Shown here in pieces: positions 1 through 64,000 of a DNA stretch of 64,000 bases (within the stretch, counting starts at the first letter, position 1; the number at the start of each line of letters is the position of its first letter). The stretch comes from a bacterium. Lineage in GTDB: Bacteria > Hinthialibacterota > Hinthialibacteria > Hinthialibacterales > Hinthialibacteraceae. Location of the stretch: positions 1,280,001 to 1,344,000 of the forward strand of contig CAXXMV010000008.1 in NCBI GenBank assembly GCA_963662285.2, read 5' to 3'. A program made the translations under genes and the position numbers. The notes under the pieces were generated by a model. The model saw only the letters and a program-made list of their open reading frames with translations, ran no database searches and had not been told where the DNA came from.

Positions 1-73
1 GATGCCCTGCAACGATGGATGAAACAGGGTGTCCTCCATCGCCGCGAGGATTTAAAACAAAAAGGGTGAGAAC

Positions 74-496
74 ATGTACGAAAACCTAAAAAAAACCCAA
101 GTAAAAGAAGAATACGTTGCCGATAGGCAAAACGAAAACGCAGACAAGAATTCGAGTGCGCCAATCCAGGTGTATGACGTCAAAAACGTTCGGGCCGCGG
201 TATTCGAGAAAGTTGTTACAACCAAAGAGGGTAACCAGAAGAAATACCTGAACATATCGTTCGGAAAGAGGTATCAGGATAAGGAAGGCAAATGGAAAAC
301 GTCTTATTCGCTCGATCCGGATGAGATTGAACCGGCCATAGGAATTCTGTGTGATGTGAGAAAATTTCTCAAAGGCCTTGAAGACAAACAACCAGCTCCG
401 CCCTCCGGGGCTGGCTCTTTTTCTTTACCGTCACAAGAAGTCGCAACCGTTTATTTCGCGGAAATGAATGCGCCGGAATGGCTGGAGACTATATAA
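74..496 (+). CDS. PC4/Whirly-like putative ssDNA-binding protein
   Basis: VRAAVFEK...YLNISFGKRYQDKEGKWKTSYSLDPDEI matches the small MGE PC4-like pattern; low-complexity acidic/aromatic tail. Confidence 0.6.
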   Translation: MYENLKKTQVKEEYVADRQNENADKNSSAPIQVYDVKNVRAAVFEKVVTTKEGNQKKYLNISFGKRYQDKEGKWKTSYSLDPDEIEPAIGILCDVRKFLKGLEDKQPAPPSGAGSFSLPSQEVATVYFAEMNAPEWLETI

Positions 497-510
497 GTGG
501 GGTGAGATGA

Positions 511-915
511 ATGGAAGCGAAAAATGCGGATATGGGTGAGAGTTACCCGTCATCGGTTCAGGAATGTCAATTTGAACCAGTAGGAGATTGGATTGCGCGT
601 GAGTTTGATTTTATCCCCACACATGCGGTTTCTGTATTGTACGAGCTGGGACGAGATCAGTTAGAACGTCTAGACCGGCCTGATATTAACGAACAACTCA
701 TTATTTTCCCCGCAGGATGGGTCGTAATGTTTCATCCGCGTGAATTGGAAATTGAACGATTTATCAAGCAGAATCCGGCGATTATTGCAGATTGCGGCTT
801 TCTTGTTTATGACTCTGAGTCTTTCGGAATTCTTCTTGGAATGGATAAACCAGGTTTTGTTTTCTATTCAGAATGTTGGGAAAAACTCCAGAGAACACTC
901 TTACGGATAAAATGA
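511..915 (+). CDS. Hypothetical protein of an MGE-associated family
   Basis: RBS GGGGTG; C-terminal GFLVYDSESFGILLGMDKPGFVFYSECW motif recalled from phage/ICE hypotheticals. Confidence 0.6.
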   Translation: MEAKNADMGESYPSSVQECQFEPVGDWIAREFDFIPTHAVSVLYELGRDQLERLDRPDINEQLIIFPAGWVVMFHPRELEIERFIKQNPAIIADCGFLVYDSESFGILLGMDKPGFVFYSECWEKLQRTLLRIK

Positions 916-1004
916 TTTTTTTTATTGAAACATTTGCCAGGTATCACTTAAACGTGGGTGATACCTGACTCAGGTATTAAACAAAAATGAATGAGGTGAA
1001 CTGA

Positions 1005-1586
1005 ATGGGATTGCACACATTCGTCCATACCGGCGGGCGAGAAAAAGAATTTATCGGGAAATGCAAAGCGTGGCTTAAAGAGAGAAATTTGTCTATTCAC
1101 GATGTGAATATTTGGAAAGTTGGCGATAAGGATGGAGATATCTGTTGGGATTATTGCCAATCTCGAATACTGGGAAGCACGATTTCGCATATTCAAGGGA
1201 TTAAAAAACCATTCGCGTATCATTATAACGACGATTTTGATTTTATCCATGATATGACGCCAGAAGAGACAAAAAGAATGGGTGAGAGGGCATTGGCGTT
1301 TATTGAGAAATGTATGAGAGAACTGCCGCGATGCCATAAAATACCGGGCAATTTTTATCTTAAAAATGGCAAACTGAAATATGAATTTGTGAATTCGCAT
1401 AAAATGTTGAACGCCTCTTTGCCTCAAGCGAGATGGTTTATCATGGTGGGGGAATGTGGATTTCCAACGGTATCCAGTTATCATGGGGAATTACCAAAAA
1501 ACGAACAAAAATATCATACCGATACAGAAGCAATACGCGCGATATTTGGGAAAATATGTAATTTTGCCAATTCCGATCTGTCGTGA
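1005..1586 (+). CDS. Hypothetical protein
   Basis: 193 aa ORF with GAGGTG RBS, co-oriented with neighbours. Confidence 0.65.
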   Translation: MGLHTFVHTGGREKEFIGKCKAWLKERNLSIHDVNIWKVGDKDGDICWDYCQSRILGSTISHIQGIKKPFAYHYNDDFDFIHDMTPEETKRMGERALAFIEKCMRELPRCHKIPGNFYLKNGKLKYEFVNSHKMLNASLPQARWFIMVGECGFPTVSSYHGELPKNEQKYHTDTEAIRAIFGKICNFANSDLS

Positions 1587-1723
1587 TGATTTCATTGGAA
1601 TATGCAGATGATCAAAAGATTTCGTTTTAAGAGAGACATAATCCAATTAAGAGTTACACCTTCCGGAATTAAACGGCAGTTCAGTGGACGGATGGCTAAT
1701 CACACCAACAATACAAAAAAAGA

Positions 1724-1760
1724 TGGCTGGAACGAAATAATCCGTCCCAGCCTTTTTTAT
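1724..1760. terminator. Bidirectional intrinsic terminator
   Basis: GGCTGG-AACG...CGT-CCCAGCC stem with an upstream A-run and downstream T-run, between convergent genes. Confidence 0.6.
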
Positions 1761-1777
1761 TGATCTGCAATTGCGCG

Positions 1778-2299
1778 TTAACTTAATTTAATCTGGAATA
1801 TCTGGGAAAATTCCTCTTTGTTTTTTTCTTTTTTCGGTTTTTTAGACCTTTCGTGAAGCATTTGAAGCGCGACTGATGGGGGCAGATTTTCTTCTAAAAC
1901 AAGAACGATCGGAATGATATGGGTTTCGGCGAATACGAGACTTCCATAAATCGTCTCATGAATCATCTTTTCAGTAATTTCTCCATCAAAGGCATTGCAT
2001 AAGGAGCGATATAGTATGTTTCCATTGTCAAAATCGAATTCAAAGGTACCGTGAATGTTCCCTCGATTCGCCCGTGTGACTAATTCAATTATTACCAAGT
2101 ATTTATCAACTTGCGTGGACACAGGAAAAAGGGTATAGAAACACAACCGGTTCTTGATTTCATCGATATACGCAATACAAATCCACGTGAAAGAATCATG
2201 ATTGAACATCATTTCCAATCCATTCTCACGCTCCATTATCCTCGCTTTTGGATCAATTCCTTTAATATAGTCGGCTACGGCATTAGTGAGTTTATTCAT
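1778..2299 (-). CDS. YbjN-domain protein (T3SS chaperone-like fold)
   Basis: ELVTRANRGNIHGTFEFDFDNGNILYR signature; start moved to the ATG after a GGAGG RBS. Confidence 0.75.
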   Translation of the reverse strand: MNKLTNAVADYIKGIDPKARIMERENGLEMMFNHDSFTWICIAYIDEIKNRLCFYTLFPVSTQVDKYLVIIELVTRANRGNIHGTFEFDFDNGNILYRSLCNAFDGEITEKMIHETIYGSLVFAETHIIPIVLVLEENLPPSVALQMLHERSKKPKKEKNKEEFSQIFQIKLS

Positions 2300-2544
2300 T
2301 GGAATTCCTCCTTTTTCAATTTCAGTCAATAATACAGATAGACCTATTTGGAGCGTTTTTATGTTTACGATGCGATTTAATTATAAAAAAAATGGATTTC
2401 AATCCGTTTTGCTATCATCTAAGTACTATTTCATGGTGGGGAGTGTGGATTTTCATCTGTAATTAACATGAAGATATACAGTTTCTCCTATTCCATTCTG
2501 TTGTAAGATGCTTTATAAACTCATTTTAGGAGAAGAATGCTGCA

Positions 2545-2865
2545 ATGAAGCGTATCACCATCCAGAATCAAACGGCCAATTCTTTGGGTTGGCAATATTC
2601 TATAAGTGTCGAGAACGGCGGCGATACCGTTCTCTATACGATCAATCTCGATCAGGATTACTATCAGCGTCTTACGCATGGAAAGATCGAATCGTCTGCA
2701 TTGGCAAGATTTTCTGTAGAATTTCTGATACGAAAGAACCGTATTGGTGCGTTTTCGAAAGCCATCAATATTCGGGCGATTGCAGAATTGCTTCCTGAAT
2801 TTGAACGTGAAATACAGGCGGATTTGAAACGGACGTGCGACAATGAATCACACAATCGATCATAG
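2545..2865 (+). CDS. Conserved hypothetical protein
   Basis: AGGAG RBS; SVEFLI...LLPEFERE pattern of a small DUF-like family. Confidence 0.65.
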   Translation: MKRITIQNQTANSLGWQYSISVENGGDTVLYTINLDQDYYQRLTHGKIESSALARFSVEFLIRKNRIGAFSKAINIRAIAELLPEFEREIQADLKRTCDNESHNRS

Positions 2866-3562
2866 CAAGATGCTAGGCCGCTACATCGAATTGCGAGATA
2901 TACGCGATAGGCTTAGACAGGAAATTCTTGAAACAGTGCCTCATAGCGTTCTTCAAGAAATAGGAAAGTCTTTGGGATTATACAAGCGGAATCGAAAAAA
3001 GAAGCATTTTGAAGGCCACAAACGAGAAATTGAGAGAAAATTTGTATTTGATACCGGGTCAGAAGGCATCTTATTAACGGATTACACGATCCATAATTGT
3101 TATCGAAACAGAGTGAGTATTGTCGAAGATTTTTTGAATGAGTGCGCCTATGCGGATAATTCTGATGAGCGGATTTTACTGAAAGTTTTGGTCGAAGCGC
3201 GTTATACGATTGTCAAAGTCATGGGTATTACGAAAGGCATCGGTTTATTCGTTGAAGATTTTGAGGCCAATCAATTCTTCCTGATGGATATTGGATTGAG
3301 CAAATGCGTTTCCAAAGGCAATTTTTTAGCGACTCGAATTATTTCTTTGGATTCGATGCAAATGACGACGGGAGCGGCGCTCCCGTTTTTTGACCAAGAA
3401 AGTTTAGACAAGGTTTTCAAGATTTATGAGACCTATCTTGACGATTTTACTTTAGATAAAATCACTCAATTATCGCCTACAACTAAAAGCAAAATTGAAA
3501 GACGAATTATTCTTTTAGGCCTTCAGAATGGCGCAGTAAATTTTATAACAAGCCAATATTGA
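2843..3562 (+). CDS. Hypothetical protein
   Basis: 239 aa ORF overlapping the previous gene; followed by a hairpin at ~3595-3632. Confidence 0.7.
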   Translation: MNHTIDHSKMLGRYIELRDIRDRLRQEILETVPHSVLQEIGKSLGLYKRNRKKKHFEGHKREIERKFVFDTGSEGILLTDYTIHNCYRNRVSIVEDFLNECAYADNSDERILLKVLVEARYTIVKVMGITKGIGLFVEDFEANQFFLMDIGLSKCVSKGNFLATRIISLDSMQMTTGAALPFFDQESLDKVFKIYETYLDDFTLDKITQLSPTTKSKIERRIILLGLQNGAVNFITSQY

Positions 3563-3772
3563 CTCAAGGATGTTTTGTTCTTATCGAAAAAAATGTGCGG
3601 TTGTCTTTCGTGATGAAGACACCCGCACGTCTTTAGAGGTGATATGATATGGACAAAATAAAGGAACCAATAGACCGTTTCAGACCCGAACCGGACGATA
3701 GGGACCGGATCATGATAGAGATAAGTGATCGCGATCATTTCAGAGCGGCGATGGAAGCCGAACTTGGACCAA

Positions 3773-5158
3773 TCAACTAATCCTGTGATTCAATGCATCA
3801 GTACGACTGATATTCGCAGTTGTAGAAGCGATAAAAGCATATAAACCGCATGCAAAAGCGACCAACTTAAAAGGTACTCTTTCCAGATAATCTTGGATTG
3901 ACACGATCGCTACATTTAGTCCACACGATTGAAACTCTTCTTCAAATTTAACTGCTTGCTCCTCTCCAACCGTATAGAGAATAGGCATACCAATTTCCAT
4001 CAGAATATGATCAATGACATCAATTCCTATTTCTTTTCTCATGGCCGATAACATAGAATAAGTGAGTGGAAAAGGACAAGAAATGGATTCCAAATGTTGT
4101 ATCATTGAAATTTGATCAGACAACGTACAATCACAAGTCTCGTTGTTATCTCGGATGATAAGCGTAAGTTTGTCTGAATCGGCAATCATTTCTGTTAATG
4201 CCATGGATAATATTCTTGAACGATAGGAACGATAAAGTTCAAAAATATCAGACAAACTAAGATATACCAGCTGATAAATTAAAGACTCGGGTAGATAAAA
4301 GACTGGGGTCATTACTGTCGGTGTTTCGGATATGGATACATCCTCAAGACATTCTCCTGGAATTATTAGACCGCCCCTTACAGCTAGAAACTTTAACCGG
4401 AACGCCGATATTAGTTCAAAAGGCAGACCTGTTTTCCACATCGCTTTCCGCGCTAACAATCGTTGCTCATTGAATTCTTCTGGCATGTAATAACACGCTC
4501 CGGCGCCGATTCCGATATGAATATCGGCTAATCCTCTGGCTCGAAAAATTTTAGCGATTTCTCTGAAAACGTGTCTCGTAAATTCCACACAGTTGGTTTT
4601 CTTCTTCAATTCAACTGGATGAGATGTTTCACTAAGCAATTCTGAGTAAAAATCCTCGCTGTTCCATCGCAAAATATTTTCAGAACCAATCCCCCAGAAA
4701 ATACTACTCATCAACATGTTGGAGATGAGTAACCTTAAGGGGAATTCAAGCATGGCGTTTTCGAATTGCGGATGCAATTCTTTCACATACTCGATCAACG
4801 CTTTAATGAGTGTGAGTTCAGAGAACGTTGGGCACCAATTTACAGGATCATAAAGATATGGAGATAGTATGGCGTCAAGGATAAGGGGCCAAATCTTAAT
4901 GTTATCTTGCTCTCTAGAAATATCTGTAAGAACAACAAGCGTTTTGTATGGAATCGATTTCTGATGACTATACCAATCAAGAATCTCATATATATGAGTA
5001 GTAAGATCATATGCTTTCAATTCATTATAATCTTTCCGGGATATTGATTTCTTTATCGATAATTTCTTCGCTATCCTCGCGAGAGTGAATTTAATTGGGA
5101 TTTGATGAATGTTTTTCTGTTGCAGCATGATTTTCCTCCTGTTTTTTTTGCTTGTCAT
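3773..5158 (-). CDS. Hypothetical protein
   Basis: 461 aa ORF; no family recognised; start uncertain (5158 or 5128). Confidence 0.75.
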   Translation of the reverse strand: MTSKKNRRKIMLQQKNIHQIPIKFTLARIAKKLSIKKSISRKDYNELKAYDLTTHIYEILDWYSHQKSIPYKTLVVLTDISREQDNIKIWPLILDAILSPYLYDPVNWCPTFSELTLIKALIEYVKELHPQFENAMLEFPLRLLISNMLMSSIFWGIGSENILRWNSEDFYSELLSETSHPVELKKKTNCVEFTRHVFREIAKIFRARGLADIHIGIGAGACYYMPEEFNEQRLLARKAMWKTGLPFELISAFRLKFLAVRGGLIIPGECLEDVSISETPTVMTPVFYLPESLIYQLVYLSLSDIFELYRSYRSRILSMALTEMIADSDKLTLIIRDNNETCDCTLSDQISMIQHLESISCPFPLTYSMLSAMRKEIGIDVIDHILMEIGMPILYTVGEEQAVKFEEEFQSCGLNVAIVSIQDYLERVPFKLVAFACGLYAFIASTTANISRTDALNHRIS

Positions 5159-5219
5159 GTCATACTGTTCATCGTTCCATCATTAAGGGAACTAGGAATC
5201 CTTCCAAAATGAAAAACAA

Positions 5220-5684
5220 TTATTGTTTTTCACCGTTAATTTCCAGAATTTTCTTGATGAGGCATCCCTTTACAATATCCGGTTGGGGTTCATCAAATAA
5301 TTCATTTTCACATTCGTATTTGATCCCGAATTTTGTTTCTGCCATCACTTTTAATTTGCTCGGTAGTTCGATATCTAGCAATTGCTCAGCCAGATCGCCT
5401 TCCGCATAAAAATCACAGTTAAAAGAACTTCTCCAAGAATATAATCTGACTGTTTCTCCAATACGTAGACCAATCGCTTGGCAATCTTTTTCATTGGCGC
5501 TAACAAATTCTGATGACAATTCAAATTCACAGGTGAAATCGATATCTTCCATTCTTTTAGGAATTTTCTTGAAACGTTCAATAAACTTTTCTAATTCCTT
5601 ATCATCAAAATGTTTTGATTCATTCTTATTTAACTTTTTTGTTGTTGTGGTTTTTCTTGACATGATTTTTTCCTCACATTCCAT
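5220..5684 (-). CDS. Hypothetical protein
   Basis: 154 aa ORF; likely start at the second ATG (MSRK) after GAGG. Confidence 0.65.
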   Translation of the reverse strand: MECEEKIMSRKTTTTKKLNKNESKHFDDKELEKFIERFKKIPKRMEDIDFTCEFELSSEFVSANEKDCQAIGLRIGETVRLYSWRSSFNCDFYAEGDLAEQLLDIELPSKLKVMAETKFGIKYECENELFDEPQPDIVKGCLIKKILEINGEKQ

Positions 5685-5878
5685 AGTTTCAGATTACGTT
5701 TAATACGCTCATAAATTGGAGATAGATATTGTTTAGTTATTCATTGAATTTAATTACAAAAATACATAATTTTGTGTGGTATTTTTGCCGCAAACAGGAA
5801 CAAGCCCAGTTATATTTATGTGGTGGATTCATTCATTAGTAACACTAATAACGCTATTTTTGATTTTAACTTGATTCC

Positions 5879-5914
5879 CATGGGGCGGTTTTAACCCTGG
5901 AAAACCGCTCCATG
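5879..5914 (+). promoter_or_regulatory. Stem-loop upstream of PC4-like gene
   Basis: CATGGGGCGGTTTT-AACCCTGG-AAAACCGCTCCATG, 14-bp stem with one G-T pair. Confidence 0.6.
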
Positions 5915-5941
5915 AGTCGGAAAAAGGAGGTTAAAAAGAAA

Positions 5942-6265
5942 ATGAACAATCGACATGAACCGGTATACAGCAAAAAATCTGGCCGATTTCAGGTCAGTGT
6001 ATGGAAGAATAAAAAGGTTATTCGGAGTGCGCGCTATCATGACACCTACTTTGTGAACGATAATAGGCGTTGCATTCAATTCAATCGATACAATCAGCAC
6101 GCAGGAATGTGGGACCAGCAGAAAATTTTTTGCCGGGAGAAAGATGTTTTTAATCTTGCGCAATTGATTGGTCCGCTTTGCGGAATAGAATCTTCGCGCG
6201 CATCCAAGAAGGTTTTTGATCGGCTCAAGTACGACCAAAGCCTGGATTTTTTTATTGATAATTAA
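5942..6265 (+). CDS. PC4-like putative ssDNA-binding protein, paralog 2
   Basis: AGGAGG RBS; PVYSKKSGRFQVSVWK...CIQFNRYN...W..Q.IFC; clear paralog of 6936..7211. Confidence 0.6.
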   Translation: MNNRHEPVYSKKSGRFQVSVWKNKKVIRSARYHDTYFVNDNRRCIQFNRYNQHAGMWDQQKIFCREKDVFNLAQLIGPLCGIESSRASKKVFDRLKYDQSLDFFIDN

Positions 6266-6328
6266 TCATCCTCTCACTGGTAGTTCTCAATAGAAGAGAG
6301 AACCACCAATGAGCGTGTTATCTGGAGC

Positions 6329-6724
6329 GTGATGAAAATGAAACCAACCTTAGAGCACTATGTGACGCAAACACCAATGAAGAAATATCTGTCAGACAAT
6401 TTCCACACAGAAGAAAAACAATTTCCATCTCCTGCTATAGGTTATAAAATATTTACTCAGCACAAAAGAGAATTTGCCTCTAGTCCACTCGAACAGAGAA
6501 CATCTCAACGCGGAAAAGATTTCCTAAAATTAAGGCATTGCGCTTTGCTCCATAAATTTCTTGTTAAAATATTAACGGAGCATCTTCAAGAGAAAATGAT
6601 CGGAGAGCCCGATCAAATAAATTTTGAAAACATAATTTTTGATCTGCATATAGCCAAAAGAGGTCTTAAAATAATTGAGCGATTATATCGTGAGTTGGGA
6701 TTGCCGATCGAGAATGAGAAATAA
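6329..6724 (+). CDS. Hypothetical protein (helical C-terminus)
   Basis: ORF with GGAG RBS; weak resemblance to 10962..11228. Confidence 0.55.
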   Translation: MMKMKPTLEHYVTQTPMKKYLSDNFHTEEKQFPSPAIGYKIFTQHKREFASSPLEQRTSQRGKDFLKLRHCALLHKFLVKILTEHLQEKMIGEPDQINFENIIFDLHIAKRGLKIIERLYRELGLPIENEK

Positions 6725-6870
6725 TTATCTTAAGGTAATATTTTAAATATTAAAATTATTTCTGTTTTGTCGAATTTTTCTCATCTTTTTTCACTTTTCA
6801 TTTTTTTATGAAATCGCTTCATGTTCTTTGTGTGGTTGTTTTGATTTTTTTCTCGTAGGTTTCCCTCTTA

Positions 6871-6917
6871 TCACCGTTTTGGGGCGGAGTTAACGCGTGA
6901 ACTCGCCCAAAAGGCGA
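6871..6917 (+). promoter_or_regulatory. Stem-loop upstream of PC4-like gene
   Basis: TTTTGGGGCGGAGTT-AACGCGTG-AACTCGCCCAAAA; related to the 5879-5914 hairpin. Confidence 0.55.
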
Positions 6918-6935
6918 ATAGCGAGGTGAAACCAA

Positions 6936-7211
6936 ATGGAAAAAAACAACAAAAAACAACCCATATACAAAGACAAAGCAGGCCGATTTAAGATTAGCGT
7001 CTGGAAAAGTGAACGCGCTATTGACGATAAAAATTTTCTTATGAGTAAAGTCGTCGATACCTCAAAGGCATGTATTCAATACAGCCAGTACAATAAAAAC
7101 ACCAATTCGTGGCAAACCCAACAAATCTGGTGCTTCTGCAACGACGTACACAACTTGGTCAAACTGCTTGATCGAATCGGCGAGGGCGAGGAATCGCCCG
7201 CCCTCAATTAG
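6936..7211 (+). CDS. PC4-like putative ssDNA-binding protein, paralog 3
   Basis: GAGGTG RBS; PIYKDKAGRFKISVWK...CIQYSQYN...WQTQQIWC. Confidence 0.6.
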   Translation: MEKNNKKQPIYKDKAGRFKISVWKSERAIDDKNFLMSKVVDTSKACIQYSQYNKNTNSWQTQQIWCFCNDVHNLVKLLDRIGEGEESPALN

Positions 7212-7374
7212 AGGAATTTTCCTCTATACCACGAAAAGAGCCTTCCTCTGACCGCCGGATAAAACTGTTTAGTAAATTTATCACATATTTTCATTCTTTT
7301 TCAGATTCCGGTGTCTCTCATATTTATGAGAGAGCCACCGCAAAGAGTGGTTTGTTGTGAGGTGAATATGAAAA

Positions 7375-7608
7375 ATGAAAAAGAAAGCATACGAGATACA
7401 AAAAGAGAACACACCACGTTTTACCCGGCAATGCGTATGTGGAAGCATTTTGGAGGTTGCCTATAATCCAGATTTGAACATTACATTCTGGAATTGTTTT
7501 AACTGTTTTCCGATGTATGAAAGAGTATATGGCGAACAGAGAAAAGAATTTGAGGATGGGTTTTATCGCTCTATGGGAAAAAATAATATTGAATGTTTTC
7601 GGATATAG
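7375..7608 (+). CDS. Small zinc-ribbon protein
   Basis: CxC...CxxC (CVCG, CFNC); GAGGTG RBS. Confidence 0.55.
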   Translation: MKKKAYEIQKENTPRFTRQCVCGSILEVAYNPDLNITFWNCFNCFPMYERVYGEQRKEFEDGFYRSMGKNNIECFRI

Positions 7609-7899
7609 ACAACATCATTTTCTTTTTGCCACATAAGCCATCCGGATGTTTTCCCCCACCTTCGCTCCTCCACATCTCCAGGATATCAGGATTGGCTTGT
7701 GTTGGCATTTTTTTTCTTTTTTTGTCTTCTTCGCTGTTTCTTCGATCAAGCCCTTATTCAGTATTCACTCGGCTTTTTTGTTTGGCCGTCGATGCGTAAT
7801 GGTTACGTAGTCTTCATAAATGTTCGCTCCTTCCGCCCCCGTTTTTCGTTCGTCTTTCCGAGTGGAGACGTCCGAAACGTTTCCGGAGGAGCGAAAAAA

Positions 7900-8064
7900 A
7901 TGAATAACGACTACGAAACCATATCAAAATACGACGACATATCTATTGTCGGTAGCCTCGATATGTATTCTAATGATTTGGGGCTTGATGAGATTGAACA
8001 GCAGCGCAGTCTTGAGCGCGCAAGCAGGCCTGAGTTAGACCCACTTTTTCTGGGTCTACCATAA
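7900..8064 (+). CDS. Acidic microprotein (54 aa), paralog of 10612..10881
   Basis: GGAGGA RBS at 7885-7890; KYDDI...LGLDEIEQQRSLERA...EL. Confidence 0.65.
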   Translation: MNNDYETISKYDDISIVGSLDMYSNDLGLDEIEQQRSLERASRPELDPLFLGLP

Positions 8065-8159
8065 AAGGTATCTTTTTATTTTTTTCCATACATCGTGTGG
8101 ACCTCGTCTTGCATTCGAAGCATCGAATGTCTGATGGTCAAGAACGATTCTCTCAGAAC

Positions 8160-10185
8160 CCGATCGATATTCGCTTACGCACTATCCGTCTCGGATTATC
8201 TCTAAATCTGAATACAAGATATGTCTTAGGTATAAAGGGCGTAATTGATCGGTATTCGTTTTGCTCTTTCGATCAATCTCCGTAAACCGTTCGATGATCG
8301 CTAAGGCTCCATCGGTCACGGTTTCACCTTATATATATATTGTTGCCTTTTGGCTTATGCGCTTTCGCGCAGGCCAAAGGTATGTCATTGGAATATTTTG
8401 CCGGTCGATGAACGTTCTAGGCTCCATCGACCTTACGAGTTTGAAGACAGGAAGGATCACCCGTATCTTGATCCGCAGAGCGGATCGTCGGGTGATATGG
8501 AAGAGAGGATTCGCCATTCGGCGCATTCACGCTTTACATGGAGAACAAAGAAGCGGGAAGAAGAATCCACTGGAAGCGGATTCCACAATGATGGTGGCAT
8601 AAGGTATCTTCGGCCTGGTTCGCTGGAGCGAAGGCCCGAAGATATTGAAAATATCGCTTAAGAAGAGGAATCGGAATACGCTGAGCGCTTTTTCGATCCT
8701 GGGGAGTTCAGCCGAGATGCTAAAGCATCGGCTTTTTGGAAGATAATGGATGCTCGCTAGACGCTCCATCTGATACATGGTTATTGCATATATTGCGATT
8801 GCTCCGACCGGAACGCTTGCGCTTCGGTCGGAATGAGGGCCGGAATTCGCGGCGTGCTCTTCCGGGAAATGGGGGCCTGGATACTGACGCATCCAGCAGA
8901 GAAGAGCAGTTCGATGGTCGCACACTGCTCCATTGCCGCAGAAGATACTGGATATGGGCGTTCGCCCGTATCCTGCGGAATTACGGGTGAGTAGGGGAAG
9001 GTCTTCGCCGATCTTCGCATTCGCGAAGGTGGCGGAGGTTAGGGAAGGAAGAGGAGGAATTGCCTGAGGGCGATCTCTTCGAGAAGAAGATGCCGTAATG
9101 TCTAGCTAGGCTCGCTTGAGCGAGGGCCGGGATGTTTCATGCTATGGAATTGGATAATCCGCTCAAGCGTAGAACGCTTGTCGCTGAAGAAGGGAATGCA
9201 AAGAAATGACTTGATCGATAATAAATCGATCAACCAGAAGATAAAGAGAAACCGGAATACGCTAATGCTTTACCGGATGATTTTTTTCACAACCGAGATG
9301 CTTACGCATCGGCTGACTTGTAGATGACGATGAACGCCAGAGGCTTTATTGCTCGTGCGAGGTTGGTGAACCGCCCACCCGAATCTTGATCCGCAGAGCG
9401 GATGTTCGAGCGAGCAGGGAGAAGGATTCGCCATTCTCACGCATTCGCGAGGCTGATGCGGAGGGGATGACGAACGAAGAGGCGAGAGGAAGAATCCATT
9501 GCAAGCGGATTCTTCGATGACGAGGTCTGAGGTATCTTTGGACGGATTCGCCGGGGCGAAGGCCCGAAGATATAGGAAGAGCGCTTAAGCGCCGGGGAGT
9601 TTGATGCTCTTGATGAGAAATCGGAAAACGCTGGACGCTTTTTCGATCTTGATAATCTCAGCCAGGATGCTGCGCATCGGCTGATTAGAGCCGGTTGATG
9701 GACGCCGGAGGCTTTTTCGCCGGTACGGAGTTGAGATAAAGGCGCTTACCCGAATCTTGCGGATGTTCGCCATTCTGCGCTTGTGCGCTGGGGATGGCGA
9801 ATGATGATGCGAGGAAGAATCGCCCGAGGGCGATCTCTTCGAGAAGAAGAAACAGAGAAGACCGGCCAGTCTCGCTTTGGCGAGGGCCGGAGATATTCCA
9901 TAAATGGGATAAGCTGTTCAAGCGTAAAACGCTTGTCGCATAAGATCTTTATCGTGCTTGTCGCACTCGATAAAGATGGAGAGAGGCCGGGAATACGCTA
10001 CGCTTCCCGAGGCGAGAGAGAAGGGGAATGCAAAGAGATGACTTGCTCGATAGAGAATCGAGTAATCGGAAGATGAAGAAAATCCGGAATACGCTAACGC
10101 TTTTCCGGATGAATTATTTCCAGCCGGGATGCTATCGCATCGGCTGAGGAGAAGAGGACGATGGCCGCTAGGCGCTCCATCATGT
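8160..10185. repeat. Non-coding, degenerately duplicated hairpin array
   Basis: Blocks recur at 8461/9378, at 8668/9246/9615/10075, and at ~9060/~9820; many short stem-loops; no credible ORF. Confidence 0.85.
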
Positions 10186-10611
10186 CCGGTATTTTATATA
10201 TTAATTATTGAAACCGAAACGATGCCACGTTGAATAAACAATAAGAACTATGGCTTTCTCGTCACTTACAAGAATTGAGCACATAATAGAGGAATATGGA
10301 TTGATTGCTCGTAACAAAGGCATCACGGGCTTGTTGATATTTAATTTATTATAGAACGATATGTCAAAAAGGATTCTAGTTTATTTAATGATTTGATTTA
10401 TGAATATTTTGAATTGGTTTGTATTTATATTCTGCGAGCCGCAAACCTCTTATCGTAAAATTTTCCCTTCCCGACTTATATATTTTTTAATTTGTGGTAG
10501 AGAAAACTTTATCGAGAGGTTCGCTTACTTCTCGCCGACTGATTTTATTTCTCCGATGTCTCTTAAATTTTGAAGAGCCATCAAGTAAATGGTTACTTTG
10601 GAGGATAGAAA

Positions 10612-10881
10612 ATGAAATACGAAGACATTGAGTTAAACGCGTGTGTGAGTGGAGACGGCGAGGAAGCCCAGGAGTTGGGGCTTGACAGTGTCGAGCAGGA
10701 ACGTTCGTTAGCCAGGGCTTGTACGGCAGAGTTACAGTTTGAATTTGTCGATATCCCATTAAAGTCATCAAAAGAGATGATAAGCGAATACGAAAAGGAG
10801 CGAATGAAGCGAAAGATTCCTGACTGGGAGTCAAAGCGTGTCCAAGCATTTGGCCGTAAGATGAGAGTTGAATGTCTTTGA
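10612..10881 (+). CDS. Small protein with acidic N-terminus, paralog of 7900..8064
   Basis: GGAGGA RBS; KYEDI...LGLDSVEQERSLARA...EL. Confidence 0.65.
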   Translation: MKYEDIELNACVSGDGEEAQELGLDSVEQERSLARACTAELQFEFVDIPLKSSKEMISEYEKERMKRKIPDWESKRVQAFGRKMRVECL

Positions 10882-10961
10882 TTTTCTTTCTTTTTTTTCC
10901 TTCGGCTCTCTTATATATGAGAGAGCCTTCAGAAAGAGAGGTTTATTGGAGTGTGAGATAC

Positions 10962-11228
10962 ATGAGGAATGAGATGGAATTGATTGGAGATCGGTGCGTG
11001 AATCGGAAAAAGTATTGGGAACAGTATGTTCCACTACTTATAATGAGTTGCGTTCGATATGAGATTATACGTGAACGTATAACGGAATTATTTAGGATGA
11101 AGATGGTTCCGGCGTTAATCGAGAATGGGAATATTCTGGATTTAGAACAGATTAACGGGGAACTAAAAGTGATGATCTCTTCGATTGAGATATTAGAAGA
11201 ATTGTTCAAGAAGAGATACTTGAAATGA
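10962..11228 (+). CDS. Hypothetical protein
   Basis: Start moved to the ATG after GGAGTG; the upstream in-frame part is a T-tract and palindrome. Confidence 0.55.
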   Translation: MRNEMELIGDRCVNRKKYWEQYVPLLIMSCVRYEIIRERITELFRMKMVPALIENGNILDLEQINGELKVMISSIEILEELFKKRYLK

Positions 11229-11699
11229 ATCCCAGAATTGATTTTTCAGGGAATATTTTTTCATGGGTCCGTTGGACCTATTTTATTATTCGGGAATTTT
11301 TGGTCCTTCGGACAGATTGGATATTACCCGTCCTCTCACGAGGACGGGAGGATATATTGATTTAGTTTTTTTTTGTTTTTCTTAGCCACCACCCCACCCC
11401 TTCGGGGATGTGATGATATTAATTATTTTATGGGTTCTGTAAGTACCCCACCTAAAGGTGGGTATATATATATTTTTTTATTTAATTGTTTGATTGTTTT
11501 TTACTGCAAGCAGTTTTATATTTTTTTCTCCTTAAGGAGTTGTGATTTTGATTTCTAGGTAGGAGGGGGGGGGGTATAACCCCCAGAAATAGAAATCATC
11601 CTCTCGAAATAGCGCTGTTTTAGGGCTTTTTTTCAAGATTTGCTTATCTCAAATATTTTTTTAGTTCTAATCAATATTGAGAAAATTATTCAAAACAAA

Positions 11700-13804
11700 A
11701 TCGAGTAGGGTAAGGTAGGAAGAACACTCCTACCTTATCCCTCTCACAGAACCGTACGTACGGGCCTCGTATACGGCTCCTGTTGATTCTCCTTCGTTAG
11801 GTCGAAACAGAAATCCCGGTTTGCACAGACGCCATATCAAAAAGGCCTTGTTTCTCCAGCCACTTGTTAGGCATGGAGAGGCTGGATAGTGGGCTTGCTG
11901 CGTTTCTCCACGATCTCATTTTAATGAATTGGAATTCGCCTTTATAGCCTAACTGTCTCAGTCGGCGATGCAGCCTTTTTGGCTTTTTCCACAGACTGAG
12001 TTGTTTGGCCCTTAGGCGTCTCCTGATCCATTTCATCAAGGATTCTAACACTTTTTTGCAATTGGCGATCCTGAAATAGTTGGCGAATCCACGGATCACC
12101 GGATTCAAGTCTTTAATAACTTTTTCCAAATTGACCGGAGAATTGCGCCGGGAAATCTTTCTCACCTTTTCCTTCAATCCTTTGACCTTGTCCTCCTGGA
12201 TGCGCGTATATCTCGTGTGAATTACAACTCCAAGAAATTTCACGCCCATACTACTATGGACAATATGGGTCTTTTGCTGATTGACGGTGAGTTTTAATTC
12301 CCTTTCCAGGTGTGCTGTGGCCTGTTCGCGAGCGTTCTCCGCAGCGCTTTTCGAGCGGGTTAATATCAGGATATCGTCGGCGTAACGCACTATACGGTGG
12401 TTTCGATTTTTCATAAATTTATCGAATTCGTCCAGGTAGATATTGGCGATCAGCGGGCTGATCACTCCACCTTGCGGACTGCCCACCGTACTGGCCTGCC
12501 ATCCTTCATCCGTCATAACTCCACTCTCCAAAAACAGACGAATCAAATGCAAAATGCTTCCGTCCGTAATCCGCTTGCGAATTCCTTGAATGATGAGGTC
12601 GTGATCCAGCGTGTCAAAACATTTCGACAAATCCATGTCGACTACCCATGACAGACCGCCTTCCCGGATAAACATCGACGCTTTGGCTATTGCCTGATGG
12701 CAACTCCGTTTCGGGCGATACCCGTAACTCGACGGGTGAAACTCCGGATCGAAGATCGGTTGCATGATATTCAACAGGGTCTGTTGCACTACCCGGTCTC
12801 GGACTGCGGGAATACCGAGTTTCCTAATCCCGCCATTCGGCTTGGGAATTTCGACTCGTTTGACCGGCTGAGGCCGGTATCTCTTCTCCCTCAGTTCCTG
12901 AGACAACGTCGTGATATTCTCTTCCAAGTTATCAGCGAAATCCTCGATGGACTGCCGGTCTATTCCGGCCGCGCCTTTCGCGGATTTCACCTTCTTGAAT
13001 GCCTCGTACAAGTTTCGTTGCGACAGCATCCGATCATATAAACTGTAGTAGATTCTCACGGCGCTTGTTCCTGCGTTCCCTTCTTTCGTTTTCTGCGCTT
13101 CACTTCCGGTAATTCACTTGGGCGTAGTCGTCTTCTATCCTTCTCAGGCAATGTGCGACTACCGATCCAAGTTACTCCAGAGAGCGGCCAAGAAAAGCAG
13201 ACCACCTTTCACGGTTTACCGCTTTCCAAGAGCCCACGATGGTTTGAGCTCAGTTCCACGTTTCTTACGAGTTCCAAGAACCTTCAAATCAACTTCCTCC
13301 CTTCGCAACTGCAGCGGTTTTTGGCTCGCGGCAGCTCCCGCCGACGATGCGACAGGTCATCCCGGTTTTCTCCTCCAGTCGGTTACCCGCTTTCTCAGGC
13401 CGGGATTTCTGCACTACTACGGATTCATCTGCCACCTCACACCGCTTCGGTCCGCCTTGAGTTTCCTCTTGTACTTTCCTATCCTCTTCGGACTCGTCAT
13501 ATAATGAACCTGCCGATTGGAACGATATGAGGCTTCCCCAGTTACTGACGGTTCCCTGTCAGCAGCCCCACCCTCAATAACGTAACGGGTCTGACCAAGT
13601 ACCGGGCGTCGCGCTATTTTGCACGCTTACCCACCCGCGCCGCCGAATCAGGTTCGCTTGCGCTGTGTGCCGCTCACTTCCTATCGCTTCCTTCAGACCC
13701 CGCAGTTTCCCACAACGCCCTTGCGATTCGGATTGTCTTCCCCTTGGTCGGGGTGACGCCTGTTTCTTTCAACAGGCCGGGTTCGCCCGCTTCGCTGGGC
13801 AAAC
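11700..13804 (-). mobile_element. Group II intron, class C (IIC)-like, apparently full length
   Basis: 5' end GTTTGCCCAGCGAAGCGGGC at 13804; short domain V at 11749-11779; domain VI ending CCTACTCGAT at 11700; inserted 5 nt after a terminator hairpin. Confidence 0.92.
11797..13059 (-). CDS. ltrA: Group II intron reverse transcriptase/maturase, no endonuclease domain
   Basis: GAAGID, RKLGIPAVRDRVVQ, SYGYRP, DLSKCFD, PQGGVISP, YADD, FLG motifs; X domain follows. Confidence 0.97.
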   Translation of the reverse strand: MRIYYSLYDRMLSQRNLYEAFKKVKSAKGAAGIDRQSIEDFADNLEENITTLSQELREKRYRPQPVKRVEIPKPNGGIRKLGIPAVRDRVVQQTLLNIMQPIFDPEFHPSSYGYRPKRSCHQAIAKASMFIREGGLSWVVDMDLSKCFDTLDHDLIIQGIRKRITDGSILHLIRLFLESGVMTDEGWQASTVGSPQGGVISPLIANIYLDEFDKFMKNRNHRIVRYADDILILTRSKSAAENAREQATAHLERELKLTVNQQKTHIVHSSMGVKFLGVVIHTRYTRIQEDKVKGLKEKVRKISRRNSPVNLEKVIKDLNPVIRGFANYFRIANCKKVLESLMKWIRRRLRAKQLSLWKKPKRLHRRLRQLGYKGEFQFIKMRSWRNAASPLSSLSMPNKWLEKQGLFDMASVQTGISVST

Positions 13805-13830
13805 AAAAATCCGGGGAATTTAACCCCGGA
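13805..13830 (-). terminator. Intrinsic terminator targeted by the intron
   Basis: TCCGGGG-TTAAATT-CCCCGGA followed by T5; removing the intron restores a T8 tract. Confidence 0.85.
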
Positions 13831-13873
13831 AAAAATTTGCTTAGATTTTATTTACTCTAGCCAATTTCAATAG

Positions 13874-14200
13874 TCATTCGATCTCCCTTGAAGATTGCAC
13901 CGGCGCGACATCGACATACTTGGCGTCATCGATTTCTTTCAAAAAAAGAAAAATCATCAAAATCGCCATTCCAATCATCATAAGCGTAAGGATGAGCGAG
14001 GATAATCCAGGGATGGATTGTTCTTGTCTATCCATCCCCTGAAAATCACCAAATGTTTTTATGAATGGAGGTGAATAATCATTGACATTGGTGTTTTCAT
14101 TATTATCCGGTGGATAATCCGGTTCATTGGGATCGAAATTATCATGTGGATTCATGATCTTCATTTTTTCCATTTTCGTGAGTATCGCTGGCACTGTCAT
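13874..14200 (-). CDS. Small single-pass membrane protein
   Basis: D/N/P-rich N-terminus and one hydrophobic helix. Confidence 0.6.
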   Translation of the reverse strand: MTVPAILTKMEKMKIMNPHDNFDPNEPDYPPDNNENTNVNDYSPPFIKTFGDFQGMDRQEQSIPGLSSLILTLMMIGMAILMIFLFLKEIDDAKYVDVAPVQSSREIE

Positions 14201-14408
14201 CGCTATCCAAGAATGGAAATGGATTTTGATCTTTTCGCTGTGGTGTTGACGACATTAAAAAAGATGCGATTGCGACGATGATAATGAGAAGGATGCCGCC
14301 TTTCTCAAACGCGAAATTATTGACGCCTGGAAATACTTGTGAGCCGACTAGCGCGATTGCCATCAATGCGATAAGCATAACGGATGTTTCGTTCCAACTT
14401 TTATTCAT
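14142..14408 (-). CDS. Small two-helix membrane protein
   Basis: Two hydrophobic segments; AAGGA RBS. Confidence 0.65.
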   Translation of the reverse strand: MNKSWNETSVMLIALMAIALVGSQVFPGVNNFAFEKGGILLIIIVAIASFLMSSTPQRKDQNPFPFLDSDDSASDTHENGKNEDHEST

Positions 14409-14485
14409 GTTCTTTATTCCTTTCTCGGTTTATTTGTGGTTCATCATGTAGATTGAGAAAATATTTTGTTTATCTTTTCAATCAT

Positions 14486-16516
14486 TCATGACGTTTTGGG
14501 ATTCAAAAAATTCCATAGCGCGGTCACCTCCAGCCGCCCTGCTAGAATTTCTTTTTTTAGTGATTCATTCTCTTTCAATTTCGGAGTGATTTTTTTCCGA
14601 AATTCATCGTCTTTTGTCACGCAAAAGATACGATCAGCTTTAGTCTTCACACATTCGATTAAATTACTGAAATAATTCGACTGTCCCGTCTCAAACTCAA
14701 TCGCCAAAATGGTTTCTTTATTGAACGCGCAAAGATCAATGAGATGGGAAGAAGGAGCAAGCGCAAATTCTCGTTTGACATCAAAGGCTTTGTTTTTAAA
14801 AAACTTTTCAATGCGATCAACAGCAAAAGCATGAACAAATCCGCCCTTATGGACAGGTTTGTTCAATCCGACTTTTCGCCAACCTTCTGAAGATAATTCA
14901 AAGGCCTTCCAGGGGCCAATTAATTGTTTGACCAAAATCTTTAATGATATGAGTTGTTCAACGCCTTTATTGAACGCGTCGTTACTAATCTCAAGTCGTT
15001 CTTTTAACTCACTGGAATTCAAATACGGATGATTGGCGATTTCGATAAGAATTTTCTTCGCGTTTTCACTAAATTCAGGTTTATCTTTTTCCCGTGTTTC
15101 TTTTTCTGACTGATCCTCTAATGCCGTATAATGGTATTGCTTTTTTCTTTCTTCGTTTTGTTGATCCCATTCCGGCTTATCTACAATGTCGGGATGTTCG
15201 AAGGGGAATCCCTGAAACATGACTGCGCCCTGGCTGCTAGTAGAACTAATAATAAACTGCCCCTCCTGAAGCATGGCAATCTTATTAGCATTTTCGGTTC
15301 TAATACCGAGAAGATGGGTCATAGAAATCGCCATATTAAAATTCTTGGTGTAACCGGTGATTTTGTTTTCGATCGAGGTGATGTATTTGGGATCGACACC
15401 ATCAAGCGTATGAAATGCCATAACAAAGCCGAGCTGATTTTCTCGTGTAAGATTGATTTTGTTGGCGACTGAATCGATCCGATCGCCACTGTGCTTCTCC
15501 ATAAATTCTTGGGCGTCATCAATAATAAACACCCAGAATTTTTTTTCGCGTTCGGGTAAATCCTGGTTATCCAAAATAAATCGATCAGCCAAATGAGTAA
15601 TAATTAATTTTATTTCCTTAACTTGGCCATCACCGTAGTTAACAATAGTTGGACGATCACGCATCGATTCATACATTCCCTGGCGAGCGTGAAATACTTT
15701 ATTTTGTGACCATAGACGGCGTAAAACACTCTCGGCGCTGTCAATGTATTTTTTTTGGTGGGGTTTGACTCCCGGAACCTGGTTTAAAACTTCCTGTAAA
15801 TCGCGGATAGTAGGAAAACCTTGTTTCCGGATGCGTTCTGGCGGCCATTTACACGATAATATATTGACTGCCTCCACTAGAAATCCAATGCTGTTTTGCA
15901 ATGAAAAAATCTCGTGGATGGGAGATACCGCTGCTTGAAACCAGCGAGGAAGGTTTTGATAGTTACTTGATTCAAACAAGGAAAGTCGTAGTTCATCCCA
16001 AAAAAATGTTGTGAAAATTGGGCCACGTTCTCCTACAACGTTTTCGAACTGGTTACGCTTTTTCTGGAAAATAGTCAGGTTAACGCCATGGCACAATAGT
16101 TGCATACATAGATGGCGAAGTAATGTCGATTTTCCCGCACCGGTTCCAGCAAGGATGGCCAGATGCCGTACAATATCGAAACGATTCAAGGCGCAAGGCT
16201 CTTGTGTTTTCATATCCACACCAAGAAAAATTTCTCCAAAAGTTACCGGATCATTCCTTACGATTGGACGAATGAGATTGGGATCATATCCAAAAAGATT
16301 CAATCGCTGGGCGTACTTGATAATCTTTTTGAAAATTGCCAAACTCGGTTTACGCATAAACTGCTTTGCTTTTATGAGCAAATAGTTATTATTTTTTGCC
16401 GCTGGATGGTTGATAATATTTTCAATAATCAATTTCGCTTTTTCCGCATTAAATTCATTAGGAGCACCTTCATTGTTTTGAGGGCGGGAACTATTGTTTT
16501 TATTTTGATTGGGCAT
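14486..16516 (-). CDS. HerA/VirB4/VirD4-superfamily P-loop ATPase fused to wHTH and a PD-(D/E)xK-like nuclease domain
   Basis: RHLAILAGTGAGKS (Walker A); FIIDDAQ (Walker B); HTH-like SSELKERLEISNDAFNKGVEQL; H...E...IDL...AIEFETG. Confidence 0.8.
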   Translation of the reverse strand: MPNQNKNNSSRPQNNEGAPNEFNAEKAKLIIENIINHPAAKNNNYLLIKAKQFMRKPSLAIFKKIIKYAQRLNLFGYDPNLIRPIVRNDPVTFGEIFLGVDMKTQEPCALNRFDIVRHLAILAGTGAGKSTLLRHLCMQLLCHGVNLTIFQKKRNQFENVVGERGPIFTTFFWDELRLSLFESSNYQNLPRWFQAAVSPIHEIFSLQNSIGFLVEAVNILSCKWPPERIRKQGFPTIRDLQEVLNQVPGVKPHQKKYIDSAESVLRRLWSQNKVFHARQGMYESMRDRPTIVNYGDGQVKEIKLIITHLADRFILDNQDLPEREKKFWVFIIDDAQEFMEKHSGDRIDSVANKINLTRENQLGFVMAFHTLDGVDPKYITSIENKITGYTKNFNMAISMTHLLGIRTENANKIAMLQEGQFIISSTSSQGAVMFQGFPFEHPDIVDKPEWDQQNEERKKQYHYTALEDQSEKETREKDKPEFSENAKKILIEIANHPYLNSSELKERLEISNDAFNKGVEQLISLKILVKQLIGPWKAFELSSEGWRKVGLNKPVHKGGFVHAFAVDRIEKFFKNKAFDVKREFALAPSSHLIDLCAFNKETILAIEFETGQSNYFSNLIECVKTKADRIFCVTKDDEFRKKITPKLKENESLKKEILAGRLEVTALWNFLNPKTS

Positions 16517-16534
16517 TTTTTCTTCTTCCTTCCT

Positions 16535-17104
16535 TTATTGATTGGTAATTCGGGGATGATTTAGGTTTTCAGTCAGGTAAGGTTTGATCGCATCCAAGCA
16601 ATCGATCTTATGCACCGCGATCAAACGATTTTGAAACGGAAGTATGATTCCGCAGTACCGGCAAACCTGGTGCATACATGCGCCACAGATTTGATGGGCT
16701 TGTGCACAATTGTTGCAATAAAGCCGTCCGCAGCAGAAACTCATTCCAACGAATTGTTTCTCCGGTTTGTGCAAAATCTTTAAACAGGTTGGACAAAAAC
16801 ATTTTGGACGAACATAGTAACGGGCTTCCCCGCCGTCATTGGTCTGAACGGTCACATGTCCGGTAATATATTCCACCCAGAAGTTATGGGAATAATAAAT
16901 GGGATATATTTCCAGGCTGCTCTCAATAATGAATTGAGGGTCCACACCATAATAATCACAGATCGCTCGAAGATGTTCTCGCTTCAGAACCAAGCGTTTG
17001 GATTGTTTCTGATGATGGGATCTTTGACTCTGGGATGACGCTTCCGCGAACGGTTGTGAGATCCACCTAAGAAAATTCTGTAAATCTTTCCAGGACATAA
17101 TCAA
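16535..17104 (-). CDS. Cys-rich multi-zinc-binding protein
   Basis: CFCPTC...CC...CNNC...CGAC...CRYC...H..C. Confidence 0.7.
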   Translation of the reverse strand: MIMSWKDLQNFLRWISQPFAEASSQSQRSHHQKQSKRLVLKREHLRAICDYYGVDPQFIIESSLEIYPIYYSHNFWVEYITGHVTVQTNDGGEARYYVRPKCFCPTCLKILHKPEKQFVGMSFCCGRLYCNNCAQAHQICGACMHQVCRYCGIILPFQNRLIAVHKIDCLDAIKPYLTENLNHPRITNQ

Positions 17105-17395
17105 TCTCCCTTTTCTAAAAAATAATTATCTACTGTCATAGATAGAAAATTTTCAAGAGATTTTTCTTTTTCAAATTATTTTTTATCGATTTTTTTTACA
17201 TGAAGATGTATGACTAACGCAAATATATAATTTTTGATTACAGAGGATTATAAATTTTTGATCCTAAGTTGAGTCAATATTTTAATTAAAACTACCTACC
17301 AAAAATTTTCTTCTATATTTTTTCCATTAATTCTGCAAAAAATCATTAAAACATCCTATCTATAGAGACAACAGCATTAGACAACATTCATTTCT

Positions 17396-17983
17396 ATGAA
17401 GGGAGTAATTATTACCATGTCTCAATCCCCAGAAACAATGAACCAAAGCAATCAAGCTCAGTCGATGGATGAAACGATCGAGCAACTTAAAAAAGCAAAA
17501 GAAATGCTCGAATCAAGTTCATCCAGTGATGATTCAGAGGACGAGAAAGCGAGTCTTGATGAGAAAGCGCTTCTATCATTAATCGATTGCTTACTCAAAG
17601 TGTGCAGTCACGTTCGTCTATCGGGACGCGCATTTCTTTCCGTAGCCAATTCACTGCATAAGATCGCCAATTTATCGTCGCCAAAATCGAAAAAACGAGT
17701 TGCGATTGAAGGAATTTTATCCGTACAACTCGCTTCGTTGGGTATGTTGGGATTTGAAACTATAGGCAGTGATGAATGGGAAGGCTCTGAATTGGATCTA
17801 TCCTGCCAACGCGTCCTTGAAAAACTGCCCGCAAATTCCAAGCGACCGCACAAAACTATCGTGAAATTTGAATCTTATGGGTTGAAATTAAACGGCTTGA
17901 TGATTTCACCTGCCGAGGTTGTCGCCGCCATAGATAAAGCTACGCCAAAGGAGAATGAAAACAATGACAATGACTCAGATTAA
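17396..17983 (+). CDS. Divergent GrpE-like nucleotide exchange factor
   Basis: Helical N-terminus; IEGILSVQLASLGM; C-terminal TIVKFESYGLKLNGLMISPAEVV resembles GrpE; overlaps the Hsp70 gene. Confidence 0.7.
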   Translation: MKGVIITMSQSPETMNQSNQAQSMDETIEQLKKAKEMLESSSSSDDSEDEKASLDEKALLSLIDCLLKVCSHVRLSGRAFLSVANSLHKIANLSSPKSKKRVAIEGILSVQLASLGMLGFETIGSDEWEGSELDLSCQRVLEKLPANSKRPHKTIVKFESYGLKLNGLMISPAEVVAAIDKATPKENENNDNDSD

Positions 17984-19565
17984 TCAACTCAAACGTTTCA
18001 AAAAAGGTGAGTTTCCTGTTGATCCTTATACTTGCTTTCTTGCCTTTGATTTTGGAAATTCCTCAACCAAGGTAATTCTTGTAAAGATACTTGAGAGCGG
18101 AGAAATCCTCTATCGTTTAGTCTTAGTTGATGGGTGTGAAACCTGCCCAAGCAAAGCCGTGGTGGGACCGGACAATGATTTAGTATTTGGATTAGAGGCA
18201 GTCAATTATATATTGACCGAAATAGTCGCATCGTACTCTGTTGGCAAGGATCAACTAGATCAACCCAATCAACCGAGCATTAGTACAATCGTTGATGCGA
18301 AAGATGCGAAAGATGCGAAAATTTTCAGGTCGCATGATGTTTATCGAAAGTACATAGCGTTTATTTTCGACAAAGTTAGCCAATCTATCGATTATCTGGC
18401 GTATTTGCTTCCTCTTTTCGTTTCGTGCCCCGCAAATTTCTCTTCACGGCAAAAAGGGATTTTTCTTGATACTTTGAAAAAATGTGGATGCGAAAATATC
18501 CTGGGATTAGAAAACGAACCGACTCAGGCATTCAAAAAAATTATCACACAAGAAAATATTCATGGAAATATTCTCATTTATGATATGGGAGGAGGGACAA
18601 CAGATGTTACTCTTGGTTATTATGATCCAGTAAAAAACGAATTTTCCATTCTTGAATCGCAAGCCTGTTCGATCGCTGGACATGATTTCACGCATATCAT
18701 TACCAATGAAGTTATCCAGAGACTTTTTCAAGGTGAGTCAATAGATCCATGTGTGAATACAAAGATTTTTTATGAAGCCGAAGCCGCCAAGGAATTTCTT
18801 TCTGAAAACATAAACGCTCCCATGTTGCTTCCGTATGGAAAGGATATTATTCCATTCGAATTTAGCCGTGATCTTTTTGAGTCGCTCTCAGCCGAAAAAC
18901 AAAGCAAAATTCTGAGTGAAATAGACCGGGTAATTAATGCGGGAAAACTCAATCATTCTCAGATTGATTTTGTCGTCATCACTGGTGGAGCGACTCTGAC
19001 TCCTTTTGTGCGCCGAGAAATCACGCAACATCTGCCTAACGCCCGGCCAATCTACAGTCATGCTCCATTATTCGATGTTGTTCAGGGAAACGCGATCTCA
19101 GGAGTGCATGTCCTTCAGCAAGAAAAGCAGCTAATTCTAAGTGGAATGTACTTGTCCCCTCCGAAAGTACGCAATATTCTTAATCACGATATAAGTATAG
19201 TAGTAACTAACTCCAGTGAAGAATACAAACGTCGCAATTTTTTGCTCATTCCCCAAAAAAAAGAACTTCCTGCTCAGGCTTCTATTTCAAGATTTTGCCC
19301 ACTATATGAAGGGCAAACTGAAGCCCATATACAAATAACAAAAGGGCTTCCTAATTCGGAATACGATCCTAAGGATCTGATTGGTGAAGCGGTTATCCCG
19401 CTCACTCCCGGCAACCTAAAACGAAAAGAACAGGTTGAAATTATCCCGTCCATCGACGAATCCAACGTTGTGACCATTATCGCTCGTGATTTTCTCTCTC
19501 CCAATCCAGAGGATCACGAAATCGTCATCAAACTTGACTATCTTTTGGAGGAAACAGCCGATTAA
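17955..19565 (+). CDS. Divergent Hsp70-family protein lacking the helical lid
   Basis: DFGNSST, CPANF, NEPTQA, YDMGGGTTD, EAAKEFLS, ITGGAT; SBD-beta remnants (GQTEAHIQI, IDESNVVTIIARD). Confidence 0.9.
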   Translation: MKTMTMTQINQLKRFKKGEFPVDPYTCFLAFDFGNSSTKVILVKILESGEILYRLVLVDGCETCPSKAVVGPDNDLVFGLEAVNYILTEIVASYSVGKDQLDQPNQPSISTIVDAKDAKDAKIFRSHDVYRKYIAFIFDKVSQSIDYLAYLLPLFVSCPANFSSRQKGIFLDTLKKCGCENILGLENEPTQAFKKIITQENIHGNILIYDMGGGTTDVTLGYYDPVKNEFSILESQACSIAGHDFTHIITNEVIQRLFQGESIDPCVNTKIFYEAEAAKEFLSENINAPMLLPYGKDIIPFEFSRDLFESLSAEKQSKILSEIDRVINAGKLNHSQIDFVVITGGATLTPFVRREITQHLPNARPIYSHAPLFDVVQGNAISGVHVLQQEKQLILSGMYLSPPKVRNILNHDISIVVTNSSEEYKRRNFLLIPQKKELPAQASISRFCPLYEGQTEAHIQITKGLPNSEYDPKDLIGEAVIPLTPGNLKRKEQVEIIPSIDESNVVTIIARDFLSPNPEDHEIVIKLDYLLEETAD

Positions 19566-19567
19566 AT

Positions 19568-19627
19568 TTCCGGCCCGAATGCCGTCCGGTGAATCCTTCA
19601 ATTCGCCGGACGTGATGCGAGTCAGAA
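19568..19627 (+). other. 60-nt structured intergenic element, copy 1
   Basis: 41/60 identical to 21894-21953, with compensatory base changes. Confidence 0.7.
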
Positions 19628-19651
19628 GAATATTCATTAACAAGAGAAAAA

Positions 19652-20440
19652 ATGAATCCTATATACACCATAACAGATATTCAAATCGCGTTGCAAGTCT
19701 TACGATTTAAGCCGACCGATATCCCCATCGATCCGGCGAAAATTAAGCGGCAAAAATCAGTATGTGTCAATATAATTTCTAGCGATTTTGCGAATGTCAA
19801 TCGCGCCTCTGGAGAGTGGGCGAACAAACAAAAAGAACTGAATGTTGCTTGCGCCATTCTGAATTCCACTTTCACTGTGATCAATGAGAATCCAGACAGT
19901 TATTTTAAAGATCAACCTTGCGCGGATTCTGCTACGCCGCGATCGAATTCTTCTCCGAATTATCAGCGGCCAAATCCAGAATACAACAATCCCCAGAACA
20001 CATCATACGCATATACGCAACCTCAACATGCTCCTCCATTTGAACCAGCTAGTGAGCATTATCAAGACCGAAGGATCATGCTGGCTGCTTCCATCTTTGT
20101 AACAATGATTCTTCTTATCGTTATGGTCTTGTTCAGGCAGCCTTCTGAACCGAAATATGGCTACCTTTATGTCGAAACAATCTTTTCGGAAAAATTTAAT
20201 TCAAAAATGTGGACTTATTTCTCTATCTATAAGAGTGGATTGCGTGGACAGCACGTAAATGACGCCGAGAGCAATCCGGTCGATCCGATCAGATTGCCTG
20301 TCGGCGCATATACATTGGTATTGCGCATCAAGCCAAATCCCTTGCGAATTAAAAACGTCAAGGTTCAACCCAATAAAGTAACACATATCGCCATTCGCGA
20401 TGATCAATATCAATCGAAATATGAGGAGATCAGACCATGA
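19652..20440 (+). CDS. Membrane protein with degenerate J-domain-like N-terminus and a C-terminal beta domain
   Basis: ALQVLRF...AKIKRQ...SSD...KQKELNVACAIL; P/Q/Y-rich linker; one TM; PEGA-like LPVGAYTLVL. Confidence 0.6.
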   Translation: MNPIYTITDIQIALQVLRFKPTDIPIDPAKIKRQKSVCVNIISSDFANVNRASGEWANKQKELNVACAILNSTFTVINENPDSYFKDQPCADSATPRSNSSPNYQRPNPEYNNPQNTSYAYTQPQHAPPFEPASEHYQDRRIMLAASIFVTMILLIVMVLFRQPSEPKYGYLYVETIFSEKFNSKMWTYFSIYKSGLRGQHVNDAESNPVDPIRLPVGAYTLVLRIKPNPLRIKNVKVQPNKVTHIAIRDDQYQSKYEEIRP

Positions 20441-21228
20441 ATAAGATTATTTCCCCAATCCTTCTAACAATCGCAATCATGATGAACACAGGATGTGTGA
20501 TAGTGCCAATCGCTGCTGCCGGTGCTGTTGGATTTCTTGGTGTCGCCATGCACGAACAAGGTAATTCAAATCCTGTGAAAAAGAAACGTTCATCCAATAA
20601 CAAACCGTCTCGTTCCGATGAATTAACGGAATTTAGAATCGTGTCAAGCGAAACGCCATCATACGCAGATCGTCCGGTAGGAACGCAAATACCAAAAGCG
20701 CAGCTTGCAAACATCACAACACTCAAGCCAGTTCAACCACCAGCGGCAAAGAGAAAATTCTCATCCGATTTGAGTTTATTAGAATCCCGTGAAACCAACG
20801 GATGGACGTCTCCAACGAATATTTCATTTGAAGCAGATCCACCAGTCTCTCATAAAACAAACAGTCAGATTGATTACTCTGATGACTCGAATGTGAATGT
20901 ATTTTCACAAGAAGATAGACGAAGCGATCTCTTACAAGCAGAAGAAGATAGAACCAATTTACGTGAAGCCGTTCAGTTGTTTAAGCAGTTCAAGTATGAC
21001 GCTGCCTGTCAGTTACTTGAACGAATCGATCAGCAATTTCTTTCAAACCATGAAAAGGAGGAAACCTTGTTTTACCTTGCTCTTACATCTTTGAAATTGC
21101 GTGAAAAACGAATGGCGCAAAGGTGGTTTTCACTTCTTATTGAAGAAAATCCCCACATTTTATCTTCACCATTAGCGAGGGATTTATCGCCATCGCAAAT
21201 CAGTTTTTTCAAACAAATGTTGTATTAA
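20437..21228 (+). CDS. Lipoprotein with C-terminal TPR-like repeats
   Basis: Lipobox-like NTGC; disordered middle; EAVQLFKQFKYDAA...TLFYLALTSLKL...AQRWF. Confidence 0.7.
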   Translation: MNKIISPILLTIAIMMNTGCVIVPIAAAGAVGFLGVAMHEQGNSNPVKKKRSSNNKPSRSDELTEFRIVSSETPSYADRPVGTQIPKAQLANITTLKPVQPPAAKRKFSSDLSLLESRETNGWTSPTNISFEADPPVSHKTNSQIDYSDDSNVNVFSQEDRRSDLLQAEEDRTNLREAVQLFKQFKYDAACQLLERIDQQFLSNHEKEETLFYLALTSLKLREKRMAQRWFSLLIEENPHILSSPLARDLSPSQISFFKQMLY

Positions 21229-21261
21229 TTAAAACCAATCACAAGACAAAGGAGCATCGAC

Positions 21262-21669
21262 ATGACGGATAACAATTTACCAACATTTTACATGACAGAA
21301 GACGAACTCATTCCTGAAGGCGTCTATCAAGCTGAATGCACCAAAGTGGAAAGCATCAAAGAGGGCAGATACATCAAGTTTACTTTCCGAATCTTGGATT
21401 TTAGCCTTGAGAAAAACTTTGCGAATGGACTCTGCGAAACACGAAGCAACCGATCTTCCAGTTTCGTACGCTGGGTTAGAACGCTTTCGGGTATTGAATT
21501 CTCTAAAGACCAATCCTTCAACTTGAATGAGTTGCAGCATGACATTATTGGGAACCATTGCTTTGTTCGGATCAAGCATAAAGAAAAAGACGACCGTGTC
21601 TTTGATAACGTCGTAGCGGTTTATCCGCACGATGATTCGCGATTTATAAAATCGTCAAAGGAGGAATGA
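21262..21669 (+). CDS. DUF669-like phage OB-fold (SSB-like) protein
   Basis: LIPEGVYQAECTKVE...IKFTFRI...DIIGNHCFVRIKH...FDNV. Confidence 0.65.
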   Translation: MTDNNLPTFYMTEDELIPEGVYQAECTKVESIKEGRYIKFTFRILDFSLEKNFANGLCETRSNRSSSFVRWVRTLSGIEFSKDQSFNLNELQHDIIGNHCFVRIKHKEKDDRVFDNVVAVYPHDDSRFIKSSKEE

Positions 21670-21893
21670 GACGAATGATTGTACCCGCTACCTTGAAAAA
21701 AGTCATAACGCCGGAAGGGAAAGTTTATTACGAGGGTTTTTTCCCTTCTTGTATATCCAAGAGCAAAGAGGATCTTAAAGTGATCGGTTACGATGAAGAA
21801 AATGTTCCATCTGAATTGCGTTCTATGGCGTCAAAAGTTCCAGCGAAAGATGGTCATTTTTATCTTTTCATTGAAGAACTGACCAAGAAGTGA
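21666..21893 (+). CDS. Hypothetical protein
   Basis: GGAGG RBS; ATGA overlap with previous gene. Confidence 0.6.
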   Translation: MRRMIVPATLKKVITPEGKVYYEGFFPSCISKSKEDLKVIGYDEENVPSELRSMASKVPAKDGHFYLFIEELTKK

Positions 21894-21953
21894 TTCCGTA
21901 CTGGATGGCCTTCGGTGAGGTAATCGCTTCGCCGGAGCCGATGCGAGACGGAA
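21894..21953 (+). other. 60-nt structured intergenic element, copy 2
   Basis: Homolog of 19568-19627. Confidence 0.7.
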
Positions 21954-21962
21954 TTATTATTA

Positions 21963-22196
21963 ATGAGTAATGAGATGAAGAAACAAGGCATCAATCCAAT
22001 ATGTGACGAATCTGATGTTCCTCTCAATATGAATATTGAGCAAGCCGCTCGTTATCTTAATACAACTCCCCGTCAGTTACGTGATCTCGTTCGCGATAAA
22101 ATTATTCCTCATTTTCGTGTTGGACGTTTGGTACGTTTCAACCGAAAAAAACTTGCTGAATGGGTTGAATCACGAATTGAAGAGCCCATCTTCTAG
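21963..22196 (+). CDS. Excisionase-like HTH protein
   Basis: MNIEQAARYL...IPHFRVGRLVRFNRKKLAEWV; next to the att/tRNA. Confidence 0.9.
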   Translation: MSNEMKKQGINPICDESDVPLNMNIEQAARYLNTTPRQLRDLVRDKIIPHFRVGRLVRFNRKKLAEWVESRIEEPIF

Positions 22197-22202
22197 CCTA
22201 AT

Positions 22203-22280
22203 TCAGTCATTTTGATTCCAACTAAAACAGAAAATCAGTCAAAAATCAGTCATTGCAAAAAATCAGTCAAAAATCAGTCA
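22203..22280. repeat. Putative integrase arm-type binding sites
   Basis: AAAATCAGTCA x4 as two tandem pairs (22231-22252, 22259-22280), plus TCAGTCA at 22203. Confidence 0.7.
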
Positions 22281-22351
22281 AAATGATATTTGCCGATTTC
22301 TCAGTTTTGGATAGCCGTTCGTAAAATGATGTTTTTGAGGGGTTTAGAAAG

Positions 22352-22424
22352 TGGGCCATATAGGAATTGAACCTATAACCTGCCGATTAAGAGTCGGATG
22401 CTCTGCCAATTGAGCTAATGGCCC
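22352..22424 (-). tRNA. tRNA-Lys (anticodon CTT), CCA not encoded
   Basis: GGGCCAT/ATGGCCC acceptor stem, GCTC/GAGC D-arm, CT-CTT-AA anticodon loop, TTCAATT T-loop. Confidence 0.96.
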
Positions 22425-22723
22425 ATGGATGAATTCTTGAGTATAACTGTATAATTACTTGTTTCGTAAAAGGTTATTGTCGATAAAAGCATAAAACGGG
22501 AATTGCAACAATTAAGTATGTTAATAAGAGGTTTTTATTTGTCAACCATAAGTTAAGCCTGAAAGTGTTAATTATAGAAAAATTAACTCCTTATCATTTC
22601 TGCATTGCCGAACTAGTCATTCGGTAAATAAGAACTTATACTTCAAAAAACGTTTAAATTAATCTACTTTGTGCTATATTACACTCGATCTAATTTTATT
22701 ATAGTCGGGTTGGCTGGTGAACT

Positions 22724-23179
22724 ATGCTGTCACGCTTAATTGAAATGGTCAGTTTTATCTTGGCTAAGACCCTTGAATTTGAAGAGGACGATTGGGGTCT
22801 TTTACGGACGGAACTGACTGAACAACTCGAGGTTCGAGGCTTCAACGGCAATGAAATAGATATTGCTTTCGAGGTTGCCAATCGCATTCGTACGCGTGTT
22901 GAAGATGGACCTTTACTATCTTTCCCTATAAAAACCAATCGGGTTTATCAATTGCTGGAACAGATGAGGCTCTCGCGTGAATCTCGCGGCTACTTGATTA
23001 AAATGATGCAAGAGGGATTATTGACTCCCCAACAGCGTGAAGATGTTGTGGAACGCGCTTTCCTGCTGGATACGCATGAGGTCGAATTCGAAGATATCCA
23101 ATACCTGGTCAATCAGGTTTTGGGTGGAGATGTCTGGCCGGGAGAAGATTCTGCGGCTATGTCTTATGTAATTCAATAA
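22724..23179 (+). CDS. Smg / DUF494 family protein
   Basis: GF...EI..AF; RVY...E..RL..ESRGYL; LT..QRE.V.ERA. Confidence 0.85.
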   Translation: MLSRLIEMVSFILAKTLEFEEDDWGLLRTELTEQLEVRGFNGNEIDIAFEVANRIRTRVEDGPLLSFPIKTNRVYQLLEQMRLSRESRGYLIKMMQEGLLTPQQREDVVERAFLLDTHEVEFEDIQYLVNQVLGGDVWPGEDSAAMSYVIQ

Positions 23180-23298
23180 TTGTTCATGGTTATTCTGCAC
23201 CAAATATAATATAATTGATATTCATATCAAACCTTACCGCTCTCGAAATTATATCAATCTGCGTATACAATTCTTGTTCCTGAAGAAGCATTTCTGAA

Positions 23299-24429
23299 AT
23301 GGAGGAGGCGATTGCGTTGGAATCCAAAAATAATGATCCTGTTTCGTTCGAAGAGCAAATGAGCCAATTAAGGCAATCGATTGATTCGATAGATTGCCGC
23401 ATTCTTGATCTACTTAACGAAAGAGCAAAAGTCGCTAAAGAAGTAGGGCGAGTCAAAAATAATTATAAATCTGAGTATTACGTTCCTGCCCGTGAAAAAG
23501 CCATTCTGGCGCGTCTACGGGAGAAGAATCAGGGGCTTCTGCAAGGAGAAGCCATTGAATCGGTTTTTCTGGAAATCATCAGCGCCTGCCGCGCTCTGGA
23601 AACCAATCTTCATATTGCTTATCTCGGTCCGGAAGGTACTTTTCACCATAGCGCCGCCCAGGCTTATTTTGGCCGTTCAGCTGAATTTATTCCTGTCGAA
23701 ACCATACGGGGCGTGTTTCATGAAGTTGAATGTCGCCGGGTGGATTATGGGATTGTGGCTATAGAAAATTCCATTGAAGGCAGCGTTGGTCAGACCTTGG
23801 ACTATCTGGCTCATTCCAATAACCATGTGATTGGCGAAGTCTATATCCCCATTTCTCATAACTTGATAAGTCAAGCTGAATTGCATGACATTGAACGGGT
23901 ATATGCTCACCCCCAGGCCATTGCGCAGTGCAGACGTTGGTTGGAATCAAATCTACCTAAAGCCCAATTGATTGATTCTTCAAGTAATGCAGTTGGCGTT
24001 CAGCGTTGCGTTGATGATAAAACATCGGCTGCTATCGCCGGCAACCTGGCGGCGGAAAAATATGGCGTGGCCATTCAAGTGCGGGGCATCGAAGATGTTG
24101 CGGGAAACACCACGCGCTTCTTTGTTATCAGTTCGACTCCCTCGGAGCGCTGCCAAAACGCCAAAACCTCTATGGTGGTTTTCCTGCGGGATCAGGTTGG
24201 GGCGCTGTACTCTATGCTCGAGCCATTCAAAAAGCATGCTATCAACTTGACCAATATCGTTTCGCGCCCCACCAAACAACAGGCCTGGCAATATATGTTC
24301 TTCATTGAATGTTTGGGTTATGTTGAAGATCAACAACTGGTCAATGCGCTGGATGATATTAAATCTAATAGTTTATACGTGAAGATTCTCGGTTCTTATA
24401 CCCAGGAGAGTTCTTCTATTAAAGCATGA
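23299..24429 (+). CDS. pheA: Chorismate mutase / prephenate dehydratase (P-protein)
   Basis: LRQSIDSID, YLGPEGTF, ENSIEGSV, NTTRF, ACT domain. Confidence 0.96.
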   Translation: MEEAIALESKNNDPVSFEEQMSQLRQSIDSIDCRILDLLNERAKVAKEVGRVKNNYKSEYYVPAREKAILARLREKNQGLLQGEAIESVFLEIISACRALETNLHIAYLGPEGTFHHSAAQAYFGRSAEFIPVETIRGVFHEVECRRVDYGIVAIENSIEGSVGQTLDYLAHSNNHVIGEVYIPISHNLISQAELHDIERVYAHPQAIAQCRRWLESNLPKAQLIDSSSNAVGVQRCVDDKTSAAIAGNLAAEKYGVAIQVRGIEDVAGNTTRFFVISSTPSERCQNAKTSMVVFLRDQVGALYSMLEPFKKHAINLTNIVSRPTKQQAWQYMFFIECLGYVEDQQLVNALDDIKSNSLYVKILGSYTQESSSIKA

Positions 24430-24497
24430 TCTCTTTGTCTGATTATTGTTCTGGATGCTTATATTCTGTGATTGAGAGTGAAAATTAAAATAAAGTT

Positions 24498-25382
24498 ATG
24501 GATATTCTTCCATTTAAGAGAATCGGGATTTATGGCGTCGGCCTTCTGGGCGGCTCCTTAGGTTTAGCGCTCAAAGCATCCTCTTTGGATGTTGAAATTA
24601 CCGGCATTGGACGGTCTGAAGAACGCCTTCAAATGGCCTTGGATAAAGGCGTTATTGATAGTTTCACCTGTGATCCGGGCAGTGTATCTCCTTTGCTGGA
24701 TGCCCTGGTTCTTTGCACGCCGGTTCGCCTGGCGCCTACAGCCTTGATTTCAACTTTACCATCTCTAACCGATGATGCTGTGATTACGGATGTCGGCAGC
24801 ACTAAGAATATGCTGGTTCGCGCTTGTGAAGCAGCTGCGGGCGAGCGCTTTTTTGTGGGATCGCATCCCATGGCCGGGTCGCATAAAACCGGAGTATGCG
24901 CTGCGCGGGCTGACCTGTTTGACAATAAAATTTGCGTTGTTACCGAAACGGAACATTCCAATGCTCCTTCGGTTGATGCTATAGCCCAGTTATGGGAATT
25001 GATTGGCATGCGCGTTATCCGAATGAGTCCTGATGAACATGACCGTTTGGCGGCCCATTCCAGCCATCTGCCCCACATCATTGCAGCGGCCATGTGCCAT
25101 GCCGCCTCAACTCAGGGTAAAGATATTGAGATGCTGTTAGGAGATGGTTTCCGGGATTCAACTAGAATAGCCCTGGGCGATCCTGACATGTGGGTTGATA
25201 TATGCATCGAAAACCGTGAACCAATCTTAAGCGCCATTGAGTCGCTCCAATCGGTTCTCTCTGATTTCTATGAAGCCATAGACGCTGCAGACGAGAACGC
25301 TATCCGTGATTTTCTGACCGAAGCCAGGGATTGGAAAAAACAAAATAAGTGCTTTCTCCACATCCAAAAAGAGCAAGAATAA
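24498..25382 (+). CDS. tyrA: Prephenate dehydrogenase
   Basis: GVGLLGGS, TDVGSTK, HPMAGS, HD...SHLPH, GFRDSTRIA. Confidence 0.95.
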   Translation: MDILPFKRIGIYGVGLLGGSLGLALKASSLDVEITGIGRSEERLQMALDKGVIDSFTCDPGSVSPLLDALVLCTPVRLAPTALISTLPSLTDDAVITDVGSTKNMLVRACEAAAGERFFVGSHPMAGSHKTGVCAARADLFDNKICVVTETEHSNAPSVDAIAQLWELIGMRVIRMSPDEHDRLAAHSSHLPHIIAAAMCHAASTQGKDIEMLLGDGFRDSTRIALGDPDMWVDICIENREPILSAIESLQSVLSDFYEAIDAADENAIRDFLTEARDWKKQNKCFLHIQKEQE

Positions 25383-25429
25383 GAACGTATTCAGAATTAC
25401 CCATCCACAATATACATAAAATCCATAGG

Positions 25430-25447
25430 CAATGTCATTAACTTAAG
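25430..25447. mobile_element. Solo IS4-type terminal inverted repeat
   Basis: CAATGTCATTAACTTAAG, 17/18 match to the reverse complement of 62849-62866. Confidence 0.5.
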
Positions 25448-25530
25448 TTGTTTGACAATTCCCCTCATGCTAGTCACGGCCCTGAGCAGGAGAGAGTTTG
25501 GTTGTCCGACACTATTCGTTAGACAAAATA

Positions 25531-27549
25531 CTAGCGTTGATTATACTCTTCCAGCCACGCAAGGTTAAAGCGGTAATGCAATGCGCTGCTGATTAGGTGT
25601 ATCACGCCATCCGGAGTTTGGGTTATGGCCAGATATCCTTTGGGTTCAGCGTGAGTCTCGTCCATAGTAAAGGCGCCAGTCCATGCTCCACCATCCACAG
25701 AGTCTATTTCAGGAGTGGTTATCAAGCGTTTTGCAGGCCATGTTTTTCCTTCATCATAAGACAGTGCGGCGAACAGGCCGTATACGCGTTGCTCTTCGCC
25801 ATTAGCGTTTTTAACAATTACGCCTTGAGGATTTTTCAGATTGTCGGAAGAGTCGGTGAAGGAAGCAAAGAATAGTTGACCTCCACGTAAGCGCTTAAGA
25901 ACCAGTCTTTGTCCGCTGGAAATGGGCGGGAAGGGGCTGGCTGAGTATTTCCATGACTGCCCCATATCCTTTGATATACTCATCGGCATACGGTCATCAA
26001 TATTGTTGCTGCGTCCCAAAGCCAGTAAGTCGCCGTTCAGGAGTTGGACGACTCCGGCGTGAATCCCGGCGATCCAGGCGCCGGTTTTGCCATCTTCAAA
26101 CTCTGGCTCAGGTTTACCGAATCCCGGATCATTCCAGGTTGCGCCATTATCCTTGCTGACTAAAAGGGCGGTTCCGCCGCTTCCCCCGTGGACTGCGTCG
26201 CAGGGTTGGAGGAAATATCCTTCTTTGGTTTGGCTGAGTCCATGAATGATCTGGTTGCGATGACGGTGTTCAGGACTGATAAGACGGGGATGAGTCCATG
26301 TTAGGCCATTATCCCGGCTGATGCGATGAGTTGCGGCTAATTTCCCCCAGGTTCCATCGCTTTCCAATCCATTTATATGATAAATGGTTCCCTGTCCGTC
26401 ATTGTACAAAGCGGAGCCTGTCATATTGCGGTCAGGCGCTTTGAAGAACTCTGATGGTTCATCCCATACTTCCTTACCAGCCCGTAGGCGGGAAGCCAGG
26501 ATGGTCATTTCACGTCCCGCTTCGGTCTTGGTTGAAAACCAGACAGCTAACAAGTCGCCGTTGTCGCACCAGGTTATGCTGGGGCAATGGTTATGCCGAT
26601 ACATGGGAATGGAATCTTGATTTTCGGGGAAGCGTACAAAACGTATAGGGCCTTCGAAAAACGGTTGGTTGCTGGAAGATATTTTCGACCAGTCATACTC
26701 GCGGTTCGGCGCGTCCTTGGCCCATAATGGTTTATCTGGTTCCGGCAGCGGTTTAGTTTCGGGGATATCGGCCATGACGACGCGAAAACCTATCAACCAG
26801 TGTTTATCTTCCGGCAAGGTTCCCAGGCGATTAGCTGAGCGAAGATAGGGCGGCGTGGTATGATGGCTTCCGCCACGGGTGACTTTGAAGACTCCGGTAA
26901 TCCGGCCTACCGGATTGGTCTGCGTAGTATTAACGTAGGGGCCATACCAGTCATGGCACCATTCTTCTACATTGCCGTGCATATCGTGTAATCCCCAGGC
27001 ATTGGGCGGGGTTGATCCAACCGCCAGGGATACAGGTTCAGGCGTCTGCCACACATGCTGCTGGTTTTTGTGATAGGCTTCGGGAAATTGATCGCCTGTG
27101 TTGTATGCAGTGGTGGTTCCCGCGCGGCAGGCGTATTCCCATTCGGCTTCGGTTGGCAAGCGGTAGGTCTTGCCTTCTTTCTTACTTAACCACTTGCAAT
27201 ATTGTTTAGCCTCATGCCAACTTACATAAATCACGGCGTCATTATCTTTATCAGACAATCCATGTATACCCCGATAAGCGGAATGTTTTGGATCAAATTT
27301 CTCATATTGCTGGTTAGTTATTTCAGTGACTGACATGTAGAACGGATTGGTGATATCAACGCGGTGTATTGGTAGTTCATCGTGGTCGCCCTGTTTGCTT
27401 CCCATTTGGAATGAGCCGGGTTTAATGCATGTCATTTTTATTCCGGCGGAATTGACGAACGCTGCATGATCTGGCTTTACATGTTGATTCTGAGCGTTTC
27501 CCGCTTGAATTCCGATTAATATTATGATGAACAAATACGTATGTTTCAT
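25531..27549 (-). CDS. Secreted FGE-sulfatase (SUMF1)-domain + sialidase/BNR-propeller protein
   Basis: Signal peptide; RLPTEAEWEYACRAG, NAWGLHDMHGNVEEW, RGGS; Asp-boxes SRDNGLTW, SKDNGATW, SYDEGKTW. Confidence 0.9.
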   Translation of the reverse strand: MKHTYLFIIILIGIQAGNAQNQHVKPDHAAFVNSAGIKMTCIKPGSFQMGSKQGDHDELPIHRVDITNPFYMSVTEITNQQYEKFDPKHSAYRGIHGLSDKDNDAVIYVSWHEAKQYCKWLSKKEGKTYRLPTEAEWEYACRAGTTTAYNTGDQFPEAYHKNQQHVWQTPEPVSLAVGSTPPNAWGLHDMHGNVEEWCHDWYGPYVNTTQTNPVGRITGVFKVTRGGSHHTTPPYLRSANRLGTLPEDKHWLIGFRVVMADIPETKPLPEPDKPLWAKDAPNREYDWSKISSSNQPFFEGPIRFVRFPENQDSIPMYRHNHCPSITWCDNGDLLAVWFSTKTEAGREMTILASRLRAGKEVWDEPSEFFKAPDRNMTGSALYNDGQGTIYHINGLESDGTWGKLAATHRISRDNGLTWTHPRLISPEHRHRNQIIHGLSQTKEGYFLQPCDAVHGGSGGTALLVSKDNGATWNDPGFGKPEPEFEDGKTGAWIAGIHAGVVQLLNGDLLALGRSNNIDDRMPMSISKDMGQSWKYSASPFPPISSGQRLVLKRLRGGQLFFASFTDSSDNLKNPQGVIVKNANGEEQRVYGLFAALSYDEGKTWPAKRLITTPEIDSVDGGAWTGAFTMDETHAEPKGYLAITQTPDGVIHLISSALHYRFNLAWLEEYNQR

Positions 27550-27731
27550 TGTATTTTCCTATCCTTTTATGAATGAAGTTATGACGACTTATACAAATCT
27601 AATGCATAATCCGTAATATAAAAAGGTTAGATCAATATTAATGCGGTTAACAAAAGTATATTCGTATTGAAAGCGTATATAGTTGAGCGTAAGATAATAA
27701 AATCCATTAACGTTCTTAAGAAAGATATCCA

Positions 27732-30359
27732 ATGAATAACAAATGCCTGCTGTTATATGTATGTTCCATCTGGTTTGCGCTTACATTGAGCGCTTCGGGT
27801 CAGCAAGTCATCGACATTGCAGATGAGTGGAAATTCTCGACCGATCCAGAGGCGGCTGGAGAGCAACAGCAGTGGGCTAGTGTTGATTTCGATGATAGTA
27901 AATGGAAAATATTGAATGCGGGTATGCGCTGGGAGGATCAGGGCGTTGATGAATACGACGGTCATGCCTGGTATCGCAAATGGGTCACAGTACCCGATGT
28001 ATGGCTGAGCCGTCCAGTCTATCTGGCTTTTGGGGGGATTAACGATTGCGCCACGGTTTACATCAATGGAAAGAAAGCGGCGGCTTTAGGTTTCTATGAG
28101 GATAGCAAGAAAAACCTGTCCGTGGCGCGCGACTTGCAGGCGGTGGACATTACGTCGTATATTGAGGCCGGGGCAGATAACCTGACCGCTAAATCCGGCG
28201 CCAAGGTTTTGATCGCAGTTGATGTGTTCGACTGGGGTAAAAGCGGTGGGTTATGGGTTTTGCCTTGCGCTCTTACTTTGAATCCTGAATCCATGTCGGC
28301 GGTCGAGGCCAGTTGCGCGGTTGATTATGCAGCTCAGGAGTTGGTAGTGCGCGTGCTGCAAGTTAATAAGCAGACCGATCCTTTGCAGGGCGACTTCAAT
28401 ATAACAGTCACTCCTGATGGAGATAGCGTTCCTGTCTTGAAAAGACGAATCCCCATAGCGGCGGATGCTATGCCCACCGAATTTATTTTGCCGTTGCCCT
28501 ACTCGCCCGATGAAGTGAATTACACCGTTGATGTTACTGCTATATCGACTGAAGGCGAGAAGCTTGATGAAGTCTCCGCCAAGACAAAGGCTTTATGGCC
28601 CGCCTGTGTTGTTCGCGGTACTGAATACGCCGATGCGATTCCGCTGAATAATTTTGTATCTCAACTTTTCAATAATGAATGCCAACCCGGCGCCGCAACT
28701 ATTGGCTTTACCAATCCCAAGGCGGGTTGGGTATTCTTCAGCCTCTCACGTCCTAGCGCGTTGCCGGATGAAGCGCGGCTTATGCTGGACGGTGAACAAA
28801 AACCCTTGGCGCTACGCCGTTACTGGCGTACAGGGGCTATGGAATCCATGCGTAGATTGGATGCGGGACGGCATACCTTACGCATAGAAAACGCTGGAGG
28901 GCGTCGCCTAGAAATCAGGTCGATTCCAGAATTGCTTTTCTGTTTCTACCCGCCAGTAATCGATGTTCCTGAACATGGTCCTTTTGGATTGGAGTTTTTT
29001 GAGAAGTATGTTTTCCCTACAGTTAACACTCTGGTTAAGGAACTTGATCCTGATCCATTCGACCACAATGGACGGCAATATACCGCGCTTAATGAGCCAG
29101 ATGAGGTTGTTAAACAGTGGGTGCGCGACGGGCGTGAATGGATTGTGCGCGAGCCTCTCCCCGGGCTTGGTGAAGGATTGAACAAAAAACCACCCGTCCC
29201 CGCTGATGATGTATACAAAGTGTGGCGCGACAAACCCGGCAGTACTCATCCATTATCCAGCGGCATAATCATTGATGAGTTCTCCAACGTCTGGGCGGAG
29301 CAATTCGATGAATGGACTGCGGCGCTTGACTGTTTCAGTCAGTATCCGGCTTGGAACAACCGCAGATTTTATGCATGGGTTGGTGAGATTTACATGCATC
29401 ATCCCGGATTGGCATTTCAGGAAGTTATCAAAAAATACGATCACCGCCTGGTGTGGGAGAATTATTTGAGTGAAGGCGCCAGTGAAATTGCCGCCCGCAT
29501 TTACGTAATAGAAAAACTAGTCTCCACCATGCAGACCTGGCTGAAACAACAGCCCGACATTGGCCGTTATCTACTTATGTGTCCGGGAGTATTCTCTGCT
29601 GTTCCGGCCACGCTGAGCAAGAATCCCCACGCCGATTTTGGCGTCTTCCTGGACTGGCAGTTTAGGCTGATGGCGACTCATCCATATCATGCGGATCTGG
29701 CGGGCATAATTCCCTGGACCGCCCAATACGCCGACTCGGATGTACTGCAATGGACATACCGTTTGATGCGCCACTATTGCATTGAGGGAAAAACCGAACC
29801 GCTCACTACCGATCCCTACGATCTACAACATATCCGTAACGGCGATTTTAATGAGGGGCTAGAACATTGGACAATTGAAACAGCTGCGGATGGTAGTATC
29901 AGACCGGATCACATCAAAGATTTCGGCTGGATCGAGGGGCGGTATTGGAAAACCACTACAGGCGATAATCTGGTCCGCATCACGCGCAGCGCCCAGGGCA
30001 GCAATACGCTACGACAAACGATTAGGGGACTCGAACCGGGACGCCGCTACGCCGCTAAACTACTGGCTATCGACGCCGCCCACTGGACCCATCGCGAGAA
30101 GGCCGGGATTGCATTGCGCATTGATGGCGCAGTTCCTATTCCAGAGCATACTTTCCATACGCTGGTAGAAAGCCACGAGTCAGGCGCCGTCGAAGCCTGC
30201 GACCACCAGCAGGCTATGATCAACTACATCCGAGTCGTTTTCGATGCTGTTGCTGAAACAGCTACGCTTACTATCACCGATGATGTTTCCTATGGATTGC
30301 CGGATCAGGATTTGGGTTGCAATTTCGTTGAAGTGCAACCCTGGCGATGGGAGGAGTGA
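27732..30359 (+). CDS. Secreted protein with GH2-type sugar-binding N-domain and CBM-like C-domain; possible glycoside hydrolase
   Basis: WEDQG..EYDGHAWYRK, FGGINDCATVYING; C-terminal IRNGDFNEGL. Confidence 0.7.
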   Translation: MNNKCLLLYVCSIWFALTLSASGQQVIDIADEWKFSTDPEAAGEQQQWASVDFDDSKWKILNAGMRWEDQGVDEYDGHAWYRKWVTVPDVWLSRPVYLAFGGINDCATVYINGKKAAALGFYEDSKKNLSVARDLQAVDITSYIEAGADNLTAKSGAKVLIAVDVFDWGKSGGLWVLPCALTLNPESMSAVEASCAVDYAAQELVVRVLQVNKQTDPLQGDFNITVTPDGDSVPVLKRRIPIAADAMPTEFILPLPYSPDEVNYTVDVTAISTEGEKLDEVSAKTKALWPACVVRGTEYADAIPLNNFVSQLFNNECQPGAATIGFTNPKAGWVFFSLSRPSALPDEARLMLDGEQKPLALRRYWRTGAMESMRRLDAGRHTLRIENAGGRRLEIRSIPELLFCFYPPVIDVPEHGPFGLEFFEKYVFPTVNTLVKELDPDPFDHNGRQYTALNEPDEVVKQWVRDGREWIVREPLPGLGEGLNKKPPVPADDVYKVWRDKPGSTHPLSSGIIIDEFSNVWAEQFDEWTAALDCFSQYPAWNNRRFYAWVGEIYMHHPGLAFQEVIKKYDHRLVWENYLSEGASEIAARIYVIEKLVSTMQTWLKQQPDIGRYLLMCPGVFSAVPATLSKNPHADFGVFLDWQFRLMATHPYHADLAGIIPWTAQYADSDVLQWTYRLMRHYCIEGKTEPLTTDPYDLQHIRNGDFNEGLEHWTIETAADGSIRPDHIKDFGWIEGRYWKTTTGDNLVRITRSAQGSNTLRQTIRGLEPGRRYAAKLLAIDAAHWTHREKAGIALRIDGAVPIPEHTFHTLVESHESGAVEACDHQQAMINYIRVVFDAVAETATLTITDDVSYGLPDQDLGCNFVEVQPWRWEE

Positions 30360-30479
30360 ATCCAGGTTTTTTTCTAAAGAGTAGAAAAAAGAGCGGGATC
30401 ATGAAAACCATTTAAGGTCATGACCCCGCACTATATTGTTATGTATATCTCTACAACGACTGCATTGATCTTACATTGA

Positions 30480-31457
30480 TTAAAGACCAAAAGCCTTCTG
30501 CATCTGTTCGCGTACTATGGTCAAGCGTTTTACGTCACCACCGCCGACTTCGGCTGTAGCCCATCCGGTGAAACAGATGTCATCGAGCGCCTTGCGAACT
30601 TGATCCCAAGGAAGATCGTCATCGGGGCTGGCGATTTCAGCCCACTTGTTCTGGGCGCGGTTGAAGCCTTTCACATCGAGTTTAACGCAGCGGCGGCCGA
30701 AGGTGCGAAGCCATTCGCTGGGACGTCCGTATTTCCAGTGGTTGCCGAGATCATAGTACATGCCCACCCAGGGGCTGTTGAAACTGTCAATAAATTTAAC
30801 GAAGCGCTCGGCGCCCTGATCCGGAGCAGCGTCGTGGTCATACATCATGTGGTTCCAAACGTTCTCCACCAGGATCATTTGTCCCAGCGCAGCTGACAGG
30901 GGAAGCATTTTTTTGATCTCTTCACGCGCCCGTTGTTCGGTCTCTTCAACGGTTCCGTCTGAAGCGTTACCGAGCACGATCAGCACGCCGCTGCCGCCCG
31001 CTGCATGGGATACGTGGATGCAGTGTTCGATGTTAGCCCGGCCCTGGTCGCGCTCTTCCTGCTTGGCGCTGGTGAGACGTTGCGACCAGTGCGCATGATT
31101 GATGGCGTTGTGTACGAAAACGCCTGATTTTTGCACTGCTTCACGGGCTTGCTGTGGAGTGAATTCTCCGGCCTGATCGAAATCGACGCCATCGAAACCA
31201 GCTTCTCCCGCCATACTAAGCCGATCAGCACCCGACAGTTTTTTGCCGTTCAACTCTTTGGGAATCATACCCAGTTTACACGACAACAAAATGCGCTTGC
31301 CCACCGGTGGGGTTACAATGCCTGAGCAACCCGCCTCTTCAGCGGCCTGCGCAACTTTCGCTCCGCTCATCACCGCCGCCGCCGAACCCGCCCCCATCGC
31401 CAGGATGCTGCGGCGACTGATAGAAGACGTTTGTTTGCATTCAGATTCAATTTTCAT
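30480..31457 (-). CDS. Tat-exported sugar phosphate isomerase/epimerase (TIM barrel)
   Basis: SRRSIL Tat motif; ENVWN, YYDLGNH, GWATAEV. Confidence 0.9.
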   Translation of the reverse strand: MKIESECKQTSSISRRSILAMGAGSAAAVMSGAKVAQAAEEAGCSGIVTPPVGKRILLSCKLGMIPKELNGKKLSGADRLSMAGEAGFDGVDFDQAGEFTPQQAREAVQKSGVFVHNAINHAHWSQRLTSAKQEERDQGRANIEHCIHVSHAAGGSGVLIVLGNASDGTVEETEQRAREEIKKMLPLSAALGQMILVENVWNHMMYDHDAAPDQGAERFVKFIDSFNSPWVGMYYDLGNHWKYGRPSEWLRTFGRRCVKLDVKGFNRAQNKWAEIASPDDDLPWDQVRKALDDICFTGWATAEVGGGDVKRLTIVREQMQKAFGL

Positions 31458-31592
31458 AAGTATTCACCCACTGATAGGAAATTTTATTGCAATATACTTT
31501 ATTCATTCTATCATCAGGGATATGGTGATAGAAGTGAAATAGCGTTGAGAAAGAGAGAGAAATGGTAAACGCTATGCTATCCCTCATGTATA

Positions 31593-32918
31593 TCAGACGC
31601 CCTGATATCCGCTTGAATCGCGGCGAAATTCCTGAATATAAGCCACGCCGATCAAGGCCTTGCTGATGGTAGAACGGTTAAGTAGATGCCGCATGTCGAC
31701 GAATTCACCTTTTTCGACCACGTTCTTGATTTCATGATCTAAATTTACCGGACGATCAGGGAAAGGTATTGAATCGAACACCACGGCGTGGTTATGCAAC
31801 AAGACCTGATTCTCTTTGTTAAGACTGGGATGCATATAAAATACTCTATCAACTTCTTCCCTGTCGTACTGAGATAAATCAGAGTCCTGTTCAACGCCCA
31901 ATCCGCAAATCAAACCAGTGACGTTTTTATGACGGGGCGTTTCGTCAAAATCAAGCCATTCCGCAATGTTAGAAGGGTGCATTATATTTTCTCCATTATC
32001 TGGAGTGTTACCAATGACAGGTGAACGTTTTACGCCCGAACCATATACGGTGGGCATCTCCGCCCGTATGGCGACGCCCAGCACGCCCCAATAATCAGAG
32101 CGACGCTTATTAGCCAGTTTGTATAATGCTTGATAGAGTGAATCAATATCAACGCCATCACTGGAAGAACTCTCGAATAGCATTAGCTCATTAAAGCCAC
32201 CGGCGATTGATACGTTGAATCCGGTGCGGATTGTAATTTGTCCGGTGTCATTTTTGGGGATCAAAAAATCCGGCGTATCGCTGCCGTCAGTGGGCAGCCA
32301 GACCATGGTTCCACCTATGGTGATCATCTCTCCCATAATGGGGAAATAATCATCCAGGCATTCTCCCAAACCGCCCAGGCCGATGGAATACCCGGTGCTG
32401 AAAAAATTCTTGGAACAGAGATGAGCGGGAGTGATTCTGCTCTCCAACACATCTTTAACATCGCCCAATATATCTACAGCGCTATAAACGTCCGGTTGGG
32501 GGATTATACGGAACAATCCGCAATCCAGTTCGACAGTCTCCAAATCATCCCAATTGTCAATCAGCGATTGTTCTTGAATAAGTCTGCTTAAATATTTTTC
32601 CGCTTCCTGAGTTGATTCAAAAATCGGGAAAGCAGATGCGAATCCCACCATTTCCATCACATCCCGACAGTAGGGTTGCAAGCGGACTATGGTCATCGCT
32701 CCCCCCGATTGGGTAAAGCGCTTGTGGATTGACAAGATAATGCGCAATCCCGCGCTGCTCAGATAATCGACCTGCCCCATATCTAAGATCATGAAAAGAT
32801 CATCTGGTTCTAAAGCGGTCTTTAGCGTACTGGCGACATCTTTTGATCCTACTGCATCGAATCGACCTTGTAATGAGACATATATTATTTTATCGCGACG
32901 TTGGATATTAATTTCCAT
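31593..32918 (-). CDS. STAS (anti-sigma antagonist) domain fused to a large uncharacterised C-terminal domain
   Basis: LQGRFD...LDMGQVDYLSSAGLR. Confidence 0.85.
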   Translation of the reverse strand: MEINIQRRDKIIYVSLQGRFDAVGSKDVASTLKTALEPDDLFMILDMGQVDYLSSAGLRIILSIHKRFTQSGGAMTIVRLQPYCRDVMEMVGFASAFPIFESTQEAEKYLSRLIQEQSLIDNWDDLETVELDCGLFRIIPQPDVYSAVDILGDVKDVLESRITPAHLCSKNFFSTGYSIGLGGLGECLDDYFPIMGEMITIGGTMVWLPTDGSDTPDFLIPKNDTGQITIRTGFNVSIAGGFNELMLFESSSSDGVDIDSLYQALYKLANKRRSDYWGVLGVAIRAEMPTVYGSGVKRSPVIGNTPDNGENIMHPSNIAEWLDFDETPRHKNVTGLICGLGVEQDSDLSQYDREEVDRVFYMHPSLNKENQVLLHNHAVVFDSIPFPDRPVNLDHEIKNVVEKGEFVDMRHLLNRSTISKALIGVAYIQEFRRDSSGYQGV

Positions 32919-33104
32919 CAGTTGTGTTCCTCTATAGTGGTATGGGCTATTTAAGCAGGATTTGATCGCTATTTCCAGACAATCAAGACATAGCAGAATA
33001 ACCGCCTGATGTAGACATTTCTGTGGTTATTTGAGATTATGGTTTTATTATGCGGCTATTTTGATTTTTTTTCTAAATTCTAACAAGCGGGGGAGAATAT
33101 CTCG

Positions 33105-34241
33105 ATGCGGATTTCTATATATTTCAGATTTCTAATGGTTGTGATTGCTGTTCTGGCAATTTCAAGTATGACATGTCCAGCGCAGGATGATATTTCTTTC
33201 CGCGAAGATGTTTTTGTAGGTGGTCAAGATGGTTATAACACCTATCGCATCCCGGCGATGGTTATTAGCAACCAAGGAACCGTACTGGCGTTTTGTGAAG
33301 GACGGAAAATGAGCGCCAGCGATTCTGGCGACATTGATCTCCTGGTTAAGCGCAGTGAAAATGGTGGAAAAAACTGGTCTAAGCAAATCGTCGTCCATGA
33401 AGAAGATGGCAACGCTCCCATAACCATAGGCAACCCCTGCCCGATTATTGAGCGTGATAGTAATACAATACATTTGCTATTCAACAGGAATAACAAGCGA
33501 CTTTTTTACACCAAGAGCATAGATGACGGTCTTAGCTGGTCTTCGCCAAAAGAACTAACCAATATGCTAAAAAACTTTGATTATCCCCTGGTTCGCTGTG
33601 GAATTGGTCCAGTTCATGGAATCCAGATGAAAAACGGGCGGCTAATCGCAACTATATGGGTAAATGATTGTGAAGTAAAAGATAAAGAGAAGAACCCAAC
33701 CAAGAGAAGATATCAATCCGGTATTATTTACTCGGATGATAGCGGCGTGACATGGAGAACGGGCGGCCTTGTCCCCCCCACCCTGAACCGGCTCAATGAG
33801 TGCACTGTACTGGAGAGACTCGACGGCTCTTTATTATTAAACATGCGCGCGTATCATTCCGGTTTTCGCGCTGTATCAAACAGCTCAGATGGCGGGATAA
33901 CATGGTCGAATCCCGTGCTGGACAAGAACCTTCCCTGCCCGACATGTCAGGCCTGTATGATTCACGCGTCGGGAAGCGAAATCTTATTCTTGAATCCAGC
34001 TGCATCTAAAGAAGGTAAATTTCTTGGAGCAAGCCGTAGAAATCTTACATTACGCTTGAGTGTGGATGAGGGACGTACATGGGCTTATAGCCGCGTTATT
34101 AACCAAGGCGCCGCAGGATATTCTGATCTAGCGGTAACCAAGGATGGCGCCATTCTTTGTCTGTTTGAAAACGGGATTGATAATTACCGCGAGAAAATAT
34201 CTATTGTGAAAGTCGATAGAAAATGGCTGACAACCAATTAG
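33105..34241 (+). CDS. Exo-alpha-sialidase (GH33-like)
   Basis: YRIP motif, multiple SxDxGxTW Asp-boxes, NEC, RRNL, GYS. Confidence 0.92.
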   Translation: MRISIYFRFLMVVIAVLAISSMTCPAQDDISFREDVFVGGQDGYNTYRIPAMVISNQGTVLAFCEGRKMSASDSGDIDLLVKRSENGGKNWSKQIVVHEEDGNAPITIGNPCPIIERDSNTIHLLFNRNNKRLFYTKSIDDGLSWSSPKELTNMLKNFDYPLVRCGIGPVHGIQMKNGRLIATIWVNDCEVKDKEKNPTKRRYQSGIIYSDDSGVTWRTGGLVPPTLNRLNECTVLERLDGSLLLNMRAYHSGFRAVSNSSDGGITWSNPVLDKNLPCPTCQACMIHASGSEILFLNPAASKEGKFLGASRRNLTLRLSVDEGRTWAYSRVINQGAAGYSDLAVTKDGAILCLFENGIDNYREKISIVKVDRKWLTTN

Positions 34242-34252
34242 GGGGAAATAAT

Positions 34253-36718
34253 ATGAAATCGATACGATTGCTTTTTATTTTGATATTTACTTTTGGAATC
34301 ATCACAAATGTCTTAGGCGACAATCAGAATATTCCATCCAAAGCGGAATATATCAAGAACGCCACTCCCTTAGAAGATGGCGGGATTTTTGATTTTTATA
34401 CTGATGGCGAAAACGGTGAATTATTTCTTGATTCACTCAACACGAGATATGAAGACGCTGATACTATTTACGAGATAATAGGTAATACATGTAATCTTTC
34501 TACTAAAAGAAAAGGCTCTTGGAGTTTTTCAGGCAAACTTGAATTAATCCTGTCTTCCCATAAATTGGTAACTTCTGGTTTTCATATCACCGATCCCATC
34601 GCCTGGAAAAGATATACTCAATGTATTTATTCTCAGGGTAAAGTATTTGGAACAAACACTCAAACACGAACATCATTTAATAATCATATACTTGGTAATT
34701 ATGCAAATAATAAATTACCCAAAACTGAATTATTTATCAGAATCACTCGTGACCACCAGAGTGATTTCTTTTTTTCTGAATACTCTTTAGATGGAAGAAA
34801 ATGGCAATTTGGAGGTTCCTGCTATTTGGATATAAGCGGCGATGAAGCTATTTATACATTATCATGTTGGAGCCCCGAAGCGCCAGGTCATGTGATCGCT
34901 TCTAATGTTGAGATGTCGCCAGCCATTCCCTACACTATACGCAATGTTTCTAAATACCAATATCTCTATGGTGATTTGATTCATGTTTCGCTGAAAGTGA
35001 AGAATCCCGGTAATAAAACCACTCATATTGAGATCAAAGAAACTCCGCCTGTACAATGGAATATTTCTGATATTGCAGATGACGGACAATATAAAGATGG
35101 CATAATCCGTTGGTCTTTTGACATGCCTCCCGGTGAAAAACATCTTGATTATACCATCGCTCCTCCCCCTGATACGGTTTTGATCCCACAGTTTAAGGGA
35201 AAAATCAATACCAGCGAAATCATGGGTATAAATCAACTTTTTAAGAGCCGCTTGGATCCATCAAAATTCATTTTTAGTTTAGTCAAATACTCCTCTTCAC
35301 TAGCGATTGTTCTTATCTTGCTGATCATGCATTTATGCATGTTTATTTTTTATCCACAATGGAAAGAGAACCTTGGTTTTTCTATATATCTTAGTTGTAT
35401 AATCGGCTTTATTATTCTGGTAGGCGCGGGTGAATTATTTTCTAATAATCATTTCCAATATGTTGTACGTACCAGACTAATTTTCTTCATATTATGGTCG
35501 ATAGCGTCAACTGCTTTACTATCATTTTTCAATCTTCTCTCTTTACCTGAATTACCAAAAAGGTTTTGGATATTTGCTGTATTATGGTGCATCTTTTTGT
35601 TTTGGATGTTTGTTATTTCAAATTCATTTCTGCCTGAAAAACTCGCGATATACTTGAATTTATCAATCTTCATAATTTTGAATGTAATAGTCTTAATTGA
35701 ATGCCTCATCACCATAACCAAAGGAATACGCGCCAAACGGGATGGAATTTTAATTATCGCGTTTGGCTCGTTCATACTCTTATCCGGCGCGCTTTATGCG
35801 ATTGTATATATGTATTCCAAAATCTTTAATTGGGCTAGTTTCGCTGCATTTTTTCGCTTATTTTATCTTGGTAATACCTTTTTGGGCATCACTGTGCTTT
35901 TGTTTCTTATCAGTATATCAATATCAATATCATACCGCTTTGCCCGTTCGGTTGGAGGATTAAAAACCCTAAACTTAGAACTAGAAGACCGGGTTGCGCA
36001 TCGCACCGCCGAATTGGAACAAGCCAATCATGAACTACGCGAGCTGGATAAAATGAAAACCCAATTCGTCTCCCAAGCCTCGCATGATCTGCGTACCCCG
36101 CTAACAGCCATCAAAGGAAGCCTCGATAATCTGTTAATGGGCATCGCGGGCGCCCTAAACGAAAAGCAGCAGAAAGTGATGACCCGTGCTACAACCTCAG
36201 TAGACCGCTTGACCAACCTGATCAACGACGTACTAGACCTAAACCGCATTGAGACGGGCCGCATCGTATTAGAAAAAAGCGACATCCCCTTCAAAGCCCT
36301 AGTAGAGAATATAATAAACGAAAACCAACCCGCTGCCGACCAAAAACAGATCACCCTAACCGCCAACCTTGGCGAAGAAGTAAACTTGCATATTGATGGC
36401 AGCAAGATTGAGCGCGTAGTAGGCGAACTAATATCCAACGCTATCAAATATACGCCGGATTGCGGGACTGTTGATGTTGGTTTGTCGCTTGAAGATAATG
36501 TAGTATCACTTACAGTGAAGGATTCCGGCATCGGTATGACTGCTGAAGAATGCAAGAAGATTTGGGAGCGGTTTTACCGGACTTCGGCTTCGCAGAAATT
36601 CGCTAAGGGTTCAGGGCTGGGGCTTTCGATTGCCAAGGAACTGGTTGAGTTGCATGGGGGGACGCTTACTGTTGAGAGCAAAAAAGGAGAAGGGACAACA
36701 TTTACTCTGATTATATAA
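34253..36718 (+). CDS. Membrane sensor histidine kinase (extracellular domain + 7TM-like region)
   Basis: SHDLRTPL, NAIKYT, DSGIG, GSGLGL. Confidence 0.93.
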   Translation: MKSIRLLFILIFTFGIITNVLGDNQNIPSKAEYIKNATPLEDGGIFDFYTDGENGELFLDSLNTRYEDADTIYEIIGNTCNLSTKRKGSWSFSGKLELILSSHKLVTSGFHITDPIAWKRYTQCIYSQGKVFGTNTQTRTSFNNHILGNYANNKLPKTELFIRITRDHQSDFFFSEYSLDGRKWQFGGSCYLDISGDEAIYTLSCWSPEAPGHVIASNVEMSPAIPYTIRNVSKYQYLYGDLIHVSLKVKNPGNKTTHIEIKETPPVQWNISDIADDGQYKDGIIRWSFDMPPGEKHLDYTIAPPPDTVLIPQFKGKINTSEIMGINQLFKSRLDPSKFIFSLVKYSSSLAIVLILLIMHLCMFIFYPQWKENLGFSIYLSCIIGFIILVGAGELFSNNHFQYVVRTRLIFFILWSIASTALLSFFNLLSLPELPKRFWIFAVLWCIFLFWMFVISNSFLPEKLAIYLNLSIFIILNVIVLIECLITITKGIRAKRDGILIIAFGSFILLSGALYAIVYMYSKIFNWASFAAFFRLFYLGNTFLGITVLLFLISISISISYRFARSVGGLKTLNLELEDRVAHRTAELEQANHELRELDKMKTQFVSQASHDLRTPLTAIKGSLDNLLMGIAGALNEKQQKVMTRATTSVDRLTNLINDVLDLNRIETGRIVLEKSDIPFKALVENIINENQPAADQKQITLTANLGEEVNLHIDGSKIERVVGELISNAIKYTPDCGTVDVGLSLEDNVVSLTVKDSGIGMTAEECKKIWERFYRTSASQKFAKGSGLGLSIAKELVELHGGTLTVESKKGEGTTFTLII

Positions 36719-36725
36719 ATTGTTT

Positions 36726-37697
36726 CTATGCATCAACAGTTAGCTTATGATTATTTTCGGATACGGCTTGCCAGCTGAGAACTGAGCCTAGAATAAGAAC
36801 TGCGCAACCCAGCCATAAACTCCATCCCGGCGCCACAGCAAGATAGAATGAAGTCACAATAGTGGAAAAAAGGGGCGTTAGGTAAGAACCTGCTGCTACC
36901 AGTACAACATTGCCTTGCCTCATGGCGCCGTCCCACAGACCATAAGCCAGATAGGTAGAGCATCCCAGGAAGACTGCTTCAATCATTGCTTGAGTATTCC
37001 ATTGGCGCGGTTCATCTACAAAGCAACAGATGAGAATGAGGACAATGGCTGTTACTGGCAAAAAGATTGCTACTGCGCCGGTATTCTGTTCACCAGCGAA
37101 CTTGTTGGTAAGAGTGGAATACAAAGCCCAAGATATAGCGGCGAGGATTGCTAAGGAGTATGCCAGGGGATTGCCGCCATAGTTATGAGCGAAGGACTGC
37201 CACGATACATTGGCCCCTTGAGATATCACCAGAAAAACGCCGCTGAGCGCCAACAGCGTTCCGGGAATTAGAATCCAGCTGGCTTTTTTGCCCAGAATCA
37301 CCAGGGATAGCAAGATGGTTAATGCGGGCCACAGATAATTCAGCAGCCCTATCTCCAGAGTCTGTTCATGATTTGCGGCCAGACCGACTGCCAGAAAGAG
37401 AAGCAGCATGTAACTTACAAATAGAGAACCGCAGACGACCAGGTATTGCGTCGGCAGTTGTCGAATTTGCTTTCTCTTTCGGCTGCGCAACAGAAGTTCA
37501 ACCACCGCTGCAACAGCTGCAATGCTATACACCGCCGCTGAAGCAGTCACCGCGCCCAGAGATTCGGAGAGGCTGCGGGCAATGGCCACAGTTGTACTCC
37601 ACAACAGAATTGCGGCGAAACCTTTGGCTGTTGCGAGATGCCGTTTTTGGGTTACATCCATATTATTACAAATATCCAAGTTTCTGGTTGATATCAT
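36726..37697 (-). CDS. yddG: DMT-family aromatic amino acid exporter
   Basis: AILLWSTTVAIARSLSESLG, NYLWP, SYLTP; about 10 TM. Confidence 0.8.
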   Translation of the reverse strand: MISTRNLDICNNMDVTQKRHLATAKGFAAILLWSTTVAIARSLSESLGAVTASAAVYSIAAVAAVVELLLRSRKRKQIRQLPTQYLVVCGSLFVSYMLLLFLAVGLAANHEQTLEIGLLNYLWPALTILLSLVILGKKASWILIPGTLLALSGVFLVISQGANVSWQSFAHNYGGNPLAYSLAILAAISWALYSTLTNKFAGEQNTGAVAIFLPVTAIVLILICCFVDEPRQWNTQAMIEAVFLGCSTYLAYGLWDGAMRQGNVVLVAAGSYLTPLFSTIVTSFYLAVAPGWSLWLGCAVLILGSVLSWQAVSENNHKLTVDA

Positions 37698-37709
37698 GCA
37701 TAGCGCAAT

Positions 37710-38027
37710 TCAGCCCTGCATTTTGATCATAGCGTCGATCTCTTTGTTGATGCAGTCGCAGGCTATATCACAGATTTTTATCACCATTTTATTAGAAATG
37801 CGGTAATATATCTTAGTTCCATCTCGTCGGCTGCTGACCAGACCGGCTTTTGCCAATGCGTTGAGATTAGCCGAAGCGGTTCCCGGTTTCATATCCAGCA
37901 TCTCAGCGATATTACCTACGCTTCGCTCGCAATCTTTAAGTATATGTAGTATCTTAAGCCGTATCGGTTCAGACATCGCTTTGAAGCGTTGGGCGATGAT
38001 CTGCATCTTTTCATCATTGATCTGCAT
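37710..38027 (-). CDS. ArsR/SmtB-family regulator
   Basis: FKAMSEPIRLKIL...GLVSSRRDGTKIYY; several Cys; divergent from the RND operon. Confidence 0.92.
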   Translation of the reverse strand: MQINDEKMQIIAQRFKAMSEPIRLKILHILKDCERSVGNIAEMLDMKPGTASANLNALAKAGLVSSRRDGTKIYYRISNKMVIKICDIACDCINKEIDAMIKMQG

Positions 38028-38139
38028 TGGACTGTCCTTTTGTTACATCATCACTTGACTTTCTACTATACTATAGTACGATAGAATTATAGCAAGTCAA
38101 GTGATGACAATTATCGTCAAATATATTGGGAGCGGAAAC

Positions 38140-39204
38140 ATGAACATTATCAAGAATCTTATCATTATAATCGCCGGATTAGCTATATTGATCGGCCTGC
38201 TGTTATGGATGCAAGGGGCTTTCGTTGCTGACCGCATCGATCCTGGTTTGGATAAAGCAAACGAGATGAATATTGATAATATTCAGACAGTAACCGCCAG
38301 TTACAGAACTATGGAACAGACGGCTGATGCGGTGGGATCGATCCAATCGCGCAGCACAACCAATTTCGCCAGTAAGATTCTGGCCACTATTCTGACAGTT
38401 AATGTCCGTCCCGGAGACGCTGTCAAGCAAGGCGATTTGCTGATTACGCTCGATGACCGAGACCTGCGTTCGCGTATGCAGCAGTCCCGCAACGCTCTGG
38501 AGGCGGCGCAGGCGGCGTATGATAAAACAGTACGCGACCGCAAGCGCTTTGAAGCGCTGCTTAAGACCGATGACGTGACCCAGAACGCTTTTGATGAATC
38601 GGTCAGCGCTGAACATATCGCTCAAGCCAAATTGCAGCAGGCTCAAGGGCAGGTGCGCGAAACCGAAGTTATGCTTTCGTACGCCAAAATATATGCTCCT
38701 ACGGGTGGAACCATTATAGAGAAATTCTGCGATCCAGGCGACCTGGCCTCACCGGGCAAAGCATTGCTCATGATGTACGATCCAAACAACCTGCGGGTTG
38801 AAGCGGCGGTCAGAGAACAATTATCAGGACGGTTGAAGATAGGGCAGAAACTTGCAGTGAATCTTGATGTTGTCAATAAAGAGATGACGGGGACGGTTGA
38901 AGAGATCGTGCCGTCATCCGATATCGCCAGCCGCTCAGTTATGGTCAAAGTCGCCATCACCCGCGAAGAAGGCTTATTTCCCGGCATGTTCGCCAGAATC
39001 AAAATTCCACTTGATCCGGTTAAATTTCTGGTAATTCCTCAGAAGACGGTTCGCCTGGTTGGTCAATTGGAACTGGTTTCGGTCAAGAAAGATCAACGAA
39101 TCGTATCGCGGGCCGTGCGAACCGGTCGATTGTGGAATGATGACATCGAAATCTTATCCGGCATCTCAGAAGGCGACGAAATCGTAATCCATGAGGGGGC
39201 TTAA
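38140..39204 (+). CDS. RND efflux periplasmic adaptor subunit
   Basis: GDAVKQGDLLITLD, IYAPTGG, PGMFAR. Confidence 0.92.
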   Translation: MNIIKNLIIIIAGLAILIGLLLWMQGAFVADRIDPGLDKANEMNIDNIQTVTASYRTMEQTADAVGSIQSRSTTNFASKILATILTVNVRPGDAVKQGDLLITLDDRDLRSRMQQSRNALEAAQAAYDKTVRDRKRFEALLKTDDVTQNAFDESVSAEHIAQAKLQQAQGQVRETEVMLSYAKIYAPTGGTIIEKFCDPGDLASPGKALLMMYDPNNLRVEAAVREQLSGRLKIGQKLAVNLDVVNKEMTGTVEEIVPSSDIASRSVMVKVAITREEGLFPGMFARIKIPLDPVKFLVIPQKTVRLVGQLELVSVKKDQRIVSRAVRTGRLWNDDIEILSGISEGDEIVIHEGA

Positions 39205-39205
39205 C

Positions 39206-42200
39206 ATGATGGAAAAAATCAAACTCTCTCCCTTCAGTAAAATTGTCGAGGTTTTTCTCGATTCAAATTTATCGATTATTCTGATTATCCTGGCATTTCT
39301 GGCTGGCGGGGCGGCCTTATTAATAACTCCCCGCGAAGAAGAGCCGCAAATCGTGGTGCCTTTCGCCGATGTGTATGTATCGGTTCCCGGCGCATCAGCC
39401 GAAGAAGTTGAGCGCCTGGTTTCCACGAGGCTGGAAAAACTGTTATGGCAGATTGATGGCGTAGAGCATGTATATTCCACATCGCGTACAGGTCAGGCCA
39501 TTGTTACGGTGCGCTTCTATGTGGGCGAAGACCGCGAGCGCAGTCTGGTTAAGTTATATAACAAGATCGATTCAAACATCGATAATGTTCCGGCGCCGGT
39601 ATCGGGTTGGATAGTAAAACCTATCGAGATCGATGACACCACCATCTTGAACCTGGCGCTTTATAGCGACGATGCGGATGAATACACCCTACGGCGCGTG
39701 GCCGAAGAGGTGATCGACCGCCTGCAAAGCGTCAAGAACACCGGGCATACCTTTATTGTGGGAGGACTGGCCCGAAGCGTCCGGGTTGAATTCGACCGGG
39801 AACGTTTGCAGGCGCATTCCCTGGGAGCGATAGAAATTATCGAGAGCATCAAGGCGGCCAACGTCAATATCCCTGCTGGTGAGATTGAACGTAATAATGT
39901 GGAAATACTCATCGAAGGGGGCAGCGTCTTTTCTTCGGTGGAAGAACTGAAGCATCTGGTGGTCGGAGTGTTTCGCTCGCAGCCGGTGCACTTGAGCGAT
40001 GTGGCTGAAATTATTGACGGGCCAGCCGAGCGAACCAGCTATACAAGACTCGGTTTCGGTCCCGCCGCCCATCATAAGGTTGCGGATGACGCCAAGTATG
40101 ACAAAAGCGTCTCTTCAGTCACCTTAGCTATCGCCAAGAAAAAAGATTCCAATGCGGTATGGGTGGTTGATGAAGTGCTGGAACGACTGGAATCCATACG
40201 CAAACAGGTGATTCCAGATAATGTTCATGTCCTTATAACCCGTAATAATGGAGAAACCGCCGACGAAAAAGTCAATGAGTTGGTAGAAGGTCTGATAGTT
40301 GCAATCATCACTGTTATCGCGCTGATTACATTCGTGCTGGGATGGCGCGAGGGTTTAATCATCGCTTTCGCTGTACCAATTACTTTTGGCCTGGCTCTGT
40401 TTTTCAATATGCTGCTGGGTTACTCCATCAACCGGGTGACGCTCTTCGCCTTGACTTTGTCATTGGGGCTGGTGGTGGATGATCCCATCGTTGATGTGGA
40501 GAACATCTACCGTCATTTCACCATGAAACTACGCAATGCGCGCGACTCGGTGTTGTATGCGGTCGATGAAGTCAGGCCGCCGATCATACTGGCGACGCTG
40601 GCGGTCATCATCTCGTTTTTACCCATGTTTTTCATCACGGGAATGATGGGGCCATACATGGCGCCTATGGCGCTCAATGTTCCACTGGCCATGTTGATGT
40701 CCCTGCTGGTGGCTTTCACCATTACGCCCTGGATGACCTACCATGTTTTCAAGGGCAAGTTTGATAGCGCCCAGGAAGAAGAGTTCGATCTAAAAAAGAG
40801 TCTGGTATATAAAGTATACCGTCCTCTGGTTCAACCTTTCCTTAAATCTAAAGTTTTGTCTTATAGCCTGATACTGGTGATTGTGTTATTGATGGCCGGT
40901 TCGAGTCTCATGGCGGTGTATGGCCTGATTCCATTGAAGATGCTGCCCTTCGATAACAAGAATGAACTACAGGTTCTGATTGATATGCCGGAAGGAACCA
41001 CCCTGGAAGAGACCGATTCGGTAGTTCGGGAAATTGAAGATTTTCTCAGGCGGGTTCCAGAGATTACCGATTTTCAATCCTATGTAGGCACGCCATCACC
41101 CATAGATTTCAACGGTATGGTGCGGCATTACTATTTCCGCAAAGGAAGCAATCTGGCTGATATCAGGTTGAACCTGGCCGATAAGGATTACCGTAAGCAA
41201 CAAAGCCATTCCATCGGCCTTCGCCTGCGTAACGATCTGGACGCTATCGGCAGGAAAAACAACGCCATTGTTAAAATCGTCGAAGCGCCGCCCGGACCAC
41301 CTGTTATTGCAACCGTTGTGGCCGAAATTTATGGCGCCCCTGACAAGTCGTATGAAGAGATCATCGCGGCGGCCAATATAGTCAAGCAGAAAATGAAAAC
41401 CATCCATGCCATGGTTGAAGTGGATGATTATGTAGAAGCGCCTCAGAGCAAACTGGTTTTTGAAGTTGATCGTCAAAAAGCAGCCCTCAACGGCATTACC
41501 TCCGAACAGATTGCTAAAACCCTGGAGTTAGCCTCTGGAGGAGTGAGCGCAGGCGTTATTCATGTCTCCTCAGAGAGAAATCCTTTGATCATTGAATTGC
41601 GCCTTCCCATCGAAGAGCGCTCCAGTTCAGCTGATTTAAGGCGTCTGGCGGTCAAAGGCGATTCGGGACAATTTATCCAGATCGCCGAATTGGGCAGGTT
41701 CGTAGAAAAAGAACTGGATGTATCCATTTATCATAAAAACCTTGAACCAGTGGTCTATGTGATGTCTGAAATGGCGGGTCGCGCTCCAGCCGAAGCCATC
41801 TTTGAACTGCAAGCTTATTTCAAAGAAAATCCGTTGCCGGAAGGTTTCAACATCAACTGGTCGGGCGAAGGGGAATGGGAAATAACCATCCGCGTCTTCC
41901 GCGACCTGGGTCTGGCCTTCGCGGCGGCCATGATCGGCATCTATATTCTGCTGATTATCGAAACCGGATCATTCTTTATGCCATTGGTGATTATGATTGC
42001 TATCCCATTGACGGTTATCGGAATAATGCCTGGATTTTATATTCTCAATCTATTGACCAACAATCCGGTCGGCGGGTTTGAAGATCCGACATTCTTTACC
42101 GCCACAGCCATGATTGGAATGATCGCACTAGCTGGCATCGTGGTCAGAAATTCCATAATACTTATTGATTTTATCCATAAATCAGTCAAAGAAGGCAAAC

Positions 42201-42430
42201 CGCTGGAGGATGCATTGATCGAATCCGGCGCGGTGCGTTTCCGCCCTATTCTGATCACTGCGGGGACGACCATGCTTGGCAACTGGGTTATTACTCTCGA
42301 CCCGATTTTCAGTGGATTGGCCTGGTCGATTATATTTGGAATATTCGCCTCGACCGCCTTTACGCTGGTGGCTATACCCGTGATTTACAATTTGATTTTT
42401 GCTAAAAAACAAGATATAACGGAGGCTTAA
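39206..42430 (+). CDS. RND efflux permease (AcrB family)
   Basis: PREEEPQI, GLVVDDPIVDVENI, GIVVRNSIIL, RFRPI. Confidence 0.95.
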   Translation: MMEKIKLSPFSKIVEVFLDSNLSIILIILAFLAGGAALLITPREEEPQIVVPFADVYVSVPGASAEEVERLVSTRLEKLLWQIDGVEHVYSTSRTGQAIVTVRFYVGEDRERSLVKLYNKIDSNIDNVPAPVSGWIVKPIEIDDTTILNLALYSDDADEYTLRRVAEEVIDRLQSVKNTGHTFIVGGLARSVRVEFDRERLQAHSLGAIEIIESIKAANVNIPAGEIERNNVEILIEGGSVFSSVEELKHLVVGVFRSQPVHLSDVAEIIDGPAERTSYTRLGFGPAAHHKVADDAKYDKSVSSVTLAIAKKKDSNAVWVVDEVLERLESIRKQVIPDNVHVLITRNNGETADEKVNELVEGLIVAIITVIALITFVLGWREGLIIAFAVPITFGLALFFNMLLGYSINRVTLFALTLSLGLVVDDPIVDVENIYRHFTMKLRNARDSVLYAVDEVRPPIILATLAVIISFLPMFFITGMMGPYMAPMALNVPLAMLMSLLVAFTITPWMTYHVFKGKFDSAQEEEFDLKKSLVYKVYRPLVQPFLKSKVLSYSLILVIVLLMAGSSLMAVYGLIPLKMLPFDNKNELQVLIDMPEGTTLEETDSVVREIEDFLRRVPEITDFQSYVGTPSPIDFNGMVRHYYFRKGSNLADIRLNLADKDYRKQQSHSIGLRLRNDLDAIGRKNNAIVKIVEAPPGPPVIATVVAEIYGAPDKSYEEIIAAANIVKQKMKTIHAMVEVDDYVEAPQSKLVFEVDRQKAALNGITSEQIAKTLELASGGVSAGVIHVSSERNPLIIELRLPIEERSSSADLRRLAVKGDSGQFIQIAELGRFVEKELDVSIYHKNLEPVVYVMSEMAGRAPAEAIFELQAYFKENPLPEGFNINWSGEGEWEITIRVFRDLGLAFAAAMIGIYILLIIETGSFFMPLVIMIAIPLTVIGIMPGFYILNLLTNNPVGGFEDPTFFTATAMIGMIALAGIVVRNSIILIDFIHKSVKEGKPLEDALIESGAVRFRPILITAGTTMLGNWVITLDPIFSGLAWSIIFGIFASTAFTLVAIPVIYNLIFAKKQDITEA

Positions 42431-42432
42431 TC

Positions 42433-42654
42433 ATGAACATAGAACGAATTGTTAGAATTGTGGCCGGCTCATTTGTATTGCTAAGCGTATCCCTGGGATT
42501 GCTGCATAGCCCGTGGTGGTTCGCATTTACCGCATTTGTCGGCTTTAATCTTGCCCAATCAGGATTTACGCAGTTCTGCCCGTTGGAAATTATTCTCAAA
42601 AAAGCAGGAATGAAATCCTGCACCTGCATTAAGGAGGCTGATAATGCTGAATGA
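42433..42654 (+). CDS. DUF2892 (YgaP-like) membrane protein
   Basis: ERIVRIVAG...FVGFNLAQSGFTQFCP. Confidence 0.9.
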   Translation: MNIERIVRIVAGSFVLLSVSLGLLHSPWWFAFTAFVGFNLAQSGFTQFCPLEIILKKAGMKSCTCIKEADNAE

Positions 42655-42808
42655 TCTTTTATTCCTTATAATCGTACTGGGGTTTTGGTATGCGCTAATG
42701 AGATATATATTACCTGCATTAGGAATTTCAACTTGTATGACTGGAGCATGCCAATCCAAACGCTCTAATCGTGACAACGAACATTCAGATGGAGCTAAAA
42801 ATGAATAG
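42644..42808 (+). CDS. Small membrane protein (54 aa, not in the ORF track) with a C-x4-C motif
   Basis: AGGAGG RBS; MLNDLLFLIIVLGFWYALMRYILPALGISTCMTGAC...; overlaps both neighbours. Confidence 0.75.
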   Translation: MLNDLLFLIIVLGFWYALMRYILPALGISTCMTGACQSKRSNRDNEHSDGAKNE

Positions 42809-44480
42809 AAAAATTATCATTATTGGTGGAGTTGCTGCGGGTACTAAAAGCGCGGCAAAAGCCCGGCGGCAAGACCCTAATGCAGACATAACCATATATA
42901 CCGATGAAGAATTCATCTCCTACGCTGGTTGTGGTCAACCATACTATATTGGCGGCAGTATCCTGATTAAGGATAATCTGTTAGCCAGAACGCCCGAACA
43001 ATTTGAACAATTAACCAATATTAAAATTCGGGTGAAACATCAAGTTACAAGCATCAAGACATCATCGAAGACGCTAGATATAGTTGATCTCAACACGAAT
43101 GAATCGCATAGCGTTGTTTATGACGCCCTGGTCATCGCAACGGGGGCTTCACCGATTATTCCTCCACTACCCGGCGTTGATCTACCAGGAGTATACGCCG
43201 TACGCACTATTCCAGATGCAGAAGAGATGCGTAATTTATTTGATTCAGGTAAAACCAAGAATATTGTAATAGTCGGCGGTGGTTATATCGGGTTGGAAAT
43301 GGTTGAGAATCTGGCGGAACGCAATCTCAATGTAACCGTAGTTGAAAGAGAAGATCAACTTGCGCCGCTATTCGATAAAGATGTAGCCGGACATATCAGA
43401 AATACGCTGCTGCCCAAACATGTCACCATTATGACTGGCAAGTCGTTGGAAGCAATCAATGGAACTGCTGAAGATGGCGTCCAGTCTGTCGTCATAGCAG
43501 GCAAAACGCTTAAAACCGATATGGTGATTCTATCTATCGGCGTTCGTCCCAATGTCAAACTGGCGCAAGATGCGGGAATCGAACTGGGCGTAACCGGCGC
43601 CATTAAAGTTAATCAAAAGATGGAAACCAGCGCTCCTGATGTTTATGCCGCTGGCGATTGCGTTGAAACTATCAATCTGGTAACCGGAAAACCGGCCTGG
43701 ATTCCCCTGGGATCAACCGCCAACAAACAAGGTCGCGTGGTAGGCATCAATATAACCGGCGGCGACGCCAAATTTCCTGGCGTCTATGGTACGGGGATTT
43801 TTCGCATATTCGACTTAAATGTTTCTAAAACAGGTCTTTCCGAGAAAGAAGCTAATAAAGAAGGCATCGATTATGAAGCAGTGGTTATCGCGGCAGATGA
43901 TAAACCGCACTATATGTCTGGCCTGCAAAAGGTGATAGTGAAACTGCTCGCAGAACGTTCCACGCGACGTTTGATCGGCGCTGAAGTTTGGGGACGCGGC
44001 AACGTCGACAAAGTAATTGATGCTATTGCCACGGCTCTTCATTTCAAAGCTACGGTTGAGGATGCTATGCAACTCGATTTGGCTTATGCTCCACCTTATG
44101 CTCCGGCAATGGGTAATCTCATAACTGCCGCAAACGTATTGCAAAATAAGTTGGATGGAAATACCAAGGGCATCCTGCCTACGGAAGTGCAAGAGAAAGT
44201 AGACCGGGGCGATGATTTCATGATGATTGACGTGCGTCCTCCAGAGATGCGGGCGCAGATATGTCTCGAGGAATGCGTCAATATACCTATGGGACAACTC
44301 GTACAAAGACTGGATGAAATCCCCAAAGATAAAGAGATCATTACATCATGCATGATTGGTTTGAATGCGGCGCAAGCCTATCGCGTTCTCCGTGATCATG
44401 GTTTTGAGAATGTGAAATATATGGATGGCGGTCTTATCGCCTGGCCAGACCCGATTCCTTGTCCGATCAAGCAACAATAA
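42801..44480 (+). CDS. CoA-disulfide/persulfide reductase with rhodanese domain
   Basis: GGVAAG, SYAGCG, GGGYIG, YAAGDC, LAYAPPY; C-terminal DVR...C...DGG. Confidence 0.9.
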   Translation: MNRKIIIIGGVAAGTKSAAKARRQDPNADITIYTDEEFISYAGCGQPYYIGGSILIKDNLLARTPEQFEQLTNIKIRVKHQVTSIKTSSKTLDIVDLNTNESHSVVYDALVIATGASPIIPPLPGVDLPGVYAVRTIPDAEEMRNLFDSGKTKNIVIVGGGYIGLEMVENLAERNLNVTVVEREDQLAPLFDKDVAGHIRNTLLPKHVTIMTGKSLEAINGTAEDGVQSVVIAGKTLKTDMVILSIGVRPNVKLAQDAGIELGVTGAIKVNQKMETSAPDVYAAGDCVETINLVTGKPAWIPLGSTANKQGRVVGINITGGDAKFPGVYGTGIFRIFDLNVSKTGLSEKEANKEGIDYEAVVIAADDKPHYMSGLQKVIVKLLAERSTRRLIGAEVWGRGNVDKVIDAIATALHFKATVEDAMQLDLAYAPPYAPAMGNLITAANVLQNKLDGNTKGILPTEVQEKVDRGDDFMMIDVRPPEMRAQICLEECVNIPMGQLVQRLDEIPKDKEIITSCMIGLNAAQAYRVLRDHGFENVKYMDGGLIAWPDPIPCPIKQQ

Positions 44481-44518
44481 CTTTCTAATTATTTATTACC
44501 ATAAAACAACAATAAACC

Positions 44519-44556
44519 AAGAAAGCGCAGATAATCCACTCTGCGCTTTCTTATTT
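44519..44556 (+). terminator. Intrinsic terminator
   Basis: AAGAAAGCGCAGA-TAATCCAC-TCTGCGCTTTCTT followed by T-rich sequence. Confidence 0.7.
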
Positions 44557-44703
44557 GTAAACAATTCAAAAACTCAAATCAACTTGCAGTTGAATGATTC
44601 ATGCATCTGTTGAATGAAACAATTTCACCTTGGAAACGTTCAGAGGGCAACTATAATTCAGTTTATGATATATCAAGATTCAAGATGAAAGGAATTACGA
44701 TTT

Positions 44704-47700
44704 ATGTCCCGATCCACTGTTTCGCTCCAGGAGATTTTACAAGAGAAGATCATGATTGTTGATGGAGCGATGGGAACCTCTCTGCAACAATGCGATTTGA
44801 CGCCTAAAGACTTTGGCGGCACGGAATTAGACGGCTGCAATGAGAATCTGGTTATTACCAGACCAGAAGTGATAACCAAAATCCATAGAGATTATCTGGA
44901 AGCTGGCGCCGACATTATTGAAACCAACACTTTCGGATCTACCCGCATTGTCTTGTCTGAATACGGCCTGGAAGATAAAGGCTATGTTTTAAATAAAACC
45001 GCTGCAGAACTGGCGCGTAAAGTTGCCGATGAGTTTTCTACGTCTGATAAGCCGCGTTTTGTGGCCGGATCGATGGGACCAACCACCAAAAGCATCACCG
45101 TTACCGGCGGAGTCACTTTCCCTGACTTGGTTGATAATTTCTACCATCAAGCTAAAGCGCTTATTGATGGGGGAATCGACCTCTTCCTGATGGAAACATC
45201 GCAGGATACCCGAAATGTCAAAGCAGGTATTCTGGGAATTCAAAAAGCCCAGCAGGAATCGGGAACCTCTTTACCACTCTCCATCAGCGGAACCATAGAA
45301 CCAATGGGCGCTATGCTGGCCGGGCAGGATGTGGAATCGCTTTACGCCTCCATTGAACACGCCAATCCATTATCCATAGGCATCAACTGCGCCACTGGGC
45401 CATCATTTATGACCGATCATATCCGCTCGCTGTCGGATATAGCCGAATGTTACATCAGTTGCATCCCCAACGCCGGGCTGCCTGATGAAGAGGGCCACTA
45501 TAACGAAACTCCTGAAATGATCGCCGCCGTCCTTGAAGGTTTCGTCGACCAGGGGTGGATCAATATTTTGGGCGGGTGCTGTGGAACTACGCCGGAATAT
45601 ATCAAGGTCATGTCGCAGATGGCTCAAGGCAAGACTCCACGCCGTCCCAAGCCGCAATCTCGCTGGCATGTTTCTGGCATCGACTACCTGGAATTCACCG
45701 ATGACAACCGACCCATAATCGTAGGCGAGCGAACCAATGTTATCGGCAGCCGGAAATTCAAACGGCTTATTACTGAAGAGAAGTATGAGGAAGCCTCCGA
45801 AATTGGCCGCAAGCAGGTGCGCACTGGGGCACAGATTATTGATGTATGCCTGGCCAACCCGGATCGTGAAGAAAATATTGACATGGAACGATTTCTGGAG
45901 TTTCTGATCAAAAAGGTTAAAGCGCCTTTAATGATCGATTCGACGGATAAAGAAGTGGTCGAACTGGGGCTTCAGTATTCTCAGGGTAAATCAATCATAA
46001 ATTCGGTTAACCTGGAGGATGGCGAAGAACGTTTTGCGGAGATTGTTCCACTGGCCAGGAAATACGGCGCCGCACTTGTGGTTGGCTGTATCGATAATGA
46101 TCCAGATCAGGGCATGGGTTTAACGGTTGAACGTAAACTGGATATCGCCCGGCGCTCGTATGATCTGTTGACGAATAAGTTTGGCTTCCCCGCGCGTGAT
46201 ATCATATTCGATCCCCTGGTTTTCCCCTGCGCTACGGGTGACGAGAATTACATCGGATCCGCTGCGCAGACCATCAACGGCCTGACTGCCATTAAGCAGG
46301 AAATGCCATTAGTGCGAACTATTTTAGGAGTCAGCAACATCTCCTTCGGCCTTCCTCCAGCTGGCCGTGAAGTGCTTAACGCGGTGTTCCTTTATCATTG
46401 CACCAAAGCCGGTCTTGATTTAGCCATCGTCAATCCGGAAAAATTGCACCGCTACGCTTCTATCCCCGATCAGGAAAAAAAGATGGCGGACGATCTATTG
46501 TTTAATCGTGGAGAAAATCCAATTGCCGTATTTGCTGCATTCTATAAAGATAAAAAAATTCAAAAGAAGGAAAAACCCAAAGAGAATCTAACCATTGAAG
46601 AATTTCTGGCCTTGGCAGTGGTTGAGGGCAGCAAAGATGGATTGACCAATGCGCTTGATGAGGCAATGAAGAAATATCCTCCTCTGGAAGTGATTAACGG
46701 ACCCCTGATGAAGGGTATGGATGAAGTTGGCCGTTTATTCGGCAATAATGAATTGATTGTCGCTGAAGTACTGCAAAGCGCTGAGGTTATGAAAACCGCC
46801 GTCGATTATCTGGAAAAATTCATGAATCAGGCCGATGTAAATATCAAAGGCGTTATTGTATTGGCGACTGTCAAAGGCGACGTCCACGACATCGGTAAAA
46901 ACCTGGTTGAAATCATCTTCAGCAACAACGGATACAAGATCATTAATCTCGGCATCAAGGCGCCGCCTGAATTAATCATTAAGGCATGTAAGGAACATAA
47001 TCCTGATATGATCGGTCTTAGCGGATTATTGGTAAAATCGGCGCAACAAATGACTATCACTGCGCATGATTTACGCTCAGCTGAAATACATATCCCTATT
47101 ATGGTGGGCGGAGCGGCATTATCGAACCGTTTCACCCGCTTGAAGATCGCACCTCAATATGATGGATTAGTCGCCTATGCCAAAGACGCCATGAACGGTC
47201 TCGACTTGACCAATCAACTGATGGATGATCAGTTGCGTCCCCAGATGGAAAAACATATTCAGGAAATGACCGAAAAACTTACGGTTCTATCCAATGAAAA
47301 AAATGATCGCTCATCCAAACGTACCTTGAAGGAGGATAGGATTGTCATCATGGATGACGTCGATATTCCTGCTCCTCCGGATTACAAAGTTCATGTTCTT
47401 GATAATACTCCACTGGATGAAATTTTCCCTTACATTAATTTGCAGACTCTTTACGGTAAACACTTGGGCCTCAAAGGAAACGCCAAACGCCTGTTTGAGT
47501 CGGCAGATGAAAAGGCCTGCTCTTTAAGAGAAACCGTTACCCATATTCAGGATGAAATAATCGAGAACAAAATTATCGAACCGCGCGCCATTTTCCAATT
47601 CTTACCTGTTAAACGGGATGGTGATGCAATAGTCATATATGATTCGATGTATAAATCTGAACGGCAGCGTTTCGTGTTCCCCCGCCAGAAGAGCGGCGAT

Positions 47701-48228
47701 GGATTGTGTCTATCCGACTTCGTTTCTCAAAATCGCAAAGATTATATAGCCATGTTCGTTACAACATGCGGCGGATCGAAAATGCTGCAATCCTCTGAGA
47801 AATATAAGGAGAAGGGTGAATACCTTAAATCGCATACCATCCAGGCTCTGGCGATTGAATGCGCTGAAGCGTTAGCTGAACTACTGCATAAAAAAATCCG
47901 TGATATGTGGTGTATAGCTGATCCTCCGGAAATTACCTTTAAGGAGATTTTGCATGCCAAATACCGAGGCATCCGAGTCAGTCCGGGGTATCCTTCCTGC
48001 CCACGGCTGGAAGATCAGGAACTGCTTTTCAATCTACTGGAAGTGGAAAAACACATTGGAGTATCCATCACCGAGAACTATATGATGGAACCGGAAGCCT
48101 CGGTATCGGCTATTGTGTTCCATCATCCACAAGCCAACTATTTTACCGTCAATGAAAATGATCTGGCAGATTTTGAAGAACAAATGCATGGGTGCCAAGG
48201 GCAAGACCGCAGTGCGGTCAGCCCTTGA
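44704..48228 (+). CDS. metH: Cobalamin-dependent methionine synthase
   Basis: [30 protein letters not shown], activation domain. Confidence 0.98.
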
Positions 48229-48279
48229 TCGAACCACCAACGATATAGCGAAATTGAAGACGCACGGGCGGATTAATAA

Positions 48280-49113
48280 ATGATTCAATTATCTAGAATT
48301 TCTTTTTATATTTACATGATCCCGCTATGCGCCATCATGTTGTGCGGACATCCCTCGTACGCGAATAACGTCGATGTAACCATTCTGCATACCAACGATT
48401 TCCATTGCACCTTTAATCGCGCCAATTCACTGCTTAAAACAATCCGATCTCTACGAAAAGCATTTCCTCATAGCATTCTGCTTGATGCAGGCGACATGTT
48501 TGAAAGCAAGGTTCCCAAAGTTATTACAAGCCGTGGACGAATTGTGGTTGATTTTATGAATCAAGCAGGATATGACGCCATGACGTTAGGCGATAATGCC
48601 TTCAAAATATTTCCTCTCGAAGATATTGAACGTTGTATAAAAAAATTCCGATTTCCTGTTCTATTATCAAACCTGGAAAAAAAAAGCGATGAAAATCCGC
48701 TCTCTCTGCCATATTTTATCTTTAACTGCAATGGCGCGAGGCTCGGCGTTATTGGCCTTTATGATGAAGAGTCGCTCGACGCAGCAGGAATAAAAATTCT
48801 CCCTCCCCCAAAAACCCTGCAACGATATATCTCTCTGCTTAAAAACAAAGTTGATTGCATCATTGTTTTAAGCCATTCAGGAATAGACAAAGACCTGAAG
48901 TTAGCCGGACAGATAGATGGAATAGATGTTATCGTAGGCGGTTCCAGCGAGGTTGAACTGCATAATCCTAAAAAAGAGGGTGATACGCTTATTGTACAGG
49001 CTGGTCATTATGGGATGTATGTCGGCGCTTTGCATTTAAGCATTGATACAGAAAAGAACGCCATAAGCAAATGGAAGGGCGGCCTGATCCCCACCTCCAG
49101 CGACTTGGATTAA
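48280..49113 (+). CDS. Secreted metallophosphoesterase (5'-nucleotidase N-domain only)
   Basis: HTNDFH, DAGD, LSHSG; some metal-ligand positions divergent. Confidence 0.8.
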   Translation: MIQLSRISFYIYMIPLCAIMLCGHPSYANNVDVTILHTNDFHCTFNRANSLLKTIRSLRKAFPHSILLDAGDMFESKVPKVITSRGRIVVDFMNQAGYDAMTLGDNAFKIFPLEDIERCIKKFRFPVLLSNLEKKSDENPLSLPYFIFNCNGARLGVIGLYDEESLDAAGIKILPPPKTLQRYISLLKNKVDCIIVLSHSGIDKDLKLAGQIDGIDVIVGGSSEVELHNPKKEGDTLIVQAGHYGMYVGALHLSIDTEKNAISKWKGGLIPTSSDLD

Positions 49114-49257
49114 GATACAACACCGATTTTCACAGCATCCCTAACCGTCATAATTAAGCCAAGATTTCGGGGGGCTGAATTGTTGGTTAAGCAGTGAATT
49201 TTATTTTCATCGGTCGGCCATCCAGCCAGGGGATGGGGGTTGGTTCTTGCAACTTTT

Positions 49258-50096
49258 TTACTCCTTGCAGTATAGGCGTGTTGGCCCGTTTGCAAATCCG
49301 GCCAACTCGCGCGCCACCGCTGTGATGGCGACGTTCTCCTTCTTGCCATTTTTTATCATATCCGTGTATTTTTTATGAAGGCGCCGCATCGGCTTTGTCC
49401 GCCGCCGCTATGACCCAGGCCGGTTGTCCGGCTCTTCTTTTGCTCAGCGCTTTGCCGACCTGAGGGCGATGGCGTTGATGCCACGACGACTCGACCAATA
49501 TGCGCCGCACGCGTTTATTGCCGCTTTTGGTGATGGATCCCCGGCGCGTTTTGACTCCCGAAGAATTCTCACTCGGAGTCAATCCCAAAAATGCCATAAG
49601 CTGATTGAGATCATTGAAGCGTTCGAAACCGTAAAGTTCGCTCAGGATCACCATGGCAGTCACAGTATCGATGCCGCGGAAGCATCGCAGCCATCCCACT
49701 TTTTCCCGGTATGTTTCGCTCTGCGCAATCTGCTCAATTTCTTGCTCCAGTTTTTTGACCCGCTCTATGCAACGCTCCACCTCATACAGCAAATCGTCCA
49801 GGGGAATTTGCAGTTTGGGATCCTTGAATTTTTTTAACATTCGACTTATAAAACGCTGCAACTCTTTTGCGTTATTTTGTACGGTGCATCTCATTTCTGT
49901 TGAATTCTGTGGATCAATGATGTACATGAAATGTTCGTTTTTGTGAGCATCAATTCCTACGTAAATTGTATTATAATCTTTCATGACCGGCTCTTTTCGT
50001 ATGCGGCTCTGTCGCAGCCTGCTGATAACCCGCGATCCCATGGATATTACCATTATCCATCTACGATCACGGGGCCGATCGTTCCATATGGTCTAC
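49258..50096 (-). pseudogene. Degenerate IS110-family element (recombinase with internal deletion and frameshift, plus upstream non-coding end)
   Basis: YVGIDAHK; GLTPSENSSG...GSITKSGN; frameshifted tail RRLHKKY...AVARELAGF; most of the RuvC-like domain missing. Confidence 0.88.
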
Positions 50097-50156
50097 GGGT
50101 TTAAATCACCACTCGCCAATTCCGCTTCTTTATTTTCATATAATTTTTCTATGAAT

Positions 50157-50181
50157 TGAACTTTCTTTTTGTTCCTGCGTC
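50157..50181 (+). promoter_or_regulatory. ECF sigma autoregulatory promoter
   Basis: TGAAC-N16-CGTC, 14 nt before the sigma ATG. Confidence 0.75.
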
Positions 50182-50195
50182 CTTATCATAGAGCC

Positions 50196-50732
50196 ATGAA
50201 TACAAACGAACTAATAGATGATCGCATATATGTCATTCGCGCCCAATTAGGGGATGATGATGCGTTCATGACATTGGTGAATCTCTATAGCGGGCGTTTG
50301 CTTTACTATATCCGGCGTTTTCTGGAAGACGCAGACCGTTCTGACGATGTGCTCCAGGAAGTCTGGTTGACGGTCTATAAAAAAATCAACACGTTGCGCG
50401 ACGCATCAGCATTTTCCGTATGGCTCCACCGTACAGCCAGAAACCGGGCCATCCAATTGTTGAGAGTTGAGAGCCGGTACGTCTTTGTAGAACAGTATAA
50501 CGAATCGGATTTAATCGATGACGATCATGAAAGTTTGTTGTTTGATGATATTAACAAATTACATAGAGTTCTAACAACGCTATCGCCCGAACATAAGGAA
50601 GCCATTGTATTACGCTTTTTTGAAGAGATGAACTACCAAGAGATAGCAGACATCATGGGATGCAGCATTGGCACGGTACGTTCGCGCATCCACTACGCAA
50701 AACAGGAATTAAGAAAAAAGATGGAGGAATAA
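50196..50732 (+). CDS. ECF RNA polymerase sigma factor
   Basis: DDVLQEVW, FSVWLHRTARN, YQEIADIMGCSIGTVRSRIH. Confidence 0.95.
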   Translation: MNTNELIDDRIYVIRAQLGDDDAFMTLVNLYSGRLLYYIRRFLEDADRSDDVLQEVWLTVYKKINTLRDASAFSVWLHRTARNRAIQLLRVESRYVFVEQYNESDLIDDDHESLLFDDINKLHRVLTTLSPEHKEAIVLRFFEEMNYQEIADIMGCSIGTVRSRIHYAKQELRKKMEE

Positions 50733-50734
50733 AA

Positions 50735-51148
50735 ATGATGAATGACATCCAAGAAAAAATTATGCAAGCCAATGGAATAAAACAAAGCGAAATTCCTGAG
50801 CAACAACTGAAAGGAATCCGGCGTTTAATAAAGCGGGAAAAAATAGGGATTTTTATCACCAAGTTCTTTACTACACTTTTTTGGAGCGCGTCGCTTGTCA
50901 TGCTGGGGGGGTATATGTATGCCGTAAAATTGATTCTTTTTCATCAAAGGGCTGAACTTGCAAGTTCCTCTATAAAAGAAACTGTAGACATCATAATGGT
51001 GCTAGAAACAATCCTGCCGCTTGTTATCATCCTTGCCGCTGTCTGCTCAGTCTTTCTTTACATACGCGCCAAATCAGTAAATCTGCTTCAGATCCATGAA
51101 CGGCTGCACAACTTGGAAGAGATGGTGAAAATTCTTTTGTCTAAATGA
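50735..51148 (+). CDS. Two-TM protein, putative anti-sigma partner
   Basis: Starts 2 nt after the ECF stop; two hydrophobic helices. Confidence 0.65.
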   Translation: MMNDIQEKIMQANGIKQSEIPEQQLKGIRRLIKREKIGIFITKFFTTLFWSASLVMLGGYMYAVKLILFHQRAELASSSIKETVDIIMVLETILPLVIILAAVCSVFLYIRAKSVNLLQIHERLHNLEEMVKILLSK

Positions 51149-51149
51149 T

Positions 51150-51240
51150 TAGCGTAGCGCGTAGGATGGGCTAAAAGCTGCGAAAGCGACGTAACCAATT
51201 ACAGCCGCTTATGCTACGCTGGCTTTTTTAGCCACCTTAC
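51150..51240. repeat. Degenerate GTAG-type REP pair
   Basis: GTAGGATGGGCTAAAAGC...TTTAGCCACCTTAC, similar to 52871-52961. Confidence 0.6.
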
Positions 51241-51324
51241 TTAGTTAACTGATTCCCTCTTCTTTTCTAAACTGTTTTGATATTTGCTGCTTATTCTAGT
51301 ACCACGGATATCACATCCAGGTTA

Positions 51325-51930
51325 TTAATCTGTATAGTGATTATCCCGGCCGACTTCGCCGACGAATCCCTTATCGCAACGGATGATATCGCCGCCGCTG
51401 GTGACGCCGTTGCTGGGATTGTACGCCATCGACTTAAATAAGCGCGACGGCCAATGTAATGATGCATGATCCGGTCCCGCACTGCGCGTTAGCCACTGCC
51501 CGGTCGGGTCGGCTTCGTTGTTTTGCGCGCCAATTTCATAATCGTACTTGATGTTGCGGTATTGATAAAAACGCAACGGGTGGAAATTTCCCGCGTATAG
51601 TTCGAACTGATTGTGATTGGGGAAATCGATGAATGGATCAATCATCACCGAAGGGCTGACATAGGCAATTGGAGTGGTCAGTTGTTTCCAAACTACTATG
51701 CCTTTATATTCCACACCGCTTCCGCTTACTTGATTCGGTCCGCTTGGCTGTGAACCGTTATCTAGCATATACATGTTGATCGCCGTCGCATGAGCCGTCA
51801 TGTCACCCTTCACACGCGCGATCTTTGCTCGCACTTGAGCGTTCAAGAAATTGGGAACCGCGATTGCGGCTAGTATTCCGATGATCGCTACGACGATCAG
51901 CAACTCGATTAGAGTAAATGCGCGTTTCAT
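51325..51930 (-). CDS. Prepilin-type N-methylation domain protein (GspG-like)
   Basis: AFTLIELLIVVAIIGILAAIAVPNF; LTTP..Y; DPF; SAGPD; YNPSNG..SGGD. Confidence 0.9.
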   Translation of the reverse strand: MKRAFTLIELLIVVAIIGILAAIAVPNFLNAQVRAKIARVKGDMTAHATAINMYMLDNGSQPSGPNQVSGSGVEYKGIVVWKQLTTPIAYVSPSVMIDPFIDFPNHNQFELYAGNFHPLRFYQYRNIKYDYEIGAQNNEADPTGQWLTRSAGPDHASLHWPSRLFKSMAYNPSNGVTSGGDIIRCDKGFVGEVGRDNHYTD

Positions 51931-52154
51931 GATACAACCTCTCACGTTGGATATACTATCATATCTGATTGTTAATCCTAGAGAAAAAATCCATTTTTAA
52001 GAAAGGATCGGGTTGCTCCATTTTAACGATATTTCATAATCTACACTCAATGCATGTCTATCCTATACTTAACATGAAATGATGTTATATAATCAGTCAT
52101 ACCTTGATGTTGTCGATCTAAAGACGAAGGTTTTACTCTCAGGGAGTGACTAAT

Positions 52155-52739
52155 ATGAAAAATAATATTGCTTTTACTCTTATTGAACTCCTGATCGTAG
52201 TCGCCATTATAGGGATATTAGCATCAATTGCTGTTCCTAATTTCTTAAATGCCATGACGCGAGCCAAAGTTGCCCGTTCCATGGCAGATCAAAAGGCAAT
52301 GCATACGGCTATTCAGCAATACATGCTGGATGCGAACGATAATCCTCCCCATTCCCATGAGTCTAACCAGAACTATTGGTTAACTACTCCAGTGGCATAC
52401 CTTCCTGGATTCTTATATGATCCCTTTCAAGATACTCCATTAGCGCAGTCATTGTTCGGATCAGACCTCCAATATCATAAAAAGCAACAACATTGGGATC
52501 CACTTGATCGTAGATATTGGAGCAGCCTTTCTCTTGATACTTTAGATACTCAAAAAGAACCGGAACTTGAATATTGGTTGAAATCCATCGGAATTATCTT
52601 TGGCATGGGGCCATCCATGAAATATACGGGCTATTCAGGATTCACTTTTGGGGTTGCATTCATACCCTATGAACCAACCAACGGTTTGGTTAGCCTGGGG
52701 ATCATCCGCTGTTATGTACCTGGAAAACCAAAAGTATAA
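52155..52739 (+). CDS. Prepilin-type N-methylation domain protein
   Basis: AFTLIELL...; LTTPVAY; DPF; YEPTNGLVS. Confidence 0.9.
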   Translation: MKNNIAFTLIELLIVVAIIGILASIAVPNFLNAMTRAKVARSMADQKAMHTAIQQYMLDANDNPPHSHESNQNYWLTTPVAYLPGFLYDPFQDTPLAQSLFGSDLQYHKKQQHWDPLDRRYWSSLSLDTLDTQKEPELEYWLKSIGIIFGMGPSMKYTGYSGFTFGVAFIPYEPTNGLVSLGIIRCYVPGKPKV

Positions 52740-52870
52740 CTAAATCTATACGAATGTCGCTGGTCATGAATTGGTGAAAATTGCTATATCACGAATGTGA
52801 ACGTAATTATTTCATGCACTCTAAGTCAATTTACACTCCACAAATACTTTATCTCAATTTAGATAAATAA

Positions 52871-52964
52871 GTAGGGTGGGCTAAAAGCGAAGCGTAGCCC
52901 ACCAAAGCCACTTATGCATCATGGTGGGCTACGCCGCTTCGCGGCTTTTAACCCACCCTACTTC
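52871..52964. repeat. GTAG-type REP doublet (inverted pair)
   Basis: GTAGGGTGGGCTAAAAGCGAAGCGTAGCCCACC...GGTGGGCTACGCC...CCCACCCTAC. Confidence 0.85.
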
Positions 52965-52971
52965 TATTTCG

Positions 52972-53950
52972 CTATTTATTCAGCATCCAGTTTTTTGTTA
53001 ATGATGCGGCTAGTTTAAATGATGCCTGCCAAATATCAAATCCACCTGAACCATGAGGACGATCGGATGTAAAAAATAGCAACGCCCCATCATGTGATAT
53101 TCCCGGCGCAGCATCATGGTAAGAAGTATTCATATTTGGTCCCAGATTTTCCGGCGTTTGCCAGGGATCATTGAGTGATAAACGCTGTGTCATCCATAGA
53201 TCAAGTCCACCAAAACCTCCTGGACGATCAGATGTAAAAAAGAGACATAGTCCATTTTTAGTAATCTGTGGATTGCCTTCAATATTATTGGTATTGACGA
53301 TTTGCCCCAAATTCTCTACGGCTTTCCACGGATCGTTTAGAGTATCGCGCGTTGCCACCCAAAGGTCGGATTTACCGAATCCACCTTCCCTTGGAACATC
53401 TTGCCATCCAGAAGAGAAATACAAAGAAAGTCCATCATTTGAAATACATGGATTAGCATCACTCTTAGCGCTATTAAATGTTGAACCTAGATTTACGGGA
53501 GGCGTCCACGGATCATTAACTGTGGTTCGAGTCGTAATCCAAATATCGATCGCCCCCGATCCACCGCTCCGGTCTGAGGCGAAAAACAAAGACAATCCAT
53601 CAGAAGAGATGCTTGGCTCGCCATCAAAAGATGAACTATTAATCGCATCACCCAAACTTACAGGCTTCCCCCAGGGATCATTAATTGACTGTCGCTTTGA
53701 TTCAAATATATCCAAACTTCCTAGACTTCCAGATTGGTTTGTATCAAAAAACATTGATAAGCCATCAGCGGTTAAGGTCATTGAACCGTCAAGAGAATCT
53801 GAATTGAATGTTGATCCCAGGTTCTGAGGAACTCCAAATTCATACTGCGCAAAAGCCTCTGATGCAAACAAGCAATTAACCAATAAGCCAACCAATAAAG
53901 ATATTTCTTATAAAGTTCAGTCTTTTTAACATTTGCGCATGGATTACCAT
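52972..53950 (-). CDS. Secreted PD40/WD40-like beta-propeller protein; probable frameshift in the signal-peptide region
   Basis: Five repeats of P.IS.DGLSLFF.SDR.GG.G..DIW; the RBS-backed ATG at 53950 is out of frame with ORF 52972..53895. Confidence 0.8.
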
Positions 53951-54008
53951 AACAACACCTCTTTTCATATCTTCTTTTTGTATTGTTAAAATATCTCCAA
54001 AGCCGTCG

Positions 54009-54059
54009 ATGCATCATGGTGGGCTACGCCGCTTCGCGGCTTTTAGCCCACCCTACTTC
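54009..54059. repeat. Single REP, direct repeat of 52914-52964
   Basis: 50/51 nt identical. Confidence 0.9.
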
Positions 54060-54102
54060 GCTGCTGATCTCATCAATTATTGCATGTGGAAGGTAAAGAT
54101 AA

Positions 54103-55047
54103 TCAACTCTTGCCGAACACGACTTTATCGATCACTTTTTTAGTCCACATCACGGCCTGCCAGTCATATTTCTTGGTTTCTTCTGGTGTAGACGGATTTA
54201 CGCCGCCCATGCCGGATTCGATTCCCCAGAATCCACTGAAGCCTGAATCCAATGATATTTGCAGTAGTTTCTCAATATCATAACGGGGATTGGTTCCATC
54301 GGGCTGCCAGCCAGTTTTAACCGAAACGCCTTTAGCGTAAGGCATGCATTCCTTTACGGCGGCATAGAAATCTGCGTCATCGGGATAGTTGCCATAATCG
54401 GGCAGCAAGCCGAAATTGGGGTTATCAACCTTCTTAACTAATTTTGGAAGCCATCCTGGAAATGATGATAGTCCGCCATGATTTTCGATGATTACATTAA
54501 TCTTCGATTCCTCAGCGTATTCAAGCAACTGGCTGAATGATTCAGCGGCGCGGTTAATCGCGTCGGGGTCTTCCTTGGGCGACGCGCCTCCACCGTGGGC
54601 GTTGCAGCGGATGGCATGGCAACCGAGATATGCGGCGATGTCGATCCACTTGCGGTGATTGATCACTGATTGACGGAGGACTTTCTTCTCTTTGGCGACC
54701 ATCGCACCTTCGTCATCCACCATTATCAATACATTCCTGACGCCATGATCGGCGGCAGCTTTGTTGAGTCGTCTCAAGTAGGATTCAGTTGGAACTTCAA
54801 AAAAATTATTGACGTACTCGATGCCATCGATGCCGAAATCTTCACGGCAGATACGCGCCACATCAGTTAATTTCCAAATCCCCGCCCTGAAACTGCGTAC
54901 GATTGACCATGTTGCAAGTGAAATAGCATTCTTGTCGGGATGTGGATAAGCCAGGGCCGATTGCTGAAACACGCCTGGCAGTATACCCAAACAGGCGCCG
55001 GTTATGGCTGATTTCTGAATAAAACTACGTCTGGAAACAGGATTCAT
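54103..55047 (-). CDS. Tat-exported sugar phosphate isomerase/epimerase
   Basis: SRRSFI; ENHGGLSS; LPDYGN; GIE. Confidence 0.9.
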   Translation of the reverse strand: MNPVSRRSFIQKSAITGACLGILPGVFQQSALAYPHPDKNAISLATWSIVRSFRAGIWKLTDVARICREDFGIDGIEYVNNFFEVPTESYLRRLNKAAADHGVRNVLIMVDDEGAMVAKEKKVLRQSVINHRKWIDIAAYLGCHAIRCNAHGGGASPKEDPDAINRAAESFSQLLEYAEESKINVIIENHGGLSSFPGWLPKLVKKVDNPNFGLLPDYGNYPDDADFYAAVKECMPYAKGVSVKTGWQPDGTNPRYDIEKLLQISLDSGFSGFWGIESGMGGVNPSTPEETKKYDWQAVMWTKKVIDKVVFGKS

Positions 55048-55233
55048 GATAATTCTCCCATAATCTTAATTTCTTATTAACCAATTTATTGTAAAGGAAT
55101 AAATCCAATTGGTCATGTGACAGTAAAGTGTAATACAAATAAAAAATATTGTATTGCAGACTATCAATTATAACTAGCAAATTATATATTTATAAAAACA
55201 GATTATGTCCTAAAAAAAATAGGGGGATGATAC

Positions 55234-55815
55234 ATGTATCGAACGCAAGGCTTCACCCTGATTGAGTTATTGATCGTAGTCGCCATCATCGGCATTCTGG
55301 CGGCTATCGCGGTTCCTAATTTCATCAACGCGCAGACGCGGGCCAAGATCGCCCGCAACCACTCTGATATGCAGGCTCTGGGTACAGCTTTAGCCCAGTA
55401 TCAACTGGATAATAATCATTATCCCCCTGTAACCAACTGCGCCGGTCCGGCTGACCGTCATGGCGAACGCTGGGCGCTTCGCGTTTTAACCAGCCCCATG
55501 TCATACATTGCATCGCTGCCCAGCGATCCCTTTAATCCTGGAGATAAAGAGAGCGGCAACGTTTCAGGACGCCATGATTATGGTTTATACTGGTATATGG
55601 ATCGTCTTTCGCGGGGGACCTTCGGCAGCTGCACTCCGGAAAGCGCGTCAAGATTTTTTCAGAACGATGCGCAGAAGTGGTCTCTCAAAGGCCCCGGCCC
55701 TAACAAAATCGAGGATATCAATACAATGGTGACTGGTTTAGGTCAGGTAATCCTGGTTTATGATCTATCCAACGGTCTGATCAGCGCGGGGGATGTCTAC
55801 CGTTGGGGACCATGA
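55234..55815 (+). CDS. Prepilin-type N-methylation domain protein
   Basis: GFTLIELL...; LTSPMSY; DPF; GPGP; YDLSNGLISAGD. Confidence 0.9.
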   Translation: MYRTQGFTLIELLIVVAIIGILAAIAVPNFINAQTRAKIARNHSDMQALGTALAQYQLDNNHYPPVTNCAGPADRHGERWALRVLTSPMSYIASLPSDPFNPGDKESGNVSGRHDYGLYWYMDRLSRGTFGSCTPESASRFFQNDAQKWSLKGPGPNKIEDINTMVTGLGQVILVYDLSNGLISAGDVYRWGP

Positions 55816-55833
55816 TGAGCAGGTTTATATTAT

Positions 55834-55966
55834 TCCCTCTCCCACCGGGAGAGGGTTAGGGTGAGGGGTAATTTTAAATATCATAAGTTAATGAGATTGG
55901 GTTAAGAGAGGGTTGATTATTAAAACACAACCCCCCTCTAACTCCCCCCAGGCTTGGGGGGAGAAT
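55834..55966. repeat. Two intergenic palindromic (REP-like) elements
   Basis: CCCTCTCCC-ACC-GGGAGAGGG-TTAGGGTGAGGG and CCCCCTCTAA-CTCCCCCCA-GGCT-TGGGGGGAG. Confidence 0.6.
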
Positions 55967-56037
55967 ATTACTACCAACACTTTATATTAATATTATCATC
56001 ACACTTTTACAGATTATTTAATTCACAACGAGGCGAT

Positions 56038-57519
56038 ATGCAGAACTCTTTTCATTTTATTGACTGGGCGATTCTGATTGTTTATTTGGGGAGCATGGTA
56101 GGACTTGGCGCCTATTTCGCTCGCAAAGAGAGTACCACGGAGAATTTTTTCCTGGGTGGGCGCAACATGCCCTGGTGGGCGGTGGGCATATCAATCTTCG
56201 CTACCCAGCTGAGCGCCATTACCTACATCGCTATTCCAGGCCGCGCTTTTGAGACCGACTGGTCGTGGGCGGTGTTTAATATGGGCGCCCCGGTTGTCGG
56301 TCTGATAGTGATTCTCTTTTTCCTGCCAGCCTACCGGGCGCGGCGCATTACTTCAGTTTACGAATTTCTCGAAACGCGCTTTAGCCCGTCAGTACGCGCT
56401 TATGGCGCATTGACCTTCGTCATTATGCAGATCGGGCGCATCGCCATCGTGCTCTATCTTCCCGCACTGGTTTTGTATGAAGTAACCGGACTGCCAGTGG
56501 AATGGATGATCCTGGTGATGGGTGCGCTGGTAACCATCTACACCGTCTTGGGCGGCATCGAAGTCGTTATTTGGACTGACGTGGTGCAGACCGTGATTCT
56601 TATATCCGGCGCAGTGCTGGCTCTGATTTTAATTTGCATGCAAATCGACGGCGGTTTATCTGAAGTCATATCCATCGGAGCGCAAAACGGCAAGTTCCAA
56701 CTGGCTCATTTTGATTCCGCTGTATCGAAAGATATCCTCTGGTTCCTGCTGATCGGCGCCATCTTTACCAACCTAGTTCCCTACGCCTCCGATCAAACCC
56801 TGGTGCAACGCTATTTCACCACTTCAACCGAAAAGGACGCGCGGCGCTGCCTGTGGCTCAGCGTGTGGATCGTTATCCCATCGACCATTTTATTCTTTTT
56901 TGTTGGAACATCTTTATACGCCTTCTACACAGTACATCCCGAACTTTTGCAGGAAGGCGTGGAATGGGATAGAGTCTTCCCCTATTTTATTGTGCGCCAA
57001 ATGCCGGTAGGAGTTTCAGGCTTATTGATCGCGGCCATATTCGCCGGCGCCATGTCGAGCCTCGATTCCAGTTTGAACTCCATATCAACCGTATGCGTTA
57101 CTGATTTCTATAAGAGATTCATCAACCAACACCTCAACGACTGCTTCTATCTCTCACTGGCCAGATGGATAACGGTCATAATGGGCGCCGTGGGAACGTT
57201 GATTGCGATATGGGTGGCGCGCCGCCTGATGGGCAACCCCGATCAAAAAGGCGCCTGGGATTTCTTCATCGCTCTGCAAGGCATCCTCGGCGGAGGATTG
57301 GCGGGCATATTCTGCGTTGGCGTCTTCACCCACCGGGCGCATTGGCTTGGCGTCGCTGGTGGAGTGATTATCAGCGCCGTCGTATTGATCTTCGTGAAAT
57401 ATAATCTGCAATGGCATTCTCAAACCTACGCCGCGGTAGGCATTCTGGTTGCGTTCGCCGCGAGTTATATTATTAGTAGGGTGATGCCGCTTAAACAAAA
57501 TTCTATGCCCAATAAATAA
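56038..57519 (+). CDS. Sodium:solute symporter (SiaT-like)
   Basis: FFLGGRNMPWWAVGISIFAT, VIWTDVVQ, DQTLVQRY, AMSSLDSSLNS. Confidence 0.93.
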   Translation: MQNSFHFIDWAILIVYLGSMVGLGAYFARKESTTENFFLGGRNMPWWAVGISIFATQLSAITYIAIPGRAFETDWSWAVFNMGAPVVGLIVILFFLPAYRARRITSVYEFLETRFSPSVRAYGALTFVIMQIGRIAIVLYLPALVLYEVTGLPVEWMILVMGALVTIYTVLGGIEVVIWTDVVQTVILISGAVLALILICMQIDGGLSEVISIGAQNGKFQLAHFDSAVSKDILWFLLIGAIFTNLVPYASDQTLVQRYFTTSTEKDARRCLWLSVWIVIPSTILFFFVGTSLYAFYTVHPELLQEGVEWDRVFPYFIVRQMPVGVSGLLIAAIFAGAMSSLDSSLNSISTVCVTDFYKRFINQHLNDCFYLSLARWITVIMGAVGTLIAIWVARRLMGNPDQKGAWDFFIALQGILGGGLAGIFCVGVFTHRAHWLGVAGGVIISAVVLIFVKYNLQWHSQTYAAVGILVAFAASYIISRVMPLKQNSMPNK

Positions 57520-57538
57520 TAATTGAAAGATCAACCTG

Positions 57539-58126
57539 ATGAAGAAAACCAGAAAAATACGATGTGCGCCATGCAACTCAAAGGATTGTAAAAAAGAAGG
57601 TAAGGATTGCTACGAAAAAGCTGAAGAACATCGTCAATTATATAAAGACGAAAAAATACTCAAGATACTCAAAGCATCCACCTCGGTTGAAGCGCGTCAT
57701 TATTGCAGTGAGACGCGGTTGAGCGAAACCATTCTCTTCGCCAAGGAGATAGGAGTAAAAAAATTAGGATTGGCCTTCTGCGTCGGATTATCAGCTGAAG
57801 CCAAGTCCCTGGAGAAAATCTTCCAGAAGCATTTCGAAGTCATCTCAGTCTGCTGCAAGGTCAGCGGCATCAACAAACGAGAGTTCAACCTGGAGCAAAT
57901 CAAGCCTGATGAACAAGAAATAATATGCAACCCGGCGGGTCAGGCCGAACTGCTCAATCAAGAGGAGACAGACTTAAACGTGTTGTGTGGATTATGCGTT
58001 GGACATGACTCTATCTTCAACATGAAATCCAACGCCCCGGTCACTACCCTCATAACCAAAGACCGCGTCTTAGCCCACAACCCGGCAGGAGCTATCTACT
58101 GCCAATACGTATCCCGTAAATTCTAA
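57539..58126 (+). CDS. DUF1847 family metal-binding protein
   Basis: GLAFCVGL, CCKV, CNPAGQA, GLCVGHD, KDRVLAHNP. Confidence 0.9.
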   Translation: MKKTRKIRCAPCNSKDCKKEGKDCYEKAEEHRQLYKDEKILKILKASTSVEARHYCSETRLSETILFAKEIGVKKLGLAFCVGLSAEAKSLEKIFQKHFEVISVCCKVSGINKREFNLEQIKPDEQEIICNPAGQAELLNQEETDLNVLCGLCVGHDSIFNMKSNAPVTTLITKDRVLAHNPAGAIYCQYVSRKF

Positions 58127-58131
58127 TGGAT

Positions 58132-61071
58132 TTATTCATCATAAACCCGTAACTCGCAAACCTGCGGGCTATTGTTGGGATCATCAGCCGTTGACGCCTT
58201 TAACACCAACCGCAACTGCCTGGCTTCAACGCGCGGGAAGGCGTGAACCATTCTACGCCTTTTATTACCCTTAACCTCAGCAACCGTTTTCCACTCGTCT
58301 CCAACTTTAACTTCGATGCTGTAATCGGGGCAGACTAGAGCATAATTCTGGAAAGTAACGTGCACCTTGTTGAACGGCTCGCGTCGTTTGAATGTAAGTT
58401 GAATCCACTGCGGGTAATCCTGATCTGATTGCGGACCCCACGAGTGAGGATGAGAATCAACCACCCGGTTGTAACCGTCAATCACATATTCCGGTTTTAG
58501 TTCAACATCCTTGATAAGTTCTTCATTTATCGCATCAGGCTTCAGGGTAAAAGTGTAGCACTCTTCACGTGGAACCCAGTTTGGACCGCCATAGGCGCGA
58601 CAAACGCCCGGTCTCATTGTCGGGAATAAATCCCACTGGAGGCCTTTTTTAGGCGGTAGAAAAACATAGTAATATTGATCAGCATCAACAGTCGCATTCA
58701 AGTCAAAAGTCACCCAGCCCTTGCTGTTAGCAGGAACCGAAGCCGTCGCCTTACCCAGGTCAGTAGTTGATGAGAAATCCCTGAACGACGCCGCCTTACG
58801 CAGAGTCAAAGTAATCGGCGTCGCGTTTTGGTTTGAAGAACGGAGATATAGAGCGATTTTGGTTATTTGGTTTACGCCTGCTTTGAACATCACCGCACGT
58901 GGTGTATTCAAGTCGTGAATAAGGGGAGTACCTGAATCAGGGAATAAAGTTTTCAAGTCAGGTATTTTTTTTACGCTTGACGCGGTGACAGATGCATTCA
59001 AGGCCAGATCTTTGGCATCCTCATTTTTGCGCCCCATTACATAGGCGCCGCTTTTCATTAAACGTTGCTGAATCCCGCCTATATTATTTTGGCCTGCTTC
59101 GCGGGGCGACAGGTTATTAAAGACGCACTCAGCCGCCGCGGCGCCGACGGCCTGTCCCATCAGGCAGGTGGTTCGCATAACGCGCACCCCGCCCAAAGCG
59201 ACATGCGACACTGAAATATTACGCCCCGCCATCAGCAGGTTATCAATATTTTTGGAATACAAGCATCTATAAGGTATGCTGACCTGCTGGCCGCGGTAGG
59301 CGCTGTAATACATCGGTCCCGATTTCCAAAAGCCGTTGGGGTGATGCACATCAATCCCCCAGCCGCCGTAAGCCACATTATCAGAATGGATGATCTTATC
59401 CGCGTAATCCCATTGGGTCAGAATATAATCGCCCACCAGACGGCGCGATTCGCGCTTGCCAGGGGCGTAGTTGATCCAATCCAAGCGACGGTTTTTGTTC
59501 TTCTCAATTGATTTGGCATCATAATTCTTGACGTAATTCCATAGACCCAGATTGATGCGGAACAGTTCATCGCGGATTTCTTCAGCATCATAGATGGTAT
59601 CCTTCATGCCGCCAAACTCGATATACCATTGGAAAAAACCACCGTTTTCGTTACCAGGTTTATAACCTTTGCCTTTTTGATACTGGCTGTAATGAGGTGG
59701 ATTAACAGGCATAGCGCGGAATCCTGAATCGGTTGATTCGAGTTTTATATCTGGTTGAGCGTATTGCCGACCATACAGACCTGAGCCATGCGTAAAGCGG
59801 TTCGACAATCCGCCATCCTGCACCCGATTGGGCATTTGAACCTGTTGCAAGGGGAAATGAGTTCCGGCTTTTTCAAAATCCTCTGGCGATTTCCACTGGG
59901 TGTAAGCCCACTCAGGGCAAACGAAGGGCGTGGAATCTCCCTCGCGGAAACCAGCCACGAAAAGAGTGTTGCCCATTGTATGCAGGTCAGTCTCTTCAGG
60001 CGCCAGCGACTCATTAAATTCATAACGCGCTTCACGTCCTCTACGGAACTGAGCGCCCGCCCAGAAACCTACCCAACCGTCGCCGGTGCAGTCGATAAAG
60101 ATTTTTGCGGGGAAAAGCATCCGCTTGTTTCTGATTGCGTCCAAAACCAAGACAGATTGTATATTCTGACTATCATGCATAACGGTATTGATAGCTCTGG
60201 TGTTTAGATGCAAGTCGATATTGGCTTCAGCGCGTACCGTTTTTTCTATTTCAGTCGACCAGTCATGATCGAAACCGCGACCGGGTAGTTTATAGAAGTC
60301 TTCGATGATGCCAGTTTCGAGTGGATCAAGTGGAATCCGGCTATTGTCGCCGCCTGGGGGTACGTCAATCTCTGATGAGGCATTACCGCCCAACACCGGG
60401 CGATCCTGTATCAAAGCCACCAAACATCCCTGACGCGCCGCTTCCACCGCCGCAGCGCAGCCAGCCAATCCGCCGCCAACCACTACTACATCGTAATCAC
60501 GAACAATAGTCGCCCGGCGGTATGGATCAAAATAACGGATTCTTTGCGCTTCCAATTGCGCCGGATCATCATCCGGCTTGAAAGATGATTGCATGGTTAA
60601 AACCAACGCGTCGCATCGCCCCCACCAGCCAGTGAGATCGTGCAGCGCAATCCTGGCAGCGCCTTGCTTAAGTTCGAACTGACCGCCATCGATCCACTGC
60701 CATGCAGCTTTATCGGATTGCCCGAAAGTGATTGTTGATGCGGCCTGGTTGATAATTACCTGAAATTTCCCCGGACTATGAGACGGCAGCCAATCCTTGC
60801 AGCGCACCCAAAGACGCCACGATCCATCAGCTGGAATGCTGGTTGTCGTTATGGCGTCTTCCACCGGGGCGTCAACCCCATTGGCTAACAGATACGGCGA
60901 ACCCATGATATCAACGAACTGCGAATCATTGACCCACCCGCCAGTTGAATCGAATGATTCCGCTTCGAGCCATATAATATCATCTGTTGGAGCGCAATAT
61001 GCACATGACATAAAACCTTGGGAAACAAATATAAGAGATGCTATAAGAATGATTGATAATCTATAATTCAT
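58132..61071 (-). CDS. Secreted FAD-dependent oxidoreductase with accessory beta-sandwich/discoidin-like domains
   Basis: VVVGGGLAG, LGGNASSE, DCTGDG, RESRRL, IDVH, IPYRCL, RVMRT. Confidence 0.9.
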   Translation of the reverse strand: MNYRLSIILIASLIFVSQGFMSCAYCAPTDDIIWLEAESFDSTGGWVNDSQFVDIMGSPYLLANGVDAPVEDAITTTSIPADGSWRLWVRCKDWLPSHSPGKFQVIINQAASTITFGQSDKAAWQWIDGGQFELKQGAARIALHDLTGWWGRCDALVLTMQSSFKPDDDPAQLEAQRIRYFDPYRRATIVRDYDVVVVGGGLAGCAAAVEAARQGCLVALIQDRPVLGGNASSEIDVPPGGDNSRIPLDPLETGIIEDFYKLPGRGFDHDWSTEIEKTVRAEANIDLHLNTRAINTVMHDSQNIQSVLVLDAIRNKRMLFPAKIFIDCTGDGWVGFWAGAQFRRGREARYEFNESLAPEETDLHTMGNTLFVAGFREGDSTPFVCPEWAYTQWKSPEDFEKAGTHFPLQQVQMPNRVQDGGLSNRFTHGSGLYGRQYAQPDIKLESTDSGFRAMPVNPPHYSQYQKGKGYKPGNENGGFFQWYIEFGGMKDTIYDAEEIRDELFRINLGLWNYVKNYDAKSIEKNKNRRLDWINYAPGKRESRRLVGDYILTQWDYADKIIHSDNVAYGGWGIDVHHPNGFWKSGPMYYSAYRGQQVSIPYRCLYSKNIDNLLMAGRNISVSHVALGGVRVMRTTCLMGQAVGAAAAECVFNNLSPREAGQNNIGGIQQRLMKSGAYVMGRKNEDAKDLALNASVTASSVKKIPDLKTLFPDSGTPLIHDLNTPRAVMFKAGVNQITKIALYLRSSNQNATPITLTLRKAASFRDFSSTTDLGKATASVPANSKGWVTFDLNATVDADQYYYVFLPPKKGLQWDLFPTMRPGVCRAYGGPNWVPREECYTFTLKPDAINEELIKDVELKPEYVIDGYNRVVDSHPHSWGPQSDQDYPQWIQLTFKRREPFNKVHVTFQNYALVCPDYSIEVKVGDEWKTVAEVKGNKRRRMVHAFPRVEARQLRLVLKASTADDPNNSPQVCELRVYDE

Positions 61072-61377
61072 GATATTCTCCTATCAGGCAATTATCTAAA
61101 AACAATCAAGATCATATATTCATTTATACAACATGAATCATAATAAATATAGAACCAGGAATTAGATTAATCGTCATAATAATGTTCTGATGGGCGATTC
61201 GTATAATCAAGATAAGATCATTGGATTGTTCTAATTGAAAAAAAAATCAAAATACCTGAAAACGGTTTATAATAACAAGGTCTTATGAAACGCACTCTTC
61301 ACGAATCGAAATAGACAATAGAGGAAAATACCGATCATTCATCGTTGGTGAAATACTTTTTAAGTTGAAAGACGATA

Positions 61378-62004
61378 ATGCAAAAAACATGTAAGGCTTT
61401 TACTTTAATCGAGTTGCTCATTGTCGTGGCGATCATCGGCATCCTGGCCGCCATTGCGGTTCCCAACTTCTTGAACGCACAAGTTCGGGCGAAGGTCGCC
61501 CGTGTGCGCAGTGAACTGCGTTCGGTCGCCGATGCGTGCGCCTTGTATCGTAGCGATCAGGGCCAGTTTCCGTTTCCAAAACTGAACACATACATAGAAA
61601 AAAGCGGTATTCATACGGACGTCAATATCGTCAAAGCCCTGCTGGAACTCACCACCCCGGTCTCCTATATGAACAGCGTCAACTTCCCCGATCCCTTTTT
61701 CAAAACCGGGGATGGCCACTGGAATAACACTGTAGTCGCCTATTCCAGTTACACCTATGTAAATTTCGGGGGCCGCTGGGGAAAAAACTGGTCCAATGAT
61801 CTGCATGTGGATGCTTTTGCTCTATGCAGTTTCGGACCGGATAAGTGGGATAGTGGCGGCGTCTGGCCCGTTGTGCAACGCTCTCAAGGCGCCCCGATCT
61901 CTTGGGAAGCGTTTTACGAAGGCAGTAATGGACTGAACAGCCAAGGCGACATCGTTCGCTACGGCGGCAGTCACGGCTTTACCAGTTCCTCAGTGGGTGG
62001 ATGA
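61378..62004 (+). CDS. Prepilin-type N-methylation domain protein
   Basis: AFTLIELL...; LTTPVSY; DPF; SFGPD; YEGSNGLNSQGD. Confidence 0.9.
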   Translation: MQKTCKAFTLIELLIVVAIIGILAAIAVPNFLNAQVRAKVARVRSELRSVADACALYRSDQGQFPFPKLNTYIEKSGIHTDVNIVKALLELTTPVSYMNSVNFPDPFFKTGDGHWNNTVVAYSSYTYVNFGGRWGKNWSNDLHVDAFALCSFGPDKWDSGGVWPVVQRSQGAPISWEAFYEGSNGLNSQGDIVRYGGSHGFTSSSVGG

Positions 62005-62045
62005 TCTAAAACGGGGAATGCTCTAAAGTGATTGTGAATATCCCT

Positions 62046-62387
62046 CTATTTCCAGAATTCCCACCATTTTTTGATGGATTTTATCTGGATATCTTCAAGT
62101 GATGCTATGGTTTCTGATAGCAATTCGTTCAAATACTGGCTCAATCGGATGATTCCTTCATCATTGTTTGATTTTTTTGCGTAATCACAAAGCACCCGGA
62201 ATTGTTCACCGAATTCACTACCTTCCAATACATTGGCCGCCCCAATTATCACATTACACGCTTGTTCGTTATAGGATGCGTTCTCTAACAAATTCCTGGC
62301 ATATTCTAATTGCTCGATGAAAGGTGTGATGTCGGTCTTGATATTAATTATCGGTTCCTTCGCTTTTACAAAATCATCTTTTATCAA
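62046..62387 (-). CDS. Hypothetical protein, possibly 5'-truncated by the IS remnant
   Basis: Ends KKWWEFWK; its start overlaps the IS4 remnant. Confidence 0.5.
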   Translation of the reverse strand: MIKDDFVKAKEPIINIKTDITPFIEQLEYARNLLENASYNEQACNVIIGAANVLEGSEFGEQFRVLCDYAKKSNNDEGIIRLSQYLNELLSETIASLEDIQIKSIKKWWEFWK

Positions 62388-62866
62388 CCGTCATAAAACC
62401 TCACCTAAGCATTTAACCCAAGATCACAAATTACCTTTTCTCACATTATTTATTTTTCTGATTAATTTAATCAAACGCTCTCTGCAATCAGAATTGGATT
62501 CCTTCTTTCAGACTAATAACGGCGCTTTGACGCCTATTCGGGAATTTACCAAAAACGCGTTTGTCCAAGCCCGCAGAAAAATTCATGCTGTTTTCAAGCG
62601 CAAGTCGATCAGGATGAATCCAATGATCAACCCTATCGCTATCAAATCAATTTAACCTGTGCTCTCTCTTGTCTTATAAACACCATTGTTCTCATATTTC
62701 AACGACGCCGTCCTCATCAGATTTTACGCGATCTTTTCCTTCTATTTCAGAAAACGATTGAGCCGATCCGCCCTAACTGATCAAATCCTCGCAAACAAGT
62801 TATAATACCTGATCAACAAACACACTATACTTGCTATAAGCCTAACGGCTTAACTTAATGACATTG
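62365..62866 (+). pseudogene. IS4-family transposase remnant with one terminal IR
   Basis: RHKTSPKH...KLPF...SLQSELDSFF...TKNAFVQARRKI; IR CTTAACTTAATGACATTG at 62849-62866. Confidence 0.7.
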
Positions 62867-64000
62867 ATCGAGCACCTCACGAACTTTTCTGATTATATCA
62901 ATCGGTGAGATCGGCTTTTGAAGAAAAGCGATGCCATTTTCCAAAACGCCATGCTGAACGATGGCATCATCTGTATAACCGGATATGAAGAGAACTCTTG
63001 CTTTTGAATTGAATGATCGAATTTGTTCGTATAACTCTCGACCGCTCAAACCTGGCATAATTACATCCGTGAGAATTAAGTGGATGGATTTTTCATAATT
63101 TTTGAATATATGCAAGGCTTCGATTCCATCCTTTGCGTCTAAAATTGTATACCCCCTATCTTGAAGTATACGTTTTATCACAGTTCTCGTAGCCAGATCG
63201 TCTTCTACAACCATAATTGTTTCATTATTTTCATGCGAGTCTTCTAAATCCTGATCCAAGTGGCTCGGTAAAATGGATTCATCCACATAAGGAAGAAAGA
63301 TTCTGAAGGTTGTTCCCCGATCGGTTTCACTGGCTACCTTAATAATCCCCTCATTTTGCGTGACGATGCCGAATACGGTAGAAAGCCCCAGACCCGTTCC
63401 TTTTCCCGGTTCCTTTGTCGTAAAAAAAGGATCGAATATTTTCTCCTGGATAAAGGGGGGAATCCCGCATCCCGTATCGCTGACGGCCAACATAATATAG
63501 GTTCCCGGCTGATTGTCGACATATTTGAACACTTCGTTCTCATCCAAATATACACTGGCCGTTTCGATTGTGAGACTCCCTCCTTTGGGCATGGCATCAC
63601 GGGAATTAACGGCAAGATTCAAGAGGATTTGTTCGAGTTGGCCCGGATCGGCTTTTATTGGACGGATGGATGGGTAGAGATTGATAATCAGTTCGATATC
63701 TTCACCGATCAAACGGTAAAGCATGTTGCACATACCTTCAATCAACTCATTCATATTTAGTATCTGAGGTTGAGTTACCTGTCGGCGGCTGAAAGCGAGT
63801 AGTTGACGAGTGAGCGACGTGGCTCGAACTCCAGCATTTTTTATCTCTTCGATTTCTTGTCGAACTGGATCATCCTGGGCGAGGCGTTTCAACGCGAAGT
63901 CGCTACACGATCCGATAACCATCAATAAATTGTTGAAATCGTGCGCCACACCGCCCGCTAATCGGCCAATCGCCTCCATCTTTTGGGATTGGATGAGTTC
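62855..64000 (-). CDS. Hybrid histidine kinase / receiver protein (5' part outside window)
   Basis: QSQKMEAIGRLAGGVAHDFNN, DTGCG, FFTTK, GTGLGL, TDVIMP, QKP. Confidence 0.95.
   Translation of the reverse strand, partial: ELIQSQKMEAIGRLAGGVAHDFNNLLMVIGSCSDFALKRLAQDDPVRQEIEEIKNAGVRATSLTRQLLAFSRRQVTQPQILNMNELIEGMCNMLYRLIGEDIELIINLYPSIRPIKADPGQLEQILLNLAVNSRDAMPKGGSLTIETASVYLDENEVFKYVDNQPGTYIMLAVSDTGCGIPPFIQEKIFDPFFTTKEPGKGTGLGLSTVFGIVTQNEGIIKVASETDRGTTFRIFLPYVDESILPSHLDQDLEDSHENNETIMVVEDDLATRTVIKRILQDRGYTILDAKDGIEALHIFKNYEKSIHLILTDVIMPGLSGRELYEQIRSFNSKARVLFISGYTDDAIVQHGVLENGIAFLQKPISPIDIIRKVREVLDQCH

Follow-up and report, generated by a model that had tools for sequence, protein, structure and literature searches.

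Precedents for the favoured reading of the locus reported here are mobile elements that donate DNA independently of a T4SS. As described in PMC5365140, ICETh1 is integrated at a tRNA gene, has 47-bp repeats and a recombinase, and requires the membrane-bound, hexameric HerA-like protein TdtA together with two nucleases for DNA donation, while TraB recognises its clt site through a C-terminal HTH. Within the scope of that account, TdtA/NurA of ICETh1 and TraB of actinomycete elements provide two models of T4SS-independent donation for the machine of an island that lacks known conjugation or virus genes, yet carries a DNA-pump ATPase fused to a putative nuclease as well as its own Hsp70-type set. 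The reading that we favour, at somewhat less than even confidence, is that this island represents a tRNA-integrated family which donates dsDNA by means of a T4SS-independent ATPase-nuclease machine, with the Hsp70 set assisting.

The window, i.e., the whole stretch of 64,000 nucleotides that was analysed, contains only one end of the island (Table 1). In the 7.29-Mb genome, which comes from an uncultivated bacterium, the 3' end of tRNA-Lys(CTT) recurs as a direct repeat (45 of 45 positions identical) 165 kb to the left of the window copy. The left copy is followed by a tyrosine integrase gene (Phage_integrase, E 7.5e-29), beside which lies a further HTH_17 gene. The 16-nt tandem arm motif AGTCAAAAATNAGTCA occurs three times genome-wide, twice at the right end and once at the left end, where ∼60 bp separate it from the integrase gene downstream. 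Taken together, the 45-bp repeat, the integrase and the confinement of AGTCAAAAATNAGTCA to the two ends define a single integrase-delimited island of 164,979 bp (C8:1137417-1302395), which a tyrosine recombinase inserted into the 3' end of tRNA-Lys(CTT), and of which positions 1-22,395 of the window constitute the conserved backbone end. Nested elements may be included in the 165 kb, where another integrase, copies of IS elements and genes of host-like character are present. A sequence-only reading of the window had proposed a tRNA-Lys-integrated element with an excisionase-like gene and arm-type repeats at its right end, and had named, as features to look for further left, a second copy of the tRNA-Lys 3' end and a tyrosine integrase; all of this is borne out, with the latter two features 165 kb away. 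No attP junction was obtained from the only runs holding the locus, which are stored as contigs.

Table 1. Features of the island's right end, in window coordinates
Feature	Position	Strand	Evidence or remark
140-aa gene	74-496	+	conserved backbone gene, directly downstream of canonical SSB
134-aa gene	511-915	+	conserved backbone gene
Variable segment, six orphan genes (193, 183, 106, 239, 461, 154 aa)	1005-5684		
117-aa small beta-rich protein	5912-6265	+	
131-aa gene	6329-6724	+	between the 117-aa and 91-aa paralogs
91-aa small beta-rich protein	6936-7211	+	
77-aa Cys-rich zinc-finger-like gene	7375-7608	+	
54-aa acidic peptide gene	7900-8064	+	
Hairpin array	8080-10190	+	ORF-poor, purine-rich
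Longer paralog of 54-aa peptide	10612-10881		
118-aa gene	10872-11228	+	ORF; last of rightward gene set
Convergent intergenic region with stem-loops ('palindrome cluster')	11229-11700		
Group II intron	about 11705-13805	-	ends approximate
RT-maturase ORF of group II intron	11797-13059	-	RVT_1 E 1e-41; GIIM E 2e-21
Intrinsic terminator of ATPase operon, intron target	13810-13830	-	terminator scan
108-aa membrane protein, 1 TM	13874-14200	-	hydropathy
88-aa membrane protein, 2 TM	14142-14408	-	hydropathy
ATPase, 676 aa	14486-16516	-	DUF87 P-loop 25.2 bits
189-aa Cys-rich protein (multiple CxxC)	16535-17104	-	first gene of ATPase operon
GrpE-like gene	17396-17983	+	Pfam 23.3 bits, E 5.5e-5, under cut-off 25.8
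Hsp70-like gene	17955-19565	+	Pfam HSP70 E 4e-20
262-aa single-TM protein	19652-20440	+	
263-aa protein	20437-21228	+	N-terminal hydrophobic anchor, one weak TPR match
135-aa SSB-like protein	21262-21669	+	phrog_378 ssDNA-binding protein E 7.8e-6
75-aa gene after SSB-like gene	within 21262-21893	+	
HTH_17 excisionase/AlpA-like gene	21963-22196	+	Pfam E 1e-12; TIGR01764 E 5e-12
Arm-type integrase-binding repeats (putative)	22203-22280	+	TCAGTCA 5x, two tandem pairs, 11-bp spacing
tRNA-Lys(CTT)	22351-22424	-	ARAGORN and Rfam
att core, 3' 45 nt of tRNA-Lys(CTT)	22351-22395		duplicate at C8:1137417-1137461

The first 22.4 kb of the window and the 6.5 kb to their left form a backbone of ∼29 kb, which recurs in synteny at seven loci in 6 of the 35 genomes of the phylum that were compared (the window, C1, i.e., G000:C1, G003, G004, G010, G012 and G019). 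It starts at the left with a serine-recombinase (resolvase) gene and further comprises a P4-type helicase matching PHROG helicase and primase families, a canonical SSB encoded just outside the window, the small beta-rich proteins, the ATPase operon and the GrpE-like/Hsp70-like operon. Identities between copies range from 27 to 61% for resolvase, helicase, SSB, ATPase and Hsp70 and are of similar depth, which argues for co-inheritance rather than for swapped cargo. Three copies adjoin tRNA genes at their right ends (tRNA-Lys in the window and G004, tRNA-Pro in G019), and the HTH_17 gene is found at the equivalent end in C1, G004 and G019; the presence of the family in different tRNA genes of different genera implies horizontal movement. 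Close homologs of the ATPase exist in five of the 35 genomes and of the Hsp70-like protein in four, all of them among those five. The ATPases of G004 and G019 are truncated and G004 is devoid of the Hsp70 operon; the module is therefore dispensable for persistence.

Conservation likewise extends to the small genes. The 140-aa and 134-aa proteins, for which Pfam, PHROG and PDB-sequence searches yielded no match, have syntenic homologs in C1 (38% and 46% identity) and G003 (32% and 36%), and the former has a paralog elsewhere in the island. Orthologs of the set from the 117-aa to the 91-aa gene, two paralogs sharing 36% identity, are found in C1, G003 and G010, and the 77-aa and 54-aa genes in C1, G003 (two copies each), G010 and G012; translations of the acidic peptide reveal the core motif GLDxIEQQRSLERA. 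The six orphan genes have neither a family match nor a homolog at any other family locus. These comparisons place the element in a small family of integrative elements that target tRNA genes and are so far seen only in this phylum. That it is an undescribed one, as the sequence-only reading had it, is supported by (i) the integrase, (ii) the tRNA duplication, (iii) the absence of a canonical module and (iv) the ATPase, Hsp70-like and small-protein genes that occur together in other genomes.

Regarding known machinery, Pfam scans of 165 proteins and PHROG scans of 82 revealed no family of a T4SS or relaxase and none of a capsid, portal or tail, neither VirB4 (PF03135) nor relaxase (PF03432) was detected in the whole assembly, and no MPF, MOB or phage module was found in the 143-kb left flank. 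ComEC is present in the genome; being found also in 10 of 14 control genomes, it discriminates little. An integrase, an AlpA-like gene and a P4-type helicase/primase in the absence of structural genes is the pattern of satellites such as P4 and the PICIs, and the gene set seen here (Int, AlpA-like HTH_17, P4-type helicase/primase-like, no structural genes) fits it. The backbone might then be a satellite-like or cryptic viral replicon spreading in particles or vesicles provided by a helper or by unrecognised genes of its own, with the three terminase activities (motor, nuclease, DNA-recognition domain) united in the ATPase, its winged helix and its nuclease as a self-contained terminase. Small orphan and membrane proteins are indeed numerous, and both the window ATPase (E 7.8e-4) and a second DUF87 ATPase of the island (E 1.7e-10) show weak P-loop matches to phrog_2666, 'terminase large subunit'. 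However, these matches span the Walker-A region only, no relatives of the window ATPase turned up among 2.9 million contigs of viral origin or in 50,697 records of phages, matches to capsid, portal and tail proteins are lacking in the PHROG scan, and an island of 165 kb, or even its ∼29-kb backbone, is large for a satellite. We regard this reading as improbable.

The ATPase comprises, in this order, a HerA/FtsK-class motor, a MarR-like winged helix (residues ∼476-552; fold match Z ∼10) and a restriction endonuclease (REase)-fold domain (∼553-676). The fold matches of the motor are led by DndH-C (Z 19.2), followed by VirB4 (15.6), HerA (14.5), DotL (14.4) and TrwB (13.1), and these structural neighbours place it in the class of double-strand translocases. 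For the C-terminal domain, DSSP topology, an alignment with invariant H562, E583, D594, E607, E609 and N618, and weak Pfam/PDB matches to REase families and to AF1548 lead us to read it as a putative nuclease of restriction-endonuclease topology with an invariant D..ExE. The ATPase-nuclease fusion with two small membrane proteins that had been noticed before is thereby corroborated: the 88-aa and 108-aa membrane genes lie downstream of the ATPase and have homologs beside it in C1, G004 and G012. The 189-aa gene, whose product has no family match, is retained upstream of it in C1, G003 and G019.

Among defence ATPases the protein finds its nearest relatives, both by sequence (Mad8; PADLOC mad8, E 1.5e-14, profile positions 4-297 of 314) and by fold, with DndH-C ranking above the conjugation ATPases (Z at most 15.6). 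A plausible, somewhat less likely alternative is therefore a conflict role for the ATPase-nuclease operon, either alone or jointly with the Hsp70 operon. It would then resemble DndFGH, MAD7-MAD8 or HerA-nuclease systems as a module in which a translocating restriction-like nuclease destroys incoming phages or rival elements and the small membrane proteins act as anchors or abortive-infection effectors. Consistent with this, PMC13662399 portrays MAD7/MAD8 as a module of ATPase and nuclease, and the predicted defence systems covered in PMC11090510 include Hsp70-like domains. Moreover, defence genes abound in the island (BREX-1, TIR, NACHT-WD40 and RelA/SpoT-type genes), dndD/E lie 15 kb from the C1 backbone copy, and distant ATPase homologs of like architecture reside in unrelated defence-like contexts, adjoining toxin-antitoxin and methylase-helicase genes. 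The genes after Hsp70 vary between copies (262+263, 286+171, 377+187 and 403 aa), as is often the case in effector modules. Yet the divergence of the module has kept pace with that of the backbone for replication and integration, reaching 27-37% identity at a fixed position, which is unusual for fast-turnover defence cargo; no methyltransferase or other self-marking partner was found in the backbone; and only two of the eight MADS components are matched, with neither DndF nor DndG.

The chaperone operon (17396-21228, + strand) is divergent from the ATPase operon. The previous description of it as a private chaperone operon holds for the Hsp70-like gene, while the GrpE-like gene remains below the Pfam cut-off in the window (its G003 ortholog passes with 34.2 bits) and a search for a J domain or DnaJ found none. 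GrpE-like/Hsp70-like pairs are present in G003 and G019, and the Hsp70-like gene of C1 is interrupted by an IS. Host DnaK, DnaJ and GrpE are chaperones on which replication of lambda and P1 depends, and by this parallel the Hsp70 set could remodel a replication initiator while an FtsK-like pump and the resolvase segregate or resolve a large circle, so that the module would act solely inside the cell and the element would spread passively. The motor with its C-terminal winged helix is of FtsK-type architecture, a resolvase belongs to the backbone, and the module is located between replication and integration genes. Against such a role, which we deem quite improbable, stand the REase-fold nuclease and the two dedicated small membrane proteins, unexpected for partition, the backbone's lack of a recognised Par or initiator gene, and the horizontal movement implied by different tRNA genes and genera.

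For dsDNA donation, the favoured reading, one may envisage that the left-end integrase and the right-end HTH_17 protein excise the island and thereby rejoin their genes across attP, and that the circular form would be maintained by the P4-type helicase, the SSB and SSB-like proteins and the resolvase. The co-inherited ATPase operon would then work at the membrane, with a hexameric dsDNA motor, a winged helix choosing a site in cis and a REase-fold cutter, joined by a Zn-ribbon protein and the two small membrane proteins. This machine would cut double-stranded element DNA and pump it from the cell without a T4SS, and the membrane-linked GrpE-like/Hsp70-like set might assemble or power it. Points that weigh against this reading are the defence-type relatives of the motor, the weak matches behind the putative nuclease, the truncated ATPases and missing Hsp70 operon noted above, the J protein that was sought but not found, and the possible nesting of elements within the 165 kb.

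An element built around an ssDNA phase had been suggested instead, with the ATPase-nuclease as combined relaxase and translocase and with hairpins and palindromes as ssDNA promoters, priming signals or oriT, in the manner of the leading regions of conjugative elements. In line with this, the backbone encodes one canonical SSB and one SSB-like protein, and of the 15 ORFs called to the left of position 11.2 kb, 12 lie on the + strand and point toward the palindromes, as had been noted. The 2-kb hairpin array is likewise real: it contains 13 perfect hairpins (stem of at least 6), compared with 4.1 ± 1.9 (maximum 9) in 100 dinucleotide shuffles, and five copies of the box GATGNNCGNN(3-6)CTCCAT where 0.08 are expected. 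Its two diverged superunits of ∼0.9 kb have internal repeats of 60-84% identity, and in one hairpin 3 of 9 pairs are changed on both sides among three copies. The array, unique in the genome and devoid of Rfam matches at E up to 1, is however present at just two of six loci with the interval visible, namely the window and, after the peptide gene, G010, and absent from four, C1, G003 and G012 among them (in G004 the interval is not assembled); it is thus an optional accessory. In the palindrome cluster the hairpin count does not exceed chance (3 perfect hairpins vs 1.0 ± 1.0, not significant alone), whereas single hairpins are conserved: GGTCCTTCGGAC is common to the window, G012 and C1, and the stem-loop GGGGRTATAACCC, shared by the window with G012 alone and enclosed in both by an inverted repeat, could be a nick site. 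The cluster also holds GGGGGTATAACCCCC (11570-11584, within an imperfect inverted repeat) and terminator-like sites at 11263 and 11330 (+), and G012 has an ORF of the same size at the position of the 118-aa gene (read from sequence; no tblastn match). The palindromes are located at the point of convergence of two operons, by terminators and the group II intron, which argues against the ssDNA reading.

Further evidence also speaks against the ssDNA proposal. The motor class moves dsDNA, judging from its structural neighbours and from TdtA and TraB as portrayed in PMC5365140, and the nuclease-like domain has a REase fold rather than an HUH or other relaxase fold, with no relaxase family match anywhere. 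Among the four proteins put forward as ssDNA-binding candidates, the assignment is upheld for the 135-aa protein alone, which also shows a weak NGO0469-family match and, together with the following gene (21262-21893), has orthologs in C1 (44%) and G019 (39%). For the 140-, 117- and 91-aa proteins, neither an E threshold relaxed to 5 nor profiles run against PDB sequences produced a PC4, SSB or other match, and a fold search with the 91-aa model (four strands and a helix, pLDDT 71) returned nothing significant (top Z 4.5); PC4-likeness, whose co-occurrence with ATPase and Hsp70 genes had been anticipated, thus failed every test applied. An ssDNA phase with a relaxase role for the ATPase-nuclease is accordingly highly improbable, and dsDNA donation as in ICETh1 or by TraB, or else a conflict function, is more likely. 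Overall, the sequence-only reading is partly confirmed in what it observed and partly supported in how it was interpreted.

Finally, the group II intron at 11.7-13.8 kb had been overlooked in that reading. It is recognised by Rfam RF00029 (11710-11781) and RF02001 (13548-13715) and exists as one copy in the genome. Its target, the terminator of the ATPase operon, consists of a 7-pair stem with six GC pairs and a T-run, and the intron is a later invader of this site that stands outside the machinery of the element. Comparison with two copies in G012 reveals that homology begins directly 3' of a hairpin and T-run, a different one in each of the three cases.

The 3' terminal 45 nt of the tRNA-Lys(CTT) gene at the right end of the element are perfectly duplicated (45/45) on the same contig (C8), the two copies residing at window 22351-22395 and at C8:1137417-1137461, that is, 165 kb leftward; the window itself corresponds to C8:1280001-1344000. 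The gene is on the minus strand and its 3' end thus points toward the element; when the tRNA region was compared by BLAST with the source assembly (7.29 Mb in 8 contigs, 44% G+C, 92.5% complete), the left copy was the sole further one in the genome, and between the two repeats no other copy of at least 13 nt was found. Just inside the left repeat lies a tyrosine integrase gene, whose product covers positions 2-171 of the 172 of the Phage_integrase profile and has, in addition, N-terminal SAM-like domains; a second HTH_17 gene follows it. At the right end, five TCAGTCA repeats are located between the HTH_17/excisionase-family gene and the tRNA, and the left end carries four TGAGTCA repeats (T[CG]AGTCA: 4 left, 5 right). 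The tandem 16-nt form AGTCAAAAATNAGTCA is present three times in the whole genome (both strands), with one copy ~60 bp upstream of the integrase gene and two beside the tRNA. Since this form occurs genome-wide only at the island ends, the latter represent the two arms of one attP, and excision would bring the right-end HTH_17 gene and the integrase together. The integrase, direct repeat and matching arm repeats expected of a tRNA-integrated tyrosine-recombinase island are all found, and the integrase-defined unit, as delineated from sequence, is C8:1137417-1302395 (164,979 bp). The sequence-only reading had recognized the tRNA-Lys, the excisionase-like gene and the arm-type repeats, all of which were verified, and had pointed leftward for a tyrosine integrase and a duplicated tRNA-Lys 3' end, both of which are indeed present at 165 kb distance. 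Clean boundaries are now available for a 165-kb island loaded with BREX and many more defence genes. The tRNA-Lys gene beside pheA is kept in 3 of 10 relatives' loci scanned for tRNAs; in an empty-site comparison with two genomes of the same phylum, G015 and G016, the far side of tRNA-Lys showed no synteny to the island's left flank.

Features of the integrated element and close homologs of its ATPase (positions refer to the window unless a contig or genome is named)
Feature	Position	Strand	Match or remark
Group II intron	11705-13805, ends approximate	-	
Intron domain V/VI	11710-11781	-	RF00029, 43.4 bits
RT-maturase ORF	11797-13059	-	RVT_1 and GIIM matches
Intron domains I-IV	13548-13715	-	RF02001, 57.8 bits
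ATPase-operon terminator	13830-13810	-	
HTH_17/excisionase-family gene	21963-22196		family match
tRNA-Lys(CTT)	22351-22424	-	
Tyrosine integrase	C8:1137685-1138734		begins 224 bp past left repeat; Phage_integrase, E 7.5e-29
ATPase homolog	G000 (genome of the window), second copy on contig C1		E 1e-135
ATPase homolog	G004		E 1e-162
ATPase homolog	G003		E 1e-114
ATPase homolog	G019		E 3e-50
ATPase homolog	G012		E 4e-31

Close homologs of the 676-aa ATPase were found in 5 of the 35 genomes of the phylum in the collection, and tblastn of the window ORFs against these loci revealed that synteny is kept across the family. Shared are (i) a serine recombinase (61% identity with the second, paralogous backbone copy on C1, 53% with G003) and an AbrB-like gene, (ii) a DUF3987/P4-type helicase (47%), a DUF5131 gene and an SSB (49%), (iii) the 140- and 134-aa proteins, the β-rich 117/91-aa proteins, a 77-aa Cys-rich protein and an acidic peptide, (iv) two small membrane proteins, the ATPase (31-55%) and a 189-aa Cys-rich protein, and (v) GrpE-like and Hsp70-like proteins (27-33%), a 135-aa SSB-like protein (39-44%) and HTH_17. 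Parts of the same gene order are present on short contigs of G010 and G012, while segment 1005-5684 and the glycosyltransferase gene immediately left of the window are private to the window copy. The Hsp70-like protein (E up to 1e-25) is encoded in 4 of the 35 genomes, all of them among the ATPase-positive five, an overlap to be read as co-occurrence rather than as statistics because the genomes are kin. Conserved synteny and this overlap together bear out the earlier expectation that the modules co-occur: ATPase, Hsp70-like and small-protein genes are found together in other genomes of the phylum. The integration end is likewise conserved in kind, as judged by its gene and repeat content. G004 exhibits HTH_17, a tandem GGTCACCAT repeat and tRNA-Lys(CTT), and G019 HTH_17, an integrase-like ORF and tRNA-Pro(GGG); in the C1 copy, for which no flanking direct repeats of at least 13 nt were found, the integrase gene is convergent with HTH_17 and preceded by a tandem CATGACA repeat, and G003 has two integrase genes past the Hsp70 operon. 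Pairwise identity of the family integrases is just 26-28%, which suggests that integrase modules have apparently been exchanged. A mobile-element family is now defined in an uncultivated phylum; as far as titles and abstract openings of the papers found for this phylum show, no such element has been described there.

Several members of the family show peculiarities of their own. In the C1 copy, the Hsp70-like gene is interrupted by an IS (Transposase_29, 663 aa; locus L025:14431-18366, G000:C1:209431-213366), and the copy adjoins ArdC-like and dndD/dndE genes (L026:15295-19422). In G019, a gene for an AEP-TOTE-type primase (L030:5685-6854 on contig G019:C155; Pfam E 3.6e-35) is inserted between the Cys-rich and GrpE-like genes. 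The small acidic peptides, which yielded no family match, share the core GLDxIEQQRSLERA (window 7900-8064 and 10612-10881; L033:819-1019; L038:16166-16444); their genes are always near that of the 77-aa Cys-rich protein and are duplicated in the window and in G003.

The island interior was scanned with Pfam for 138 of its 139 called genes, the omitted one encoding a 1715-aa NACHT-WD40 paralog of a scanned protein. The scan revealed a BREX type 1 cluster, TIR, NACHT-WD40 and RelA/SpoT-domain proteins, several IS elements, an Orc1/Cdc6-like gene, a second DUF87 ATPase, MoxR/VWA genes and a second integrase, as well as host-like genes (glycosyltransferase, GH130, ice-binding-like, two-component). 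Pfam matched none of the 165 island proteins to a T4SS, relaxase, capsid, portal or tail family, and among the 82 proteins scanned against PHROG no capsid, portal, terminase or tail gene was recognized, the only matches being to phrog_2666 and confined to the P-loop. The whole assembly (92.5% complete) lacks VirB4 (PF03135), and Relaxase (PF03432) was not found genome-wide, with the other MOB families covered by the Pfam scans of island proteins. A canonical phage or MPF/MOB module to the left, which would have provided a conventional explanation for the element, was thus looked for and not found.

The ATPase itself belongs, according to its predicted structure, to the pumping ATPases of the FtsK-HerA superfamily, with a motor of the HerA/FtsK/TrwB type. 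Its match to DUF87 is 25.2 bits (Pfam cut-off 23.2), and in the AlphaFold model pLDDT averages 68, falling below 50 in the Walker-A stretch, while the C-terminal third is well modelled. Foldseek relates this model to DndH-C, HerA and TrwB (E 3e-8 to 1e-7); the best structural alignment is with the C-domain of DndH (Z-score 19.2; r.m.s.d. 4.1 Å, 293 residues), followed at lower Z-scores by VirB4 (15.6), HerA (14.5), DotL (14.4), Cag-β (14.1) and TrwB (13.1). Residues 476-552 form a MarR-like winged helix (Z ~10; AdcR/ZitR by sequence profile, E 3e-4). For residues 553-676, DSSP yields the α-β-β-β-α-β order of the restriction-endonuclease fold, a topology which fits a PD-(D/E)xK-type core, where an acidic triad is expected on strands 2 and 3. 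H562, E583, D594, E607, E609 and N618 are invariant in 9/9 aligned sequences, and D594/E607/E609 presumably resemble the D-E-E triad of BamHI. Matches to restriction-endonuclease families are weak yet consistent (MTES_1575 in 3/9 sequences, best E 0.0034; CoiA_nuc 2/9; Hjc 2/9; BamHI 1/9), as is that to PDB entry AF1548 (E 0.003). From model and sequence we infer that this C-terminal domain is a nuclease; the genes for an ATPase-nuclease fusion and two small membrane proteins, as proposed from the sequence, are present, with the nuclease part so predicted.

In PADLOC, the motor matches mad8 (E 1.5e-14), and Mad7/Mad8 is described as an ATPase-nuclease module (PMC13662399). The eight-gene MADS operon is absent: besides the ATPase, the HTH_17 protein (mad1, E 2e-4) is the sole one of the 26 window proteins to match a MADS model. 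Close relatives of the ATPase are rare, with one found by word-indexed search and ~9 among 1.84 billion representatives, past which there is a broad DUF87 set of ~650-720 aa, alike in layout and length. Distant homologs of the same layout in G009, G030, G032 and G033 reside in unrelated contexts (HicAB, a methylase-SNF2 fusion, a ParB-like gene). Searches with the ATPase alignment gave no relatives in viral_contigs or metagenome_contigs and only the G004 contig in genome_contigs; tblastn of the ATPase against plasmids and phages yielded none, while a distant homolog (P0021) has plasmid matches at 24% identity, restricted to the ATPase domain. A cluster look-up of 10 ATPase homologs returned no names.

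The private chaperone operon proposed earlier holds up, in that GrpE-like and Hsp70-like genes are present. The Hsp70-like protein scores 72 bits against HSP70 (Pfam cut-off 20.6) over positions 137-498 of 599, spanning nucleotide- and substrate-binding parts of the model; its nearest NCBIfam models are HscA and DnaK, with scores far under their cut-offs. The GrpE-like gene has the same place, upstream of Hsp70, in the window, G003 and G019, and its product scores 34.2 bits in G003, above the cut-off of 25.8, and 23.3 (window) and 23.5 (G019) below it. The proteins encoded after Hsp70 vary between copies, and several are membrane-anchored; none of seven such proteins from the window, C1, G003 and G019 matches DnaJ at E up to 5. 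The N-terminus of the 262-aa protein had been taken for J-like by eye, which no search supported.

Of the four ssDNA-binding candidates named previously, the 135-aa protein is backed by a family match (PHROG SSB, E 7.8e-6), whereas the 140-, 117- and 91-aa proteins lack matches: for the first, Pfam gave none at E up to 5, for the other two none at 0.01, and all three are without a PDB-sequence match by profile. The 140-aa protein falls into unnamed clusters only in Protein Atlas (scores below 0.9), and no search supported its by-eye reading as PC4-like. The model of the 91-aa protein shows a four-strand-plus-helix order, with Pur-α among the ties for best match (Z 4.5). A canonical SSB is encoded 146-592 nt left of the window. 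The ssDNA phase around which the element was thought to be built ranks lower than both double-stranded DNA donation and a role in conflict, and it is the former that we favour instead.

The cluster of palindromes on which the sequence-only reading had relied lies between two converging gene sets, one on the plus strand with its end at 11228 and the other, the ATPase operon on the minus strand, with its end at 13874; most of the interval is occupied by an element which had been missed. Based on sequence, this qualifies as a complete group II intron, with domain V/VI RNA, domain I-IV RNA and the RT-maturase all detected. It is present in single copy in the genome, its RT-maturase is without an endonuclease domain, and it starts directly past the T-run of the ATPase-operon terminator. 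Insertion after terminator hairpins is a habit of class C group II introns. Two intron copies in G012 (L038:19-756 and 7495-8238) each start past a different hairpin and T-run. The likeness to class C, one of features, comprises the missing endonuclease domain, domains V/VI, and location after a terminator-like hairpin plus T-run in 3/3 copies. In the three sequencing runs found to contain the locus, all available as contigs and none listed as RNA, neither an intron-less form nor cover of the hairpin array nor, for the island, an att junction or empty site was found; contig joints inside the intron derive from introns of other organisms. Without the intron, the convergent spacer comprises ~550 bp of stem-loops, for which bidirectional termination is the simple reading. 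Some of these are conserved, however, with stem-loop GGTCCTTCGGAC common to the window, G012 and C1, and GGGGRTATAACCC found within an inverted repeat in the window and G012, and a cis-acting role is therefore possible.

The 2-kb hairpin array noted earlier (8080-10190) is enriched in hairpins, with 13 perfect ones versus 4.1 ± 1.9 in shuffles. Its ORFs do not exceed 132 aa, it is made up of two diverged superunits of ~0.9 kb each, and only the window and G010 carry it, after the peptide gene in both. The box GATGNNCGNN(3-6)CTCCAT occurs 5 times versus 0.08 expected; the best-conserved boxes are succeeded by TATATAT and a hairpin whose pairing is kept through two-sided changes in 3 of 9 pairs among three copies. 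RNAfold z-scores in 300-nt windows do not separate the array from coding flanks, nor one strand from the other, and an exact scan of metagenomes for the box gave one match, in unrelated coding sequence. The array may represent one long RNA, several small RNAs, or a DNA site.

How the ATPase and Hsp70 genes might work together is suggested by comparison with known systems. ICETh1 of Thermus thermophilus, as described in PMC5365140, likewise combines tRNA 3'-end integration, direct repeats of ~45 bp (47 bp in ICETh1) and a site-specific recombinase with a HerA/FtsK-class ATPase and nucleases, without T4SS or relaxase; its TdtA is a membrane-bound, HerA-like hexamer, and the nucleases are required for DNA donation. 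This comparison is at the level of gene architecture. ICETh1 is, however, 14 kb in size (versus 165 kb) and its nucleases (NurA-like, type IIG) are separate proteins, whereas here the motor protein itself includes a nuclease-like domain and a winged helix; the island further encodes two small TM proteins, a Zn-ribbon protein and the GrpE-like/Hsp70-like operon. AICEs resemble the island in having int/xis at a tRNA site, replication genes of their own, and a single FtsK-class pump with a C-terminal HTH for DNA recognition and small membrane proteins adjoining; they transfer double-stranded DNA without a T4SS. The C-terminal HTH of TraB recognizes the clt site (PMC5365140). Unlike the window ATPase, which has no match to Pfam FtsK_SpoIIIE, TraB has its own membrane anchor and no nuclease domain; host phylum and envelope also differ, and no clt-type set of 8-bp repeats was identified in the island.

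Since the module is deeply co-diverged with replication and integration genes, a role in the element's own propagation can be argued for, and with ICETh1 and TraB as precedents we tentatively favour, from sequence and analogy, donation of double-stranded DNA, a reading to be held with some reserve. Propagation might also be served by an intracellular partition or replication role, which we rank lower than donation and conflict. A conflict role, that is, defence or exclusion, is somewhat less likely than donation and yet keeps its weight because the nearest relatives of the motor, by fold (DndH-C) and profile (mad8), are defence ATPases: DndH of DndFGH, MAD7-MAD8 and HerA-nuclease modules likewise follow the principle of pairing an ATPase with a nuclease, and Hsp70-like domains are mentioned for predicted defence systems in PMC11090510. 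In contrast to DndFGH and MADS, however, there is no DndF, DndG, methyltransferase, kinase, or MADS gene besides the generic HTH, and here the ATPase belongs to the constant backbone of a mobile element, where an Hsp70 operon accompanies it. Finally, P4/PICI-type islands and satellites share with the island a tyrosine integrase, an AlpA/Xis-like HTH_17, a P4-type helicase/primase-like gene, a tRNA 3'-end att with arm repeats, and defence cargo. Unlike in these, xis and int end up 165 kb apart because attP lies between them, the size is far above that of satellites, and no capsid-redirecting or packaging genes were recognized; terminase-like packaging by the ATPase likewise ranks below donation and conflict.

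While island, att sites and family are established at the level of sequence, the working of the ATPase/Hsp70 supermodule is a matter of inference. Should it move DNA, as favoured here, just two kinds of T4SS-free conjugation-like transfer, those of TraB and TdtA, would precede it, neither of them having a dedicated chaperone; if it defends, it would constitute a new HerA-class system with fused nuclease and Hsp70 partner. It is tempting to speculate further, by analogy and with little expectation of being right in full, that the backbone encodes an undescribed T4SS-independent DNA-export machine: a hexameric dsDNA pump, with domains for site recognition and cutting in the same protein, would dock on the two small membrane proteins, and an Hsp70/GrpE-like motor tethered to the membrane would serve it, in analogy to organelle Hsp70 import motors. 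The 2.1-kb array would be a large structured RNA of a new type, or a cis-acting DNA scaffold, for this machine. The family would then represent a new class of self-transmissible integrative elements moving 165-kb islands.

The interior offers additional observations. For a second tyrosine integrase (L002:4385-5521, C8:1244385-1245521) no att repeat was found; before it come DUF5131, GP88-like, HU-like and RecD-like helicase genes and after it a transposase, and this region is possibly a nested or decayed element. A very distant second module (L005:18514-19773 and L006:3888-6952, C8:1178514-1186952) comprises an Orc1/Cdc6-like ATPase, a 104-aa protein paralogous to the window 140-aa protein (28% identity), and a 634-aa DUF87 ATPase which is weakly similar to the window ATPase and whose P-loop is terminase-like by PHROG (E 1.7e-10); the module may be what is left of another, related element. 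The BREX type 1 cluster appears complete (BrxA, BrxB, BrxC, PglX-like methylase, PglZ, BrxL; L007:4032-17362, C8:1204032-1217362); a TIR-domain gene and an SbcCD-like pair come next. Two paralogous NACHT/AAA_16-WD40 proteins of 1541 and 1715 aa (L004:10684-15306 and C8:1159037-1164184) share 63% identity over 833 residues, with DUF4062 fragments and IS21 between their genes. A 1016-aa protein (L004:7542-10589) combines two RelA/SpoT stretches with a RyR domain and a weak SLOG (LSDAT_prok) match, and another joins HIRAN and ARPP-1 (L012:359-1882), both being of kinds linked to conflict systems.

Follow-up and report, generated by a model that had tools for sequence, protein, structure and literature searches.

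In the mitochondrial import motor, mtHsp70 is combined with the GrpE protein Mge1, the J protein Tim14 and the J-like protein Tim16, which has no HPD motif. A specialised Hsp70 of E. coli, HscC, functions only with its own membrane-anchored J-type partners, DjlB and DjlC; in the sections of Mayer 2021 (PMC8215388) available to us, HscC is described as 550–580 aa long, with a shortened lid, no use of GrpE and an ATPase activity that is stimulated by DjlC. 'DnaK derivates' with shortened or deleted lids are called dark matter in the accessible text of a FEBS J 2026 review (PMC13580251). Hsp70s also appear in predicted conflict systems built around membrane-proximal NTPases, for which the part of Kaur et al. 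2020 (eLife, PMC7159879) at hand gives two alternative themes, one of HSP70 and GrpE, with DnaJ or TPR fusions, and the other of a kinase, a PP2C and a vWA protein. Of the genes of the anti-phage system MADS, MAD7-MAD8 are called an ATPase–nuclease module required for defence in the portion of PMC13662399 available.

Here we describe a locus of an integrative element that encodes a GrpE homologue, a lidless Hsp70, a membrane adaptor with a J-like domain and a lipoprotein-like protein. This layout was not found described in the literature searched, including the available parts of PMC7159879, PMC8215388 and PMC13580251.

Organization of the locus

The window, which is the whole 64,000-nucleotide stretch of DNA analysed here, contains the four genes side by side (Table 1). 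The initial annotation had called them tightly linked and element-encoded, and both points hold: the set belongs to an element integrated at tRNA-Lys, and the 3' 45 nt of this tRNA recur at C8:1137416-1137461, adjoining an integrase; the genes keep the same order in six full loci. Small membrane proteins come after the NTPase.

Table 1 Features of the locus in the window.
Feature	Position	Strand	Evidence or remark
676-aa P-loop NTPase	14486..16516	-	PADLOC mad8, Pfam DUF87
189-aa Cys-rich protein, several CxxC pairs	16535..17104	-	Conserved position; just upstream of NTPase
GrpE homologue (nucleotide exchange factor)	17396..17983	+	Profile evidence
Lidless Hsp70, NBD + SBD-beta, family-specific N-terminal extension	17955..19565	+	Pfam, alignment
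Adaptor J-like N-terminal domain, residues 1-90	19652..19921	+	Structure match, hhalign
Adaptor transmembrane segment, residues 142-160	20075..20131	+	Hydropathy 2.97; AF2 helix 136-161
Adaptor conserved C-terminal domain, predicted periplasmic	20138..20437	+	Alignment, hhalign
Lipoprotein-like protein, TPR-like C-terminal domain	20437..21228	+	Start overlaps adaptor gene end by 4 nt
135-aa conserved element protein, weakly SSB / replication-initiation-like	21262..21669	+	phrog_378 E 7.8e-6
HTH_17 excisionase-like protein	21963..22196	+	Pfam HTH_17 48.6 bits; PHROG excisionase families
tRNA-Lys(CTT), right-hand attachment site of element	22352..22424	-	Repeat of tRNA 3' 45 nt

Full-length adaptor hits occur at six places in 4 of the 35 genomes of the phylum, Hsp70 hits at E ≤ 1e-35 are present in the same four, and one further genome has a fragment at the end of a contig. 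Gene order is identical across the full loci. Because the Cys-rich gene and the mad8-like NTPase gene adjoin the set in every locus assembled on that side, the unit is larger than four genes. The Cys-rich protein has no Pfam family and is found at the same position in the related loci L007, L014 and L016, with 29–36% identity; in L016 the set also adjoins an AEP primase (122 bits).

Intact reading frames with their catalytic residues persist at 21–32% identity across genera. Comparison of two near-identical copies yields a dN/dS of 0.05 in the C-terminus of the Hsp70 and of 0.29 in the J-like protein, neither near 1 and both based on few substitutions, and of 0.88 in the lipoprotein and in a 100-aa gene, each on only 4–6 changes. 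Two of the six full loci (L007 and L021) have a disrupted Hsp70 gene, and L015 and L016 carry truncated copies of the NTPase.

The element showed no signature of a relaxase, T4SS, capsid or secretin and no recognisable transfer gene besides the NTPase, and no AAA+ family was found among the ORFs scanned in the window, L007, L014, L016 and L021. Promoter and terminator counts both stayed at the level of chance (14 found, 14.5 expected, and 6 found, 5.3 expected). The 135-aa protein is 44% identical to its C1 copy and scores 24.3 bits with the NCBIfam NGO0469 family, below the cut-off of that family; a filamentous-phage reading of the element was dropped, this weak NGO0469/SSB-like match being its only support and no Zot or coat signature being found.

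The GrpE homologue and the lidless Hsp70

The product of the first gene scores 23.3 bits against PF01025 (curated cut-off 25.8), with two orthologues above the cut-off (34.2 and 35.1 bits) and two below it (23.5 and 20.0). Searched against the PDB, a profile of five sequences gives 10 hits at E ≤ 10, the top six of which are GrpE structures, with E-values of 3.9e-6, 1.7e-5 and 2.6e-5, then 0.019–0.13. Scores and profile together support this family as GrpE-related, which agrees with its first reading as GrpE-like. Its C1 paralogue is 26% identical over 110 residues.

The second protein matches PF00012 at 72 bits (cut-off 20.6). Against the NCBIfam equivalogs its best score is 73 bits with HscA, where cut-offs are 620–709, and 56–64 bits with the DnaK models, where they are 648–1019. 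Equivalents of the catalytic NBD residues D8, E171, D194, T199 and D201 are kept in all three sequences aligned; the alignment leaves the equivalent of K70 ambiguous and shows an invariant K within S[VI]GKD. The proteins run only 6–12 residues past the lid start, thus ending after SBD-beta with no alpha-helical lid, and the conserved hydrophobic linker is not kept, P419 being retained. These features support, at the level of sequence, a catalytically equipped and lidless Hsp70, as had been proposed from its ATPase motifs and its end after the beta substrate domain. Lost are two residues that receive the J domain: the equivalent of R167 is G in three of three, and that of Q378 is S, S and C (roles of R167, Q378 and P419 as given in the available part of PMC8215388), a loss that fits a pair no longer using the canonical J–Hsp70 contact.

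Among 1.84 billion representatives, the closest relatives of this Hsp70 score 247–379 bits. Beyond them is a large class of ~500-aa lidless Hsp70s; all 25 relatives of this length sampled from the best 150 hits extend 0–24 residues beyond the lid start. Loss of the R167 and Q378 equivalents is common among lidless Hsp70s generally. Use of the near relative P0009 as a query returned no related loci in metagenome contigs.

A J-like membrane adaptor lacking HPD

The third protein was initially annotated as a membrane J-like protein with HPD changed to SSD. PF00226 gives no match to it at E ≤ 0.1, and a genome-wide search with this family found three other genes, the adaptor not among them; a profile of the N-terminal domain (five sequences) retrieved no J chain and no meaningful match from PDB sequences. 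The fold itself appears J-like. In a structural comparison with 48,161 chains, ranks 1–6 are J or J-like proteins, the top match being 2guz, from the mitochondrial import motor; this match is weak and is no proof of common descent. Aligned by hhalign with 14 true J domains, the domain is in register over 57 columns with a score of 19.3, a value reached by none of 200 column shuffles (mean 9.05, maximum 14.6), and the nearest named language-model clusters are DnaJ. Taken together, these results support a J-like fold without HPD. The HPD motif is absent from the helix II–III loop in all five relatives, and SSD is not a conserved replacement for it; what the loop conserves is F-x-x-V-[ND]-R, in four of five.

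With the adaptor, a word-indexed search returned the query only, the five-sequence profile added the C1 paralogue alone, and Foldseek with the whole model gave no PDB match at E ≤ 0.001. The evidence supports a bitopic membrane protein with a cytoplasmic N-terminal domain and a C-terminal domain predicted to be periplasmic, for which the PDB sequence search with its profile gave no meaningful match. PEGA (PF08308) was matched only by the L007 adaptor, weakly (E 0.068, 13.5 bits).

Complex prediction places the J-like domain on the Hsp70 with an ipSAE of 0.74 (0.71–0.78 over three runs), the best control giving 0.00; of solved complexes, 116 of 157 attain this mark, as do 2 of 215 mismatched pairs. 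The runs share at least 90% of contacts, and partner pLDDT is 79. This model supports binding of the J-like domain to the Hsp70. The predicted contact is at NBD lobes IB/IIB, not at the canonical J site. A private Hsp70 set, as suggested at the outset, is supported. If real, such docking by a J-like domain on the exchange-factor site would represent a novel means of controlling Hsp70 activity.

The lipoprotein-like partner and a kinase-type variant

Last in the set is a lipoprotein-like protein composed of a variable Pro/Ser/Thr-rich linker and a TPR-like C-terminal domain of ~90 aa. It was first described as a TPR lipoprotein. All five such proteins begin with a hydrophobic stretch and then have [GA]-C; three of them fit a simple lipobox pattern, which the window protein (NTGC) does not. 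Matches to TPR (PF07719 and relatives) are below threshold in the window protein and two of the three orthologues scanned (16.2, 19.7 and 14.1 bits; cut-off 27). The 4-nt overlap between the adaptor and lipoprotein genes recurs in L007, L014, L021, L072 and the kinase locus described below.

This kinase locus, L074, lies in another genome and encodes in order a 184-aa protein, a 675-aa NTPase homologue, a vWA protein, a PP2C, a kinase with a TM segment and the same C-terminal domain, and a TPR lipoprotein (TPR score 18.3 bits). A Ser/Thr kinase here replaces the J-like domain, and PP2C and vWA replace Hsp70 and GrpE. Alignment by hhalign matches the C-terminal domain of the adaptor to that of the kinase protein (probability 87.6%, E 3.5e-6; E 2.5e-7 for this domain in the genome search), the two lipoproteins (81.5%, E 1.1e-5) and the two NTPases (99.2%, E 1.1e-19). 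These matches support the adaptor C-terminal domain and the translationally coupled lipoprotein as a conserved pair. Since the pair is common to both, the Hsp70/GrpE/J-like and kinase sets are interchangeable cytoplasmic modules on the one envelope-facing pair.

The neighbouring NTPase

The core of the NTPase is related to FtsK/HerA/VirD4 and to mad8 (PADLOC mad8 E 1.5e-14 over residues 96–434; DUF87 25.2 bits) and is followed by a winged-helix-like middle part. Its C-terminal segment contains invariant D594, E607 and E609 and is nuclease-like by eye only. Identity to the copies in L007, L014 and L016 is 37%, 31% and 33%. Profile hits in the PDB are weak (DotL 0.0058, HerA 0.011, YjgR and FtsK), no TM segment is seen by eye, and the alignment, used as a query, found no related loci in genome, metagenome or viral contigs. 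The NTPase is the likely effector of the system.

Possible functions of the system

Our preferred reading, held tentatively at a probability of roughly 0.45, is that a six-gene conflict system, centred on the NTPase and carried by integrative elements, has the four genes as its regulatory or sensor arm. Through its grip on NBD lobes IB/IIB, the adaptor would keep the Hsp70 at the inner membrane; resetting of the nucleotide state would fall to the GrpE homologue, and the envelope-facing domain and lipoprotein would supply input or anchorage. Like the kinase/phosphatase cycle of the variant, the Hsp70 cycle may set the activation threshold of the mad8-like ATPase, which itself may carry a nuclease-like C-terminus. 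Rather than the general folding of proteins, the purpose would most likely be conflict, in which incoming DNA or phage is defended against or excluded. A trans-envelope switch is a more speculative and, as a whole, doubtful form of this scheme: a surface event, reported by the envelope-facing domain with its lipoprotein and passed on through the TM helix, would make the HPD-less J-like domain clamp the NBD at the exchange-factor site, and an ATP-driven cycle with its private GrpE reset would license the mad8-like ATPase–nuclease, the entire module being swappable with kinase/PP2C/vWA. If true, the Hsp70 would be a signalling device, not a folding machine.

Assembly of a transfer apparatus, the function first suggested for the set, would make the locus the element's central machinery for transfer or assembly, in which the FtsK/HerA/VirD4-like NTPase would move DNA or protein along a route assembled or gated by the Hsp70 set and lipoprotein. 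In every assembled copy of the element family, the system takes up a syntenic, central position between replication- and recombination-type genes, and the small membrane proteins after the NTPase, the DotL, HerA and FtsK hits and the otherwise missing transfer genes agree with such a role. We consider it unlikely, as the NTPase matches mad8 and has no visible TM segment, the element has none of the relaxase, T4SS, capsid or secretin signatures, and the kinase/PP2C/vWA swap in another element type follows a regulatory or conflict grammar; the variant favours a switch or sensor over transfer-apparatus assembly. It is rather improbable that the N-terminal domain of the adaptor is an unrelated small helical domain that serves as a tether, or that works on the NBD as a clamp or exchange factor of the BAG type, given the J or J-like proteins at structural ranks 1–6, the in-register alignment that beats 200 of 200 shuffles, the DnaJ clusters nearest to it and the lack of a BAG entry among the 50 structural matches listed.

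Lambda, P1 and F remodel their initiators with host DnaK/DnaJ/GrpE, and an element's own Hsp70 and GrpE might do likewise. The adjoining SSB/rep-like 135-aa gene, and the AEP primase in L016, would suit such a replication helper; membrane anchoring, the envelope-facing domain, the lipoprotein and the kinase-type variant would all be left unexplained, which makes it a very unlikely role. Decay to functionless paralogues would account for the disrupted Hsp70 genes, the truncated NTPases and the dN/dS of 0.88, but is hardly credible beside long intact frames at such low identity across genera, kept catalytic residues and dN/dS values of 0.05 and 0.29.

Comparison with known systems

Lidless derivates of bacterial Hsp70 abound and have hardly been studied. 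For one such protein the locus supplies a full and conserved genetic setting, with a private exchange factor, an adaptor in the membrane, a partner in the envelope, an NTPase as the likely effector and a naturally occurring swap variant. The swap is a concrete clue that the Hsp70 cycle acts as a regulatory switch. The Hsp70 belongs to the broad class of PMC13580251, the available text of which gives no operon of GrpE, J-like membrane adaptor and lipoprotein and no mobile-element context. With HscC it shares the theme of a dedicated, membrane-anchored J-type partner, but in this system there is no lid, the set includes a GrpE homologue, the HPD motif is missing and the adaptor runs into an envelope-facing domain. 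A true J partner, present in the mitochondrial import motor, is lacking here, and no channel is known. The NTPase core resembles mad8, whereas no other gene of the mad1–mad8 set was matched by PADLOC among the eight proteins scanned. To our knowledge, MADS does not include an Hsp70.

Also close are the GAP1-N2 GTPase-centric systems, for which the available part of PMC7159879 describes membrane-proximal NTPase-centred operons, an HSP70 and GrpE theme with DnaJ- or TPR-fused partners, a kinase, PP2C and vWA theme in which the kinase carries a beta-rich domain or TM helices, and Zn-ribbon elements by the NTPase. The resemblance is limited to these alternative themes. No DO-GTPase, GAP1 or FNIII-repeat protein was recognised at the locus by Pfam, which shows neither a GTPase nor FNIII among the ORFs scanned; the NTPase is FtsK/HerA/mad8-like; the J-like domain, without HPD, continues into a TM segment and another type of C-terminal domain; and the TPR part is carried by a lipoprotein of its own. 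The locus thereby carries the HSP70–GrpE theme of predicted conflict systems over to another NTPase, another phylum and integrative elements.

Gene organization of the locus

The chaperone genes lie on one strand as closely spaced ORFs: that of the GrpE homologue overlaps the Hsp70 ORF by 29 nt, and those of the membrane adaptor and the lipoprotein overlap by 4 nt. Located 3' of the lipoprotein gene are a 135-aa gene, a 75-aa gene, an HTH_17 excisionase-like gene and tRNA-Lys(CTT). Upstream of the four ORFs, on the opposite strand, are a 189-aa Cys-rich gene and the gene of a 676-aa P-loop NTPase.

Features of the locus and of related loci (window positions unless a contig or locus is named)
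Feature	Size	Position	Strand
GrpE homologue	195 aa	17396-17983	same as other three ORFs
Hsp70	536 aa	17955-19565	same as other three ORFs
Adaptor	262 aa	19652-20440	same as other three ORFs
Lipoprotein	263 aa	20437-21228	same as other three ORFs
Gly-rich stretch of lipoprotein		20494-20550	
AAATCAGTCA, four direct copies		22232-22280	
tRNA-Lys(CTT)	 	22352-22424	
Group II intron, Rfam matches		11710-11781 and 13548-13715	-
RT/maturase ORF of intron		11797-13059	
Homology of element to C1 copy and L014	about 29 kb	about C8:1273400 to C8:1302352 (tRNA-Lys)	
Repeat of tRNA-Lys 3' end (L053, L060)	45 nt	C8:1137416-1137461	
Host J protein	424 aa	L020:1468-2742 (contig C1, about 885-888 kb)	
Second host Hsp70	596 aa	L005:1126-2916 (contig C1, about 885-888 kb)	
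Transposase_29 gene	663 aa	L007:8378-10369	-
AEP-type primase		L016:5685-6857	
Weak adaptor-profile match (L073)		G009:C846:1200-2495	

A lidless Hsp70 and a GrpE homologue

The second protein matches Pfam Hsp70 with 72 bits over profile positions 137–498 of 599, and in the PDB it is matched best by nucleotide-binding domains of Hsp70s (1.5e-15); its scores are far below every DnaK and HscA equivalog cut-off, none of which is reached. Aligned to the host DnaK and to a second host Hsp70, the family stops directly after SBD-beta, with 6–12 residues at the expected start of the lid, and the equivalents of D8, E171, D194, T199 and D201 are conserved in all three members, bearing out the initial annotation of a lidless Hsp70 that keeps its ATPase motifs. 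Residue roles in receiving the HPD motif were taken from Mayer 2021 (PMC8215388). The R167 equivalent is G in 3/3 members, that of Q378 is S, S or C, the P419 equivalent is retained, and a conserved hydrophobic linker is absent from the family alignment. Outside the phylum, an exhaustive profile search retrieved four closer relatives (247–379 bits), followed by a large class of ~500-aa lidless Hsp70s (257 proteins at E ≤ 1e-30). Among 25 sampled from the best 150, every one lacks the lid and four retain R at the R167 position.

On the Pfam GrpE model, the first protein scores 23.3 bits, below the cut-off of 25.8; two orthologues pass (34.2 and 35.1 bits) and two fail (23.5 and 20.0 bits). A five-member family profile yields ten PDB matches at E ≤ 10, headed by six GrpE structures (4ani, 3.9e-6; 1dkg, 1.7e-5; 3a6m, 2.6e-5; and, after these, three mitochondrial ones). 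The assignment of this gene as GrpE-like is supported.

The membrane adaptor

The adaptor has no match in Pfam, NCBIfam, PADLOC, PHROG or PDB sequences. In the AlphaFold2 model, built from a four-row alignment, residues 1–90 are predicted with confidence (pLDDT blocks 76–94; helices 7–16, 28–45, 54–79 and 81–84) and a helix spans 136–161, but the remainder is given no fold (pLDDT about 30). Foldseek returned nothing for this model at E ≤ 0.001. Spanning residues 142–160 is the TM segment; four of the five relatives contain a single such segment, and that of L014 has two hydrophobic stretches.

Comparing a profile of five adaptor N-domains with 14 bona fide J domains of this phylum gives an alignment of 57 columns that has the expected register (score 19.3, E 0.0056, probability 6.5%). 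This score is attained by none of 200 column shuffles (mean 9.05, sd 1.68, maximum 14.6), and the reversed N-domain profile scores 12.3. Among named language-model clusters, those of DnaJ lie nearest (0.79–0.87) and serve as leads only. True J descent of the N-domain is quite probable. The HPD motif is present in 0/5 relatives; in the loop where it is expected, 4/5 carry F-x-x-V-[ND]-R. Of the initial proposal, the resemblance to J-domain helices is supported, but the replacement of HPD by SSD is not: SSD (residues 43–45) forms the end of helix II and varies among the relatives (SSD, ANY, NAT, SVQ and SSR).

Elsewhere in this genome, a host J protein (PF00226, 41 bits) has NPE at the HPD position, and adjoining it is the second host Hsp70, in which the R167 equivalent is kept. 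These genes are another non-canonical Hsp70/J pair.

Predicted contact between Hsp70 and adaptor

Prediction of a complex from the Hsp70 (three-row alignment) and the adaptor N-domain (five-row alignment) gave an ipSAE of 0.74 (0.71–0.78 in three runs), with 0.00 for the best control. Among solved complexes 116 of 157 attain that mark, among mismatched pairs 2 of 215. At least 90% of contacts are common to the runs, and the partner has a pLDDT of 79. The prediction supports, without showing, binding of the two proteins. Helices II and III of the adaptor face Hsp70 residues 57–88 and 277–302, which map to host DnaK 29–60 (lobe IB) and 260–291 (lobe IIB). In the model, the contact is with the exchange-factor region and not with the R167/linker/SBD-beta site of J domains.

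The putative lipoprotein

All five relatives have a hydrophobic N terminus followed by [GA]-C, a variable Pro/Ser/Thr-rich linker and a conserved helical domain of ~90 aa. TPR models give sub-threshold matches only. A 4-nt overlap of the genes of the adaptor and the lipoprotein is seen again in L007, L014, L021, L072 and a kinase-type locus, a recurrence that suggests that adaptor and lipoprotein are made together.

In four of the five proteins (the window, L014, L016 and L021), the residues after the lipobox Cys form a hydrophobic stretch rich in Gly. As this stretch (residues 20–38) is the strongest hydrophobic segment of the window protein, the latter could be a signal-anchored protein instead of a lipoprotein.

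The integrated element

Homology with a second copy on contig C1 and with L014 ends at the tRNA-Lys. The left part of this homologous stretch contains a serine recombinase, a MazE-like gene, a DUF5131 gene, a GT4 glycosyltransferase and SSB, and a group II intron lies within the element, its RT/maturase matching RVT_1 (143 bits) and GIIM (76 bits). Capsid, relaxase and T4SS signatures were not found in the element. A sole repeat of the 3'-terminal 45 nt of tRNA-Lys lies 165 kb upstream of the tRNA; this repeat adjoins an integrase (102.8 bits) and is not part of a complete tRNA.

Between the excisionase-like gene and the tRNA are direct copies of AAATCAGTCA, which occurs five times in the whole window (0.18 expected); these may be arm-type binding sites of a recombinase or excisionase.

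Conservation and decay

The full-length adaptor profile matches six places in 4 of the 35 genomes of the phylum, and Hsp70 at E ≤ 1e-35 is found in the same four, so the operon is conserved. At a contig end, a fifth genome (L072) has the adaptor C terminus, the lipoprotein and the 135-aa gene. NTPase matches occur in 5/35 genomes. Identity to the window proteins is 26–32% for Hsp70, 19–29% for GrpE, 15–30% for the adaptor and 31–37% for the NTPase. A weak adaptor match (L073; E 2e-7, profile positions 157–315) lies on a 2.5-kb contig, and in genome G035 the NTPase profile weakly matches several 663-aa ORFs (E 5e-10 to 2e-6).

The diverged C1 copy (L007) keeps the gene order: integrase, HTH_17, two 127-aa genes, lipoprotein, adaptor, split Hsp70, GrpE homologue, Cys-rich gene and NTPase. 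Its Hsp70 is split by a Transposase_29 gene (671 bits). In L016, an inserted primase gene (Pfam AEP-TOTE, 122 bits) separates the GrpE homologue from the Cys-rich gene.

Comparison of L021 with L022, near-identical copies carried by the same genome, gave dN/dS values of 0.05 for the Hsp70 C terminus (5 synonymous, 1 non-synonymous) and 0.29 for the adaptor (6 and 6), neither of them near 1, which the initial annotation had equated with decay. Changes in the lipoprotein (1 and 3) and a 100-aa gene (1.5 and 4.5) are too few to read. Signs of decay are the IS insertion of L007, the disrupted frame of L021 and the truncation of the NTPase in both L015 and L016.

The NTPase and a kinase-type locus

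With PADLOC, the core of the NTPase is a match to mad8 (E 1.5e-14); MAD7–MAD8, an ATPase-nuclease module, is described as required for MADS defence (PMC13662399). The C terminus of the NTPase contains invariant D594, E607 and E609 and looks nuclease-like by eye only.

In genome G032, the adaptor profile matches the C terminus of a 549-aa protein (E 2.5e-7). This locus (L074) comprises a 184-aa gene, a 675-aa NTPase homologue (hhalign probability 99.2%, E 1.1e-19, 554 columns), vWA, PP2C, a Ser/Thr kinase that continues through a TM segment into the C-terminal domain of the adaptor (87.6%, E 3.5e-6), a lipoprotein homologous to that of the window (81.5%, E 1.1e-5) whose gene overlaps that of the kinase by 4 nt, a ParB-like gene and an integrase. 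Thus a single envelope-facing pair and a single NTPase family occur together with either an Hsp70/GrpE/J-like or a kinase/PP2C/vWA set.

Possible function and relation to known systems

The data fit a system of six genes whose chaperone set, tethered to the membrane, would act as a nucleotide-driven switch that controls the NTPase or serves it. A role in conflict, as defence or exclusion, is our tentative reading (probability about 0.45). That the system instead serves the element's own transfer or assembly is rather unlikely, and is retained because the genes lie within the syntenic core of the element.

No published description of this operon layout was found in the literature searched. The window Hsp70 falls in the known, unstudied lidless class of 'DnaK derivates' (PMC13580251). 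In HscC–DjlB/C, too, an Hsp70 is described as having its own membrane J-type protein, but the lid, the use of GrpE and the HPD motif set that system apart from the window operon (PMC8215388). For the GAP1-N2 GTPase-centric conflict systems, Kaur et al. 2020 (PMC7159879) describe an HSP70 and GrpE theme with DnaJ- or TPR-fused partners and an alternative theme of PP2C, vWA and a kinase that bears a beta-rich domain or TM helices, and argue that both act near the membrane. There, as here, HSP70–GrpE and kinase–PP2C–vWA sets are alternatives.
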